From Auanema rhodensis (Eukaryota; Animalia; Nematoda), in assembly GCA_964057225.1 (NCBI GenBank), contig OZ059895.1:17670001-17734000 (forward strand): a stretch of 64,000 nt of DNA, read 5' to 3'. A model generated the notes under the pieces. The model searched no databases. It was not told the DNA's origin and worked only from the letters and a program-made list of their open reading frames with translations. Positions 1 to 64,000 of the stretch are shown here, one piece after another (the first letter of the stretch is position 1; every line of letters starts with the position of its first letter). A program made the translations under genes and the position numbers.

Positions 1-759
1 GATGGATGGGCTGATATGTTCCGTTCAGAAATTCGGGAGAAAAATATTAAATACATCTGCCCTTCAAGGTACCTTTCTTTTATCTTTCAATTAATTAATT
101 TATGTATTTAGCGCATCAAGGCCAGTTACTCTAAACATGGGCATGAGTATGCCAGCTTGGTTTGATTTATTGGGATTAGACCCTTCAGCTAGAGAAGATG
201 ACGCAGGTATTGCTGCTGCTAATGATCTTGTTCATTCAATGATCAATGCTGAGGTTTACTTTTTTTTTAATTTTTTTGTGTTATAAACTTTATATGAAGG
301 TTGAAGCTGGAATTCCTTCTGAAAACATCATTCTTGGTGGATTTTCGATGGGTGGCGCTCTTGCCATTTTTTCTGGACTGACTTATCCAAAGAAGCTGGG
401 AGGAATTGTTGCATTGAGCTCTTTCTTGATTCAAAGAACCGTCTTGGCTTCCAAGGTTTCCTTTTATTTCAATCTTATTGGTAACGAGCTATTTTAGTGC
501 CAAGAAAGCAATAAACGCACTCCTATCTTCATGGGACATGGAGGATCTGACTTCCTTGTTTCACTCAAAATCGGAGAGACCTCAAAGGAGTTGCTCTCCA
601 ATATTAACTCCAATGTGAATTTCAAGGTATACCCTGGAATGGCTCACTCCAGCTGTCCTGAGGTATAAATTTAGAAAATTTATCCTCGTTATAAGTTATA
701 ACTCTTTATAGGAAATCAAGGATGTTAAGAACTTCATTAGAAGCAACGTTAATATATGA
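1..759 (+). CDS. ath-1: Acyl-protein thioesterase 1/2 (lysophospholipase-like), 5'-truncated by the window edge, 5 visible exons
   Basis: Exons ~1-68, 112-253, 299-454, 498-663 and 712-759 splice to ...[29 protein letters not shown]...GGFSMGG (GxSxG)...IFMGHGGSD...YPGMAHSS...*. AATAAA at 936-941. Confidence 0.9.
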
Positions 760-1167
760 CTATTTAGTCGACCAGGATCACGCAAATGTTCTTTACAGTA
801 GTTTAGTTCATTCTGAATTCCATTTGACATATTCTACATTTGAAATATGATTTACATTAAATTTATATTCGTATTGCTTATAAGAAGTTGTATTTTATCC
901 GTGTTGCAGAACATTTATAGCTTTACGTTTATTCCAATAAAGTTAGTAATAATTTTTTTATTCTTTAAAAAATTATAAAGCCTATTTTTGCAAAGATAAT
1001 CGTAATCAAACTATTTTTGATACATGATCTAAAAGTATTTGTTTGATGACACGTATGGCACATGCTGATTCGTTTTCTGTTGTATTTGCTTTCCAGCATG
1101 TATTTTACTAATTGTGGATAGTCTTCCTAATTTTTGCATTCTCATTCTAATTCTTCGCATTATTCTC

Positions 1168-3379
1168 ATGGTAAAACAAATTCATTTAAACTTCGAAAAG
1201 TGTCATCATGTCATCATCTTACAGAAGAAAACGTCATCAAATTCAGGATGTGGACGAGCTCTCCGATTCATATTCTTCGGATGTATAGCATTAGTAGTAA
1301 TAAAAACTATTTTGTAGGTATTCCAATGTTCAAGTTATCATAAATTCTTTGTTTGAAATAGTGTGTTGTTCAAAACAAATAGGAATATTAATCATATAAC
1401 CTAAACTTGAAACAGCATTTCAAGATTAGAATTTATATATATGAATATATTTTAATAGTTTTATAGATTTATTAAAGTTCAACAAGAGGGACATGTAAAC
1501 CGGTTTATTATCGATGATATCAGTCCATACACGTTACAACCAGAATTTGATATGAATAATATTACTGGATATCTAATAGACCAAATATCTTTGAATTGTG
1601 ATGGTATGAAACGCAAAGATCCCGGGTTTGATGAGATTCATCTTCAATTGATATATTTTTGTTTCAGTGCTTTATCTAATGCTACAACATATACTTATCC
1701 ATATAAAGCTTTAGAAAGTGAATTGTTCCAAGAAAAAGATCAGTATGTTTCATAGTTGGGAACCAGCTAATGACAAAGGTTCTTGTTTCAGATGTAGTAT
1801 GATCAAAAAGCTATTTCATTTTCGTACACGACCACTTTCCCAAGAAGAAGAAGAGTATCCTCTAGCTTATGGCTTACTTGTACATCGTAGACCTTCCCAG
1901 GTTTCAGATGAGTATACATTATGACCCTTTATATAATTTAAACTACAGGTATTATTCCAAGTTAGTGCATTCTATGAACCTCAAAACAAGTACTGCATAG
2001 CTGTCAGCGCTAATGCTAAGCCTCGTTTTCGGAATGTGATGAAAAGTTTAGAGAAATGTTTTCCTAATATCCATGTTTTGGTATGAAATTTATGATAAAA
2101 GCGTTATACCAGTGTTTTATGATTAAAGGATCGTCCAGAAATCCATTGGGGCAAGTTCGAAATTATTAATTCAACCTTTGCCTGCTTAGATTATCTCGTC
2201 AGAAATTCCAATAAACAATGGAAGTACTTTCAGGTAAATGCTAAAACAGGACTTTTGTGAAAATTGCATTATTTCAAAACAATTTTCAGTACTTAGCTGG
2301 TGTTGATGCTCCATTGAAAACCAACTTAGAGATGGTTCGTATATTCAAAGCTTTAAACAACAGTGTTAATGCCGAAATCAAATACTTCCAACCTGGGCGT
2401 CTGCTCGGTAAAAAGGTTTCCATTTTTGGATATATAAGATGAAAACACTATCAGTTATTAAAGATTGAAGATGCTCCGATCAGGTTATGGAAATCATCAT
2501 TATCTGCTCTCATTCCATACCCAACTGCTGAATATATTGTAAATTCTCCAATGTCTGAAAAAGTTTTGGAATACATTTCTGGAACATATGTGCCGGATGA
2601 AAGCTACTGGGGATCGATGACAGGAAATCCTGAGGGTTGGAAAGCGTCTCACATCTCTGGAGAATGCTATAATTCTTTATGTTTTACAGTTCTGCCAGTT
2701 CCCGGCTCTATAAATTTTTCTGAATGGTTGCGATTTCTCAAAAAAAGAAAATCTGAATTAAAAAAACTTCGAACAGATACTGAAGTGGATGTAAGCGATT
2801 GCTGTTATTCACGCAGCTTTTCTTTTACATTTATCCCAATTATATCTCTGTTATTAAATTGAAATGCCTTTTAGGGACGAATGAGATCTTATCTATCTCG
2901 ATACCAAATTTGGAATGAAAACTGTGAAGGTTGATGACAAGGTTCGAAAGAATAAAAAACACTTTTGACTATTTATAGGCAAGCTGATATCAGGTTCGTG
3001 TGTCTTTGGATCTGGACACCTTGCTCGTTTAATGGTACAGCCACAACTTGTAGCTCATAAGTTCAACATTGAATATCACCCAGCAGCTTATTTTTGCGTG
3101 CTAAAAGTAATAGATCATTTTAATTATTCTCTCATCAGCTCCTTGACATATTTAACAATTTTCCAAACTGTGTCACTCTTGCTCTCAATTTTTGCATAGT
3201 TTTTCAGAATGTTACAATTCAATCGACATTACATATTAGTTTTATTGCAGGAAATCCGATATCGTAGTTTTCATCCAGATAGTACATTTGATGTTAAGAA
3301 GTATGAGATGTTACCGCAAGTTGAACTACTAAAAGGAATTCCATATGAGAATTTATCACATCCTGAATGGATGCTCTAA
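1168..3379 (+). CDS. Core-2/I-branching beta-1,6-GlcNAc transferase family (GT14) protein, multi-exon; start approximate
   Basis: Type II TM segment (RFIFFGCIALVVIK) and motifs EEEEYPLAYGLLV, YEPQNKYCIAV, GVDAPLKTNLEMVRIFK, PDESYWGSM, SCVFG, LVAHKF. Ends HPEWML* at 3379. Confidence 0.88.
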
Positions 3380-6300
3380 TAGTTGTGTAAATCAGAATTA
3401 CGGGTTAATATTAGGCTTTAGTTAGTATTTTATTAAGAAAAATATCGAATATACATATCTATACATGTATAATAGTTATAGAAATATTGTTTTAATTGGA
3501 AATTTTTAAAATAAAGAAATATATATGTATATGGTATACGAATTTTTATATTTAATATTTAATTTCTTAATTATTCTATAAAAATTAAATAGAATAATTT
3601 CAAATTTTCTTTTGAAACTGTTTCAATTTCTTCATCGCTGTTGAACGAGGAAGCGCACATGTGATTTGTAGTTTGTTCCTCGTTATTGAACCATTTAGTT
3701 CAACGTTAAAGTCATTGATGAGTAAGAAGATACTGCTGAAGTTGGAGATCAGACAGCTATCAGCTTTCAACGACATCATCCGATCGGCCACTTGATGTAA
3801 TTTAAGACGGAGCAAATTCCGAAAGAGTGCTAGGCCACACACCTATGTATGTTCGTCAGTACCGTCCGTGCTTCATTGACTTGTCGTCAGATGCTGATTG
3901 TTATATAAAGCTGTTCCTCGTTTGGTTGAAGCTTATGTGTATGATGCGACCGAAAAAAAAAACCAATGTAGCTCATATAGTTCGAGTAATTTCTGATCTG
4001 AATCACCAGATGTGAGATTCCAGTCGTAACAAGCTTACATAAAGTTGATTAAGGCGGGACAGCCGATTAAGAGAAATCCTATGGAATTGTTGGAATGTCA
4101 GATATGTCATGATTCAGAACAATCTTTGTTTTATTGAAATGTAAGTTTTAGAATGGGTTAATGCTATAAAGTTATATTGTTTATGCAAAAACATCATCAT
4201 TCATAACCGTAAGCATGTTGAAAACTAGTTGTACGAACCAAAACACATCTGATTTCGAATTTTGGTGACAATATTCATGAAAAAACAAGTCAAGATTGAC
4301 ATGCCAACTTGTGCCAGCATATGATCTATTACCAGTTGATATAGAGTAATGACAAAATGTAAAGCACGTCGACAAAATGAGAAGAAAATATATAAAGGAT
4401 GGAAGAGAAATGAGAGAAAACGAGAGATGAGAGACGGAATAAGTTAATAGTTGAAAGGGAGAACGGAAAAGTGCATGAATATGAACGAGAGCTGTTGGAA
4501 GAGAGAAGAAGGTGGACAAGGTAGCAAGTAGCAACTCTACCACTCTAGAAAAATCATCTCAAACGCCCATGTGTTAAACTACTAGAACAACACCGTCATT
4601 GGCTACTACTATGATGTTATTACTGATACATGTGCTAGTGTGACGATGATGAATATTGCCATCCACCACTCAAATACTGTCATTATTAGGACCGTTTTCA
4701 CTGGTCATGATATTCTCATGTTTTTCTTAATTTCTAATCAAGAACGTTTGATCTTCCATACTATACACAAATTGCAGCTCACCATTGAACTTTTAGATAA
4801 AAAGGAGAGTGGTTGAGAGGAGAGGTCAGTACTGATCGATACATATAGTAAGAGAAAAAGAAAAATTAAACAAGTTTTTCGTTTTCTACCATCTAAAAGC
4901 TAAGGCGGTATTTTGTGCATCTGCTTTTGTTTACGATAATTTTTGGATTCTTCGTTTACAATAGTTGCACTAATCTAATCCATTCGCTTATGTCTGTCTT
5001 GCAGCTATCCGACCCTATCTCTTCCTCTCTATCCAATTCTCTGTATATACAAATAATAGTTTAGATTAGTATATAGACGTTAGAATTCTATTAGAGTTGA
5101 TAAAATAAAAAAAAGTAAATTTATCTATCTTTCTTATTTTTGTCGCCAATTTTCATAAGCTTTGTGCGAGAACGTTGGTTGTAGTTAACTTACTCATCAT
5201 AATATAAGCCACTTTTCTTAACTCATTCTCGTAATCTTTCGTCTTTTTATACTTATTTCAATCGTTAATTTACAGAGAAACTGCTAATCATGCCTACTTC
5301 AACTACTTGTTTAGTAAAATTTTAATTTTTGCTTAGCTTTTGAACTTTTTTATTGGAAATAATCTGTGAACGCATATACATCTTGTGTGTAAGCTATGCT
5401 CGATCACCAAGTTCTTTAAGCTGAACAGATTTCAGCACATCATTATGTCAACTCATATGATGTATAATGAAATCTGTGAAAAGAAGAAGAAAGCGGAAAC
5501 AAAAAAATTAAAAAAAACAACGAAAAATAAAAAATAGAAAGTAAAGTTTTAAACATGCTTGTTGGTATTTGCAGCATTATAAATTCAAATTATGAAACTT
5601 TATCAACGTATATAGTATGTAACACAAGTATATATTATTATATTATTAAGTATTTTATATCTAAAAAATTATACTATGCTAATAGTATATAGTTCATAAT
5701 TTGTTTTGTTATATACATATGTATTAACTATTTTTCATTTGAATTTTCCACTACTATCATATGCCATATAATATGTTATTATATGGCTTATATCATATTT
5801 TATCAGTACGTATTGAGGATTACTAGATACAGACCCGAGGTACATACCGATTCAATAAGCAAAGTATTTTTTTTCTTTATATTTAATGTTATTTGTTCTA
5901 TATATTACATATATTCATGTGTATATATGGTGTATAAAGATATTTTTTTATATATAATATTCATGTATTCATCTATCCTTTAGTAGGTAACTCCATTTCA
6001 TTTGCCTTTTTTACCGTCATGTCGTCTCCATGTTCCAACTAAGAAAATGAAGAATATATGTGAGGGACAGAGAGAGAGATAGAGAGAGAGAGGGAAAGAA
6101 AAAACAAGAGTGAGAGAGAGAGAATGAGAGAGGGAGCGTAAAATGATGGTAAGAGAGAAAAGATGAAGCAAATATGTTTTTTTTTTGCATCTCCTAGCTT
6201 TTGTTTCTCTGACGCTATAAAAGTATTTTTGAATGAAAAAAACATTATAAATGTATGCATCATCATCTAAGCTTTATTGTACTTTTTCATGTTGCATTTT

Positions 6301-6797
6301 TGTTTTAACTTTCAACTTTTCTTTCTTATTCACAAATCTCTTCCTCGTTTCGAATCTTTTTTTCTTGTTTTCTTTATTTCAAACTTATATGATATTTCTT
6401 AAATTTTTTTCAAACTTATTCAACTATATCTACATATATACATTTAACTATATATATTTCAGATTAATTAAATTATTATTATATAATTGGAAATATACCA
6501 GAGATTTAAAAAAAATAGGAACAGCTGTAGGATTTAGAGCTATTACATCTGTTATTGTTACTTTGTTCTTCATCAAAAAATTAAAAAAAGAGAAAGAATA
6601 GAGTAACAGATCTACTAGTGCGTGCAGAGAGTGAGTAAGATAGAATTGAAGAGAATAAATCCAGAAAGAAATAGACAAGATATAGCTGAATTTGAAAAGT
6701 TGAATTAAGTAATTATCAAATATCATTTTCAAAAGAAAAAAAATGTTATTCTTATAGATTATTTTGATTTGATCGAGTACACACATTCTGTGAACAA

Positions 6798-7775
6798 ATG
6801 GCGTGGAATAGCCGAATGATTGTTCGAGTACGTTGTCGAGTATTTAATAAACTATAAGTACATAGTTAAATATGATATTTAAAGTTTCAAATAAGTTTTT
6901 GAAGAAGAATTTCAAAGAAATTATGTTTAATTTTCTTAATATAACGTTGATCTTTTCCTTTATCAATAAATCGTCTATACATTTTAGGTGTCAAAACCTC
7001 AAGGAGTGATTGCTTCTCGTGTTCTTATAGTCTGTATTTATGTTTTTCTTGTTTCCATGGCATATATTCTCTTGCTGCCCATCTTTAGGTTTTTAAACAC
7101 ATTTTTCAACTTATTGTATATGAGTAAGAATTTTTTAGGGAAGGATTGCAAAACTTAGATATTCGAAGACTCAAAAATCGGTTTGAAAACGGTCATATAA
7201 TTCTAGAAGTAAATCAACCGGAAACTATTTATGATGAAGATCACGAATTTGGAGAAGAATCAGAAGTTGAGGAAGATATACTATCAAATCTGGATATTGA
7301 TTGTGATCCAGTAATATCAAGAGTAAAAATTAATTCTAGGTAAAGGATTATTGTAAAAGTTCTATAACTTCATAATAGATTCCGTTTTCTTATTGTTCAC
7401 ATCATAATCTTGAGTATCAAACGTATATCAAGCATTACTAAACGTCTTAGGATTTGTTTTATATATTGTATTCAACTTTTAGCACATATCGTAATCTGGA
7501 ACGATGGAGTTTTGATGATAATACTGTGATAAAAAGAATATTAGATTCACCCGATAGGTAAGATTATTTCCACTTCATTTTTATTTTAAACCCATCTACT
7601 AAATAATGACGTCGTCATAGCAATTCTCAAAAAAAAAATTAAATTTGCAGATGTCAAACAATTCGAAATCTTTTTTCATTTCCCGTCGAGCCTTTAACGG
7701 ATGAAGAAAAAAACTATCCATTAGCTTATGGCATTCTTGTATATCGAAATTTCGTACAGGTTAGTTCTATATGAA

Positions 7776-7838
<63 letters not shown>

Positions 7839-9444
7839 AATAAAAAAACAAGACAGTAGTAACGGTTAGTAATCATCAAACAGATGAAGAAGTATCATAT
7901 ACATAGCATGTACGGATTTCTACATCTGCGTTTGAAGAAAACAATGATTCAATAGTCTCTGGTCTTATTGTTCTTTCTAATCTTTCAATGTTCATATAAA
8001 AAAAAATAAAAAAATTTTAACAAAAAAATGAATATTTTACAAGATTACATACATCTGAATTTTAGGTTTTATTCATGTTAAGTTCTTTCTATCAACCTCA
8101 AAATCATTACTGTATAGCTGTTAGTGGATCAGCAACACGAGAATTTAAAACACTTATACAACTTACTACAGATTGTTTTGATAATGTGTATATAATGGTA
8201 ATGAATTATAATAGAAATTCTAATAAAAAATTATATGCTCTTCAGAAACGGCCTTCAATAGTTTGGGGAGGCTTTGAGATTATAAATTCAACATATCGAT
8301 GTATGGAATCTTTAACTATACGATCAAATTGGAAATATTTTCAAGTAAAATATTATTTTTATTGCAAATTATAACTAAAATCATGTATATATTAAAGTAT
8401 TTGTCCGGTGTTGATGTTCCATTGAAAACGAATCTGGAGACTGTCCGGATTTTGAAACAATGGAATAACACAGCAAATGTAGAATTTATTCCATTTCAAC
8501 TCCAACGTTTACGACAGAAAAAAGTAAACTTATCTTCAAATTCTACAACAATTATTGATTATTTGTAATTTTAAGGCTGAATCAAGCCCATTGCCTTTAT
8601 ACAAAGCTTCACTATCTGCTGTTATTCCACGTGATGCTGCTGAGTACTTGATTCAGTCGCCAACCACTATTAAGTTACTCACCTTTTTACATGGAACTGG
8701 AATACCAGATGAAAGTTTCTGGGGAACTCTGTTCGGAAACAAAAATTGTGAGATAAGAGTTTGGGATTGACATGTCATCTGACCATTTTCAGTGTTCAAC
8801 GTGCCAGGTAGCTTGGAAGCAGAGGAATTTTTATTAGCTCAATCTAATGTAACACGATCACCAATGGACGTTGCTAATCCGGTACAATAATTTAAGAAAT
8901 ATAGAGATAAAAAGGGAGAAAAAGAGAGAAAGAGAAAGAAAAAAGGAAGATGATGATGCTTAACATATATTTCCAGAATTATATGACATACTATCTATCT
9001 CGTTATCAAGTTTGGGCTTCTTCAATATTTTGCAGAGGTAGGTAAACAGGTTCCATCACACTTATTTCATTCACTTTCTATGCTGCATCTTATCTGAATC
9101 ATTAGTAGTTCTTCTTATTTCATATGTTTTAAGGAAAGTATTCTTCTGGATCATGCGTATACGGCGTTCATGATGTTCCACATCTCTTGAAGAAGCCACA
9201 TCTTGTTGCCCATAAACTCTACATGAACTTCCAACCAGCAGCATATTTTTGTATTCTCAAAGTACATTATCCAATTAATTTTTGTAAATTATTACTTTTT
9301 GTTCATATTCAGGAAATACGTCGTCGATCCTTAAACTTTATCACAGACACAGGGCGGTTCAAATATTCTGAATCTCCGTTGGTTGAGCTTAAAGCAGGAA
9401 GGAGCTATGAAGATTTAACTCATCCCGAATGGCTGTTAAAATAA
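6798..9444 (+). CDS. Second core-2/I-branching (GT14) glycosyltransferase paralog, multi-exon
   Basis: MAWNSRMIVR|VSKPQ...TM segment, then EEKNYPLAYGILV, YQPQNHYCIAV, GVDVPLKTNLETVRILK, PDESFWGTL, SCVYG, LVAHKL. Ends HPEWLLK*. Exon layout parallels the first paralog. Confidence 0.88.
7781..7834. repeat. (TA)n microsatellite, intronic
   Basis: Direct reading. Confidence 0.95.
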
Positions 9445-10930
9445 TTTCTCTTTTTCTCTAAAAAATATATCATTTAACATCATGTAAAATAGTATGTTAT
9501 TTTCAAAATGCGCTAACTTGTTACTTATATTACATTTCTGATTGCTCAAATTTTTCGAAAAAAAAAACAAACTTTGTTTGTCCTTAGTTGTTATCTTTGT
9601 ATCCTTCTATCCATTGGTCCTTATATGTATAATAGGTACATGTGTTTTGTGACTTTTTCATTACAAAATCTAATTTATGTTGTTTGTATTATATATATAT
9701 TTGCTAAATAGCTTTATATTTGTGTTTCTCAGAGTTGTTTTCAATTCATACGTTGTATTCGCCTTTTTTTGAGTTTTTTTTTGTTTGACATGTCACTCGT
9801 TGTCGCTCTCTTTCTCTTTTTCTTCCGCTCTTTCTTTCACATCTTTCTAACTTGTCTTTTACTCTTCATCTCAGCATGAAGTTTTGTTCATGTCTCAACA
9901 TGCTACATCCGGTTCGGATCATCTATAAAGTTTGTTCGTCATCAAAACGTTCTGATTAATATCTTAAGTTTGAGGCGCGAAAACTTACAGCATTTTTTTG
10001 TAATTCCTCCATATCTTTTTTTAAAATCGAAATGTTCACAATCTGTTTCAAAACAAGCGTTTTTCTTGTACTTTAGTAGTTACCGAGAATAGTCATGACC
10101 TCTCTTCTTTAGGTTTTTTCTATTTTTTTATTTTGGTGACAATGCCGACTAAGTCCCATATAGCACATCAGTCTGAATCAGAAACTGGATCAAAATGGGC
10201 AGCCGTGTCTGCTGTATACTCGTCGGTCGGCATACAAGAAACGGACATGTATCAACAACCGTTAGTTGTATCTACCACATATTCAGAATGAATTCAGATA
10301 TGTGTTGGGCCTCAGGAACGATACCCATATCACAGCAGGAGGTACTGAAGTTATGTGTAGACGTAAAGTAGACGTCATATAGCTTTTTTGAGGTCAGAAA
10401 ACGAAATATTTATAGTATTTCCGTGCGGAATCGTTTGATAGATACAAAAATACATGACAATTCATCGACCAAGTATGATAGAGAGAGAGAAAGAAAGAGA
10501 GAAAAAAGAAAGAGGGGAAGATGTTGCCAGTGGTGGTGATGGTATCCTAAAGAAATAAATACATTGCTAAATATATATATGTATATATAAATGTGTAGAA
10601 AGGTATTCGTTAATTATAAGAATAACAGTAAGTTGATGAAAACGTAAAGACACAAGAGAAGAAGAAAAACTATCACAAAGCCATTTGCACAAATGTTTCG
10701 GAAGCAAATAGGTTTATATTCTTCTATGTAACACAGAATAAAGAAAACACAGGACCCGTTCTGTACGAAAAAATAAAATGAGAAAATAGCTCTGAGTATG
10801 GAAGAATAGCTTTAGATTTCAGTCCAATCAGTAATGGGCACACAGATGAAATTTTAACTTTGGTACAAGCTCACAGACAAATTACATTAAAAACTAATGG
10901 ACTATATAGATGAATATCAGTAATAGCCTA

Positions 10931-11381
10931 TCAATTACAAGTTGAAACCCATTTGTGTTGAAGACAATCTTTGCATACGAGCTTACAACACCACACGAAT
11001 TGACATTCGCATTTATGATGAACCACCTCATGCTTGATCTGAAAATATGAAGAGTTAGATAAGTCTGACTCATAAATCGAAAAGCATACGCTGAAGCCTC
11101 GTCCACAGCATAAACGATTACAGTCTCCTTGACTATGAGTTTGATTTCTCCAAGCACAAACACGCGGAATGCTATTCTTTTTCTGACAATGATCGGGGGA
11201 CGATTCTAGATAGAGTAAATCTGCATTTTTAGCTTCTTTTCCAGGAGAATACAGTGATGCACGAACATATCTGAAGCATGGAGTTAGCAAAATTTTTTAT
11301 TTAGATAACAAGGTTATATAGATAACAAAAACAAGTAAAATATGGTTTCTTCAGCATTTAATTTTTGCATTCTTCACCATG

Positions 11382-11451
<70 letters not shown>

Positions 11452-13690
11452 ATTCTGTGATACTGAATAATTTAAAAACCAAAATATCTTAAGCTATAAA
11501 AAACAAATATTAAATTTGAAAATCTCACTTGTTAACCAAATATTCTGTGATATGTTCCAATGTTGCTGTCTTCTTCCAGCATGTTTTTTGCTGACAAGAA
11601 CCTGATACGCCATGACATTTACATGATGCTATTAAAGTTTTCTTAACAGCCTGAAACAATTGTTATTTTTAGGAAAAAAAGATAAAACAGATGACTTCAA
11701 TACGCTTTTTTCGGATAATATCATCTGGTACTAATCATTCTATACTTCTAAATTTTTAAACGGATGCAATGGTATAATAATGTATGAATCAGAAACTACG
11801 GGAAGTAAGCGAGAAAAGCGACGATGAAATGCACATCAGATGACCATAACAGCTAATTTTGCTATTAAATTTGATATCGAAAGGATATAAAATAATGATA
11901 GGTTCAGAAAATTAATGTTAAAGAAAGTGATAAAAGGAACAAATAAAGGAATACGAACCAGTCGTCCGGCCTTCAGGTTATGTTTCTCAATAAGCCGCAA
12001 CGGACTACGGGATACTGTAGTTTTCGTCAGCAATTTTCGGCTCATCGTGATGCCGTGTTGAACACCAAACGAACATCTGAAAACGATTTTGTCATGAATC
12101 TATAATAGCAATTAAGTTGTCTTTGAATGAACGAATAGCTATGGTCGTTTTTTTTGGAATCAGATCTTTGGAGTATTTCACTCTGAATGTTCATTTGTGA
12201 TGGAAGATTGTAAAATGTTTTTATAATCTTTCAAATTGTTCACCCTCCGGATTCCCAATTTGATTGTTCGTTGTTAGATACACTAGAGGGTGCACATGCA
12301 CAATCAGGTATCCATCCTTGAGCACATGCTGTAGCAACTCCCCATGCTGTCCCAGCTGATGATAATGCCCATATTAAAGCTGATTCTCGAAAACCTGAGC
12401 AAATTGTAGTTTAGTTTATAACAATCAATAAAATCATACCATTCTTTAAAATTGGTGGATCATGCATAATGTTTCCAGCATCTGCACAATCCCAGGGCTG
12501 AAATCTGAAAACCAAATTCATTCCAGGTTACACATTATGTTTCAATACCTCATTCGTTCTCGACATTGAGCAAGTACATCTTCAACACCTTCAAAAGCTG
12601 CTACCACAGTACCAGGCTGTTGATGACAAGCAACTTGAACAGCTCGCAAAGCTTTTGAATGCAATAAATCTTGAGGGCATCCCTATGAGATATGAGAATA
12701 CAAATTTAATTCAGAACTATCAAAAGAAAGACTCCAAGAAAAGCCTCAATGAGCTTAGAAGTTTGTATGAGTTTGAATTTCCTGTGGACATGTACATATT
12801 AGCTATTTTGTGCATTATTTTCATGTTCTTTTGCTTGATATGGATAATAGAATCTAGTATACATGTCCTTTTCATACGACATTTCTCTGATTTTCGTTAG
12901 ATGCAGTTTGGATGGTGTATAAGAAATCTATGTGAGTCAGCATAAATTCCATACATTAGATGAGTTTTGAGTAAGAAGGAATAAAATGGTCACAAGAAAT
13001 TCATAGAAGGACATTGATGTAGAAAATTCGAATAGTTATCGAGAGAATACTACGTAACGAGGGAGTGAAAGAGAGTGAGAGATGAGGATGGGGGGGGGTT
13101 GGAGAGAAATATAGATTGTAAAAACGAGAGAACAAGATAGGTAGAGATGGGTGGTATAGAAATAATGCAAAAAATAGAAACGAGGGAATACAGAGGAATG
13201 AACCTAAGTGGATTCTTCTTCTTCTTCATCCCCCCCCCCCTTCTCCGTATGCTAACCATCTATCTTCATTTCGAAGTCTTTTAGTTTTGCGTATAGTTTT
13301 ATGACAGATGTGACGCGCCTATATTGAGCAATTAAATGATAGTAAAGGGTGATGAAAAACAGGGACAGAAGTCTAGTATAGGAAATAGATAGACATGAAA
13401 TTATTTGACGATGACATCAAAATCATTTTAATATATTTCATGGGCATTTGAATGAAAGACAAGGATGTTTGTATCTTGCATATCATTCATGCAGTTTAAT
13501 CAAGTCTAACTTTCTTAGTTTTCAAAAATCGAACCTGTGTGAGCTTAATTGGAGGAAGAGCCGGTTGCAGCTGAGAGGCTGAAGTTCCAATAACACAGCT
13601 TGGTAATAAAATTAATATGAATACAATTGGAGCTGTTACTAGTGCAAAATAGCTGTTCCTCTTTATTTCAAGCCGGAAAAAATCGAACAT
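10931..13690 (-). CDS. lin-44: Wnt ligand of the nematode LIN-44 type, multi-exon
   Basis: Signal-peptide exon from 13690, with a TTTCAG acceptor-like site just before the ATG. Then [49 protein letters not shown] (Wnt acylation motif), [16 protein letters not shown] and [13 protein letters not shown]...STCN*. The [14 protein letters not shown] and RVCAWRN segments match LIN-44 as recalled. Confidence 0.88.
11385..11444. repeat. (CT)n microsatellite in a Wnt intron
   Basis: Direct reading. Confidence 0.95.
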
Positions 13691-14444
13691 TCTGAAATGA
13701 AAATAGCGTCAAGGAGTTATTAATAGGGTTATGGACAGGAAATGAATAAAGAAAACCAAATGTGATACAGCGAGAATTCCCGCAGCCTAAAGGACAATCG
13801 TCTGACTATGCAAAGGTTTCAAGGGGCGGAGAGAAACTCATACCATACTCCACCTCCATCTCTTCTTTCCATTTCAACCTGTTCTCAGTATTGCAATGTT
13901 AAATGGTACGGTAATCAATAGATATTTTTCTTATTATTGTCAAAACTTAAAAGCAACTTCAAAAATTAGTTTTGAAAATAGCAGAAAATGGCTTATTTTT
14001 CTATCTATACACTATATTTTTGACTTTTATTTTACTTCTCAGAAAACACTGCAGCTATCATACTTAACGAATATAGCCATGTTAGATGATAACTGATCAT
14101 AACAAGATGTGAAATATTTATGCAACTTCGTCAAGACTTGTACTTCACCCTATTAGTGTCATGCCGAAGCGAGACGGCCAGAGACAATAGAAGGCACATT
14201 CAACATTACTGAGTCGTTTTTTGCATGACGAACATACCCGATATGGGATACGTTCACGCGCCCTTATAATATTCAAGTTAAAACATTCCTTGAATTCTTC
14301 GGGAATCACTTGCTAGAGCTCTGGTGCCAATCCTCGTGAAACAACGTCAAGGCAGTATTGTGTGAGTCAAGAAGTTGTGAGCTTGACCAGAATGTTTTCT
14401 ACGTGTTGCTTCTCCAAAATATGATCTTCTGAGATGCCAAAACA

Positions 14445-14516
14445 TGCCTCCAGGCGGGATTGAACCACCGACCTTTGGTTTACAAGACCAACGCTCTGCC
14501 ACTGAGCTATAGAGGC
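14445..14516 (-). tRNA. tRNA-Thr(TGT), first of 26 copies
   Basis: Reverse complement GCCTCTATAGCTCAGTGGCAGAGCG TTGGT-CTTGTAA-ACCAA AGGTC GGTGG-TTCAATC-CCGCC TGGAGGCA folds as a cloverleaf, with a T4 terminator. Other copies have left coordinates 15379, 16505, 17439, 18373, 19499, 20625, 22327, 23645, 24771, 25705, 26831, 28149, 29083, 30208, 31910, 33420, 34354, 35479, 37565, 39075, 40009, 46935, 49021, 50296, 51614. Confidence 0.95.
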
Positions 14517-14700
14517 TTATGAACTATACGAAACATATTTTCATACAAGCGCAGCTTGTACGGAAACATGAGGTCTCAAGCTACAGCAAAACTGCATAAT
14601 TTTTTAAGCTAAATCAAGGCCAAAACGAAAATTCAAATTTGCTTCGCGCAGTCGACGCTACTATTACTTTACCAGAAGTCAGAGTTTTTTAAAAATTTAA

Positions 14701-14773
14701 CGACCACGGCAGGATTCGAACCTACAATCTTCTGCTCCGTAGGCAGACGCGTTATCCATGGCGCCACGCGGCC
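14701..14773 (-). tRNA. tRNA-Arg(ACG), first of 25 copies
   Basis: Reverse complement GGCCGCGTGGCGC(C/A)ATGGATAACGCG TCTGC-CTACGGA-GCAGA AGATTGTAGGTTCGAATCCTGCCGTGGTCG, with a T5 terminator. Other copies have left coordinates 15635, 16761, 17695, 18629, 19755, 20881, 22583, 23901, 25027, 25961, 27087, 28405, 29339, 30464, 32166, 33676, 34610, 35735, 37821, 39331, 40265, 47191, 49277, 50552. Confidence 0.95.
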
Positions 14774-15020
14774 ACGTTATTAAGTTTCTTATCGCTATTC
14801 AAGACTTGCAGTCCAAGATACATTCATCTTGCCTGGAGAAAAGATGGGCCGTTTGAATAGGACATAACATTCCATAGGTGAACTGATATTTTCCGAACAG
14901 TGTGCATGATTGTGGCAACACTGTGGATTCATCCACCTGTTCATACAAATGCGTTAATCGATGTTATTCATGATTGCCAGATTCGAATCACGTATTTGGA
15001 GCATTTAAAGCTTTGTACAA

Positions 15021-15092
15021 GCCTTTATAGCTCAGTGGCAGAGCGTCTGTCTCGTAAACAGAAGGTCGACGGTTCAATCCCGTCTGAGGGCA
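15021..15092 (+). tRNA. tRNA-Thr(CGT), first of ~77 copies (192-bp monomer)
   Basis: GCCTTTATAGCTCAGTGGCAGAGCG TCTGT-CTCGTAA-ACAGA AGGTC GACGG-TTCAATC-CCGTC TGA(A/G)GGCA. A and B boxes are intact and a T4-5 terminator follows. Confidence 0.95.
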
Positions 15093-15212
15093 TATTTTAA
15101 TCGTTTTATTAAGTTTTCAAAGGTTGTCTACACCCATAACTGGTACGAGACTATTTTGTTCATGATTGCCAGATTCGAATCACGTATTTGGAGCATTTAA
15201 AGCTTTGTACAA

Positions 15213-15232
15213 GCCTTTATAGCTCAGTGGCA
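15213..15232 (+). pseudogene. 20-nt 5' fragment of tRNA-Thr(CGT) (A box only), present at the end of 23 of 25 units
   Basis: GCCTTTATAGCTCAGTGGCA is fused via ACCT to AACAGACTCTAGATAGATC, with the same junction in each copy. Confidence 0.9.
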
Positions 15233-18200
15233 ACCTAACAGACTCTAGATAGATCTTTTGCGAATCCTCGTGAAACAACGTCAAGGCGGTATTGTGTGAG
15301 TCAAGAAGTTGTGAACTTGACCAGAATGTTTTCTACGTGTTGCTTCTCCAAAATATGATCTTCTGAGATGCCAAAACATGCCTCCAGGCGGGATTGAACC
15401 ACCGACCTTTGGTTTACAAGACCAACGCTCTGTCACTGAGCTATAGAGGCTTATGAACTATACGAAACATATTTTCATACAAGCGCAGCTTGTACGGAAA
15501 CATGAGGTCTCAAGCTAGAGCAAAACTGCATAATTTTTTAAGCTAAATCAAGGCCAAAACGAAAATTCAAATTTGCTTCGCGCAGTCGACGCTACTATTA
15601 CTTTACCAGAAGTCAGAGTTTTTTAAAAATTTAACGACCACGGCAGGATTCGAACCTACAATCTTCTGCTCCGTAGGCAGACGCGTTATCCATTGCGCCA
15701 CGCGGCCACGTTATTAAGTTTCTTATCGCTATTCAAGACTTGCAGTCCAAGATACATTTATCTTGCCTGGAGAAAAGATGGGCCGTTTGAATAGGACATA
15801 ACATTCCATAGGTGAACTGATATTTTCCGAACAGTGTGCATGATTGTGGCAACACTGTGGATTCATCCACCTGTTCATACAAATGCGTTAATCGATGTTA
15901 TTCATGATTGCCAGATTCGATACACATATTTGGAGCATTTAAAGCTTTGTACAAGCCTTTATAGCTCAGTGGCAGAGCGTCTGTCTCGTAAACAGAAGGT
16001 CGACGGTTCAATCCCGTCTGAAGGCATGTTTTTATCGTTTTATTAAGTTTTCAAAGGTTGTCTACACCCATAACTGGTACGAGACTATTTTGTTCATGAT
16101 TGCCAGATTCGAATCATGTATTTGGAGCATTTAAAGCTTTGTACAAGCCTTTATAGCTCAGTGGCAGAGCGTCTGTCTCGTAAACAGAAGGTCGACGGTT
16201 CAATCCCGTCTGAAGGCATGTTTTTATAGTTTTATTAAGTTTTCAAAGGTTGTCTACACCCATAACTGGTACGAGACTATTTTGTTCATGATTGCCAGAT
16301 TCGAATCACGTATTTGGAGCATTCAAAGCTTTGTACAAGCCTTTATAGCTCAGTGGCAACCTAACAGACTCTAGATAGATCTTTTGCGAATCCTCGTGAA
16401 GCAACGTCAAGGCGGTATTGTGTGAGTCAAGAAGTTGTGAACTTGACCAGAATGTTTTCTACGTGTTGCTTCTCCAAAATATGATCTTCTGAGATGCCAA
16501 AACATGCCTCCAGGCGGGATTGAACCACCGACCTTTGGTTTACAAGACCAACGCTCTGCCACTGAGCTATAGAGGCTTATGAACTATACGAAACATATTT
16601 TCATACAAGCGCAGCTTGTACGGAAACATGAGGTCTCAAGCTAGAGCAAAACTGCATAATTTTTTAAGCTAAATCAAGGCCAAAACGAAAATTCAAATTT
16701 GCTTCGCGCAGTCGACGCTACTATTACTTTACCAGAAGTCAGAGTTTTTTAAAAAGTTAACGACCACGGCAGGATTCGAACCTACAATCTTCTGCTCCGT
16801 AGGCAGACGCGTTATCCATTGCGCCACGCGGCCACGTTATTAAGTTTCTTGTCGCTATTCAAGACTTGCAGTCCAAGATACATTCATCTTGCCTGGAGAA
16901 AAGATGGGCCGTTTGAATAGGACATAACATTCCATAGGTGAACTGATATTTTCCGAACAGTGTGCATGATTGTGGCAACACTGTGGATTCATCCACCTGT
17001 TCATACAAATGCGTTAATCGATGTTATTCATGATTGCCAGATTCGAATCACGTATTTGGAGCATTTAAAGCTTTGTACAAGCCTTTATAGCTCAGTGGCA
17101 GAGCGTCTGTCTCGTAAACAGAAGGTCGACGGTTCAATCCCGTCTGAAGGCATGTTTTTATAGTTTTATTAAGTTTTCAAAGGTTGTCTACACCCATAAC
17201 TGGTACGAGACTATTTTGTTCATGATTGCCAGATTCGAATCACGTATTTGGAGCATTCAAAGCTTTGTACAAGCCTTTATAGCTCAGTGGCAACCTAACA
17301 GACTCTAGATAGATCTTTTGCGAATCCTCGTGAAGCAACGTCAAGGCGGTATTGTGTGAGTCAAGAAGTTGTGAACTTGACCAGAATGTTTTCTACGTGT
17401 TGCTTCTCCAAAATATGATCTTCTGAGATGCCAAAACATGCCTCCAGGCGGGATTGAACCACCGACCTTTGGTTTACAAGACCAACGCTCTGCCACTGAG
17501 CTATAGAGGCTTATGAACTATACGAAACATATTTTCATACAAGCGCAGCTTGTACGGAAACATGAGGTCTCAAGCTAAAGCAAAACTGCATAATTTTTTA
17601 AGCTAAATCAAGGCCAAAACGAAAATTCAAATTTGCTTCGCGCAGTCGACGCTACTATTACTTTACCAGAAGTCAGAGTTTTTTAAAAAGTTAACGACCA
17701 CGGCAGGATTCGAACCTACAATCTTCTGCTCCGTAGGCAGACGCGTTATCCATTGCGCCACGCGGCCACGTTATTAAGTTTCTTGTCGCTATTCAAGACT
17801 TGCAGTCCAAGATACATTCATCTTGCCTGGAGAAAAGATGGGCCGTTTGAATAGGACATAACATTCCATAGGTGAACTGATATTTTCCGAACAGTGTGCA
17901 TGATTGTGGCAACACTGTGGATTCATCCACCTGTTCATACAAATGCGTTAATCGATGTTATTCATGATTGCCAGATTCGAATCACGTATTTGGAGCATTT
18001 AAAGCTTTGTACAAGCCTTTATAGCTCAGTGGCAGAGCGTCTGTCTCGTAAACAGAAGGTCGACGGTTCAATCCCGTCTGAAGGCATGTTTTTATAGTTT
18101 TATTAAGTTTTCAAAGGTTGTCTACACCCATAACTGGTACGAGACTATTTTGTTCATGATTGCCAGATTCGAATCACGTATTTGGAGCATTCAAAGCTTT

Positions 18201-21200
18201 GTACAAGCCTTTATAGCTCAGTGGCAACCTAACAGACTCTAGATAGATCTTTTGCGAATCCTCGTGAAGCAACGTCAAGGCGGTATTGTGTGAGTCAAGA
18301 AGTTGTGAACTTGACCAGAATGTTTTCTACGTGTTGCTTCTCCAAAATATGATCTTCTGAGATGCCAAAACATGCCTCCAGGCGGGATTGAACCACCGAC
18401 CTTTGGTTTACAAGACCAACGCTCTGCCACTGAGCTATAGAGGCTTATGAACTATACGAAACATATTTTCATACAAGCGCAGCTTGTACGGAAACATGAG
18501 GTCTCAAGCTAGAGCAAAACTGCATAATTTTTTAAGCTAAATCAAGGCCAAAACGAAAATTCAAATTTGCTTCGCGCAGTCGACGCTACTATTACTTTAC
18601 CAGAAGTCAGAGTTTTTTAAAAATTTAACGACCACGGCAGGATTCGAACCTACAATCTTCTGCTCCGTAGGCAGACGCGTTATCCATTGCGCCACGCGGC
18701 CACGTTATTAAGTTTCTTATCGCTATTCAAGACTTGCAGTCCAAGATACATTTATCTTGCCTGGAGAAAAGATGGGCCGTTTGAATAGGACATAACATTC
18801 CATAGGTGAACTGATATTTTCCGAACAGTGTGCATGATTGTGGCAACACTGTGGATTCATCCACCTGTTCATACAAATGCGTTAATCGATGTTATTCATG
18901 ATTGCCAGATTCGATACACATATTTGGAGCATTTAAAGCTTTGTACAAGCCTTTATAGCTCAGTGACAGAGCGTCTGTCTCGTAAACAGAAGGTCGACGG
19001 TTCAATCCCGTCTGAAGGCATGTTTTTATCGTTTTATTAAGTTTTCAAAGGTTGTCTACACCCATAACTGGTACGAGACTATTTTGTTCATGATTGCCAG
19101 ATTCGAATCACGTATTTGGAGCATTTAAAGCTTTGTACAAGCCTTTATAGCTCAGTGGCAGAGCGTCTGTCTCGTAAACAGAAGGTCGACGGTTCAATCC
19201 CGTCTGAAGGCATGTTTTTATAGTTTTATTAAGTTTTCATAAGTTGTCTACACCCAAAAAAGGTACGAGACTATTTTGTTCATGATTGCCAGATTTGAAT
19301 CACGTATTTGGAGCATTCAAAGCTTTGTACAAGCCTTTATAGCTCAGTGGCAACCTAACAGACTCTAGATAGATCTTTTGCGAATCCTCGTGAAGCAACG
19401 TCAAGGCGGTATTGTGTGAGTCAAGAAGTTGTGAACTTGACCAGAATGTTTTCTACGTGTTGCTTCTCCAAAATATGATCTTCTGAGATGCCAAAACATG
19501 CCTCCAGGCGGGATTGAACCACCGACCTTTGGTTTACAAGACCAACGCTCTGCCACTGAGCTATAGAGGCTTATGAACTATACGAAACATATTTTCATAC
19601 AAGCGCAGCTTGTACGGAAACATGAGGTCTCAAGCTAGAGCAAAACTGCATAATTTTTTAAGCTAAATCAAGGCCAAAACGAAAATTCAAATTTGCTTCG
19701 CGCAGTCGACGCTACTATTACTTTACCAGAAGTCAGAGTTTTTTAAAAATTTAACGACCACGGCAGGATTCGAACCTACAATCTTCTGCTCCGTAGGCAG
19801 ACGCGTTATCCATTGCGCCACGCGGCCACGTTATTAGGTTTCTTATCGCTATTCAAGACTTGCAGTCCAAGATACATTCATCTTGCCTGGAGAAAAGATG
19901 GGCCGTATGAATAGGACATAACATTCCATAGGTGAACTGATATTTTCCGAACAGTGTGCATGATTGTGGCAACACTGTGGATTCATCCACCTGTTCATAC
20001 AAATGCGTTAATCGATGTTATTCATGATTGCCAGATTCGAATCACATATTTGGAGCATTTAAAGCTTTGTACAAGCCTTTATAGCTCAGTGGCAGAGCGT
20101 CTGTCTCGTAAACAGAAGGTCGACGGTTCAATCCCGTCTGAAGGCATGTTTTTATCGTTTTATTAAGTTTTCATAAGTTGTCTACACCCAAAAAAGGTAC
20201 GAGACTATTTTGTTCATGATTGCCAGATTCGAATCACGTATTTGGAGCATTTAAAGCTTTGTACAAGCCTTTATAGCTCAGTGGCAGAGCGTCTGTCTCG
20301 TAAACAGAAGGTCGACGGTTCAATCCCGTCTGAAGGCATGTTTTTATAGTTTTATTAAGTTTTCATAAGTTGTCTACACCCAAAAAAGGTACGAGACTAT
20401 TTTGTTCATGATTGCCAGATTTGAATCACGTATTTGGAGCATTCAAAGCTTTGTACAAGCCTTTATAGCTCAGTGGCAACCTAACAGACTCTAGATAGAT
20501 CTTTTGCGAATCCTCGTGAAGCAACGTCAAGGCGGTATTGTGTGAGTCAAGAAGTTGTGAACTTGACCAGAATGTTTTCTACGTGTTGCTTCTCCAAAAT
20601 ATGATCTTCTGAGATGCCAAAACATGCCTCCAGGCGGGATTGAACCACCGACCTTTGGTTTACAAGACCAACGCTCTGCCACTGAGCTATAGAGGCTTAT
20701 GAACTATACGAAACATATTTTCATACAAGCGCAGCTTGTACGGAAACATGAGGTCTCAAGCTAAAGCAAAACTGCATAATTTTTTAAGCTAAATCAAGGC
20801 CAAAACGAAAATTCAAATTTGCTTCGCGCAGTCGACGCTACTATTACTTTACCAGAAGTCAGAGTTTTTTAAAAAGTTAACGACCACGGCAGGATTCGAA
20901 CCTACAATCTTCTGCTCCGTAGGCAGACGCGTTATCCATTGCGCCACGCGGCCACGTTATTAAGTTTCTTGTCGCTATTCAAGACTTGCAGTCCAAGATA
21001 CATTCATCTTGCCTGGAGAAAAGATGGGCCGTTTGAATAGGACATAACATTCCATAGGTGAACTGATATTTTCCGAACAGTGTGCATGATTGTGGCAACA
21101 CTGTGGATTCATCCACCTGTTCATACAAATGCGTTAATCGATGTTATTCATGATTGCCAGATTCGAATCACGTATTTGGAGCATTTAAAGCTTTGTACAA

Positions 21201-24200
21201 GCCTTTATAGCTCAGTGGCAGAGCGTCTGTCTCGTAAACAGAAGGTCGACGGTTCAATCCCGTCTGAAGGCATGTTTTTATCGTTTTATTAAGTTTTCAT
21301 AAGTTGTCTACACCCATAAAAAGTACGAGCCTATTTTGTTCATGATTGCCAGATTCGAATCACGTATTTGGAGCATTTAAAGCTTTGTACAAGCCTTTAT
21401 AGCTCAGTGGCAGAGCGTCTGTCTCGTAAACAGAAGGTCGACGGTTCAATCCCGTCTGAAGGCATGTTTTTATCGTTTTATTAAGTTTTCATAAGTTGTC
21501 TACACCCATAAAAGGTACGAGACTATTTTGTTCATGATTGCCAGATTCGAATCACGTATTTGGAGCATTTAAAGCTTTGTACAAGCCTTTATAGCTCAGT
21601 GGCAGAGCGTCTGTCTCGTAAACAGAAGGTCGACGGTTCAATCCCGTCTGAAGGCATGTTTTTATAGTTTTATTAAGTTTTCATAAGTTGTCTACACCCA
21701 AAAAAGGTACGAGACTATTTTGTTCATAATTGCCAGATTCGAATCACGTATTTGGAGCATTTAAAGCTTTGTACAAGCCTTTATAGCTCAGTGGCAGAGC
21801 GTCTGTCTCGTAAACAGAAGGTCGACGGTTCAGTCCCGTCTGAAGGCATGTTTTTATCGTTTTATTAAGTTTTCAAAGGTTGTCTACACCCATAACTGGT
21901 ACGAGACTATTTTGTTCATGATTGCCAGATTCGAATCACGTATTTGGAGCATTAAAAGCTTTGTACAAGCCTTTATAGCTCAGTGGCAGAGCGTCTGTCT
22001 CGTAAACAGAAGGTCGACGGTTCAATCCCGTCTGAAGGCATGTTTTTATAGTTTTATTAAGTTTTCATAAGTTGTCTACACCCAAAAAAGGTACGAGACT
22101 ATTTTGTTCATGATTGCCAGATTTGAATCACGTATTTGGAGCATTCAAAGCTTTGTACAAGCCTTTATAGCTCAGTGGCAACCTAACAGACTCTAGATAG
22201 ATCTTTTGCGAATCCTCGTGAAGCAACGTCAAGGCGGTATTGTGTGAGTCAAGAAGTTGTGAACTTGACCAGAATGTTTTCTACGTGTTGCTTCTCCAAA
22301 ATATGATCTTCTGAGATGCCAAAACATGCCTCCAGGCGGGATTGAACCACCGACCTTTGGTTTACAAGACCAACGCTCTGCCACTGAGCTATAGAGGCTT
22401 ATGAACTATACGAAACATATTTTCATACAAGCGCAGCTTGTACGGAAACATGAGGTCTCAAGCTAGAGCAAAACTGCATAATTTTTTAAGCTAAATCAAG
22501 GCCAAAACGAAAATTCAAATTTGCTTCGCGCAGTCGACGCTACTATTACTTTACCAGAAGTCAGAGTTTTTTAAAAATTTAACGACCACGGCAGGATTCG
22601 AACCTACAATCTTCTGCTCCGTAGGCAGACGCGTTATCCATTGCGCCACGCGGCCACGTTATTAAGTTTCTTATCGCTATTCAAGACTTGCAGTCCAACA
22701 TACATTCATCTTGCCTGGAGAAAAGATGGGCCGTTTGAATAGGACATAACATTCCATAGGTGAACTGATATTTTCCGAACAGTGTGCATGATTGTGGCAA
22801 CACTGTGGATTCATCCACCTGTTCATACAAATGCGTTAATCGATGTTATTCATGATTGCCAGATTCGAATCACATATTTGGAGCATTTAAAGCTTTGTAC
22901 AAGCCTTTATAGCTCAGTGGCAGAGCGTCTGTCTCGTAAACAGAAGGTCGACGGTTCAATCCCGTCTGAAGGCATGTTTTTATCGTTTTATTAAGTTTTC
23001 AAAGGTTGTCTACACCCATAACTGGTACGAGACTATTTTGTTCATGATTGCCAGATTCGAATCACGTATTTGGAGCATTTAAAGCTTTGTACAAGCCTTT
23101 ATAGCTCAGTGGCAGAGCGTCTGTCTCGTAAACAATAGGTCGACGGTTCAATCCCGTCTGAAGGCATGTTTTTATCGTTTTATTAAGTTTTCATAAGTTG
23201 TCTACACCCATAAAAGGTACGAGACTATTTTGTTCATGATTGCCAGATTCGAATCACGTATTTGGAGCATTTAAAGCTTTGTACAAGCCTTCATAGCTCA
23301 GTGGCAGAGCGTCTGTCTCGTAAACAGAAGGTCGACGGTTCAATCCCGTCTGAAGGCATGTTTTTATAGTTTTATTAAGTTTTCAAAGGTTGTCTACACC
23401 CATAACTGGTACGAGACTATTTTGTTCATGATTGCCAGATTCGAATCACGTATTTGGAGCATTCAAAGCTTTGTACAAGCCTTTATAGCTCAGTGGCAAC
23501 CTAACAGACTCTAGATAGATCTTTTGCGAATCCTCGTGAAACAACGTCAAGGCGGTATTGTGTGAGTCAAGAAGTTGTGAACTTGACCAGAATGTTTTCT
23601 ACGTGTTGCTTCTCCAAAATATGATCTTCTGAGATGCCAAAACATGCCTCCAGGCGGGATTGAACCACCGACCTTTGGTTTACAAGACCAACGCTCTGCC
23701 ACTGAGCTATAGAGGCTTATGAACTATACGAAACATATTTTCATACAAGCGCAGCTTGTACGGAAACATGAGGTCTCAAGCTAGAGCAAAACTGCATAAT
23801 TTTTAAAGCTAAATCAAGGCCAAAACGAAAATTCAAATTTGCTTCGCGCAGTCGACGCTACTATTACTTTACCAGAAGTCAGAGTTTTTTAAAAATTTAA
23901 CGACCACGGCAGGATTCGAACCTACAATCTTCTGCTCCGTAGGCAGACGCGTTATCCATTGCGCCACGCGGCCACGTTATTAAGTTTCTTATCGCTATTC
24001 AAGACTTGCAGTCCAAGATACATTTATCTTGCCTGGAGAAAAGATGGGCCGTTTGAATAGGACATAACATTCCATAGGTGAACTGATATTTTCCGAACAG
24101 TGTGCATGATTGTGGCAACACTGTGGATTCATCCACCTGTTCATACAAATGCGTTAATCGATGTTATTCATGATTGCCAGATTCGATACACATATTTGGA

Positions 24201-27200
24201 GCATTTAAAGCTTTGTACAAGCCTTTATAGCTCAGTGACAGAGCGTCTGTCTCGTAAACAGAAGGTCGACGGTTCAATCCCGTCTGAAGGCATGTTTTTA
24301 TCGTTTTATTAAGTTTTCAAAGGTTGTCTACACCCATAACTGGTACGAGACTATTTTGTTCATGATTGCCAGATTCGAATCACGTATTTGGAGCATTTAA
24401 AGCTTTGTACAAGCCTTTATAGCTCAGTGGCAGAGCGTCTGTCTCGTAAACAGAAGGTCGACGGTTCAATCCCGTCTGAAGGCATGTTTTTATAGTTTTA
24501 TTAAGTTTTCATAAGTTGTCTACACCCAAAAAAGGTACGAGACTATTTTGTTCATGATTGCCAGATTTGAATCACGTATTTGGAGCATTCAAAGCTTTGT
24601 ACAAGCCTTTATAGCTCAGTGGCAACCTAACAGACTCTAGATAGATCTTTTGCGAATCCTCGTGAAGCAACGTCAAGGCGGTATTGTGTGAGTCAAGAAG
24701 TTGTGAACTTGACCAGAATGTTTTCTACGTGTTGCTTCTCCAAAATATGATCTTCTGAGATGCCAAAACATGCCTCCAGGCGGGATTGAACCACCGACCT
24801 TTGGTTTACAAGACCAACGCTCTGCCACTGAGCTATAGAGGCTTATGAACTATACGAAACATATTTTCATACAAGCGCAGCTTGTACGGAAACATGAGGT
24901 CTCAAGCTAAAGCAAAACTGCATAATTTTTTAAGCTAAATCAAGGCCAAAACGAAAATTCAAATTTGCTTCGCGCAGTCGACGCTACTATTACTTTACCA
25001 GAAGTCAGAGTTTTTTAAAAAGTTAACGACCACGGCAGGATTCGAACCTACAATCTTCTGCTCCGTAGGCAGACGCGTTATCCATTGCGCCACGCGGCCA
25101 CGTTATTAAGTTTCTTGTCGCTATTCAAGACTTGCAGTCCAAGATACATTCATCTTGCCTGGAGAAAAGATGGGCCGTTTGAATAGGACATAACATTCCA
25201 TAGGTGAACTGATATTTTCCGAACAGTGTGCATGATTGTGGCAACACTGTGGATTCATCCACCTGTTCATACAAATGCGTTAATCGATGTTATTCATGAT
25301 TGCCAGATTCGAATCACGTATTTGGAGCATTTAAAGCTTTGTACAAGCCTTTATAGCTCAGTGGCAGAGCGTCTGTCTCGTAAACAGAAGGTCGACGGTT
25401 CAATCCCGTCTGAAGGCATGTTTTTATAGTTTTATTAAGTTTTCAAAGGTTGTCTACACCCATAACTGGTACGAGACTATTTTGTTCATGATTGCCAGAT
25501 TCGAATCACGTATTTGGAGCATTCAAAGCTTTGTACAAGCCTTTATAGCTCAGTGGCAACCTAACAGACTCTAGATAGATCTTTTGCGAATCCTCGTGAA
25601 GCAACGTCAAGGCGGTATTGTGTGAGTCAAGAAGTTGTGAACTTGACCAGAATGTTTTCTACGTGTTGCTTCTCCAAAATATGATCTTCTGAGATGCCAA
25701 AACATGCCTCCAGGCGGGATTGAACCACCGACCTTTGGTTTACAAGACCAACGCTCTGCCACTGAGCTATAGAGGCTTATGAACTATACGAAACATATTT
25801 TCATACAAGCGCAGCTTGTACGGAAACATGAGGTCTCAAGCTAGAGCAAAACTGCATAATTTTTTAAGCTAAATCAAGGCCAAAACGAAAATTCAAATTT
25901 GCTTCGCGCAGTCGACGCTACTATTACTTTACCAGAAGTCAGAGTTTTTTAAAAATTTAACGACCACGGCAGGATTCGAACCTACAATCTTCTGCTCCGT
26001 AGGCAGACGCGTTATCCATTGCGCCACGCGGCCACGTTATTAAGTTTCTTATCGCTATTCAAGACTTGCAGTCCAAGATACATTTATCTTGCCTGGAGAA
26101 AAGATGGGCCGTTTGAATAGGACATAACATTCCATAGGTGAACTGATATTTTCCGAACAGTGTGCATGATTGTGGCAACACTGTGGATTCATCCACCTGT
26201 TCATACAAATGCGTTAATCGATGTTATTCATGATTGCCAGATTCGATACACATATTTGGAGCATTTAAAGCTTTGTACAAGCCTTTATAGCTCAGTGACA
26301 GAGCGTCTGTCTCGTAAACAGAAGGTCGACGGTTCAATCCCGTCTGAAGGCATGTTTTTATCGTTTTATTAAGTTTTCAAAGGTTGTCTACACCCATAAC
26401 TGGTACGAGACTATTTTGTTCATGATTGCCAGATTCGAATCACGTATTTGGAGCATTTAAAGCTTTGTACAAGCCTTTATAGCTCAGTGGCAGAGCGTCT
26501 GTCTCGTAAACAGAAGGTCGACGGTTCAATCCCGTCTGAAGGCATGTTTTTATAGTTTTATTAAGTTTTCATAAGTTGTCTACACCCAAAAAAGGTACGA
26601 GACTATTTTGTTCATGATTGCCAGATTTGAATCACGTATTTGGAGCATTCAAAGCTTTGTACAAGCCTTTATAGCTCAGTGGCAACCTAACAGACTCTAG
26701 ATAGATCTTTTGCGAATCCTCGTGAAGCAACGTCAAGGCGGTATTGTGTGAGTCAAGAAGTTGTGAACTTGACCAGAATGTTTTCTACGTGTTGCTTCTC
26801 CAAAATATGATCTTCTGAGATGCCAAAACATGCCTCCAGGCGGGATTGAACCACCGACCTTTGGTTTACAAGACCAACGCTCTGCCACTGAGCTATAGAG
26901 GCTTATGAACTATACGAAACATATTTTCATACAAGCGCAGCTTGTACGGAAACATGAGGTCTCAAGCTAGAGCAAAACTGCATAATTTTTTAAGCTAAAT
27001 CAAGGCCAAAACGAAAATTCAAATTTGCTTCGCGCAGTCGACGCTACTATTACTTTACCAGAAGTCAGAGTTTTTTAAAAATTTAACGACCACGGCAGGA
27101 TTCGAACCTACAATCTTCTGCTCCGTAGGCAGACGCGTTATCCATTGCGCCACGCGGCCACGTTATTAAGTTTCTTATCGCTATTCAAGACTTGCAGTCC

Positions 27201-30200
27201 AACATACATTCATCTTGCCTGGAGAAAAGATGGGCCGTTTGAATAGGACATAACATTCCATAGGTGAACTGATATTTTCCGAACAGTGTGCATGATTGTG
27301 GCAACACTGTGGATTCATCCACCTGTTCATACAAATGCGTTAATCGATGTTATTCATGATTGCCAGATTCGAATCACATATTTGGAGCATTTAAAGCTTT
27401 GTACAAGCCTTTATAGCTCAGTGGCAGAGCGTCTGTCTCGTAAACAGAAGGTCGACGGTTCAATCCCGTCTGAAGGCATGTTTTTATCGTTTTATTAAGT
27501 TTTCAAAGGTTGTCTACACCCATAACTGGTACGAGACTATTTTGTTCATGATTGCCAGATTCGAATCACGTATTTGGAGCATTTAAAGCTTTGTACAAGC
27601 CTTTATAGCTCAGTGGCAGAGCGTCTGTCTCGTAAACAATAGGTCGACGGTTCAATCCCGTCTGAAGGCATGTTTTTATCGTTTTATTAAGTTTTCATAA
27701 GTTGTCTACACCCATAAAAGGTACGAGACTATTTTGTTCATGATTGCCAGATTCGAATCACGTATTTGGAGCATTTAAAGCTTTGTACAAGCCTTCATAG
27801 CTCAGTGGCAGAGCGTCTGTCTCGTAAACAGAAGGTCGACGGTTCAATCCCGTCTGAAGGCATGTTTTTATAGTTTTATTAAGTTTTCAAAGGTTGTCTA
27901 CACCCATAACTGGTACGAGACTATTTTGTTCATGATTGCCAGATTCGAATCACGTATTTGGAGCATTCAAAGCTTTGTACAAGCCTTTATAGCTCAGTGG
28001 CAACCTAACAGACTCTAGATAGATCTTTTGCGAATCCTCGTGAAACAACGTCAAGGCGGTATTGTGTGAGTCAAGAAGTTGTGAACTTGACCAGAATGTT
28101 TTCTACGTGTTGCTTCTCCAAAATATGATCTTCTGAGATGCCAAAACATGCCTCCAGGCGGGATTGAACCACCGACCTTTGGTTTACAAGACCAACGCTC
28201 TGCCACTGAGCTATAGAGGCTTATGAACTATACGAAACATATTTTCATACAAGCGCAGCTTGTACGGAAACATGAGGTCTCAAGCTAAAGCAAAACTGCA
28301 TAATTTTTTAAGCTAAATCAAGGCCAAAACGAAAATTCAAATTTGCTTCGCGCAGTCGACGCTACTATTACTTTACCAGAAGTCAGAGTTTTTTAAAAAG
28401 TTAACGACCACGGCAGGATTCGAACCTACAATCTTCTGCTCCGTAGGCAGACGCGTTATCCATTGCGCCACGCGGCCACGTTATTAAGTTTCTTGTCGCT
28501 ATTCAAGACTTGCAGTCCAAGATACATTCATCTTGCCTGGAGAAAAGATGGGCCGTTTGAATAGGACATAACATTCCATAGGTGAACTGATATTTTCCGA
28601 ACAGTGTGCATGATTGTGGCAACACTGTGGATTCATCCACCTGTTCATACAAATGCGTTAATCGATGTTATTCATGATTGCCAGATTCGAATCACGTATT
28701 TGGAGCATTTAAAGCTTTGTACAAGCCTTTATAGCTCAGTGGCAGAGCGTCTGTCTCGTAAACAGAAGGTCGACGGTTCAATCCCGTCTGAAGGCATGTT
28801 TTTATAGTTTTATTAAGTTTTCAAAGGTTGTCTACACCCATAACTGGTACGAGACTATTTTGTTCATGATTGCCAGATTCGAATCACGTATTTGGAGCAT
28901 TCAAAGCTTTGTACAAGCCTTTATAGCTCAGTGGCAACCTAACAGACTCTAGATAGATCTTTTGCGAATCCTCGTGAAGCAACGTCAAGGCGGTATTGTG
29001 TGAGTCAAGAAGTTGTGAACTTGACCAGAATGTTTTCTACGTGTTGCTTCTCCAAAATATGATCTTCTGAGATGCCAAAACATGCCTCCAGGCGGGATTG
29101 AACCACCGACCTTTGGTTTACAAGACCAACGCTCTGCCACTGAGCTATAGAGGCTTATGAACTATACGAAACATATTTTCATACAAGCGCAGCTTGTACG
29201 GAAACATGAGGTCTCAAGCTAGAGCAAAACTGCATAATTTTTAAAGCTAAATCAAGGCCAAAACGAAAATTCAAATTTGCTTCGCGCAGTCGACGCTACT
29301 ATTACTTTACCAGAAGTCAGAGTTTTTAAAAAATTTAACGACCACGGCAGGATTCGAACCTACAATCTTCTGCTCCGTAGGCAGACGCGTTATCCATTGC
29401 GCCACGCGGCCACGTTATTAAGTTTCTTATCGCTATTCAAGACTTGCAGTCCAAGATACATTTATCTTGCCTGGAGAAAAGATGGGCCGTTTGAATAGGA
29501 CATAACATTCCATAGGTGAACTGATATTTTCCGAACAGTGTGCATGATTGTGGCAACACTGTGGATTCATCCACCTCTCATACAAATGCGTTAATCGATG
29601 TTATTCATGATTGCCAGATTCGATACACATATTTGGAGCATTTAAAGCTTTGTACAAGCCTTTATAGCTCAGTGGCAGAGCGTCTGTCTCGTAAACAGAA
29701 GGTCGACGGTTCAATCCCGTCTGAAGGCAAGTTTTTATCGTTTTATTAAGTTTTCAAAGGTTGTCTACACCCATAACTGGTACGAGACTATTTTGTTCAT
29801 GATTGCCAGATTCGAATCACGTATTTGGAGCATTTAAAGCTTTGTACAAGCCTTTATAGCTCAGTGGCAAAGCGTCTGTCTCGTAAACAGAAGGTCGACG
29901 GTTCAATCCCGTCTGAAGGCATGTTTTTATAGTTTCATTAAGTTTTCATAAGTTGTCTACACCCAAAAAAGGTACGAGACTATTTTGTTCATGATTGCCA
30001 GATTTGAATCACGTATTTGGAGCATTCAAAGCTTTGTACAAGCCTTTATAGCTCAGTGGCAACCTAACAGACTCTAGATAGATCTTTTGCGAATCCTCGT
30101 GAAGCAACGTCAAGGCGGTATTGTGTGAGTCAAGAAGTTGTGAACTTGACCAGAATGTTTTCTACGTGTTGCTTCTCCAAAATATGATCTTCTGAGATGC

Positions 30201-33200
30201 CAAAACATGCCTCAAGGCGGGATTGAACCACCGACCTTTGGTTTACAAGACCAACGCTCTGCCACTGAGCTATAGAGGCTTATGAACTATACGAAACATA
30301 TTTTCATACAAGCGCAGCTTGTACGGAAACATGAGGTCTCAAGCTAGAGCAAAACTGCATAATTTTTTAAGCTAAATCAAGGCCAAAACGAAAATTCAAA
30401 TTTGCTTCGCGCAGTCGACGCTACTATTACTTTACCAGAAGTCAGAGTTTTTTAAAAATTTAACGACCACGGCAGGATTCGAACCTACAATCTTCTGCTC
30501 CGTAGGCAGACGCGTTATCCATTGCGCCACGCGGCCACGTTATTAAGTTTCTTATCGCTATTCAAGACTTGCAGTCCAAGATACATTTATCTTGCCTGGA
30601 GAAAAGATGGGCCGTTTGAATAGGACATAACATTCCATAGGTGAACTGATATTTTCCGAACAGTGTGCATGATTGTGGCAACACTGTGGATTCATCCACC
30701 TGTTCATACAAATGCGTTAATCGATGTTATTCATGATTGCCAGATTCGATACACATATTTGGAGCATTTAAAGCTTTGTACAAGCCTTTATAGCTCAGTG
30801 GCAGAGCGTCTGTCTCGTAAACAGAAGGTCGACGGTTCAATCCCGTCTGAAGGCATGTTTTTATCGTTTTATTAAGTTTTCAAAGGTTGTCTACACCTAT
30901 AACTGGTACGAGACTATTTTGTTCATGATTGCCAGATTCGAATCACGTATTTGGAGCATTTAAAGCTTTGTACAAGCCTTTATAGCTCAGTGGCAGAGCG
31001 TCTGTCTCGTAAACAGAAGGTCGACGGTTCAATCCCGTCTGAAGGCATGTTTTTATAGTTTTATTAAGTTTTCATAAGTTGTCTACACCCAAAAAAGGTA
31101 CGAGACTATTTTGTTCATGATTGCCAGATTTGAATCACGTATTTGGAGCATTCAAAGCTTTGTACAAGCCTTTATAGCTCAGTGGCAGAGCGTCTGTCTC
31201 GTAAACAGAAGGTCGACGGTTCAATCCCGTCTGAAGGCATGTTTTTATCGTTTTATTAAGTTTTCATAAGTTGTCTACACCCATAAAAAGTACGAGCCTA
31301 TTTTGTTCATGATTGCCAGATTCGAATCACGTATTTGGAGCATTTAAAGCTTTGTACAAGCCTTTATAGCTCAGTGGCAGAGCGTCTGTCTCGTAAACAG
31401 AAGGTCGACGGTTCAGTCCCGTCTGAAGGCATGTTTTTATCGTTTTATTAAGTTTTCAAAGGTTGTCTACACCCATAACTGGTACGAGACTATTTTGTTC
31501 ATGATTGCCAGATTCGAATCACGTATTTGGAGCATTAAAAGCTTTCTACAAGCCTTTATAGCTCAGTGGCAGAGCGTCTGTCTCGTAAACAGAAGGTCGA
31601 CGGTTCAATCCCGTCTGAAGGCATGTTTTTATAGTTTTATTAAGTTTTCATAAGTTGTCTACACCCAAAAAAGGTACGAGACTATTTTGTTCATGATTGC
31701 CAGATTTGAATCACGTATTTGGAGCATTCAAAGCTTTGTACAAGCCTTTATAGCTCAGTGGCAACCTAACAGACTCTAGATAGATCTTTTGCGAATCCTC
31801 GTGAAGCAACGTCAAGGCGGTATTGTGTGAGTCAAGAAGTTGTGAACTTGACCAGAATGTTTTCTACGTGTTGCTTCTCCAAAATATGATCTTCTGAGAT
31901 GCCAAAACATGCCTCCAGGCGGGATTGAACCACCGACCTTTGGTTTACAAGACCAACGCTCTGCCACTGAGCTATAGAGGCTTATGAACTATACGAAACA
32001 TATTTTCATACAAGCGCAGCTTGTACGGAAACATGAGGTCTCAAGCTAGAGCAAAACTGCATAATTTTTTAAGCTAAATCAAGGCCAAAACGAAAATTCA
32101 AATTTGCTTCGCGCAGTCGACGCTACTATTACTTTACCAGAAGTCAGAGTTTTTTAAAAATTTAACGACCACGGCAGGATTCGAACCTACAATCTTCTGC
32201 TCCGTAGGCAGACGCGTTATCCATTGCGCCACGCGGCCACGTTATTAAGTTTCTTATCGCTATTCAAGACTTGCAGTCCAACATACATTCATCTTGCCTG
32301 GAGAAAAGATGGGCCGTTTGAATAGGACATAACATTCCATAGGTGAACTGATATTTTCCGAACAGTGTGCATGATTGTGGCAACACTGTGGATTCATCCA
32401 CCTGTTCATACAAATGCGTTAATCGATGTTATTCATGATTGCCAGATTCGAATCACATATTTGGAGCATTTAAAGCTTTGTACAAGCCTTTATAGCTCAG
32501 TGGCAGAGCGTCTGTATCGTAAACAGAAGGTCGACGGTTCAATCCCGTCTGAAGGCATGTTTTTATCGTTTTATTAAGTTTTCAAAGGTTGTCTACACCC
32601 ATAACTGGTACGAGACTATTTTGTTCATGATTGCCAGATTCGAATCACGTATTTGGAGCATTTAAAGCTTTGTACAAGCCTTCATAGCTCAGTGGCAGAG
32701 CGTCTGTCTCGTAAACAGAAGGTCGACGGTTCAATCCCGTCTGAAGGCATGTTTTTATCGTTTTATTAAGTTTTCATAAGTTGTCTACACCCATAAAAGG
32801 TACGAGACTATTTTGTTCATGATTGCCAGATTCGAATCACGTATTTGGAGCATTTAAAGCTTTGTACAAGCCTTTATAGCTCAGTGGCAGAGCGTCTGTC
32901 TCGTAAACAGAAGGTCGACGGTTCAATCCCGTCTGAAGGCATGTTTTTATCGTTTTATTAAGTTTTCATAAGTTATCTACACCCAAAAAAGGTACGAGAC
33001 TATTTTGTTCATGATTGCCAGATTCGAATCACGTATTTGGAGCATTTAAAGCTTTGTACAAGCCTTTATAGCTCAGTGGCAGAGCGTCTGTCTCGTAAAC
33101 AATAGGTCGACGGTTCAATCCCGTCTGAAGGCATGTTTTTATCGTTTTATTAAGTTTTCATAAGTTGTCTACACCCATAAAAGGTAGGGGACTATTTTGT

Positions 33201-36200
33201 TCATGATTGCCAGATTCGAATCACGTATTTGGAGCAATTAAAGCTTTGTACAAGCCTTTATAGCTCAGTGGCAACCTAACAGACTCTAGATAGATCTTTT
33301 GCCAATGCTCGTGAAACAACGTCAAGGCGGTACTGTGTGGGTCAAGAAGTTGTGAACTTGACCAGAATGTTTTCTACGTGTTGCTTCTCCAAAATATGAT
33401 CTTCTGAGATGCCAAAACATGCCTCCAGGCGGGATTGAACCACCGACCTTTGGTTTACAAGACCAACGCTCTGCCACTGAGCTATAGAGGCTTATGAACT
33501 ATACGAAACATATTTTCATACAAGCGCAGCTTGTACGGAAACATGAGGTCTCAAGCTAGAGCAAAACTGCATAATTTTTTAAGCTAAATCAAGGCCAAAA
33601 AGGAAATTCAAATTTGCTTCGCGCAGTCGACGCTACTATTACTTTACCAGAAGTCAGAGTTTTTTAAAAATTTAACGACCACGGCAGGATTCGAACCTAC
33701 AATCTTCTGCTCCGTAGGCAGACGCGTTATCCATTGCGCCACGCGGCCACGTTATTAAGTTTCTTATCGCTATTCAAGACTGGCAGTCCAAGATACATTC
33801 ATCTTGCCTAGAGAAAAGATGGGCCGTTTGAATAGGACATAACATTCCATAGGTGAACTGATATTTTCCGAACAGTGTGCATGATTGTGGCAACACTGTG
33901 GATTCATCCACCTGTTCATACAAATGCGTTAATCGATGTTATTCATGATTGCCAGATTCGAATCACATATTTGGAGCATTTAAAGCTTTGTACAAGCCTT
34001 TATAGCTCAGTGGCAGAGCGTCTGTCTCGTAAACAGAAGGTCGACGGTTCAATCCCGTCTGAAGGCATGTTTTTATCGTTTTATTAAGTTTTCAAAGGTT
34101 GTCTACACCCATAACTGGTACGAGACTATTTTGTTCATGATTGCCAGATTCGAATCATGTATTTGGAGCATTTAAAGCTTTCTACAAGCCTTTATAGCTC
34201 AGTGGCAACCTAACAGACTCTAGATAGATCTTTTGCGAATCCTCGTGAAGCAACGTCAAGGCGGTATTGTGTGAGTCAAGAAGTTGTGAACTTGACCAGA
34301 ATGTTTTCTACGTGTTGCTTCTCCAAAATATGATCTTCTGAGATGCCAAAACATGCCTCCAGGCGGGATTGAACCACCGACCTTTGGTTTACAAGACCAA
34401 CGCTCTGCCACTGAGCTATAGAGGCTTATGAACTATACGAAACATATTTTCATACAAGCGCAGCTTGTACGGAAACATGAGGTCTCAAGCTAGAGCAAAA
34501 CTGCATAATTTTTAAAGCTAAATCAAGGCCAAAACGAAAATTCAAATTTGCTTCGCGCAGTCGACGCTACTATTACTTTACCAGAAGTCAGAGTTTTTAA
34601 AAAATTTAACGACCACGGCAGGATTCGAACCTACAATCTTCTGCTCCGTAGGCAGACGCGTTATCCATTGCGCCACGCGGCCACGTTATTAAGTTTCTTA
34701 TCGCTATTCAAGACTTGCAGTCCAAGATACATTTATCTTGCCTGGAGAAAAGATGGGCCGTTTGAATAGGACATAACATTCCATAGGTGAACTGATATTT
34801 TCCGAACAGTGTGCATGATTGTGGCAACACTGTGGATTCATCCACCTCTCATACAAATGCGTTAATCGATGTTATTCATGATTGCCAGATTCGATACACA
34901 TATTTGGAGCATTTAAAGCTTTGTACAAGCCTTTATAGCTCAGTGGCAGAGCGTCTGTCTCGTAAACAGAAGGTCGACGGTTCAATCCCGTCTGAAGGCA
35001 AGTTTTTATCGTTTTATTAAGTTTTCAAAGGTTGTCTACACCCATAACTGGTACGAGACTATTTTGTTCATGATTGCCAGATTCGAATCACGTATTTGGA
35101 GCATTTAAAGCTTTGTACAAGCCTTTATAGCTCAGTGGCAAAGCGTCTGTCTCGTAAACAGAAGGTCGACGGTTCAATCCCGTCTGAAGGCATGTTTTTA
35201 TAGTTTCATTAAGTTTTCATAAGTTGTCTACACCCAAAAAAGGTACGAGACTATTTTGTTCATGATTGCCAGATTTGAATCACGTATTTGGAGCATTCAA
35301 AGCTTTGTACAAGCCTTTATAGCTCAGTGGCAACCTAACAGACTCTAGATAGATCTTTTGCGAATCCTCGTGAAGCAACGTCAAGGCGGTATTGTGTGAG
35401 TCAAGAAGTTGTGAACTTGACCAGAATGTTTTCTACGTGTTGCTTCTCCAAAATATGATCTTCTGAGATGCCAAAACATGCCTCAAGGCGGGATTGAACC
35501 ACCGACCTTTGGTTTACAAGACCAACGCTCTGCCACTGAGCTATAGAGGCTTATGAACTATACGAAACATATTTTCATACAAGCGCAGCTTGTACGGAAA
35601 CATGAGGTCTCAAGCTAGAGCAAAACTGCATAATTTTTTAAGCTAAATCAAGGCCAAAACGAAAATTCAAATTTGCTTCGCGCAGTCGACGCTACTATTA
35701 CTTTACCAGAAGTCAGAGTTTTTTAAAAATTTAACGACCACGGCAGGATTCGAACCTACAATCTTCTGCTCCGTAGGCAGACGCGTTATCCATTGCGCCA
35801 CGCGGCCACGTTATTAAGTTTCTTATCGCTATTCAAGACTTGCAGTCCAAGATACATTTATCTTGCCTGGAGAAAAGATGGGCCGTTTGAATAGGACATA
35901 ACATTCCATAGGTGAACTGATATTTTCCGAACAGTGTGCATGATTGTGGCAACACTGTGGATTCATCCACCTGTTCATACAAATGCGTTAATCGATGTTA
36001 TTCATGATTGCCAGATTCGATACACATATTTGGAGCATTTAAAGCTTTGTACAAGCCTTTATAGCTCAGTGGCAGAGCGTCTGTCTCGTAAACAGAAGGT
36101 CGACGGTTCAATCCCGTCTGAAGGCATGTTTTTATCGTTTTATTAAGTTTTCAAAGGTTGTCTACACCTATAACTGGTACGAGACTATTTTGTTCATGAT

Positions 36201-39200
36201 TGCCAGATTCGAATCACGTATTTGGAGCATTTAAAGCTTTGTACAAGCCTTTATAGCTCAGTGGCAGAGCGTCTGTCTCGTAAACAGAAGGTCGACGGTT
36301 CAATCCCGTCTGAAGGCATGTTTTTATAGTTTTATTAAGTTTTCATAAGTTGTCTACACCCAAAAAAGGTACGAGACTATTTTGTTCATGATTGCCAGAT
36401 TTGAATCACGTATTTGGAGCATTCAAAGCTTTGTACAAGCCTTTATAGCTCAGTGGCAGAGCGTCTGTCTCGTAAACAGAAGGTCGACGGTTCAATCCCG
36501 TCTGAAGGCATGTTTTTATCGTTTTATTAAGTTTTCATAAGTTGTCTACACCCATAAAAAGTACGAGCCTATTTTGTTCATGATTGCCAGATTCGAATCA
36601 CGTATTTGGAGCATTTAAAGCTTTGTACAAGCCTTTATAGCTCAGTGGCAGAGCGTCTGTCTCGTAAACAGAAGGTCGACGGTTCAATCCCGTCTGAAGG
36701 CATGTTTTTATCGTTTTATTAAGTTTTCATAAGTTGTCTACACCCATAAAAGGTACGAGACTATTTTGTTCATGATTGCCAGATTCGAATCACGTATTTG
36801 GAGCATTTAAAGCTTTGTACAAGCCTTTATAGCTCAGTGGCAGAGCGTCTGTCTCGTAAACAGAAGGTCGACGGTTCAATCCCGTCTGAAGGCATGTTTT
36901 TATAGTTTTATTAAGTTTTCATAAGTTGTCTACACCCAAAAAAGGTACGAGACTATTTTGTTCATAATTGCCAGATTCGAATCACGTATTTGGAGCATTT
37001 AAAGCTTTGTACAAGCCTTTATAGCTCAGTGGCAGAGCGTCTGTCTCGTAAACAGAAGGTCGACGGTTCAGTCCCGTCTGAAGGCATGTTTTTATCGTTT
37101 TATTAAGTTTTCAAAGGTTGTCTACACCCATAACTGGTACGAGACTATTTTGTTCATGATTGCCAGATTCGAATCACGTATTTGGAGCATTAAAAGCTTT
37201 CTACAAGCCTTTATAGCTCAGTGGCAGAGCGTCTGTCTCGTAAACAGAAGGTCGACGGTTCAATCCCGTCTGAAGGCATGTTTTTATAGTTTTATTAAGT
37301 TTTCATAAGTTGTCTACACCCAAAAAAGGTACGAGACTATTTTGTTCATGATTGCCAGATTTGAATCACGTATTTGGAGCATTCAAAGCTTTGTACAAGC
37401 CTTTATAGCTCAGTGGCAACCTAACAGACTCTAGATAGATCTTTTGCGAATCCTCGTGAAGCAACGTCAAGGCGGTATTGTGTGAGTCAAGAAGTTGTGA
37501 ACTTGACCAGAATGTTTTCTACGTGTTGCTTCTCCAAAATATGATCTTCTGAGATGCCAAAACATGCCTCCAGGCGGGATTGAACCACCGACCTTTGGTT
37601 TACAAGACCAACGCTCTGCCACTGAGCTATAGAGGCTTATGAACTATACGAAACATATTTTCATACAAGCGCAGCTTGTACGGAAACATGAGGTCTCAAG
37701 CTAGAGCAAAACTGCATAATTTTTTAAGCTAAATCAAGGCCAAAACGAAAATTCAAATTTGCTTCGCGCAGTCGACGCTACTATTACTTTACCAGAAGTC
37801 AGAGTTTTTTAAAAATTTAACGACCACGGCAGGATTCGAACCTACAATCTTCTGCTCCGTAGGCAGACGCGTTATCCATTGCGCCACGCGGCCACGTTAT
37901 TAAGTTTCTTATCGCTATTCAAGACTTGCAGTCCAACATACATTCATCTTGCCTGGAGAAAAGATGGGCCGTTTGAATAGGACATAACATTCCATAGGTG
38001 AACTGATATTTTCCGAACAGTGTGCATGATTGTGGCAACACTGTGGATTCATCCACCTGTTCATACAAATGCGTTAATCGATGTTATTCATGATTGCCAG
38101 ATTCGAATCACATATTTGGAGCATTTAAAGCTTTGTACAAGCCTTTATAGCTCAGTGGCAGAGCGTCTGTATCGTAAACAGAAGGTCGACGGTTCAATCC
38201 CGTCTGAAGGCATGTTTTTATCGTTTTATTAAGTTTTCAAAGGTTGTCTACACCCATAACTGGTACGAGACTATTTTGTTCATGATTGCCAGATTCGAAT
38301 CACGTATTTGGAGCATTTAAAGCTTTGTACAAGCCTTCATAGCTCAGTGGCAGAGCGTCTGTCTCGTAAACAGAAGGTCGACGGTTCAATCCCGTCTGAA
38401 GGCATGTTTTTATCGTTTTATTAAGTTTTCATAAGTTGTCTACACCCATAAAAGGTACGAGACTATTTTGTTCATGATTGCCAGATTCGAATCACGTATT
38501 TGGAGCATTTAAAGCTTTGTACAAGCCTTTATAGCTCAGTGGCAGAGCGTCTGTCTCGTAAACAGAAGGTCGACGGTTCAATCCCGTCTGAAGGCATGTT
38601 TTTATCGTTTTATTAAGTTTTCATAAGTTATCTACACCCAAAAAAGGTACGAGACTATTTTGTTCATGATTGCCAGATTCGAATCACGTATTTGGAGCAT
38701 TTAAAGCTTTGTACAAGCCTTTATAGCTCAGTGGCAGAGCGTCTGTCTCGTAAACAATAGGTCGACGGTTCAATCCCGTCTGAAGGCATGTTTTTATCGT
38801 TTTATTAAGTTTTCATAAGTTGTCTACACCCATAAAAGGTAGGGGACTATTTTGTTCATGATTGCCAGATTCGAATCACGTATTTGGAGCAATTAAAGCT
38901 TTGTACAAGCCTTTATAGCTCAGTGGCAACCTAACAGACTCTAGATAGATCTTTTGCCAATGCTCGTGAAACAACGTCAAGGCGGTACTGTGTGGGTCAA
39001 GAAGTTGTGAACTTGACCAGAATGTTTTCTACGTGTTGCTTCTCCAAAATATGATCTTCTGAGATGCCAAAACATGCCTCCAGGCGGGATTGAACCACCG
39101 ACCTTTGGTTTACAAGACCAACGCTCTGCCACTGAGCTATAGAGGCTTATGAACTATACGAAACATATTTTCATACAAGCGCAGCTTGTACGGAAACATG

Positions 39201-40584
39201 AGGTCTCAAGCTAGAGCAAAACTGCATAATTTTTTAAGCTAAATCAAGGCCAAAAAGAAAATTCAAATTTGCTTCGCGCAGTCGACGCTACTATTACTTT
39301 ACCAGAAGTCAGAGTTTTTTAAAAATTTAACGACCACGGCAGGATTCGAACCTACAATCTTCTGCTCCGTAGGCAGACGCGTTATCCATTGCGCCACGCG
39401 GCCACGTTATTAAGTTTCTTATCGCTATTCAAGACTGGCAGTCCAAGATACATTCATCTTGCCTAGAGAAAAGATGGGCCGTTTGAATAGGACATAACAT
39501 TCCATAGGTGAACTGATATTTTCCGAACAGTGTGCATGATTGTGGCAACACTGTGGATTCATCCACCTGTTCATACAAATGCGTTAATCGATGTTATTCA
39601 TGATTGCCAGATTCGAATCACATATTTGGAGCATTTAAAGCTTTGTACAAGCCTTTATAGCTCAGTGGCAGAGCGTCTGTCTCGTAAACAGAAGGTCGAC
39701 GGTTCAATCCCGTCTGAAGGCATGTTTTTATCGTTTTATTAAGTTTTCAAAGGTTGTCTACACCCATAACTGGTACGAGACTATTTTGTTCATGATTGCC
39801 AGATTCGAATCATGTATTTGGAGCATTTAAAGCTTTCTACAAGCCTTTATAGCTCAGTGGCAACCTAACAGACTCTAGATAGATCTTTTGCGAATCTTCG
39901 TGAAACAACGTCAAGGCGGTATTGTGTGAGTCAAGAAGTTGTGAACTTGACCAGAATGTTTTCTACGTGTTGCTTCTCCAAAATATGATCTTCTGAGATG
40001 CCAAAACATGCCTCCAGGCGGGATTGAACCACCGACCTTTGGTTTACAAGACCAACGCTCTGCCACTGAGCTATAGAGGCTTATGAACTATACAAAACAT
40101 ATTTTCATACAAGCGCAGCTTGTACGGAAACATGAGGTCTCAAGCTAGAGCAAAACTGCATAATATTTTAAGCTAAATCAAGGCCAAAACGAAAATTCAA
40201 ATTTGCTTCGCGCAGTCGACGCTACTATTACTTTACCAGAAGTCAGAGTTTTTTAAAAATTTAACGACCACGGCAGGATTCGAACCTACAATCTTCTGCT
40301 CCGTAGGCAGACGCGTTATCCATTGCGCCACGCGGCCACGTTATTAAGTTTCTTATCGCTATTCAAGACTTGCAGTCCAAGATACATTCATCTTGCCTGG
40401 AGAAAAGATGGGCCGTTTGAATAGGACATAACATTCCATAGGAGAACTGATATTTTCCGAACAGTGTGCATGATTGTGGCAACACTGTGGATTCATCCAC
40501 CTGTTCATACAAATGCGTTAATCGATGTTATTCATGATTGCCAGATTCGAATCACATATTTGGAGCATTTAAAGCTTTGTACAA

Positions 40585-42384
40585 GCCTTTATAGCTCACT
40601 GGCAGAGCGTCTGTCTCGTAAACAGAAGGTCGACGGTTCAATCCCGTCTGAAGGCATGTTTTTATCGTTTTATTAAGTTTTCAAAGGTTGTCTACACCCA
40701 TAACTGGTACGAGACTATTTTGTTCATGATTGCCAGATTCGAATCACGTATTTGGAGCATTTAAAGCTTTGTACAAGCCTTTATAGCTCAGTGGCAGAGC
40801 GTCTGTCTCGTAAACAGAAGGTCGACGGTTCAATCCCGTCTGAAGGCATGTTTTTATCGTTTTATTAAGTTCTCATAAGTTGTCTACACCCAAAAAAGGT
40901 ACGAGACTATTTTGTTCATGATTGCCAGATTCGAATCACGTATTTGGAGCATTTAAAGCTTTGTACAAGCCTTTATAGCTCAGTGGCAGAGCGTCTGTCT
41001 CGTAAACAGAAGGTCGACGGTTCAATCCCGTCTGAAGGCATGTTTTTATCGTTTTATTAAGTTTTCATAAGTTGTCTACACCCAAAAAAGGTACGAGACT
41101 ATTTTGTTCATGATTGCCAGATTCGAATCACGTATTTGGAGCATTTAAAGCTTTGTACAAGCCTTTATAGCTCAGTGGCAGAGCGTCTGTCTCGTAAACA
41201 GAAGGTCGACGGTTCAATCCCGTCTGAAGGCATGTTTTTATCGTTTTATTAAGTTTTCATAAGTTGTCTACACCCAAAAAAGGTACGAGACTATTTTGTT
41301 CATGATTGCCAGATTCGAATCACGTATTTGGAGCATTTAAAGCTTTGTACAAGCCTTTATAGCTCAGTGGCAGAGCGTCTGTCTCGTAAACAGAAGGTCG
41401 ACGGTTCAATCCCGTCTGAAGGCATGTTTTTATCGTTTTATTAAGTTTTCATAAGTTGTCTACACCCAAAAAAGGTACGAGACTATTTTGTTCATGATTG
41501 CCAGATTCGAATCACGTATTTGGAGCATTTAAAGCTTTGTACAAGCCTTTATAGCTCAGTGGCAGAGCGTCTGTCTCGTAAACAGAAGGTCGACGGTTCA
41601 ATCCCGTCTGAAGGCATGTTTTTATCGTTTTATTAAGTTTTCATAAGTTGTCTACACCCAAAAAAAGTACGAGACTATTTTGTTCATGATTGCCAGATTC
41701 GAATCACATATTTGGAGCATTTAAAGCTTTGTACAAGCCTTTATAGCTCAGTGGCAGAGCGTCTGTCTCGTAAACAGAAGGTCGACGGTTCAATCCCGTC
41801 TGAAGGCATGTTTTTATCGTTTTATTAAGTTTTCATAAGTTGTCTACACCCAAAAAAGGTACGAGACTATTTTGTTCATGATTGCCAGATTCGAATCACG
41901 TATTTGGAGCATTTAAAGCTTTGTACAAGCCTTTATAGCTCAGTGGCAGAGCGTCTGTCTCGTAAACAGAAGGTCGACGGTTCAATCCCGTCTGAAGGCA
42001 TGTTTTTATCGTTTTATTAAGTTTTCATAAGTTGTCTACACCCAAAAAAGGTACGAGACTATTTTGTTCATGATTGCCAGATTCGAATCACATATTTGGA
42101 GCATTTAAAGCTTTGTACAAGCCTTTATAGCTCAGTGGCAGAGCGTCTGTCTCGTAAACAGAAGGTCGACGGTTCAATCCCGTCTGAAGGCATGTTTTTA
42201 TCGTTTTATTAAGTTTTCATAAGTTGTCTACAACCAAAAAAGGTACGAGACTATTTTGTTCATGATTGCCAGATTCGAATCACGTATTTGGAGCATTTAA
42301 AGCTTTGTACAAGCCTTTATAGCTCAGTGGCAGAGCGTCTGTCTCGTAAACAGAAGGTCGACGGTTCAATCCCGTCTGAAGGCA
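40585..42384 (+). tRNA. Run of 10 head-to-tail tRNA-Thr(CGT) genes at 192-bp spacing (longest uninterrupted run)
   Basis: Starts at 40585, 40777, 40969, 41161, 41353, 41545, 41737, 41929, 42121 and 42313. Confidence 0.93.
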
Positions 42385-42543
42385 TGTTTTTATCGTTTTA
42401 TTAAGTTTTCATAAGTTGTCTACACCCAAAAAAGGTACGAGACTATTTTGTTCATGATTGCCAGATTCGAATCACGTATTTGGAGCATTTAAAGCTTTGT
42501 ACAAGCCTTTATAGCTCAGTGGCAGAGCGTCTGTCTCGTAAAC

Positions 42544-42888
42544 CGTTCCATTCGGACTCCCCATATATGTAGCTGAAGGGTTAGAGCCAGACCACCAGAG
42601 GACCGAGGAATGGCTCCGCCTTCCCTCGTTCCCTTGGTCGGGAGTTCGCCTCTTAGCAAGCTCATGGACGGCTTGTAGTTTAGTCTTTATACTTATATTT
42701 ATCTTATTGTATTGTATCTTTATCTTTGTATATTATTGTTGTAGTTTCATGCCAATAAATCTTTCTCTCTTTTATCTTATGATTGACCTTATGCTCTTTA
42801 TTCCTTACCGCTACACCAAGGAATACTATGCGCGTCATAGTATAAACTACAATGGTTTATATTATCGACGCAGGAGCGTAACGGAACG
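42544..42888 (+). repeat. 5' LTR
   Basis: Direct repeat of 45734-46078. AATAAA at 42754-42759. Internal inverted pair TTGTAGTTTA (42673) / TAAACTACAA (42843). Confidence 0.93.
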
Positions 42889-42901
42889 TGGAGGTTCCAC
42901 C
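42889..42901 (+). promoter_or_regulatory. Primer binding site complementary to the tRNA-Gln 3' end
   Basis: TGGAGGTTCCACC abuts the 5' LTR and is the reverse complement of ...GGUGGAACCU-CCA, the eukaryotic tRNA-Gln acceptor end as recalled. Confidence 0.8.
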
Positions 42902-43874
42902 TCGAACTCATCTTTTGAAAAAAAAAAATTTTTTTTTTATTGTAAAAGTCCATTTTTGCATTCTAAATTATAAATTCCTCCACTTGAAACAACAAAATGA
43001 AGGCGCCAATTTGTTTTAAGGTACAGATACAAGGGATCTCGCTTAAATGCGAGATAGGACCCATAAAATTTTTGCCCGCCGTCCTCAATTTAAAACCGTC
43101 TGAATGTCCACCCTTTTCTATATCGTATCTTGTACCGCTTCTCATGCCATTTTGAGGACGTTTGGATTGAAATAGAGGACACTTTCGCCAAACGAGAAAT
43201 TATAATTGTTCACATTTTTTTTGGGCATAGAGAAGTTTGATTATCGGAACAAAAATTTAAAAGACGCGTGCAATTGATTATAGTTTGTATATTTTGTGGT
43301 CAGGACTAGAATTTTGAAAAATTATTATATTCAGACGTAAAAGATCATTTTACATATTATTTTGCGGGAAACCAAAAACGGTTACATAAATTGAATATAA
43401 AAAGAGACCACACTAGTCCGAAAAAGCCTGGTAAATCTGCATTAAGACTTCTCAGCTCTTATTTGACAGTCAGGTCAAGTTGGCGGAAGCATAACTGCTA
43501 CGGATTTTATCCCCGTAGATTATGTCACCTTCCTCAAATCATTTCGTTGTTTCAACTCATAAGATACCCCTTATCTCCTACAGTAATCCTAAGTAAATGG
43601 GAAATGTTTAAAAATAGACGTATTTTTCTTATTTTCAAAAAGAAATTCGCTTAGGAAAACGCACTTTTGCTTATTTTGATCAAGAAAAAGGACAGCCTTT
43701 TCAATAACTCTCCTCAAACCTCATTAGCATGCACAATGTCGAAAACATTTTGAGCAAAACATGCTATTTAAGGGAAAAAGAATGAGGAAAAGATTGAAAA
43801 CATAAGTCCATTTTCTTGACGAAAACAGAGCAAAGCGCATAAAAATAAAAACACAGAGTACAAGCTTTATTCAG

Positions 43875-44389
43875 TCAAAATCCCCACTTGAAAGCTAGCT
43901 GTCTCTCAAACTCTGCAACAAGAGAGATAGGCTCGTAACTGGGGGTGAGGTATTCGGGATACTCTCTCCCCAGTGAGGCCCTCAGCTGCAATCCAAGCGA
44001 AGAGCTATCATAACATACATAAATTTTAAACAAAATTTTACATTATAATTCATAGAATAAAGGCTGCCTCTCGGTATACCATCTCCAGGGACTTCCTACA
44101 AGTCCACACGGGAGAGCGGCATAAGAATGCGCGCAGAGGTCACGGAGGCAGAGACGCCCTACGAGCTCAATCTCGGGCGCAATTTCCGCCATAGCGGAAA
44201 AATTAACGAGGCCCCTGCCCAAATAGAACATTTGCAGATCCTCAATAAACTAAAATAGCAAAAGAAAATACTGAAATTGACTAATGCACCAACCATTAAT
44301 ACTATATCAGGATGGGGCCTATAAGCCAATCTCTCTTCAGCATCATAAAAGACAATAACGTCATACAGCTTTTGCATGACAAAGGTCAT
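43875..44389 (-). CDS. Putative spliced antisense cargo gene inside the LTR element, unknown product
   Basis: GC-richer blocks separated by short GT..AG segments that join in frame (…HPDIVLM|FIEDLQMFYLGRG…). A stop at 43875-43877 is followed at once by AATAAA (43866-43871). The exon model is ambiguous. Confidence 0.35.
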
Positions 44390-45722
44390 TCCAGTAGGCT
44401 AGACGCTCATTTTTATGAATTCTTAGCTCTCAAAAATAATAAAATCTAGCTTGGTAAACAAGAGAAAAAATTGGGACAAAAACATGATTGAAAGCTACTA
44501 GTGAAGAGAGAAATTAAAGGAAGTACAAGCGGAAAGTGCAAGAGCGGATAAAAATAGTTTTTGAGAAAAGATAAACACCATTAACTATAATAAGCTTACG
44601 GTAGATAGGCGGAGTCAGATTGTTGGCCAAAATTTGGAAAACTCCCTCTCATTTACCCTCCGCATCGCCCAGCGAAGCACGAAAATCCTATTGCTCCCGA
44701 ATCTTTCTCTCTCCCAACACACATCTAAAAGAATCTTACGCACCTTACGTCAACATCCCACACGTAGCTCACCATTCTCGGGTTTTCCAAACCAAGAGTC
44801 CTATAAAGGTGGAAAAAAGATTCTCATCGGCTTTCCGAGCCCTTTACCCGTCCGATACCAACAGTGACGCTACTGTCGCAAGTCGTCGCAGAAGCCGTAC
44901 CCGACTTCTTAGTGTTCAAATAGAAAAACCGCACCAACCAGCCGAGAAGCCGAAGTCGCAAGTCGACCAGTTTTATACTCCCCGAGAAGGAACATATTCA
45001 CCTTCTGACGACACCTACGAAGATCCGGACTTCATCATAGCCGACGACAGAAAAATTTTTTATATACATTCTTTTCTTTTCTGTAGATTGTAAAATGAAA
45101 GTAACGGTGAATTAGAAAAATTTTGATGAGAGATTAAGAGAATAAACAACCAAAAATAAGGAATAAGTGAAAATATAATATAAATAATAGGCTACCGTAC
45201 TTCTTTACGATGATAGAGATAGTCTATCGCACTAAATTGAGCTCCATATGTATCTCCAAGAAGAGACGAAAATTGGCAGGCGCCTAAGCCACACCCCATC
45301 TGAGTGGTAGCCTCCATTAGTACTCAAGGATTCATTCAGAGAGACACATGAAGACGAAAACAATTAATAACTAAAAATCTTTATCCCCATCATCATTAGG
45401 ATACGAGTAACCATGCACGCAAAAAGTTGAATAATTCCTTATTATCTCACATAAATCTCAAATTCATGGAACAATTTTTTTTTATTACAGTACTACAATG
45501 ACTAAATTTATTTTTCTAATCCTCCGTTACAAAATAACATAAAACCCATTATTGTATTCAAATTCTATCTTAATACCATAAAGAAACCTATTAAAACTAT
45601 TTATATATCTTTCTACATGTAGATTTTAAAACTTTTAAATTTATTTGTAAACTCCTAGACTCTAAAACTCAGCTACATATACACTAAAAACTCTTTATAT
45701 CGCGCGGACGCGAAAAATCTTT

Positions 45723-45731
45723 GAAAAAGGG
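45723..45731 (+). promoter_or_regulatory. Polypurine tract
   Basis: GAAAAAGGG followed by CA immediately before the 3' LTR. Confidence 0.7.
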
Positions 45732-45733
45732 CA

Positions 45734-46078
45734 CGTTCCATTCGGACTCCCCATATATGTAGCTGAAGGGTTAGAGCCAGACCACCAGAGGACCGAGGAA
45801 TGGCTCCGCCTTCCCTCGTTCCCTTGGTCGGGAGTTCGCCTCTTAGCAAGCTCATGGACGGCTTGTAGTTTAGTCTTTATACTTATATTTATCTTATTGT
45901 ATTGTATCTTTATCTTTGTATATTATTGTTGTAGTTTCATGCCAATAAATCTTTCTCTCTTTTATCTTATGATTGACCTTATGCTCTTTATTCCTTACCG
46001 CTACACCAAGGAATACTATGCGCGTCATAGTATAAACTACAATGGTTTATATTATCGACGCAGGAGCATAACGGAACG
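45734..46078 (+). repeat. 3' LTR
   Basis: Identical to the 5' LTR except GAGCATA versus GAGCGTA near its end. Confidence 0.93.
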
Positions 46079-46594
46079 AAACAGAAGGTCGACGTTTCAA
46101 TCCCGTCTGAAGGCATGTTTTTATCGTTTTATTAAGTTTTCATAAGTTGTCTACACCCAAAAAAAGTACGAGACTATTTTGTTCATGATTGCCAGATTCG
46201 AATCACGTATTTGGAGCATTTAAAGCTTTGTACAAGCCTTTATAGCTCAGTGGCAGAGCGTCTGTCTCGTAAACAGAAGGTCGACGGTTCAATCCCGTCT
46301 GAAGGCATGTTTTTATCGTTTTATTAAGTTTTCATAAGTTGTCTACACCCAAAAAAGGTACGAGACTATTTTGTTCATGATTGCCAGATTCGAATCACGT
46401 ATTTGGAGCATTTAAAGCTTTGTACAAGCCTTTATAGCTCAGTGGCAGAGCGTCTGTCTCGTAAACAGAAGGTCGACGGTTCAATCCCGTCTGAAGGCAT
46501 GTTTTTATCGTTTTTTTAAGTTTTCAAAGGTTGTCTACACCCATAAAAGGTACGAGAAACAGTTGATGAATGATTTCTTACAAGTATGACTATT

Positions 46595-46755
46595 CAACTT
46601 ACCTGTCCGGAGGCACACCCTGATCAAAAAGGTGGTATCCCCACCGCCATGCCAGATCGTCGTAGTTGATTCAGCAGTGATCTGTATAATACTTTTAAGT
46701 TGAAGTTAGCAAAAGGTAGACTTTTAAGTTCTTCGATGCGCGTAGTTGTAATATT
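46595..46755 (+). pseudogene. U1 snRNA-like sequence (decayed or divergent), copy 1
   Basis: AACTTACCTG, then 16 nt, then GATCAAAAAGGTGGTATCCCCA (U1-70K loop region). Colinear weaker similarity continues through TGATCTGT and AGTTGA to a degenerate Sm-site position (46720). The U1A loop and Sm site are degenerate. Confidence 0.6.
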
Positions 46756-49700
46756 GTAATTGTCAGTGGTCTCTTATGCTTCTAAAAAGGGGAACAGACT
46801 ATAGATAGATCTTTTGCCAATGCTCGTGAAACAACGTCAAGGCGGTACTGTGTGGGTCAAGAAGTTGTGAACTTGACCAGAATGTTTTCTACGTGTTGCT
46901 TCTCCAAAATATGATCTTCTGAGATGCCAAAACATGCCTCCAGGCGGGATTGAACCACCGACCTTTGGTTTACAAGAAAAACGCTCTGCCACTGAGCTAT
47001 AGAGGCTTATGAACTATACGAAACATATTTTCATACAAGCGCAGCTTGTACGGAAACATGAGGTCTCAAGCTAGAGCAAAACTGCATAATATTTTAAGCT
47101 AAATCAAGGCCAAAACGAAAATTCAAATTTGCTTCGCGCAGTCGACGCTACTATTACTTTACCAGAAGTCAGAGTTTTTTAAAAATTTAACGACCACGGC
47201 AGGATTCGAACCTACAATCTTCTGCTCCGTAGGCAGACGCGTTATCCATTGCGCCACGCGGCCACGTTATTAAGTTTCTTATCGCTATTCAAGACTTGCA
47301 GTCCAAGATACATTCATCTTGCCTGGAGAAAAGATGGGCCGTTTGAATAGGACATAACATTCCATAGGAGAACTGATATTTTCCGAACAGTGTGCATGAT
47401 TGTGGCAACACTGTGGATTCATCCACCTGTTCATACAAATGCGTTAATCGATGTTATTCATGATTGCCAGATTCGAATCACATATTTGGAGCATTTAAAG
47501 CTTTGTACAAGCCTTTATAGCTCAGTGGCAGAGCGTCTGTCTCGTAAACAGAAGGTCGACGGTTCAATCCCGTCTGAAGGCATGTTTTTATCGTTTTATT
47601 AAGTTTTCATAAGTTGTCTACACCCAAAAAAGGTACGAGACTATTTTGTTCATGATTGCCAGATTCGAATCACGTATTTGGAGCATTTAAAGCTTTGTAC
47701 AAGCCTTTATAGCTCAGTGGCAGAGCGTCTGTCTCGTAAACAGAAGGTCGACGGTTCAATCCCGTCTGAAGGCATGTTTTTATCGTTTTATTAAGTTTTC
47801 ATAAGTTGTCTACACCCAAAAAAGGTACGAGACTATTTTGTTCATGATTGCCAGATTCGAATCACATATTTGGAGCATTTAAAGCTTTGTACAAGCCTTT
47901 ATAGCTCAGTGGCAGAGCGTCTGTCTCGTAAACAGAAGGTCGACGGTTCAATCCCGTCTGAAGGCATGTTTTTATCGTTTTATTAAGTTTTCATAAGTTG
48001 TCTACAACCAAAAAAGGTACGAGACTATTTTGTTCATGATTGCCAGATTCGAATCACGTATTTGGAGCATTTAAAGCTTTGTACAAGCCTTTATAGCTCA
48101 GTGGCAGAGCGTCTGTCTCGTAAACAGAAGGTCGACGGTTCAATCCCGTCTGAAGGCATGTTTTTATCGTTTTATTAAGTTTTCATAAGTTGTCTACACC
48201 CAAAAAAGGTACGAGACTATTTTGTTCATGATTGCCAGATTCGAATCACGTATTTGGAGCATTTAAAGCTTTGTACAAGCCTTTATAGCTCAGTGGCAGA
48301 GCGTCTGTCTCGTAAACAGAAGGTCGACGTTTCAATCCCGTCTGAAGGCATGTTTTTATCGTTTTATTAAGTTTTCATAAGTTGTCTACACCCAAAAAAG
48401 GTACGAGACTATTTTGTTCATGATTGCCAGATTCGAATCACGTATTTGGAGCATTTAAAGCTTTGTACAAGCCTTTATAGCTCAGTGGCAGAGCGTCTGT
48501 CTCGTAAACAGAAGGTCGACGGTTCAATCCCGTCTGAAGGCATGTTTTTATCGTTTTATTAAGTTTTCATAAGTTGTCTACAACCAAAAAAGGTACGAGA
48601 CTATTTTGTTCATGATTGCCAGATTCGAATCACGTATTTGGAGCATTTAAAGCTTTGTACAAGCCTTTATAGCTCAGTGGCAGAGCGTCTGTCTCGTAAA
48701 CAGAAGGTCGACGGTTCAATCCCGTCTGAAGGCATGTTTTTATCGTTTTATTAAGTTTTCATAAGTTGTCTACACCCAAAAAAGGTACGAGACTATTTTG
48801 TTCATGATTGCCAGATTCGAATCACGTATTTGGAGCATTTAAAGCTTTGTACAAGCCTTTATAGCTCAGTGGCAACCTAACAGACTCTAGATAGATCTTT
48901 TGCGAATCCTCGTGAAACAACATCAAGGCGGTATTGTGTGAGTCAAGAAGTTGTGAACTTGACCAGAATGTTTTCTACGTGTTGCTTCTCCAAAATATGA
49001 TCTTCTGAGATGCCAAAACATGCCTCCAGGCGGGATTGAACCACCGACCTTTGGTTTACAAGACCAACGCTCTGCCACTGAGCTATAGAGGCTTATGAAC
49101 TATACGAAACATATTTTCATACAAGCGCAGCTTGTACGGAAACATGAGGTCTCAAGCTAGAGCAAAACTGCATAATATTTTAAGCTAAATCAAGGCCAAA
49201 ACGAAAATTCAAATTTGCTTCGCGCAGTCGACGCTACTATTACTTTACCAGAAGTCAGAGTTTTTTAAAAATTTAACGACCACGGCAGGATTCGAACCTA
49301 CAATCTTCTGCTCCGTAGGCAGACGCGTTATCCATTGCGCCACGCGGCCACGTTATTAAGTTTCTTATCGCTATTCAAGACTTGCAGTCCAAGATACATT
49401 CATCTTGCCTGGAGAAAAGATGGGCCGTTTGAATAGGACATAACATTCCATAGGAGAACTGATATTTTCCGAACAGTGTGCATGATTGTGGCAACACTGT
49501 GGATTCATCCACCTGTTCATACAAATGCGTTAATCGATGTTATTCATGATTGCCAGATTCGAATCACATATTTGGAGCATTTAAAGCTTTGTACAAGCCT
49601 TTATAGCTCAGTGGCAGAGCGTCTGTCTCGTAAACAGAAGGTCGACGTTTCAATCCCGTCTGAAGGCATGTTTTTATCGTTTTATTAAGTTTTCATAAGT

Positions 49701-49955
49701 TGTCTACACCCAAAAAAGGTACGAGACTATTTTGTTCATGATTGCCAGATTCGAATCACGTATTTGGAGCATTTAAAGCTTTGTACAAGCCTTTATAGCT
49801 CAGTGGCAGAGCGTCTGTCTCGTAAACAGAAGGTCGACGGTTCAATCCCGTCTGAAGGCAGTTTTTCATGGTTTTTTTAAGTTTTCATAAGTTGTCTACA
49901 CCCATAAAAGGTACGAGAAACAGTTGATGAATGATTTCTTACAAGTATGACTATT

Positions 49956-50116
49956 CAACTCACCTGTCCGGAGGCACACCCTGATCAAAAAGGTGGTATC
50001 CCCACCGCCATGCCAGATCGTCGTAGTTGATTCAGCAGTGATCTGTATAATACCTTTAAGTTGAAGTTAGCAAAAGGTAGACTTTTGAGTTCTTCGATGC
50101 GTGTAGTTGTAATATT
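49956..50116 (+). pseudogene. U1 snRNA-like sequence, copy 2
   Basis: Near-identical to copy 1. The 5' motif reads AACTCACCTG and the Sm position reads GACTTTTGAG. Confidence 0.55.
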
Positions 50117-51613
50117 GTAATTGTCAGTGGTCTCTTATGCTTCTAAAAAGGGGAACAGAATCTAGATAGATCTTTTGCGAATCTTCGTGAAACAACGTCA
50201 AGGCGGTATTGTGTGAGTCAAGAAGTTGTGAACTTGACCAGAATGTTTTCTACGTGTTGCTTCTCCAAAATATGATCTTCTGAGATGCCAAAACATGCCT
50301 CCAGGCGGGATTGAACCACCGACCTTTGGTTTACAAGACCAACGCTCTGCCACTGAGCTATAGAGGCTTATGAACTATACGAAACATATTTTCATACAAG
50401 CGCAGCTTGTACGGAAACATGAGGTCTCAAGCTAGAGCAAAACTGCATAATATTTTAAGCTAAATCAAGGCCAAAACGAAAATTCAAATTTGCTTCGCGC
50501 AGTCGACGCTACTATTACTTTACCAGAAGTCAGAGTTTTTTAAAAATTTAACGACCACGGCAGGATTCGAACCTACAATCTTCTGCTCCGTAGGCAGACG
50601 CGTTATCCATTGCGCCACGCGGCCACGTTATTAAGTTTCTTATCGCTATTCAAGACTTGCAGTCCAAGATACATTCATCTTGCCTGGAGAAAAGATGGGC
50701 CGTTTGAATAGGACATAACATTCCATAGGAGAACTGATATTTTCCGAACAGTGTGCATGATTGTGGCAACACTGTGGATTCATCCACCTGTTCATACAAA
50801 TGCGTTAATCGATGTTATTCATGATTGCCAGATTCGAATCACATATTTGGAGCATTTAAAGCTTTGTACAAGCCTTTATAGCTCAGTGGCAGAGCGTCTG
50901 TCTCGTAAACAGAAGGTCGACGGTTCAATCCCGTCTGAAGGCATGTTTTTATCGTTTTATTAAGTTTTCATAAGTTGTCTACACCCAAAAAAGGTACGAG
51001 ACTATTTTGTTCATGATTGCCAGATTCGAATCACGTATTTGGAGCATTTAAAGCTTTGTACAAGCCTTTATAGCTCAGTGGCAGAGCGTCTGTCTCGTAA
51101 ACAGAAGGTCGACGGTTCAATCCCGTCTGAAGGCATGTTTTTATCGTTTTATTAAGTTTTCATAAGTTGTCTACACCCAAAAAAGGTACGAGACTATTTT
51201 GTTCATGATTGCCAGATTTGAATCACGTATTTGGAGCATTTAAAGCTTTGTACAAGCCTTTATAGCTCAGTGGCAGAGCGTCTGTCTCGTAAACAGAAGG
51301 TCGACGGTTCAATCCCGTCTGAAGGCATGTTTTTATCGTTTTATTAAGTTTTCATAAGTTGTCTACACCCAAAAAAGGTACGAGACTATTTTATTTATGA
51401 TTGCCAGATTCGAATCACGTATTTGGAGCATTTAAAGCTTTGTAAAAGCCTTTATAGCTCAGTGGCAACCTAACAGACTATAGATAGATCTTTTGCCAAT
51501 CCTCTTGAAACAACGTCAAGGCAGTATTGTGTGAGTCAAGAAGTTGTGAGCTTAACCAGAATGTTTTCTACGTGTTGCTTCTCCAAAATATGATTTTCTG
51601 AGATGCCAAAACA

Positions 51614-51686
51614 TGCCTCCAGGCGGGATTGAACCACCGACCTTTGGTTTACAAGACCAACGCTCTGCTCACTGAGCTATAGAGGC
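51614..51686 (-). tRNA. Terminal tRNA-Thr(TGT) of the array, with a 1-nt D-loop insertion (possible pseudogene)
   Basis: Reads CAGTGAGCAGAG instead of CAGTGGCAGAG. Array homology stops at its 5' end. Confidence 0.8.
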
Positions 51687-51934
51687 TTTTTCGCAATTTT
51701 TTCCGCCAAATCAAACTCAAAATGAAGATTAAGAAGTAATTCTTACTTTTTTTCATTTTCTCAATGTATTTTTATAATCATATCTTCACTATTCTGTTTC
51801 GTACATAGTTTTATAATTAATTAAATCAGTGGAATGTTGTGTTTCTAACAGGATCTACTTTGCATTCTCTTTAGCTCTTTAGCTCGAGAAATAAAAAAAA
51901 ATTTCACCTCAACTTTATTAAAATGATCACTTCA

Positions 51935-53059
51935 CTAGAAAAAATTTGTTTTCCAATTCCTGAGAGTATTTCGATAATCCACGTGTCCAAATACGAGAAC
52001 CAGGTTGTTCACTAGTCCATGAGTACTATATAAAACTGCACCCCATTTCAATGTAACTAAATTCATTTTTAAAAATGTTTACAGTTTGTTGTAACCTCCG
52101 TTAGCATATCCAGTGTATAAAAGATACATTGGAATTATTAAAAGTGCCATTGGAACTGCAGTCTGAAGCGGCCATATGTCACTGATTGAAATTTAAAACG
52201 ATAATACCTGAATTAACAAAACTCGAAGTAAAGATCGTTGAAGAAACTTTGTTCGTTGTGAGAGAACAGCGCTGGATGTCATAAGAAATTGGCAACAGAG
52301 TCCTAAGCATATTATATAAATACTTATAAATGCTGCACATGCTGCAATGACCAGGTTATAGTAAAATTCAAATCTCGATATGAGAACAACAGCTACATCT
52401 TGTGTTTCAAGTAGTATATCATACTCGAATTTACACAGATTGTATGCCTAAACCCATTGACTTTCTATTACTTAAACGATAAAAGATATACTTGGAAATT
52501 TTCCATTTTTGAAGTGGAATCATTGGAGATTGTATATATGCAAATAAAAAAACAAAAAATCCATCCATTATACAAAGAAAAAGTGATAAACGAGTCAAGT
52601 TTATCATTTAAATGCATAATATGATCAAATGGAAGAATAGCACGAGTTCTATAAATTAACATTCTCACGTAAATTGCCATAATTTCTAAAAGACAAATAA
52701 GTGTTCTAAGTAATATTGTGAGTTTGTACCAACAACAATGGAACCATACACCCAGGCAACCCATGTTACAGGGATATCTCGAGATGTCACTCCTAATTGT
52801 CGAAAACCCCAGATCTCCGGATAGATTTGAATCGTTAAGCAAGAACCAAATATAAAATCATTAAATAAGAAGCTAAATCATTCATTATTGAAAAATATGA
52901 AAAAAAGACAATAATTTACCATATAAGTTGAAATAGAAGAATATTCTTATACGCATTCATATGTTTAGGTGAATATAAATAAACTATGTATATAGTTAGC
53001 ATAGTTGTAGCAAAGTTAATCATAGATAATATATTTTGAGCAATTATATAAGAAGTCAT
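51935..53059 (-). CDS. Serpentine chemoreceptor, Str/Srh-superfamily GPCR, multi-exon
   Basis: MTSYIIAQ...YSPKHMNAYKNILLFQLIW|, YPCNMGCLG, SQRTKFLQRSLLRVLLIQ|TAVP, HGLVNNLVLVFGHVDYR. Multiple hydrophobic segments and an AATAAA downstream. Confidence 0.82.
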
Positions 53060-54084
53060 ATCGCCTTTTACTATTGATACACACATATTTAGTCGTGTAG
53101 TATATTAACAGAAGATCATTACGGAACAAAATTTTTGAAAACTTTTATTCAAAACATTCAAAAGCATTATTTGTTCTATTTTTTCTCAAATAAAAATATT
53201 TTTCTTTTTATTGATGATATGAAGAGATATTCAAGCAATGAAAACGTATTATATATTCTTCAAACTATAAACTATAACTAATTATATTAAATATGTTTTA
53301 CAATTATATTATGTGCACATACGCATACATAATTAAAACAAATTCGATATACTGTGGTTTATATATGTATATATATGTATATATATATATATATATAGAT
53401 ATATATGTATATGTATATAGATAGTTATATAATACATGACATAGATATCAACATTATGTGATTTTTTTTTTCTTAAACTATCTGCTCAACCATGTTTAAT
53501 ATTGTTTCAAAACAGTCATATTCATATCTTTATGTATTTCCAATATATTATGATGATGTCACAACTCTCTGAAAAGCACAGTGAAGCATATTGAGCTTCT
53601 GATATGTTAAAACTTCTGAACTCGATTATTTGAATATTTTATAGAATTTAAAGATACTTCGATTTTTGGCCTTCCTCGTCCAACATTCCAAATTATATAA
53701 ACAAGTTATTTGAAAAATGTATATTTTTTGTGTTAAAATAATATGATACATGACTTCATTTCAATACTTTCTTCTCCAATATTCTTTGTTCAATATACAT
53801 AACTCCAATCCCATGATTCGACAATGACAGTACAATTATAAAAAAATGAGCCTTTTTATCCGAGGGAAATACATAGAAGTTTTTACTTTATGGCTTGAGG
53901 ACAGTGAGAACAGAGATAGATGATTGCCTGGAGGTATACTGAACAAGCATCCAAAAACTTGCTGACCTTGAGATGAGAAAGCACATCAAAATCTTTGTCC
54001 GCCTATCTCCTTCAACCGCCGCTCACCCATCTGAACGAATATACCCTTGAAACAAAAGCGAAGGTCGAAATCATTGTCAGAACC

Positions 54085-54115
54085 TTCTCTCTCTCCCTCT
54101 TTACCTCTCTCTCTC

Positions 54116-54180
<65 letters not shown>

Positions 54181-54212
54181 CTCTCTCTCTCACTCACTCT
54201 CTCTCATCTCTC
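54085..54212. repeat. (CT)n microsatellite / pyrimidine tract
   Basis: Direct reading; it explains the SLSLSL and ERERER pseudo-ORFs. Confidence 0.93.
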
Positions 54213-55559
54213 TGATCTCATCATCATATATGTATACCAAATGATGTCTCTACGATATGCATTCACAGGGCATCTGATGTTTTCCATTAATGATCATGAA
54301 TCTTGACCAGGAACGAAAATTAAAAAAAACTCTGAACCCTTATACTTAGTTCTCGGTATAATAGATGTATAGATACGGAATGATTACAATGGCATTGAAC
54401 GTCTTTGATGTTTTCTATATAAACGATCTTCGAAACCTACGTGTTATCTTATTTGCACTGGTCACATGAGTGACATTCAAATATTTTTTTCGAATATCAT
54501 GGTTAAATATCTTCAATTCTCAGTAATCTTCTTTGCTTTTCGAAACCTTTCAAGCTTACCAAAATCAATTGCGGTACAGTATCCGATGTTAATGCTTCAT
54601 CTATAATCGGTAATGAGTTCAGTTTTCATGATAAAGCCATACTATATGCATGAAGCATACTCGTTAAGTTGAAACAACAGGTTGTTGTGTAATTACAATG
54701 TATTGCCTTGAAGGAAAATAATCAAATAAGCACTTTTTGATTTAAAAAAAAAGGAACGTACTCCTAATATTCATGCTAATGTTACCTCCGAACTTTCGCT
54801 TTTTGGCGATTTCGTGTTAACGTTGTCGAATGCGGGAAAATTTGAATGAGGAGACAATGATAATGATGAAGGGAAATCAGTCATGTAAGAAATCTTTATG
54901 GGAAATAGATTCAATGTTGAAGTTATGAAGCATGATGTGCGTCAGTTTTCAAATCATATTCATGCTTCATATGCATGCTTTATGTTAAGTTGAATGACTT
55001 ACGAATTTCTTGAAGTACCTCTCTACAACATAATTGGCTATTGTGATTTAAAGATTCAAAATCATATAAATGCATATACTTAACTCTCTTAATATCTTTA
55101 AAACTTAAATAAAAACACGTTAAAGAGGAATTCTAACAATACTTATAGCTAAGATAAGACAGGATTTCAAACTTTCAAAACAACAACACAGCCGAACACA
55201 AGTAGAGAATCGGACGTCCTTCAAATGAACAATAAATTTAGCCAAGCAAAGTGAACGTCTATCCAACTTTTCTATCTAAACATGTGAGTATAATAGAGCT
55301 GTATCTCAAAATCGTGTTGTCCTGTCAACTGATAAGCACATTCAAGCGACAGTTAAGCATCGAACAAATGAGCTTCATGTGAGCACATGCATGTTTTGAC
55401 ATTCACATCAACACAGCATCATATTACGAAGATAACGGTTAGAGTGATACGATTTGTCATAAGGTAACAATGAAAAAATGAAATTATCGGATCGTAATTT
55501 GGTTGATGATCATCAGCTGTCGTATAGAGCGCTATGAGAGATTTTCATCATAGCAGAAT

Positions 55560-55638
55560 AGATAGATAGAGATAGAAAGACTGAGAGAGAGAGAGAGAAA
55601 GAGAGAAAGAGAGAGGGAGAGAGAGAGAGAGAGAGAAA
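55560..55638. repeat. (GA)n-rich purine tract
   Basis: Direct reading. Confidence 0.85.
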
Positions 55639-56973
55639 CTATGGGGGAAGAATTGTGGGGGTGAAATGAACTGAAGAATGCTTCGAAAAAAAACCCGTTT
55701 TTTTGTCTTCATTTTTCATATTGTATCATTATAATACAAGACATTGAAATCGTTTTTGTTTCGTCTTTCATCTAGCTTTTTGACTTATTTACGTCAATGT
55801 TGAACATAGAGGCTTACATGCCTTTCTAATCAATAAAATGAGGTTTTACACGATAATTTGGGAAAAAAACTGATATCAGAACATTTTATAAACAGCAAAT
55901 TCAATTAGAATTCTTACTAAATACATATACCAGTTACTACATCTACCAAACTTTACCCTTATCAGTACCATCAGTTACCGTATTCATTGAGGTTTAAAGG
56001 TAAAAAAACTTTTTAAATGATTTTATTATCATTTTTGAAGTAATTAAATGAAAATTTATTTTTTTATCATTTCTTACTGCAATTGAAATAAATATTTTAT
56101 GTCTTACACCAACATCAGCATTACTACTACCAAGCAATTACAACATATATGACTTCACTGTAAAACTAAAAGTAATAAGTGATGGTAGGCATATGCTAGT
56201 CAGAAGAAAAGAAACGAAATAAATAAAATAAAAAACAGGAATATAAGGTTTAATTATGATAATTTTTTATGTTAAGACAAAAAAAATATTACATAGTGTA
56301 AGAAAAATAGAAAAGAATTTATAATACTATATTGTTTGAAAATTAAAAAAAAATTATATTATTATAAGTACATATGAAGTTCTTATAATTATAATTATCT
56401 GTTATAATAAAGAGAAAAAGAAAAAAATTGGAACTTCGTTATTCTCACGAAAGTCAGTAATCATACACATATGTTCGATTATGACTCAGAAAAGTCCAAG
56501 CTTGGCTCTGATGAATTTCTGGTAGTTGATGAACAATTAGACATGAAGTGCAATTAGTAATGCTACTGCTAATGTGTTGATGACAGTATAAACTTGAACT
56601 TCCCGCTTTACTCGTTGATGGATGGTTTACTTGGTTTTTGCTGTTCACTTGAATAAAAATATAATCGATGTTATGCTTAGGTAATGTATACAAATTTTTG
56701 ATATTCGATGGTATGTATGAGATCACAATCATAAGTAAAACAACAGCCTTGGCTGGAAATTCATTAGCTGCATTTTCAAGGCAAAATGAGTGATACCTAA
56801 AGTACGTGTTTCAACCCTGTTTGTGTCCTTCATTGTCTGTCATCTATGTCTGTACACCATGCTATTCGTCAACCGGCTGCCTTACGCTCTCTCGGGTTGG
56901 TGCAATCACTTCATGCTGCCGCCCTTGCTAATCCAGCAAGTGAAAGGGGCGGACCTCCATCTGTTTGTGCGAC

Positions 56974-56980
56974 TATATAA
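56974..56980 (+). promoter_or_regulatory. TATA box of collagen copy 1 (copy 2 at 58661)
   Basis: TATATAA ending 32 nt upstream of the ATG, typical of non-trans-spliced cuticle collagen genes. Confidence 0.7.
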
Positions 56981-57011
56981 GTGCCGTAAGCAGGTCGAAT
57001 AGCAAGCAGCA

Positions 57012-57958
57012 ATGTTCGAGGAAAAGCTTATCGTTGGCATCGCATCGGCCTGTTCTACTTTGGCCATCGTCGCCTGTTTGGTAGTCATCCCAAGCCTCTA
57101 CAACACCATCAACGAGGTTCACGATGAGGTTCTCGATGGAGTATCCGTCTTCCGTGTTGAAACTGACTCTGCCTGGACTGAGATGATGGACATCCAAATC
57201 ACCGTTTCCCCACCATCCAAGCCACGTCAAAATCCATTCAACTCTATCTTCCGTCAGAAGAGACAGGACTTCTCTGGACTCCCAGCCTGGTGCCAATGTG
57301 AGCCCACCAAGCCAACTTGCCCACCAGGACCACCAGGACCACCAGGAGAGCCAGGACAGCCAGGTAAATCTCAAAAACACCTAAACAATTTTCTTATTTT
57401 CAATTATTTGTAGGACAGCCAGGACCCCCAGGACCAGCTGGAGAAGACAACACTTCCACCTACGCTCCAATCAACTGCCCAGCTCCACCAAGCGATTGCG
57501 TCAAGTGCCCAGCCGGAGCCCCAGGACCACAAGGACCAGATGGACCAGCTGGACCAGCCGGACCAGACGGACAACCAGGAGCTCCAGGAGCCCCAGGACA
57601 AGACGGACAACCAGGAGCCCCAGGACCAGTCGGAGATGCCGGAACCCCAGGAGCCCCAGGACAAGACGGACAACCAGGAGCCCCAGGACAAGACGGTCAA
57701 CGCGGAAAGGGAGCCCCAGGACCAGCTGGACCATCCGGACCAGCCGGACCAGCCGGAAACCCAGGAACCCCAGGAGGCCCAGGACAAGACGGAGCCCCAG
57801 GACCACAAGGACCAGCTGGACAAGACGGAGCCCCAGGAAATGCTGGACAAGACGGACAACCAGGAGCTCCAGGAGGACCAGGACTTCCAGGAAACGACGC
57901 CGCCTACTGTCCATGCCCACCTCGCTCAGCTGTCTTCGTCTCCAGATTCGCTCACTAA
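57012..57958 (+). CDS. Nematode cuticle collagen, copy 1 (intron 57364-57413)
   Basis: N-terminal hydrophobic Col_cuticle_N region, RQKR furin site, WCQC..TCP, Gly-X-Y repeats and C-terminal AAYCPCPPR...FAH*. Confidence 0.96.
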
Positions 57959-58698
57959 GTTGGTGGCCCACACGCTGCTACTGCTCAGTACTTTTATGTG
58001 CCCATCAAAAGAACTTTTTCGATTTGAGCATTACGAATAAACAGCTTACATTTCATAACTTGTTTCAATATTTTACAACATAAATACATGAATACATGAA
58101 TACACATCAAATGAACAACTAAACAACACACAAGTGCTTGAGTACAATCTAATAAAATAATTTCTACATTGGTCATTACTGAAACAGCTTGACTCTGATG
58201 AATTTCTGGTAGTTGATGAACAATTAGACATGAAGTGCAATTAGTAATGCTACTGCTAATGTGTTGATGACAGTATAAACTTGAACTTCCCGCTTTACTC
58301 GTTGATGGATGGTTTACTTGGTTTTTGCTGTTCACTTGAATAAAAATATAATCGATGTTATGCTTAGGTAATGTATACAAATTTTTGATATTCGATGGTA
58401 TGTATGAGATCACAATCATAAGTAAAACAACAGCCTTGGCTGGAAATTCATTAGCTGCATTTTCAAGGCAAAATGAGTGATACCTAAAGTACGTGTTTCA
58501 ACCCTGTTTGTGTCCTTCATTGTCTGTCATCTATGTCTGTACACCATGCTATTCGTCAACCGGCTGCCTTACACTCTCTCGGGTTGGTGCAATCTCTTCA
58601 TGCTGCCGTCCTTGCTAATCCAGTAAGTGAAAGGGGCGGTCCTTCATCTGCTTGTGCGACTATATAAGTGCCGTAAGCAGGTCGAATAGCAAGCAGCA

Positions 58699-59645
58699 AT
58701 GTTCGAAGAAAAGCTTATCGTTGGCATCGCATCGGCCTGTTCTACTTTGGCCATCGTCGCCTGTTTGGTAGTCATCCCAAGCCTCTACAACACCATCAAC
58801 GAGGTTCACGATGAGGTTCTCGATGGAGTATCCGTCTTCCGTGTTGAAACTGACTCTGCCTGGACTGAGATGATGGACATCCAAATCACCGTTTCCCCAC
58901 CATCCAAGCCACGTCAAAATCCATTCAACTCTATCTTCCGTCAGAAGAGACAGGACTTCTCTGGACTCCCAGCCTGGTGCCAATGTGAGCCCACCAAGCC
59001 AACTTGCCCACCAGGACCACCAGGACCACCAGGAGAGCCAGGACAGCCAGGTAAATCTCAAAAACACCTAAACAATTTTCTTATTTTCAATTATTTGTAG
59101 GACAGCCAGGACCCCCAGGACCAGCTGGAGAAGACAACACTTCCACCTACGCTCCAATCAACTGCCCAGCTCCACCAAGCGATTGCGTCAAGTGCCCAGC
59201 CGGAGCCCCAGGACCACAAGGACCAGATGGACCAGCTGGACCAGCCGGACCAGACGGACAACCAGGAGCTCCAGGAGCCCCAGGACAAGACGGACAACCA
59301 GGAGCCCCAGGACCAGTCGGAGATGCCGGAACCCCAGGAGCCCCAGGACAAGACGGACAACCAGGAGCCCCAGGACAAGACGGTCAACGCGGAAAGGGAG
59401 CCCCAGGACCAGCTGGACCATCCGGACCAGCCGGACCAGCCGGAAACCCAGGAACCCCAGGAGGCCCAGGACAAGACGGAGCCCCAGGACCACAAGGACC
59501 AGCTGGACAAGACGGAGCCCCAGGAAATGCTGGACAAGACGGACAACCAGGAGCTCCAGGAGGACCAGGACTTCCAGGAAACGACGCCGCCTACTGTCCA
59601 TGCCCACCTCGCTCAGCTGTCTTCGTCTCCAGATTCGCTCACTAA
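58699..59645 (+). CDS. Nematode cuticle collagen, copy 2 (intron 59051-59100)
   Basis: Same protein as copy 1; one synonymous change seen (codon 3 GAG>GAA). Confidence 0.96.
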
Positions 59646-62232
59646 GTTGGTGGCCCACACGCTGCTACTGCTCAGTACTTTTATGTGCCCATCAAAAGAA
59701 CTTTTTCGATTTGAGCATTACGAATAAACAGCTTACATTTCATAACTTGTTTCAATATTTTACAACATAAATACATGAATACATGAATACACATCAAATG
59801 AACAACTAAACAACACACAAGTGCTTGAGTACAATCTGATAAAATAATTTCTACATTGGTCATTACTGAAACAGGCTTACAATCATGTTTCATCACCCTT
59901 TTCTCTCTTTTGTTTTTCAAATCGTCAGTAATGCATTTAGTTCATAAGGATATGTTATGAATATACATGTAGGTATTACAATCGCAGAAATACATTTTTT
60001 TCGTCAGATACGAACAGGATTCTTATAACAACTGACGTCGTCAACATGGCTGTTATGGCCTCACATCCTTAGTCATAGTTCTAGAATATTTCAAGTCATC
60101 ATGTTCTTATTCTCCGACTTCACAAGTCGGCCATGTTTTTATGATGACTTATAACCGGCCTAGACATCTCCCGTTCCCTCCTTTTTCCTCTTTTTCTTTC
60201 TCTTTCTCATCATCTTCATAGAAAAGAAATAATTGCTTAAGCCACCTTATAGTTATTAAGGATGTGTAACTAGGCAAAAGATGCTTCTCCAGTAGACTAC
60301 TCTTATGAATATGTATGATGATGACGATGATGAAGTTGAAATAAGAAGGACTAAGAGAAATAGAAGAAAACAGTTGTTGAAGGTACCAACATCTAAAAGA
60401 ATCAAGTACAAAGTTTATAGTATGAAACATTCCATTAATATTTGATTAATAATACTTTTTCAATGCAATATTTAATAATAATTAGATAATTAGTTCTAAA
60501 AATTGGATGAAGTATGGTACAACGTTTTGAATAGAACATTTTATAAATCATTTGAATATAATTAGAAAAGTTATTAGTTTTTCTAAAACATTTGAAAGAA
60601 AGGTAGCTGTGAACAAACAGTAATTAGAAACGTTTTTTAACCAAAAAAACATTTATAAAGTGTACGTAATTATGAAGAAGAAAAAGTTTTTGTCCGGATA
60701 GCTTATGCGTCAAAGAACCGGAATAAAATTCGCTCAGAACACCTCAATCTTTTAATTTTTGAAAATTAAATGTTCAAAATTCGATTAATCATTAACTTCA
60801 ACTTTAGTTTATCAAGTTTACGAAGTTGTAAACCATGAAATTTAACTGAAAGCTAAAAATGTGTTTAATTAATATTTTAAACATATTTTTATAAAAACAA
60901 ATTCTAAAAATGATTCTGTATCGTTTAAAGATTTAATCTTTTACTTAAGTCTTTCACGTTAGTTTCAATTATAAGCTCAGCCAGAAATTTGAAACAGAAA
61001 ACAAACTTTCAGAAAAAATTGAAAAAACACAAACAAATATGAATAAGAAAGTTGCAATACTTTGCATAAATTTGCATTTCAATTCTTCTCACACGAAAAG
61101 AAAACTCTCTTCCCAATGCCATATCATCATAATAATTGTTCTAAATATAAATAATTTCAAACGTCAAAGAAGTGATCCAACTTTTTTCATTGAAAAAAAT
61201 TAATAAATGAAAATATTTTTCTATTTGAAGAACATATGTACACATGTATGTACAGTGCAAGAATACTCGGAAAAAAATATCTTAGTGGCCCCAGAAAACC
61301 CCTTCAAACTACAAAAGCAATTTTTTTTAATTTCATAAGTTTCGTAAGGTCACATAGTATGTATTCAGTCAAAATATTTGTTAATATAATGGAAACTGAT
61401 TTTAATATTTTTTCAAAGTTTATAAGGACAGTCATGGTGCTTTTTGATTATTTTGAATAATCCTTTTTTATTTAATAAAATTTGAGATTGGAAACAAACT
61501 AGTTCATTAAAAATATTTCAAAATGATTCTAAGCACAAAACTCAATCAATAACTAAGTTTTTCCTATGGCATAGCTTCAAACAAGTAAGCTTAAACATCT
61601 GAATCTTACTTGGTTGACGTTCAGCCAAATTCTTCCCTTTAAAAGAAAAATAGACGTTTAGTGTACTCCAACACTATATTAAAAGATCTGAAGTTTTGAT
61701 AAGACTCATGAAAGAAATCTTCAAGCAATTTATGAAAATTTCGGAGACTACAGAAAATACTTTTAAGCATGATTTTTTGAATTTTAAAGATTTTTTAAAG
61801 ATTTCTAAAAGTTGTCTAAGAATTCTAAAAGTTGTCCAAGAATTTTTGCACATGACTGTATACTATGTGTATATCATATGTTCAGATTATTTTGATTTCT
61901 TGATCACATTACATCTTTTGTTTTTTTATAAATTTGTTTTTTTTATTTGAGAAAAAAATTGATTGTTCTCACTTCATCCGATATAAATAGAAAGTGCTGA
62001 ATTGAAACTTATAATTATGGAATTTTCTCAAATCACATAAAAATATGAAGAAAAACTTCCTTCTCAGCAAGAACTGATAATAAAACAATTAACAAATTTT
62101 CATTTTTCGGAATTTAGAAGTTTAATATTTTCTTTTTCCTACCTTTTTCCGTTCAAAATTCAATAAAAAATTCTTAATATTCATTAGTCTACCTAAATTA
62201 ATTCAAAATAGTTATCGAGACGTCAAAAAAGA

Positions 62233-62304
62233 TGCCTCATGCTGGAATCGAACCAGCGACCTTCTGTTTACTAGACAGACGCTCTGCCCCTGAGCCAATG
62301 AGGC
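62233..62304 (-). tRNA. tRNA-Thr(AGT), solitary
   Basis: Reverse complement GCCTCATTGGCTCAGGGGCAGAGCG TCTGT-CTAGTAA-ACAGA AGGTC GCTGG-TTCGATT-CCAGC ATGAGGCA, with a T6 terminator. Confidence 0.95.
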
Positions 62305-62754
62305 TTGTAGGAATCGATCTTTATCTTAATTGGATTCCTTCCGTGATAACATATGTCCAGTTAAAACTTTATAACTTGGAAGAATTAAAAGAAAGGCCAT
62401 AAGATAGAAAGATAGATACCACTGGCCGTGAAAAACTGAAAGATACTCAAAATAATAAGTTCCATATGTTTAAAAACAAATCCTGCCGTGTCAACATGGA
62501 AAACGATAACTTTTATTATGCAAAATCTGATATTATGATTGGAATTCAGTGATTAAATATAGAACAATAATAATTTCATCCACAAAAAATACAAAATATT
62601 CCTATGTGATTGTATTTCCGAAATGAATTCGGAAGTCATTGTCTTATACATATACAAGCTTATTGTGGTTTTCCAAATTGTTCATTAAGTGAATAAAAAG
62701 AAGTTGACACTTATCTCGTACTTTGTTAATTGCTATCTAATTCCTTCAACTAAA

Positions 62755-63974
62755 ATGCTTAAAATTATTCTTTTAACTATATTTTCTATAATTACTGTAG
62801 TTGGCTTACTTCTTACTATAGTAGTCATGTATCCTGTGGGTATATTAGCTTTTAGGTAAGTTGTAATGGTCTTAAACAGATTTTTCACAATTTCTTTCAG
62901 AAAACAATCATCTCCAATTTACCTGATTGTTTGGTCAAATCTCATAATCGATCTAGCGATGCTAGCGCCAGCAACTTTTTACTTAATACCAGCCTTTATT
63001 CTTGATGTTCGAGAAGGCATTCGGGATATCTTAAAAGATACTTTCTTTCCAGAGTTGGCTCTTCCCAGGTGAACGATATAATCTAGCTGTCCGAATTATC
63101 TCCAATATTATTGTTTATTCATGGTTTAATAATTCTGTTAGTCAACTGACAATGGCAATCAACAGGTAGTTGCTGTAATAATTACGGAAAATCTTAAAAA
63201 TTTGTAGATTCTTTGTTGTCTGTTTACAAAGATTTAATCTTTCAACGCCTAATACTGTACGATTTCTTCTGTTTTTGCAACACTTTGGCTCGTTTGTTCT
63301 TCTTATTGTTCATGAATATGTATTATCTTGTTGTCAGTATGTAGTCGTTTCTTTTTGAAGTCACATTTAAAATTCAATCTTTAGACTCTCAGTAGATCCA
63401 ACAGCATATTCATATTCATATGATGGAGATACTATGAATTTAGCAAATCTATATATTGACTTTCCCGTTAGTTATATCACTACAGCATCATGCTTCTTCT
63501 GTTATACCGCGGTATGTTTAGCAAGAGCTGTTGGCATTACTACTGATGAATCATTTAATAATGTCTCATTATTCAGTGAAATATTGAAATGATATTTGAT
63601 AGAGAAATATCAACAAAACAAAAAGAAAAATATTAGAAATAGAATCATTTAATCGTGTATTGCAGGTGTTCATAACATGTAGGAAAGCCACTAAACGAGC
63701 AGCTATCAGCGATGTTTCAAGAATCAAACGTCAACGTAAAGAATACATGTTTGTAGTTTAATATGTGAATCAACATTCAAATCAAAAGTTTAGTTATGCA
63801 GTTCAATTTTGTGCCATTTCCCTCTTCTATCTCTTTGGATGGATACTATTTGAGTTCTTTCCTATGGTAGTCTTTTCTTATGGTCTTAAAAAGCAATGGC
63901 TACTTTTAACTGTGATATGTGTCTCATTGAACCATACATCTAGTGCTTTAGTTTATCTTTTCTTCAACTCTGAG
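62755..63974 (+). CDS. Serpentine GPCR, Srx-like, multi-exon, 3'-truncated by the window edge
   Basis: SPIYLIVWSNLIID, QLTMAINR|FFVV, YSYSY...YIDFP, RKEY|YAVQF and seven-TM-like hydrophobic segments. Confidence 0.8.
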
Positions 63975-64000
63975 GTATAATATACTAAGATCAACACTGT

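Follow-up and report, generated by a model that had tools for sequence, protein, structure and literature searches.

Why a nematode should carry a 37-kb tandem array of tRNA genes between a Wnt gene and a chemoreceptor-like gene is the question raised by this locus of Auanema rhodensis (GCA_964057225.1, OZ059895.1:17670001-17734000; hereafter the window, the whole stretch of 64,000 nucleotides that was analysed, from whose first letter positions are counted). As judged from the assembled DNA, the array is real and its layout is a variant of known tRNA arrays, and its use as a chromatin device is only hypothetical. Our best reading, which we consider probable, is that a small cluster of Pol III genes has undergone a young, lineage-specific and near-neutral amplification in tandem.

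First, we describe the composition of the array (Table 1). Between positions 14445 and 51686, both ARAGORN and Rfam identify 127 full-length tRNA genes, with Rfam scores of 52-73 bits against a cut-off of 29. These comprise 76 Thr-CGT genes on the plus strand as well as 26 Thr-TGT and 25 Arg-ACG genes on the minus strand. Each unit is laid out, 5' to 3', as Thr-TGT (-), Arg-ACG (-) and then 1-13 Thr-CGT monomers (+). An extra Thr-CGT copy beyond the 127 is split by an LTR element of 3535 bp. The 128th gene called by ARAGORN itself, a lone Thr-AGT at 62233, is unrelated and lies outside the array, and the gene that it calls Tyr at 46935 is a mutated Thr-TGT, mis-called because of two substitutions in the anticodon stem. 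The majority sequence is present in 54 Thr-CGT, 21 Thr-TGT and 24 Arg-ACG copies, and five further Thr-CGT copies have harmless acceptor-stem changes only; by this measure (majority sequence or harmless stem change) 104 of the 127 genes look intact. Cloverleaf folds were obtained for the majority sequences, and a run of four or five T residues lies within a few bases downstream of most gene copies. Altogether, tRNA sequence makes up 25% of the array, or 27% if the LTR insertion is excluded.

The 522-bp core of the unit has a mean identity of 99.2% among units and the 192-bp monomers, which number 1-13 per unit, one of 97.2%. Decomposition into units indicates that monomers are gained and lost independently of the unit, the copy-number variation being that among units of a single haplotype. 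The array thus consists of head-to-tail units with mostly intact genes and turnover by unequal exchange, as befits a tandem tRNA gene array. A sequence-only reading of the window had counted about 128 tRNA genes, most of them with cloverleaf, A and B boxes and oligo-T terminator, and had described a variable-number tandem repeat (VNTR) of a tRNA gene nested in a tRNA array. These descriptive points are borne out, the count as 127 full-length genes plus the one split Thr-CGT copy, the integrity by the 104 intact genes and the T4-T5 runs at most copies, and the nesting by the unit decomposition.

Table 1. Coordinates of the features discussed, counted from the first letter of the window.
Feature	Start	End	Strand	Remarks
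lin-44 orthologue (Wnt gene), left flank	10934	13564	-	syntenic with A. melissensis
Whole tandem array	14325	51686	.	25 units plus terminal Thr-TGT; 127 full-length tRNA genes
Minimal 934-bp unit, first copy	14445	15378	.	
tRNA-Thr(TGT), first of 26	14445	14516	-	21/26 identical; T4 terminator
tRNA-Arg(ACG), first of 25	14701	14773	-	24/25 identical; T5 terminator
19-nt 5' half of Thr-CGT	15213	15231	+	A box, no B box; at deletion junction
192-bp monomer	15901	16092	+	tRNA-Thr(CGT) at 15955-16026
Recently duplicated multi-unit blocks	28070	34847	.	copies 5271 and 5655 bp downstream; ~99.5% over 3.6-3.9 kb
Non-autonomous LTR element, 3535 bp	42544	46078	+	inserted just 3' of Thr-CGT anticodon
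U1 snRNA-like, long unit 1	46595	46752	+	Rfam 21.4 bits, below 69.5 cut-off
U1-like copy 2, long unit 2	49956	50113	+	extra change in 5' splice-site-pairing arm
Terminal Thr-TGT, right array edge	51614	51686	-	1-nt D-arm insertion
Srh-like chemoreceptor exons, right flank	52182	53086	-	weak Pfam match

The junctions within the units point to how the nesting arose. In the two units at the right end, a spacer of 435 bp follows the last Thr-CGT gene, giving a minimal unit of 1083 bp, and this long spacer contains a decayed U1-like sequence. Its first copy keeps the 5' splice-site arm and stem-loop I, and the U1A loop and the Sm site are degenerate. A functional U1 snRNA gene in the long units was considered and rejected on account of the Rfam score (21.4 against 69.5 bits) and the altered 5' arm of the second copy. 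The 23 short units each terminate in a 19-nt 5' half of the Thr-CGT gene, and four filler bases link this half to the distal end of the long spacer; the 934-bp unit therefore ends in a half-gene and is devoid of the U1 relic. The 3' part of the monomer first matches the start of the long spacer and from there switches to sequence of the Thr-CGT upstream flank. TATTCA occurs at both parental sites of this monomer junction, which likewise carries a short deletion and filler bases.

The simplest order of events would lead from the long unit through an internal duplication and a deletion to the spread of the products. An ancestral long unit of 1083 bp would have held Thr-TGT, Arg-ACG and Thr-CGT together with the decayed U1 sequence. 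Internal duplication would have created the monomer, whose length of 192 bp is set by the duplication breakpoints, and a deletion would have created the 934-bp unit with its half-gene; TATTCA and the short filler bases suggest microhomology or end-joining at the junctions. Two monomers, once present, allow misalignment at either period, and unequal exchange between any two monomers may have been the engine of the nesting. Strings of SNPs show such events. By its SNP haplotypes, the unit at 30208 equals the unit at 35479 minus two internal monomers, and the units at 22327 and 26831 as well as those at 31910 and 37565 form matched pairs. Furthermore, blocks of 2.7-3.9 kb are repeated with ~99.5% identity at offsets of 4504, 5271, 5655 and 7332 bp, and the four rightmost units form a sub-array carrying its own variants.

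The insertion of the LTR element, by which one gene was disrupted, is recent. The two LTRs of 345 bp differ at one of 345 sites, indicating a young insertion, and the element has a 4-bp target duplication (AAAC), CG...CG ends and a primer-binding site that ends in TGG and that we take to resemble the 3' end of tRNA-Gln. Its longest ORF has no Pfam match, and no coding region is recognisable. Each LTR contains a 29-bp imperfect palindrome (42602-42630 and 45792-45820) with a GGC-TCC-GCC centre and 10 of 13 arm pairs, a geometry equal to that of the Oscheius/Auanema elimination motif. As elimination signals, these palindromes were rejected for their GC-rich arms, for GAGG in place of the AGGT of Oscheius and for the lack of a pattern match; going by the motif, they are probably not a break site.

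Next, we consider whether the genes bear a trace of selection. Variable sites amount to 15 of 217 in the genes and 54 of 615 in the spacers, which is not a significant difference (p 0.47). Variants above a frequency of 8-10% number 0 in the genes and 22 in the spacers (Fisher p 0.003; rank test p 0.013; circular shift within the monomer p 0.036), and these p values are only indicative because variants are non-independent, being shared by descent through duplication, and the cut-off was picked after inspection of the data. Rare variants per site are 0.069 in genes and 0.055 in spacers. Likely damaging changes are found in 17 of 76 Thr-CGT copies, and most rare Thr-CGT changes fall on conserved A-box, B-box or stem positions (G15, G19, G22, C32, the anticodon stem, G53 and A58 in standard numbering). 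Since common variants avoid the genes and rare ones do not, the genes seem to have been conserved over the older history of the array, and new damage is not visibly purged. We infer that the genes were under purifying selection, or homogenised, while they were few, and the surplus copies would be nearly neutral. The pattern is consistent with near-neutral expansion after selection had acted on a few ancestral copies, or with weak selection at the level of the array. Low gene diversity is just as well compatible with continuing weak selection, which counts against the near-neutral reading.

Both flanks are unique, ordinary gene-rich DNA without a repeat border, and their GC content of ~26-36% is in keeping with that of the earlier A. 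rhodensis assembly (32.2%). A short GC-richer stretch with small hairpins lies just left of the array (14140-14325), and the left flank gave no Rfam match. On the right, a cuticle collagen gene has undergone a recent tandem duplication (56499-59874; 1688 bp, 99.4% identical); the A. melissensis assembly has one collagen copy, interrupted by a small gap. The lone tRNA-Thr(AGT) gene (62233-62304) stands 10.5 kb beyond the array and has G for T at D-loop position 16; counting it, the region holds three Thr isoacceptors.

At the array locus as in A. melissensis (Auanema sp. JU1783), the genes run Abhydrolase, Branch, Branch, lin-44, collagen, and among the relatives tested the latter has the most similar lin-44 (75% against 50-70% in other nematodes; spliced flank genes were compared exon by exon). 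Where the A. melissensis interval is assembled, it has no counterpart of the Srh-like gene. That orthologous interval of 6.6 kb has a tRNA-Glu(CTC) gene directly beside a gap of 4623 N (3933-8646 of the compared stretch), and neither Thr nor Arg nor U1 was matched in its assembled part. An array of another isotype could lie concealed in the gap, in which case the position would be conserved. With 3945 gaps in the 59.7 Mb of this short-read assembly, however, the gap beside tRNA-Glu is weak evidence. Within 10 kb of lin-44, neither a Thr nor an Arg tRNA gene was found in Diploscapter, Mesorhabditis, C. angaria, Ancylostoma or Dictyocaulus, which says little because synteny is not kept there. 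ARAGORN called a tRNA-Ser(GGA) just upstream of the Dictyocaulus lin-44 model (9573-9645 of the compared stretch), with an anticodon unusual in eukaryotes; it is probably a tRNA-derived repeat. A 25-mer from the monomer spacer had no match in metagenomes.

Tandem tRNA arrays are known from distant organisms. The tRNA-STR arrays of Entamoeba comprise several isotypes on both strands with variable spacers, and a structural role has been proposed for them. Their variable element is a short non-coding repeat and they are thought to cap chromosome ends, whereas in Auanema it is an entire tRNA gene that varies in number, within an interstitial array. In the Ser-Tyr-Tyr cluster of Arabidopsis, the internal copy number is fixed at two. 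This cluster is the closest in layout, as it too has a multi-isotype unit with one gene internally duplicated and cis-elements that are conserved in the clustered copies (PMC7544208, PMC12308677). It is silenced by DNA methylation (PMC7544208). The inner gene of the Auanema array varies between 1 and 13 copies. In proposed role, the tRNA VNTR at human 1q23.3 is the closest, being a multi-tRNA unit of variable copy number and a proposed boundary (PMC4041453). The human unit measures 7.3 kb, is GC-rich with <6% tRNA and has a CTCF site and a position conserved in mouse (PMC4041453), compared with a unit of 0.9 kb in Auanema. What sets the locus apart from the known arrays is an inner variable repeat that amounts to a complete tRNA gene. 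A limited literature search found no publication describing such a layout and nothing relevant on tRNA arrays in nematodes.

Within the genus, tRNA arrays are common. The text of a preprint on A. rhodense gives 19,554 tRNA genes and reports, in outline, tandem tRNA arrays among the eliminated repeats (10.64898/2026.08.27.747507), so the contrast with the mostly dispersed tRNA genes of C. elegans drawn in the sequence-only reading misleads and does not make the locus unique. By the account in that text, the Auanema genome is reported to amplify tRNA genes at many loci, of which this array is one. The arrays outlined there come from the same genus and probably from the same assembly, but they lie in eliminated DNA with an RNA-gene density of <20% per 10 kb, whereas the present one lies between conserved genes, has 25-27% tRNA and is built of nested units. 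The text of the preprint, its tables aside, does not describe this locus (10.64898/2026.08.27.747507).

Several other accounts of the array have to be weighed against near-neutral amplification. One could suspect an artefact of assembly, which is unlikely in the extreme on the evidence of the assembled sequence. The longest exact repeat is 2.6 kb, and together with the diagnostic SNPs of the units this makes the array resolvable by accurate long reads (the source assembly is probably PacBio HiFi); moreover, the SNP patterns are hierarchical, the LTR insertion has its target duplication and the unique flanks are clean. The array might also be a dosage reservoir, its genes being transcribed, perhaps in the germline or oocyte only, and the array being kept for its tRNA output in an rDNA-like manner. 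This is possible, though unlikely. Canonical cloverleaves and terminators favour it, as does the avoidance of the genes by common variants, and the text of the preprint has only 215 of the 19,554 A. rhodense tRNA loci called as pseudogenes (10.64898/2026.08.27.747507). In addition, the Arabidopsis Ser/Tyr cluster is reportedly reactivated in root tips (PMC12308677). However, the most amplified gene, Thr-CGT, reads the rarest local Thr codon (ACG, 5 of 50 Thr codons in the flanking exons, a small sample of 1211 codons), which argues against a demand-driven supply and agrees with the earlier view that tRNA supply is an unlikely role. Furthermore, 17 of 76 Thr-CGT genes are likely damaged, to which 23 half-genes and one disrupted copy must be added, and the ~500 tRNA loci of the earlier A. 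rhodensis assembly, a number on the scale of C. elegans, suggest that so many genes are not needed. Very improbable, finally, is that the array forms an island of silenced heterochromatin, or belongs to germline-restricted DNA that is lost through programmed DNA elimination, with exclusion from somatic use as its role. Clustered tRNA genes are silenced in Arabidopsis despite intact promoters (PMC7544208), several A. rhodense tRNA arrays lie within eliminated DNA according to the preprint's text (10.64898/2026.08.27.747507), and the 29-bp imperfect palindromes, one per LTR, are centred on GGC-NNN-GCC. Yet no GGC-N3/4-GCC site and no SFE-like site, by which a germline-restricted repeat would be bounded, was found in the unique flanks, and AGGT-N3-GGC-N3-GCC with at most one mismatch had no match anywhere in the 64-kb window; AGGT at positions 4-7 of the motif matters in Oscheius. 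Conserved single-copy genes stand on both sides of the array, and few protein genes are eliminated in A. rhodense as far as the preprint's text goes. Somatic retention of the array may be inferred from these neighbours and from the lack of a break-site match in flanks and window. Silencing, if present, would be compatible with the amplification reading and would amount to no separate function.

The sequence-only reading had suggested that the array may act as a structural chromatin element. In the form weighed here, the array would be selected as a dense TFIIIC/cohesin/condensin platform or a boundary by lin-44, in which the density of A and B boxes outweighs gene identity, and we regard this as unlikely. 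Intact boxes are kept in 104 of 127 genes, and TFIIIC recruits cohesin and condensin to tRNA genes in C. elegans, where it is required for both and for contacts between tRNA genes (PMC13142402). The human 1q23.3 VNTR is bound by CTCF at a position conserved in mouse (PMC4041453), a tRNA-Glu gene lies beside the gap in the A. melissensis interval, and the monomer has a weak 10-bp periodicity of AA/TT/TA (shuffle p 0.04, one uncorrected test). Against this, mutations in the A and B boxes accumulate at the spacer rate, the flanks are ordinary gene-rich DNA, and the gap is one among thousands in its assembly. [quoted passage not shown] Nor does the monomer match the nucleosome repeat as had been suggested, since 192 bp contrasts with a nucleosome period of 175 nt in C. 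elegans (PMC5054450), its length is set by breakpoints and the periodicity is marginal. The unpurged gene damage, the weak barrier and the length mismatch together tell against the proposed selected role. A bolder version, which we consider improbable, would make the lin-44-collagen interval a conserved Auanema site of tRNA arrays with turnover of isotype (Thr/Arg here, Glu in A. melissensis). Position and density of TFIIIC sites would be selected, and the inner VNTR would tune the strength of a somatic SMC-loading platform, in an animal that is holocentric and eliminates DNA. For an open array, occupancy by TFIIIC, cohesin and condensin is plausible, given that both SMC complexes are recruited to tRNA genes by TFIIIC in C. 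elegans (PMC13142402). Going by that analogy, an accessible array probably binds all three, but such binding would merely follow from accessibility and would be no sign that the role is selected. Under near-neutral amplification, the array would be retained in somatic cells and any binding of TFIIIC or condensin would be a by-product.

The locus does not establish a new class, because tandem tRNA arrays are known and their abundance in A. rhodense has already been reported. Its value lies in a legible record of the origin and turnover of a tRNA array within 37 kb. Ancestral unit, internal duplication, deletion, block duplication and LTR insertion are all present, and SNPs make the copies distinguishable. 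Moreover, since it lies in gene-rich DNA with unique flanks that is probably retained in somatic cells, it is well suited to the question of whether an animal transcribes its surplus tRNA genes, silences them or uses them as a platform for TFIIIC and condensin.

Follow-up and report, generated by a model that had tools for sequence, protein, structure and literature searches.

A probable DNA-level U1 snRNA pseudogene in a tandem tRNA-Thr/tRNA-Arg array of Auanema rhodensis

Two units of a large tandem tRNA gene array in A. rhodensis carry a 235-bp spacer that the other units lack, which raises the question of what this spacer is and how it came to lie among tRNA genes. A sequence-only reading of the locus had taken it for a pseudogene or variant of U1 snRNA that was co-amplified in an ancestral cassette of three tRNA genes and U1 and was later deleted from 23 of the 25 units. 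In the window, by which we mean the whole analysed stretch of 64,000 nucleotides, the array and the spacers lie as follows.

14329–51686, no strand assigned: whole tandem array, from ARAGORN and Rfam tRNA calls and the unit map (left boundary set by alignment, right end by reading)
46428–46499, plus strand: last full tRNA-Thr(CGT) ahead of the relic in copy 1
46558–46792, plus strand: segment of 235 bp specific to long units, copy 1
49919–50153, plus strand: segment of 235 bp specific to long units, copy 2, which differs from copy 1 at 4 positions

The 25 array units each consist of tRNA-Thr(TGT) and tRNA-Arg(ACG), both on the minus strand, followed by sub-repeats of tRNA-Thr(CGT) that are 192 bp long, lie on the plus strand and occur in 1–13 copies per unit. 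Our unit map agrees with the claimed 23 short and two long units, the latter lying close together near the right end of the array, where the terminal unit is again short. The claim that the spacer is confined to two sites held true to the base, and no further copy was found elsewhere in the 181-Mb genome. All four differing positions between the copies (46600, 46693, 46726 and 46741 in copy 1) are transitions. Comparison of the flanking 700 bp did not pair the two long units as mutual nearest relatives, which indicates that exchange between units has blurred their history. The right flank of the array gave Rfam matches at chance level only.

Judged by profile and covariance-model alignments, the 235-bp segment is homologous to U1. 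It is made up of a spacer between the PSE promoter box and the gene start, the body of the U1 relic and about 35 nt of 3′ flank, with the body placed as follows.

46595–46757, plus strand: body of the U1 relic in copy 1; identity to true U1 about 63%
49956–50118, plus strand: body of the U1 relic in copy 2, where T has changed to C in the motif that pairs with the 5′ splice site

For copy 1 the limits are 46595–46752 with Infernal and 46596–46740 with nhmmer, and the end at 46757 was set by collinearity with the true U1 genes of 161–163 nt; for copy 2 they are 49956–50092 and 49957–50102, respectively. When a profile built on the U1 genes of this genome was run against both strands of the whole window, nhmmer returned the two copies with E-values of 2e-12 and 4e-12, both matches spanning profile positions 2–148. 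The Infernal check with Rfam U1 (RF00003) that the sequence-only reading had proposed was favourable in part: U1 was the best family for both spacers and aligned from end to end (model positions 1–166), but with 21.4 bits (E 0.002) for copy 1 and 17.7 bits (E 0.023) for copy 2 no U1 match reached the Rfam gathering score of 69.5 bits. The true U1 genes of the genome score 102–116 bits with the same model. Global alignment of the relic with true U1 gives an identity of about 63% (z about 20 relative to shuffled sequences). The relic diverges by 37%, where the compared true U1 genes differ from one another by no more than 14%, and its body is equidistant from all U1 lineages of the genome. The proposed motif layout, CAACTTACCTG followed after 16 nt by a 22-mer, was confirmed; the same 16-nt spacing occurs in the true U1 genes, and the 22-mer had no match in 100 shuffles. 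Other details of the earlier description did not survive comparison with the genome's own genes. The 22-mer, said to match nematode U1 at 19 of 22 positions, matches these genes at 15–17 of 22; the similarity described as gap-free is collinear but contains three small indels; and instead of many transitions, transitions and transversions are about equally frequent (30:28).

We attempted to assign the relic to a U1 lineage by its flanks and had to reject this, as outside the PSE the similarity is at chance level and the gene body is equidistant. Between PSE and gene start 13–14 of 38 positions are identical to true genes (10.2 ± 2.7 expected by chance), the 3′ flank is no more similar than chance would predict, and no homology to the flanks of true U1 genes was detectable beyond the PSE. 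The true U1 lineages of the genome differ among themselves in both the PSE-to-start stretch and the 3′ flank. A candidate second relic in the left flank of the array (14241–14267), which resembles stem-loop 4, was likewise rejected, with an nhmmer E-value of 0.99 and no Rfam U1 match; the left flank has no homology to a long unit (local score 19, shuffle mean 18.2). Between this stretch and the array boundary lie 58 nt, which equals the distance found for the relic end in the long units.

A promoter box bears on the origin of the relic. The U1, U2, U5 and SL1 genes of the genome have a box ending in TAC(G/C) located 40–41 nt upstream of their first base, and at the loci of genes with the consensus form the pattern matches only at the expected promoter positions. 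SL1-type genes and the form of U1 mark the genome as that of a nematode. Both relic copies have a promoter box of this kind.

46538–46554, plus strand: PSE of relic copy 1, matching the consensus CACNCRWANNANNTACG and ending 40 nt ahead of the first relic base
49899–49915, plus strand: PSE of relic copy 2, ending 40 nt ahead of the first relic base

The box of copy 1 lies inside the 58-nt 3′ flank (46500–46557) of the preceding tRNA-Thr(CGT), and it was therefore copied along with every 192-bp sub-repeat, the boundaries of which were mapped separately. The window contains 46 consensus PSE boxes, all on the plus strand and all in Thr(CGT) 3′ flanks, where 0.03 would be expected by chance. The presence of the box in a flank common to all sub-repeats, and at the exact promoter distance from the relic, implies that it was contiguous with the gene body before the sub-repeats multiplied.

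What has become of the U1 features themselves points to decay. The best-preserved blocks are the 5′ motif and the loop of stem-loop I. Where true U1 has ACUUACCUG at the 5′ end that pairs with the 5′ splice site, copy 1 reads ACTTACCTG and copy 2 reads ACTCACCTG, with one change, just as had been claimed. In stem-loop I the U1-70K loop GAUCAnnAAG and the 16-nt spacing are kept, and 7 of 10 stem pairs remain. The damage reported for the U1A loop and the Sm site is evident in the alignment to true U1: at the position of the stem-loop II loop (AUUGCAC), ATTGCAC has become GTCGTAG, and at the Sm site (A-AUUUUUG-R) AATTTTTG has become GACTTTT(A/G), within GACTTTTA in copy 1 and GACTTTTG in copy 2. 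Stem-loop 4 retains 4 of 9 pairs. True U1 genes give the four-helix fold with −51 to −57 kcal/mol (z −2.0 to −2.3), whereas the relics reach −31.7 and −36.7 kcal/mol (z −0.05 and −1.07), lack the four-helix junction and have their 5′ end paired in the minimum-energy structure. Changed sites are equally frequent among paired (39/96) and unpaired (24/65) positions. The 31 of 48 pairs that are kept would suggest a past life as a structured variant under uniform substitutions (P = 0.04), but this candidate was abandoned because random decay with the observed transition share retains 27.3 ± 3.1 pairs (P = 0.15); the surviving base pairs thus appear to fit neutral decay. By every structural criterion tested the relic is a pseudogene, and it is best described as a dead gene rather than a “hidden gene”. 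It may well be transcribed, since no specified position of the consensus is changed in its PSE, and we infer that it makes no stable RNA. No RNA run contained the stretch, and no relic match was found in two candidate RNA sets, which are tiny sets of assembled contigs, probably not of small RNA, so that this absence is uninformative.

We propose, with a probability of about 0.85, that the 235-bp segment is a DNA-level, class-I-type U1 pseudogene that has kept its own promoter box, and that the array arose from a cassette of tRNA genes and U1. An expressed variant U1, comparable to the human vU1 genes, would require that the PSE drives a U1-like RNA, which in copy 2, with ACUCACCUG, would prefer GUGAGU donors. 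We consider this unlikely. The consensus PSE at the right spacing and the preservation of the 5′ motif and stem-loop I loop speak in its favour, as do 4–5 base pairs that are altered on both sides and still canonical, and human class I U1 “pseudogenes” are expressed despite many changes, even a deletion of the U1A site (PMC3561869). However, a divergence of 37%, the damaged Sm site, the loss of stem-loop 4 and of the U1 fold, the paired 5′ end and a pair retention no better than random decay are difficult to reconcile with a working RNA, and the segment exists in only two copies and has gone from 23 of 25 units without replacement. The change in the copy 2 motif is one of the four transitions between the copies, and a contig from another sample agrees with copy 1 at this position; as ACTCACCTG would be one of four point differences between dead copies, a functional reading of it is not needed.

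The opposite polarity, in which insertion or conversion placed a U1 fragment in two units of an array that began without U1, seems very improbable to us. Such an event would fit the finding of the segment in only two of 25 units, close together near one end with a short terminal unit, but it would need to restore a complete tRNA and its flank, and it is opposed by the relic PSE, which lies in the flank common to all sub-repeats at exact promoter distance, and by the truncated tRNA and filler in the short units, which are hallmarks of deletion. A still weaker case can be made for a minus-strand exon, which the sequence-only reading had itself named as the finding that would overturn the U1 assignment. 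The reverse complement of the 5′ motif is indeed a perfect splice donor, CAG|GTAAGT, and an acceptor-like TTTTAG is present at 46787 on the minus strand. All three minus frames, however, contain at least two stops each in the 198 nt upstream of the donor, the spacer has no ORF of more than 30 aa, no RNA contig in the small assembled-contig sets falls on the segment, and the collinear U1 similarity over about 150 nt and the plus-strand PSE would be left unexplained. An exon is thus extremely implausible. That the likeness to U1 arose by chance is hardly conceivable: the Rfam scores are far under the gathering threshold, but the nhmmer E-value of 2e-12 and the z of about 20 each refute it already, and the exact PSE spacing and the shuffled 22-mer point the same way.

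The short units record how the pseudogene was lost. An example of their junction is located as follows.

48855–48878, plus strand: short-unit junction, the first 20 nt of tRNA-Thr(CGT) followed by ACCT, after which the homologue of 46793 onward continues

The identical junction (tRNA nucleotide 20, ACCT, downstream sequence) is present in 23 of 23 short units, and an independent DNA contig joins 46447 to 46793 with ACCT between them. One junction common to 23 units argues for one deletion that later spread, not for 23 losses, and the data support a single event of about 345 bp followed by spread through unequal exchange. Parsimony within this one array likewise supports the long unit as the ancestral form, because the relic PSE lies 40 nt upstream in the Thr(CGT) flank common to all sub-repeats, because the short units all have the same joint, at which a shortened tRNA meets a filler of 4 nt, and because the minus-strand exon is unsupported. 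The DNA-level origin is suggested by the kept promoter, the lack of an A-tail and the presence of just two copies in the genome, both in the array; marks of retro-processing are absent, with an alignment over the full length of the gene and no A-run abutting the 3′ end.

We infer the following order of events. A working U1 gene with its PSE would have lain just downstream of Thr(CGT), in a cassette of Thr(TGT), Arg(ACG), Thr(CGT) and U1. A 192-bp tandem duplication of Thr(CGT), with its right breakpoint 3 nt beyond the PSE, would then have given each new tRNA copy a PSE of its own. In one unit that contained two or more Thr(CGT) genes, a deletion of about 345 bp may have taken out the terminal 52 nt of its final tRNA together with the 58-nt flank and the 235 bp with U1, leaving the 4-nt filler ACCT. 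Unequal crossing-over and conversion would have carried the resulting short form into 23 of the 25 units, and two long units survive. The U1 copy itself would have lost its function and drifted to about 63% identity. The proposed U1 pseudogene and its ancestral tRNA-tRNA-tRNA-U1 cassette are thus supported, while the deletion from 23 units is better described as one event that spread.

A tRNA gene does stand beside living U1 genes of this genome, as the earlier reading had suggested should be checked. On the same contig, at 15.86–16.19 Mb and thus 1.5–1.8 Mb away, living arrays combine U1 with tRNA-Asp(GTC) in a unit of 727 bp, with an intact U1 scoring 108 bits and tRNA-Asp 240 nt downstream of it. 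Both these arrays and the one studied here unite U1, a Pol II gene, with a Pol III tRNA gene in one tandem unit, in the same orientation. In contrast, the relic array has Thr and Arg tRNAs, with a tRNA 95 nt upstream of U1, and its U1 is dead and mostly lost. The differing partners, spacing and unit suggest that the two U1-tRNA associations are independent, and the living arrays indicate that such cassettes do become amplified in this genome. Linkage of snRNA and tRNA genes is not exotic here. In C. elegans, SL1 is linked to 5S rDNA. In trypanosomatids, snRNA and tRNA genes are linked (PMC2695483) and the tRNA boxes serve the snRNA promoter. All these cases join unrelated small-RNA genes of different polymerases in one repeat or cluster, but the partners there are functional, whereas the relic array is without sign of functional coupling. 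Its U1-tRNA linkage is a historical accident kept as a fossil.

A close parallel is found in the human class I U1 pseudogenes or variant U1 genes at 1q12-21, many of which are expressed (Denison and Weiner 1982; O'Reilly et al. 2013, PMC3561869). Both are imperfect DNA-level copies of U1 that keep the PSE, have numerous tRNA genes around them (PMC3561869) and lie on the chromosome of the true U1 genes at a separate place. The relic is far more decayed, at about 63% identity, has no detectable flank homology to true genes apart from the PSE, and sits within a tandem tRNA repeat unit, while the human copies are simply scattered among tRNA genes. Retro-processed snRNA pseudogenes (human class II/III) and snRNA-headed SINEs (PMC4494074) arise via RNA, are dispersed, are without the upstream promoter, and often have A-rich tails or many copies. 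They share with the relic that U1-derived sequence no longer works as U1, but the relic has a promoter box at the right distance, no tail and two copies in the same array. It is a molecular fossil and a known kind of pseudogene, not a new gene type. We found nothing specific in the literature on nematode U1-tRNA arrays or on this Thr/Arg array.

For annotation, neither should the relic be recorded as a U1 gene nor the consensus PSE boxes in the array be read as snRNA promoters. It is doubtful, although conceivable, that the 46 boxes could load SNAPc on a Pol III tRNA array and either initiate short transcripts from about 25 nt ahead of every following tRNA or change the chromatin of the array, or, separately, that the relics could give unstable or variant U1-like RNAs. 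In conclusion, the promoter box serves as a tracer of array history, and with it the build-up of a large tRNA array can be dated by structure, from a cassette through sub-repeat duplication and one deletion to the spread of the deleted form. The array would represent a second, independent U1-tRNA association in a genome with most small-RNA genes in tandem arrays, which supports the view that mixed arrays arise by accidental co-amplification of neighbours and not by functional coupling.

The window lies at 17.67 Mb of contig C3 in the 181-Mb genome, and 127 of its 128 tRNA genes belong to a tandem array that spans roughly 14329-51686. In each unit, a minus-strand pair, tRNA-Thr(TGT) and tRNA-Arg(ACG), precedes a 192-bp sub-repeat that carries tRNA-Thr(CGT) on the plus strand and is present in 1 to 13 copies. 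The array comprises 25 units, 23 with a "short" junction and two, the long units, with a 235-bp segment instead. The two copies of this segment differ at four positions, all by transitions, and there is no third copy in the genome. The segments and the promoter boxes (proximal sequence element, PSE) in front of them are:

46538-46554, plus strand, PSE of copy 1
46558-46792, 235-bp segment, copy 1
49899-49915, plus strand, PSE of copy 2
49919-50153, 235-bp segment, copy 2

The sequence-only reading had noticed a U1-like segment in the two long units, and this observation is confirmed. A U1 profile made from seven true U1 genes (the genome's own intact copies) and run with nhmmer on both strands of the whole window found the two segments at E 2e-12 and 4e-12 and no other significant match. 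Against every true U1 lineage, pairwise alignment gave the relic an identity of about 63% (100 matches in 158 aligned positions), at z about 20 relative to shuffled sequence; among the true U1 genes compared, identity is 86-99%. Profile E values, pairwise identity and shuffle z thus establish the homology to U1. In the Rfam search suggested earlier, U1 (RF00003, model positions 1-166) was the best family for both segments searched alone, with 21.4 bits at E 0.002 for copy 1 and 17.7 bits at E 0.023 for copy 2. No U1 match in the window reached the gathering score; the true U1 genes score 102-116 bits. The agreement of 19/22 given earlier for a 22-mer falls to 15-17/22 against the genome's own U1. 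A stretch at 14241-14267, just left of the array and 58 nt from its boundary, resembles U1 stem-loop 4; as a second relic it was rejected as a chance resemblance, since its nhmmer E value is 0.99 and it shares no homology with the long unit.

The promoter box of the relic is a point new in this analysis. All true U1 genes have an upstream box in common, and that of the relic lies at equal distance, with 56 nt from the ACCC of the box to the first base. The consensus from the U1, U2 and U5 genes of the genome is CACNCRWANNANNTACG, with its end placed 40-41 nt ahead of the first base, and the SL1 genes have AATACG at the corresponding position. This shared box is the nematode PSE, described as SNAPc-bound (Thomas et al. 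1990, cited by bioRxiv 10.64898/2026.08.31.747621). At loci of genes with the consensus form, the pattern matches at the expected promoter positions only; array-type U1 (TACC), one U5 variant and SL1 deviate and give no match. Both relic boxes satisfy every specified consensus position. Due to the promoter kept at its native distance, the relic can be identified as a DNA-level copy that was not retro-processed.

The PSE also traces the history of the array. It is located within the 58-nt 3' flank of tRNA-Thr(CGT), and because the 192-bp sub-repeat starts about 60 nt ahead of the tRNA and stops 3 nt beyond the PSE, each duplication copied the box. The window contains 46 consensus boxes versus 0.03 expected by chance, all on the plus strand in Thr(CGT) 3' flanks, and a U1-like body follows only two of them. 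The boxes, mostly orphans, span 19251-51382; they occur in the 3' flank of most Thr(CGT) copies, with 66 nt between the end of each box and the next tRNA. PSE and U1 body must have been contiguous during the working life of the gene. Thus, the Thr(CGT) sub-repeat family derives from a tRNA directly upstream of a U1 gene.

In the short units, the place of the segment is taken by one more spacer, the first 20 nt of Thr(CGT), ACCT and sequence homologous to that after 46792. The junction with ACCT is identical in 23/23 short units, and in an independent DNA run one contig joins 46447 to 46793 with ACCT between them. The truncated tRNA and the filler are what a single deletion of roughly 345 bp left behind as its scar; it would have occurred in a unit already holding two or more Thr(CGT) copies, and the short form would then have spread through the array. 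Of the earlier claim that the segment was deleted from 23 of 25 units, the counts stand, but the one shared junction indicates a single deletion and later spread. The long form was also found in DNA runs under two other organism labels, at a depth far below that of the tRNA flanks. Shared sequence differs by 1-2% between units and the two long units are not mutual nearest relatives, so exchange among units is ongoing and unit similarity cannot date these events.

The relic has decayed extensively. Its U1A loop and Sm site are altered and stem-loop 4 retains 4/9 pairs. Folding predictions give true U1 genes their canonical four-helix junction, with energies of -51 to -57 kcal/mol and z of -2.0 to -2.3; the relics, at -31.7 kcal/mol (z -0.05) and -36.7 kcal/mol (z -1.07), lack it and have a paired 5' end. 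Overall, 31/48 U1 base pairs are retained; a true U1 decayed at random by the same number of changes, at the observed transition share, retains 27.3 +/- 3.1 (P = 0.15). Changes are equally frequent at paired and unpaired positions. This is the pattern of neutral decay, and the 5' motif and stem-loop I loop that first drew attention are simply the best-preserved blocks.

An expressed variant U1 would agree with the intact-looking PSE and with the frequent expression of human class I "pseudogenes" (PMC3561869), but with Sm site, stem-loop 4 and fold all lost we regard it as unlikely. Secondary insertion of the U1 segment into two units, which would make the long units derived, is contradicted by both the PSE tracer and the deletion scar and is quite improbable. 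Less credible still is a minus-strand exon whose donor accounts for the U1-like motif: over the 198 nt that precede the putative donor, each frame is broken by at least two stops, there is no ORF above 30 aa, and two small assembled RNA contig sets contain no contig on the segment. U1 homology, decay, PSE tracer and deletion scar together support, with these refinements, the proposal of a U1 pseudogene descended from a tRNA-U1 cassette.

Several further features of the array were recorded. With 77 full tRNA-Thr(CGT) copies within 14445-51686, a single threonine anticodon has a very large number of genes. ARAGORN called a tRNA-Tyr(GTA) at 46935-47006 on the minus strand; this gene is a copy of Thr(TGT) in which two neighbouring bases beside the anticodon have changed (CC to AA, plus strand), probably a damaged one (52.8 Rfam bits; sister copies 70.3). 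A 3.5-kb LTR element (42544-46078) interrupts one tRNA-Thr(CGT) copy at its anticodon loop and is accompanied by a 4-bp target duplication (AAAC). Its two 345-bp LTRs differ at a single base and no long ORF is apparent on reading; the element is very young.

A tRNA does lie beside the species' own U1, as the sequence-only reading had asked: on contig C3 there are also living arrays whose 727-bp unit combines an intact U1 with a tRNA-Asp(GTC). A U1 5'-end pattern gave 118 matches genome-wide versus 0 in the control, nearly all on C3. In these array-type genes (L006-L020, C3 15.86-16.19 Mb) the promoter box has TACC or TACT at its end in place of TACG, and AAC at its start in place of CAC; dispersed U1 genes at C3 5.7-6.2 Mb have the consensus form. 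Large tandem arrays were also seen for U2 (C1 10.96-11.28 Mb, spacing about 2.46 kb), U5 (C8 10.43-10.53 Mb, about 371 bp) and SL1-type genes (C3 6.74-7.10 Mb, about 252 or 504 bp; 54-62 bits against an Rfam gathering score of 75). In contrast to the relic array, the living U1 arrays have a different tRNA on the opposite side of U1; the two U1-tRNA associations are therefore of separate origin. Among described systems, the nearest parallel is the human class I U1 pseudogene/variant U1 locus at 1q12-21, where the PSE is retained and numerous tRNA genes are interspersed (PMC3561869). The relic in Auanema rhodensis is thus a tidy molecular fossil of a kind already known.
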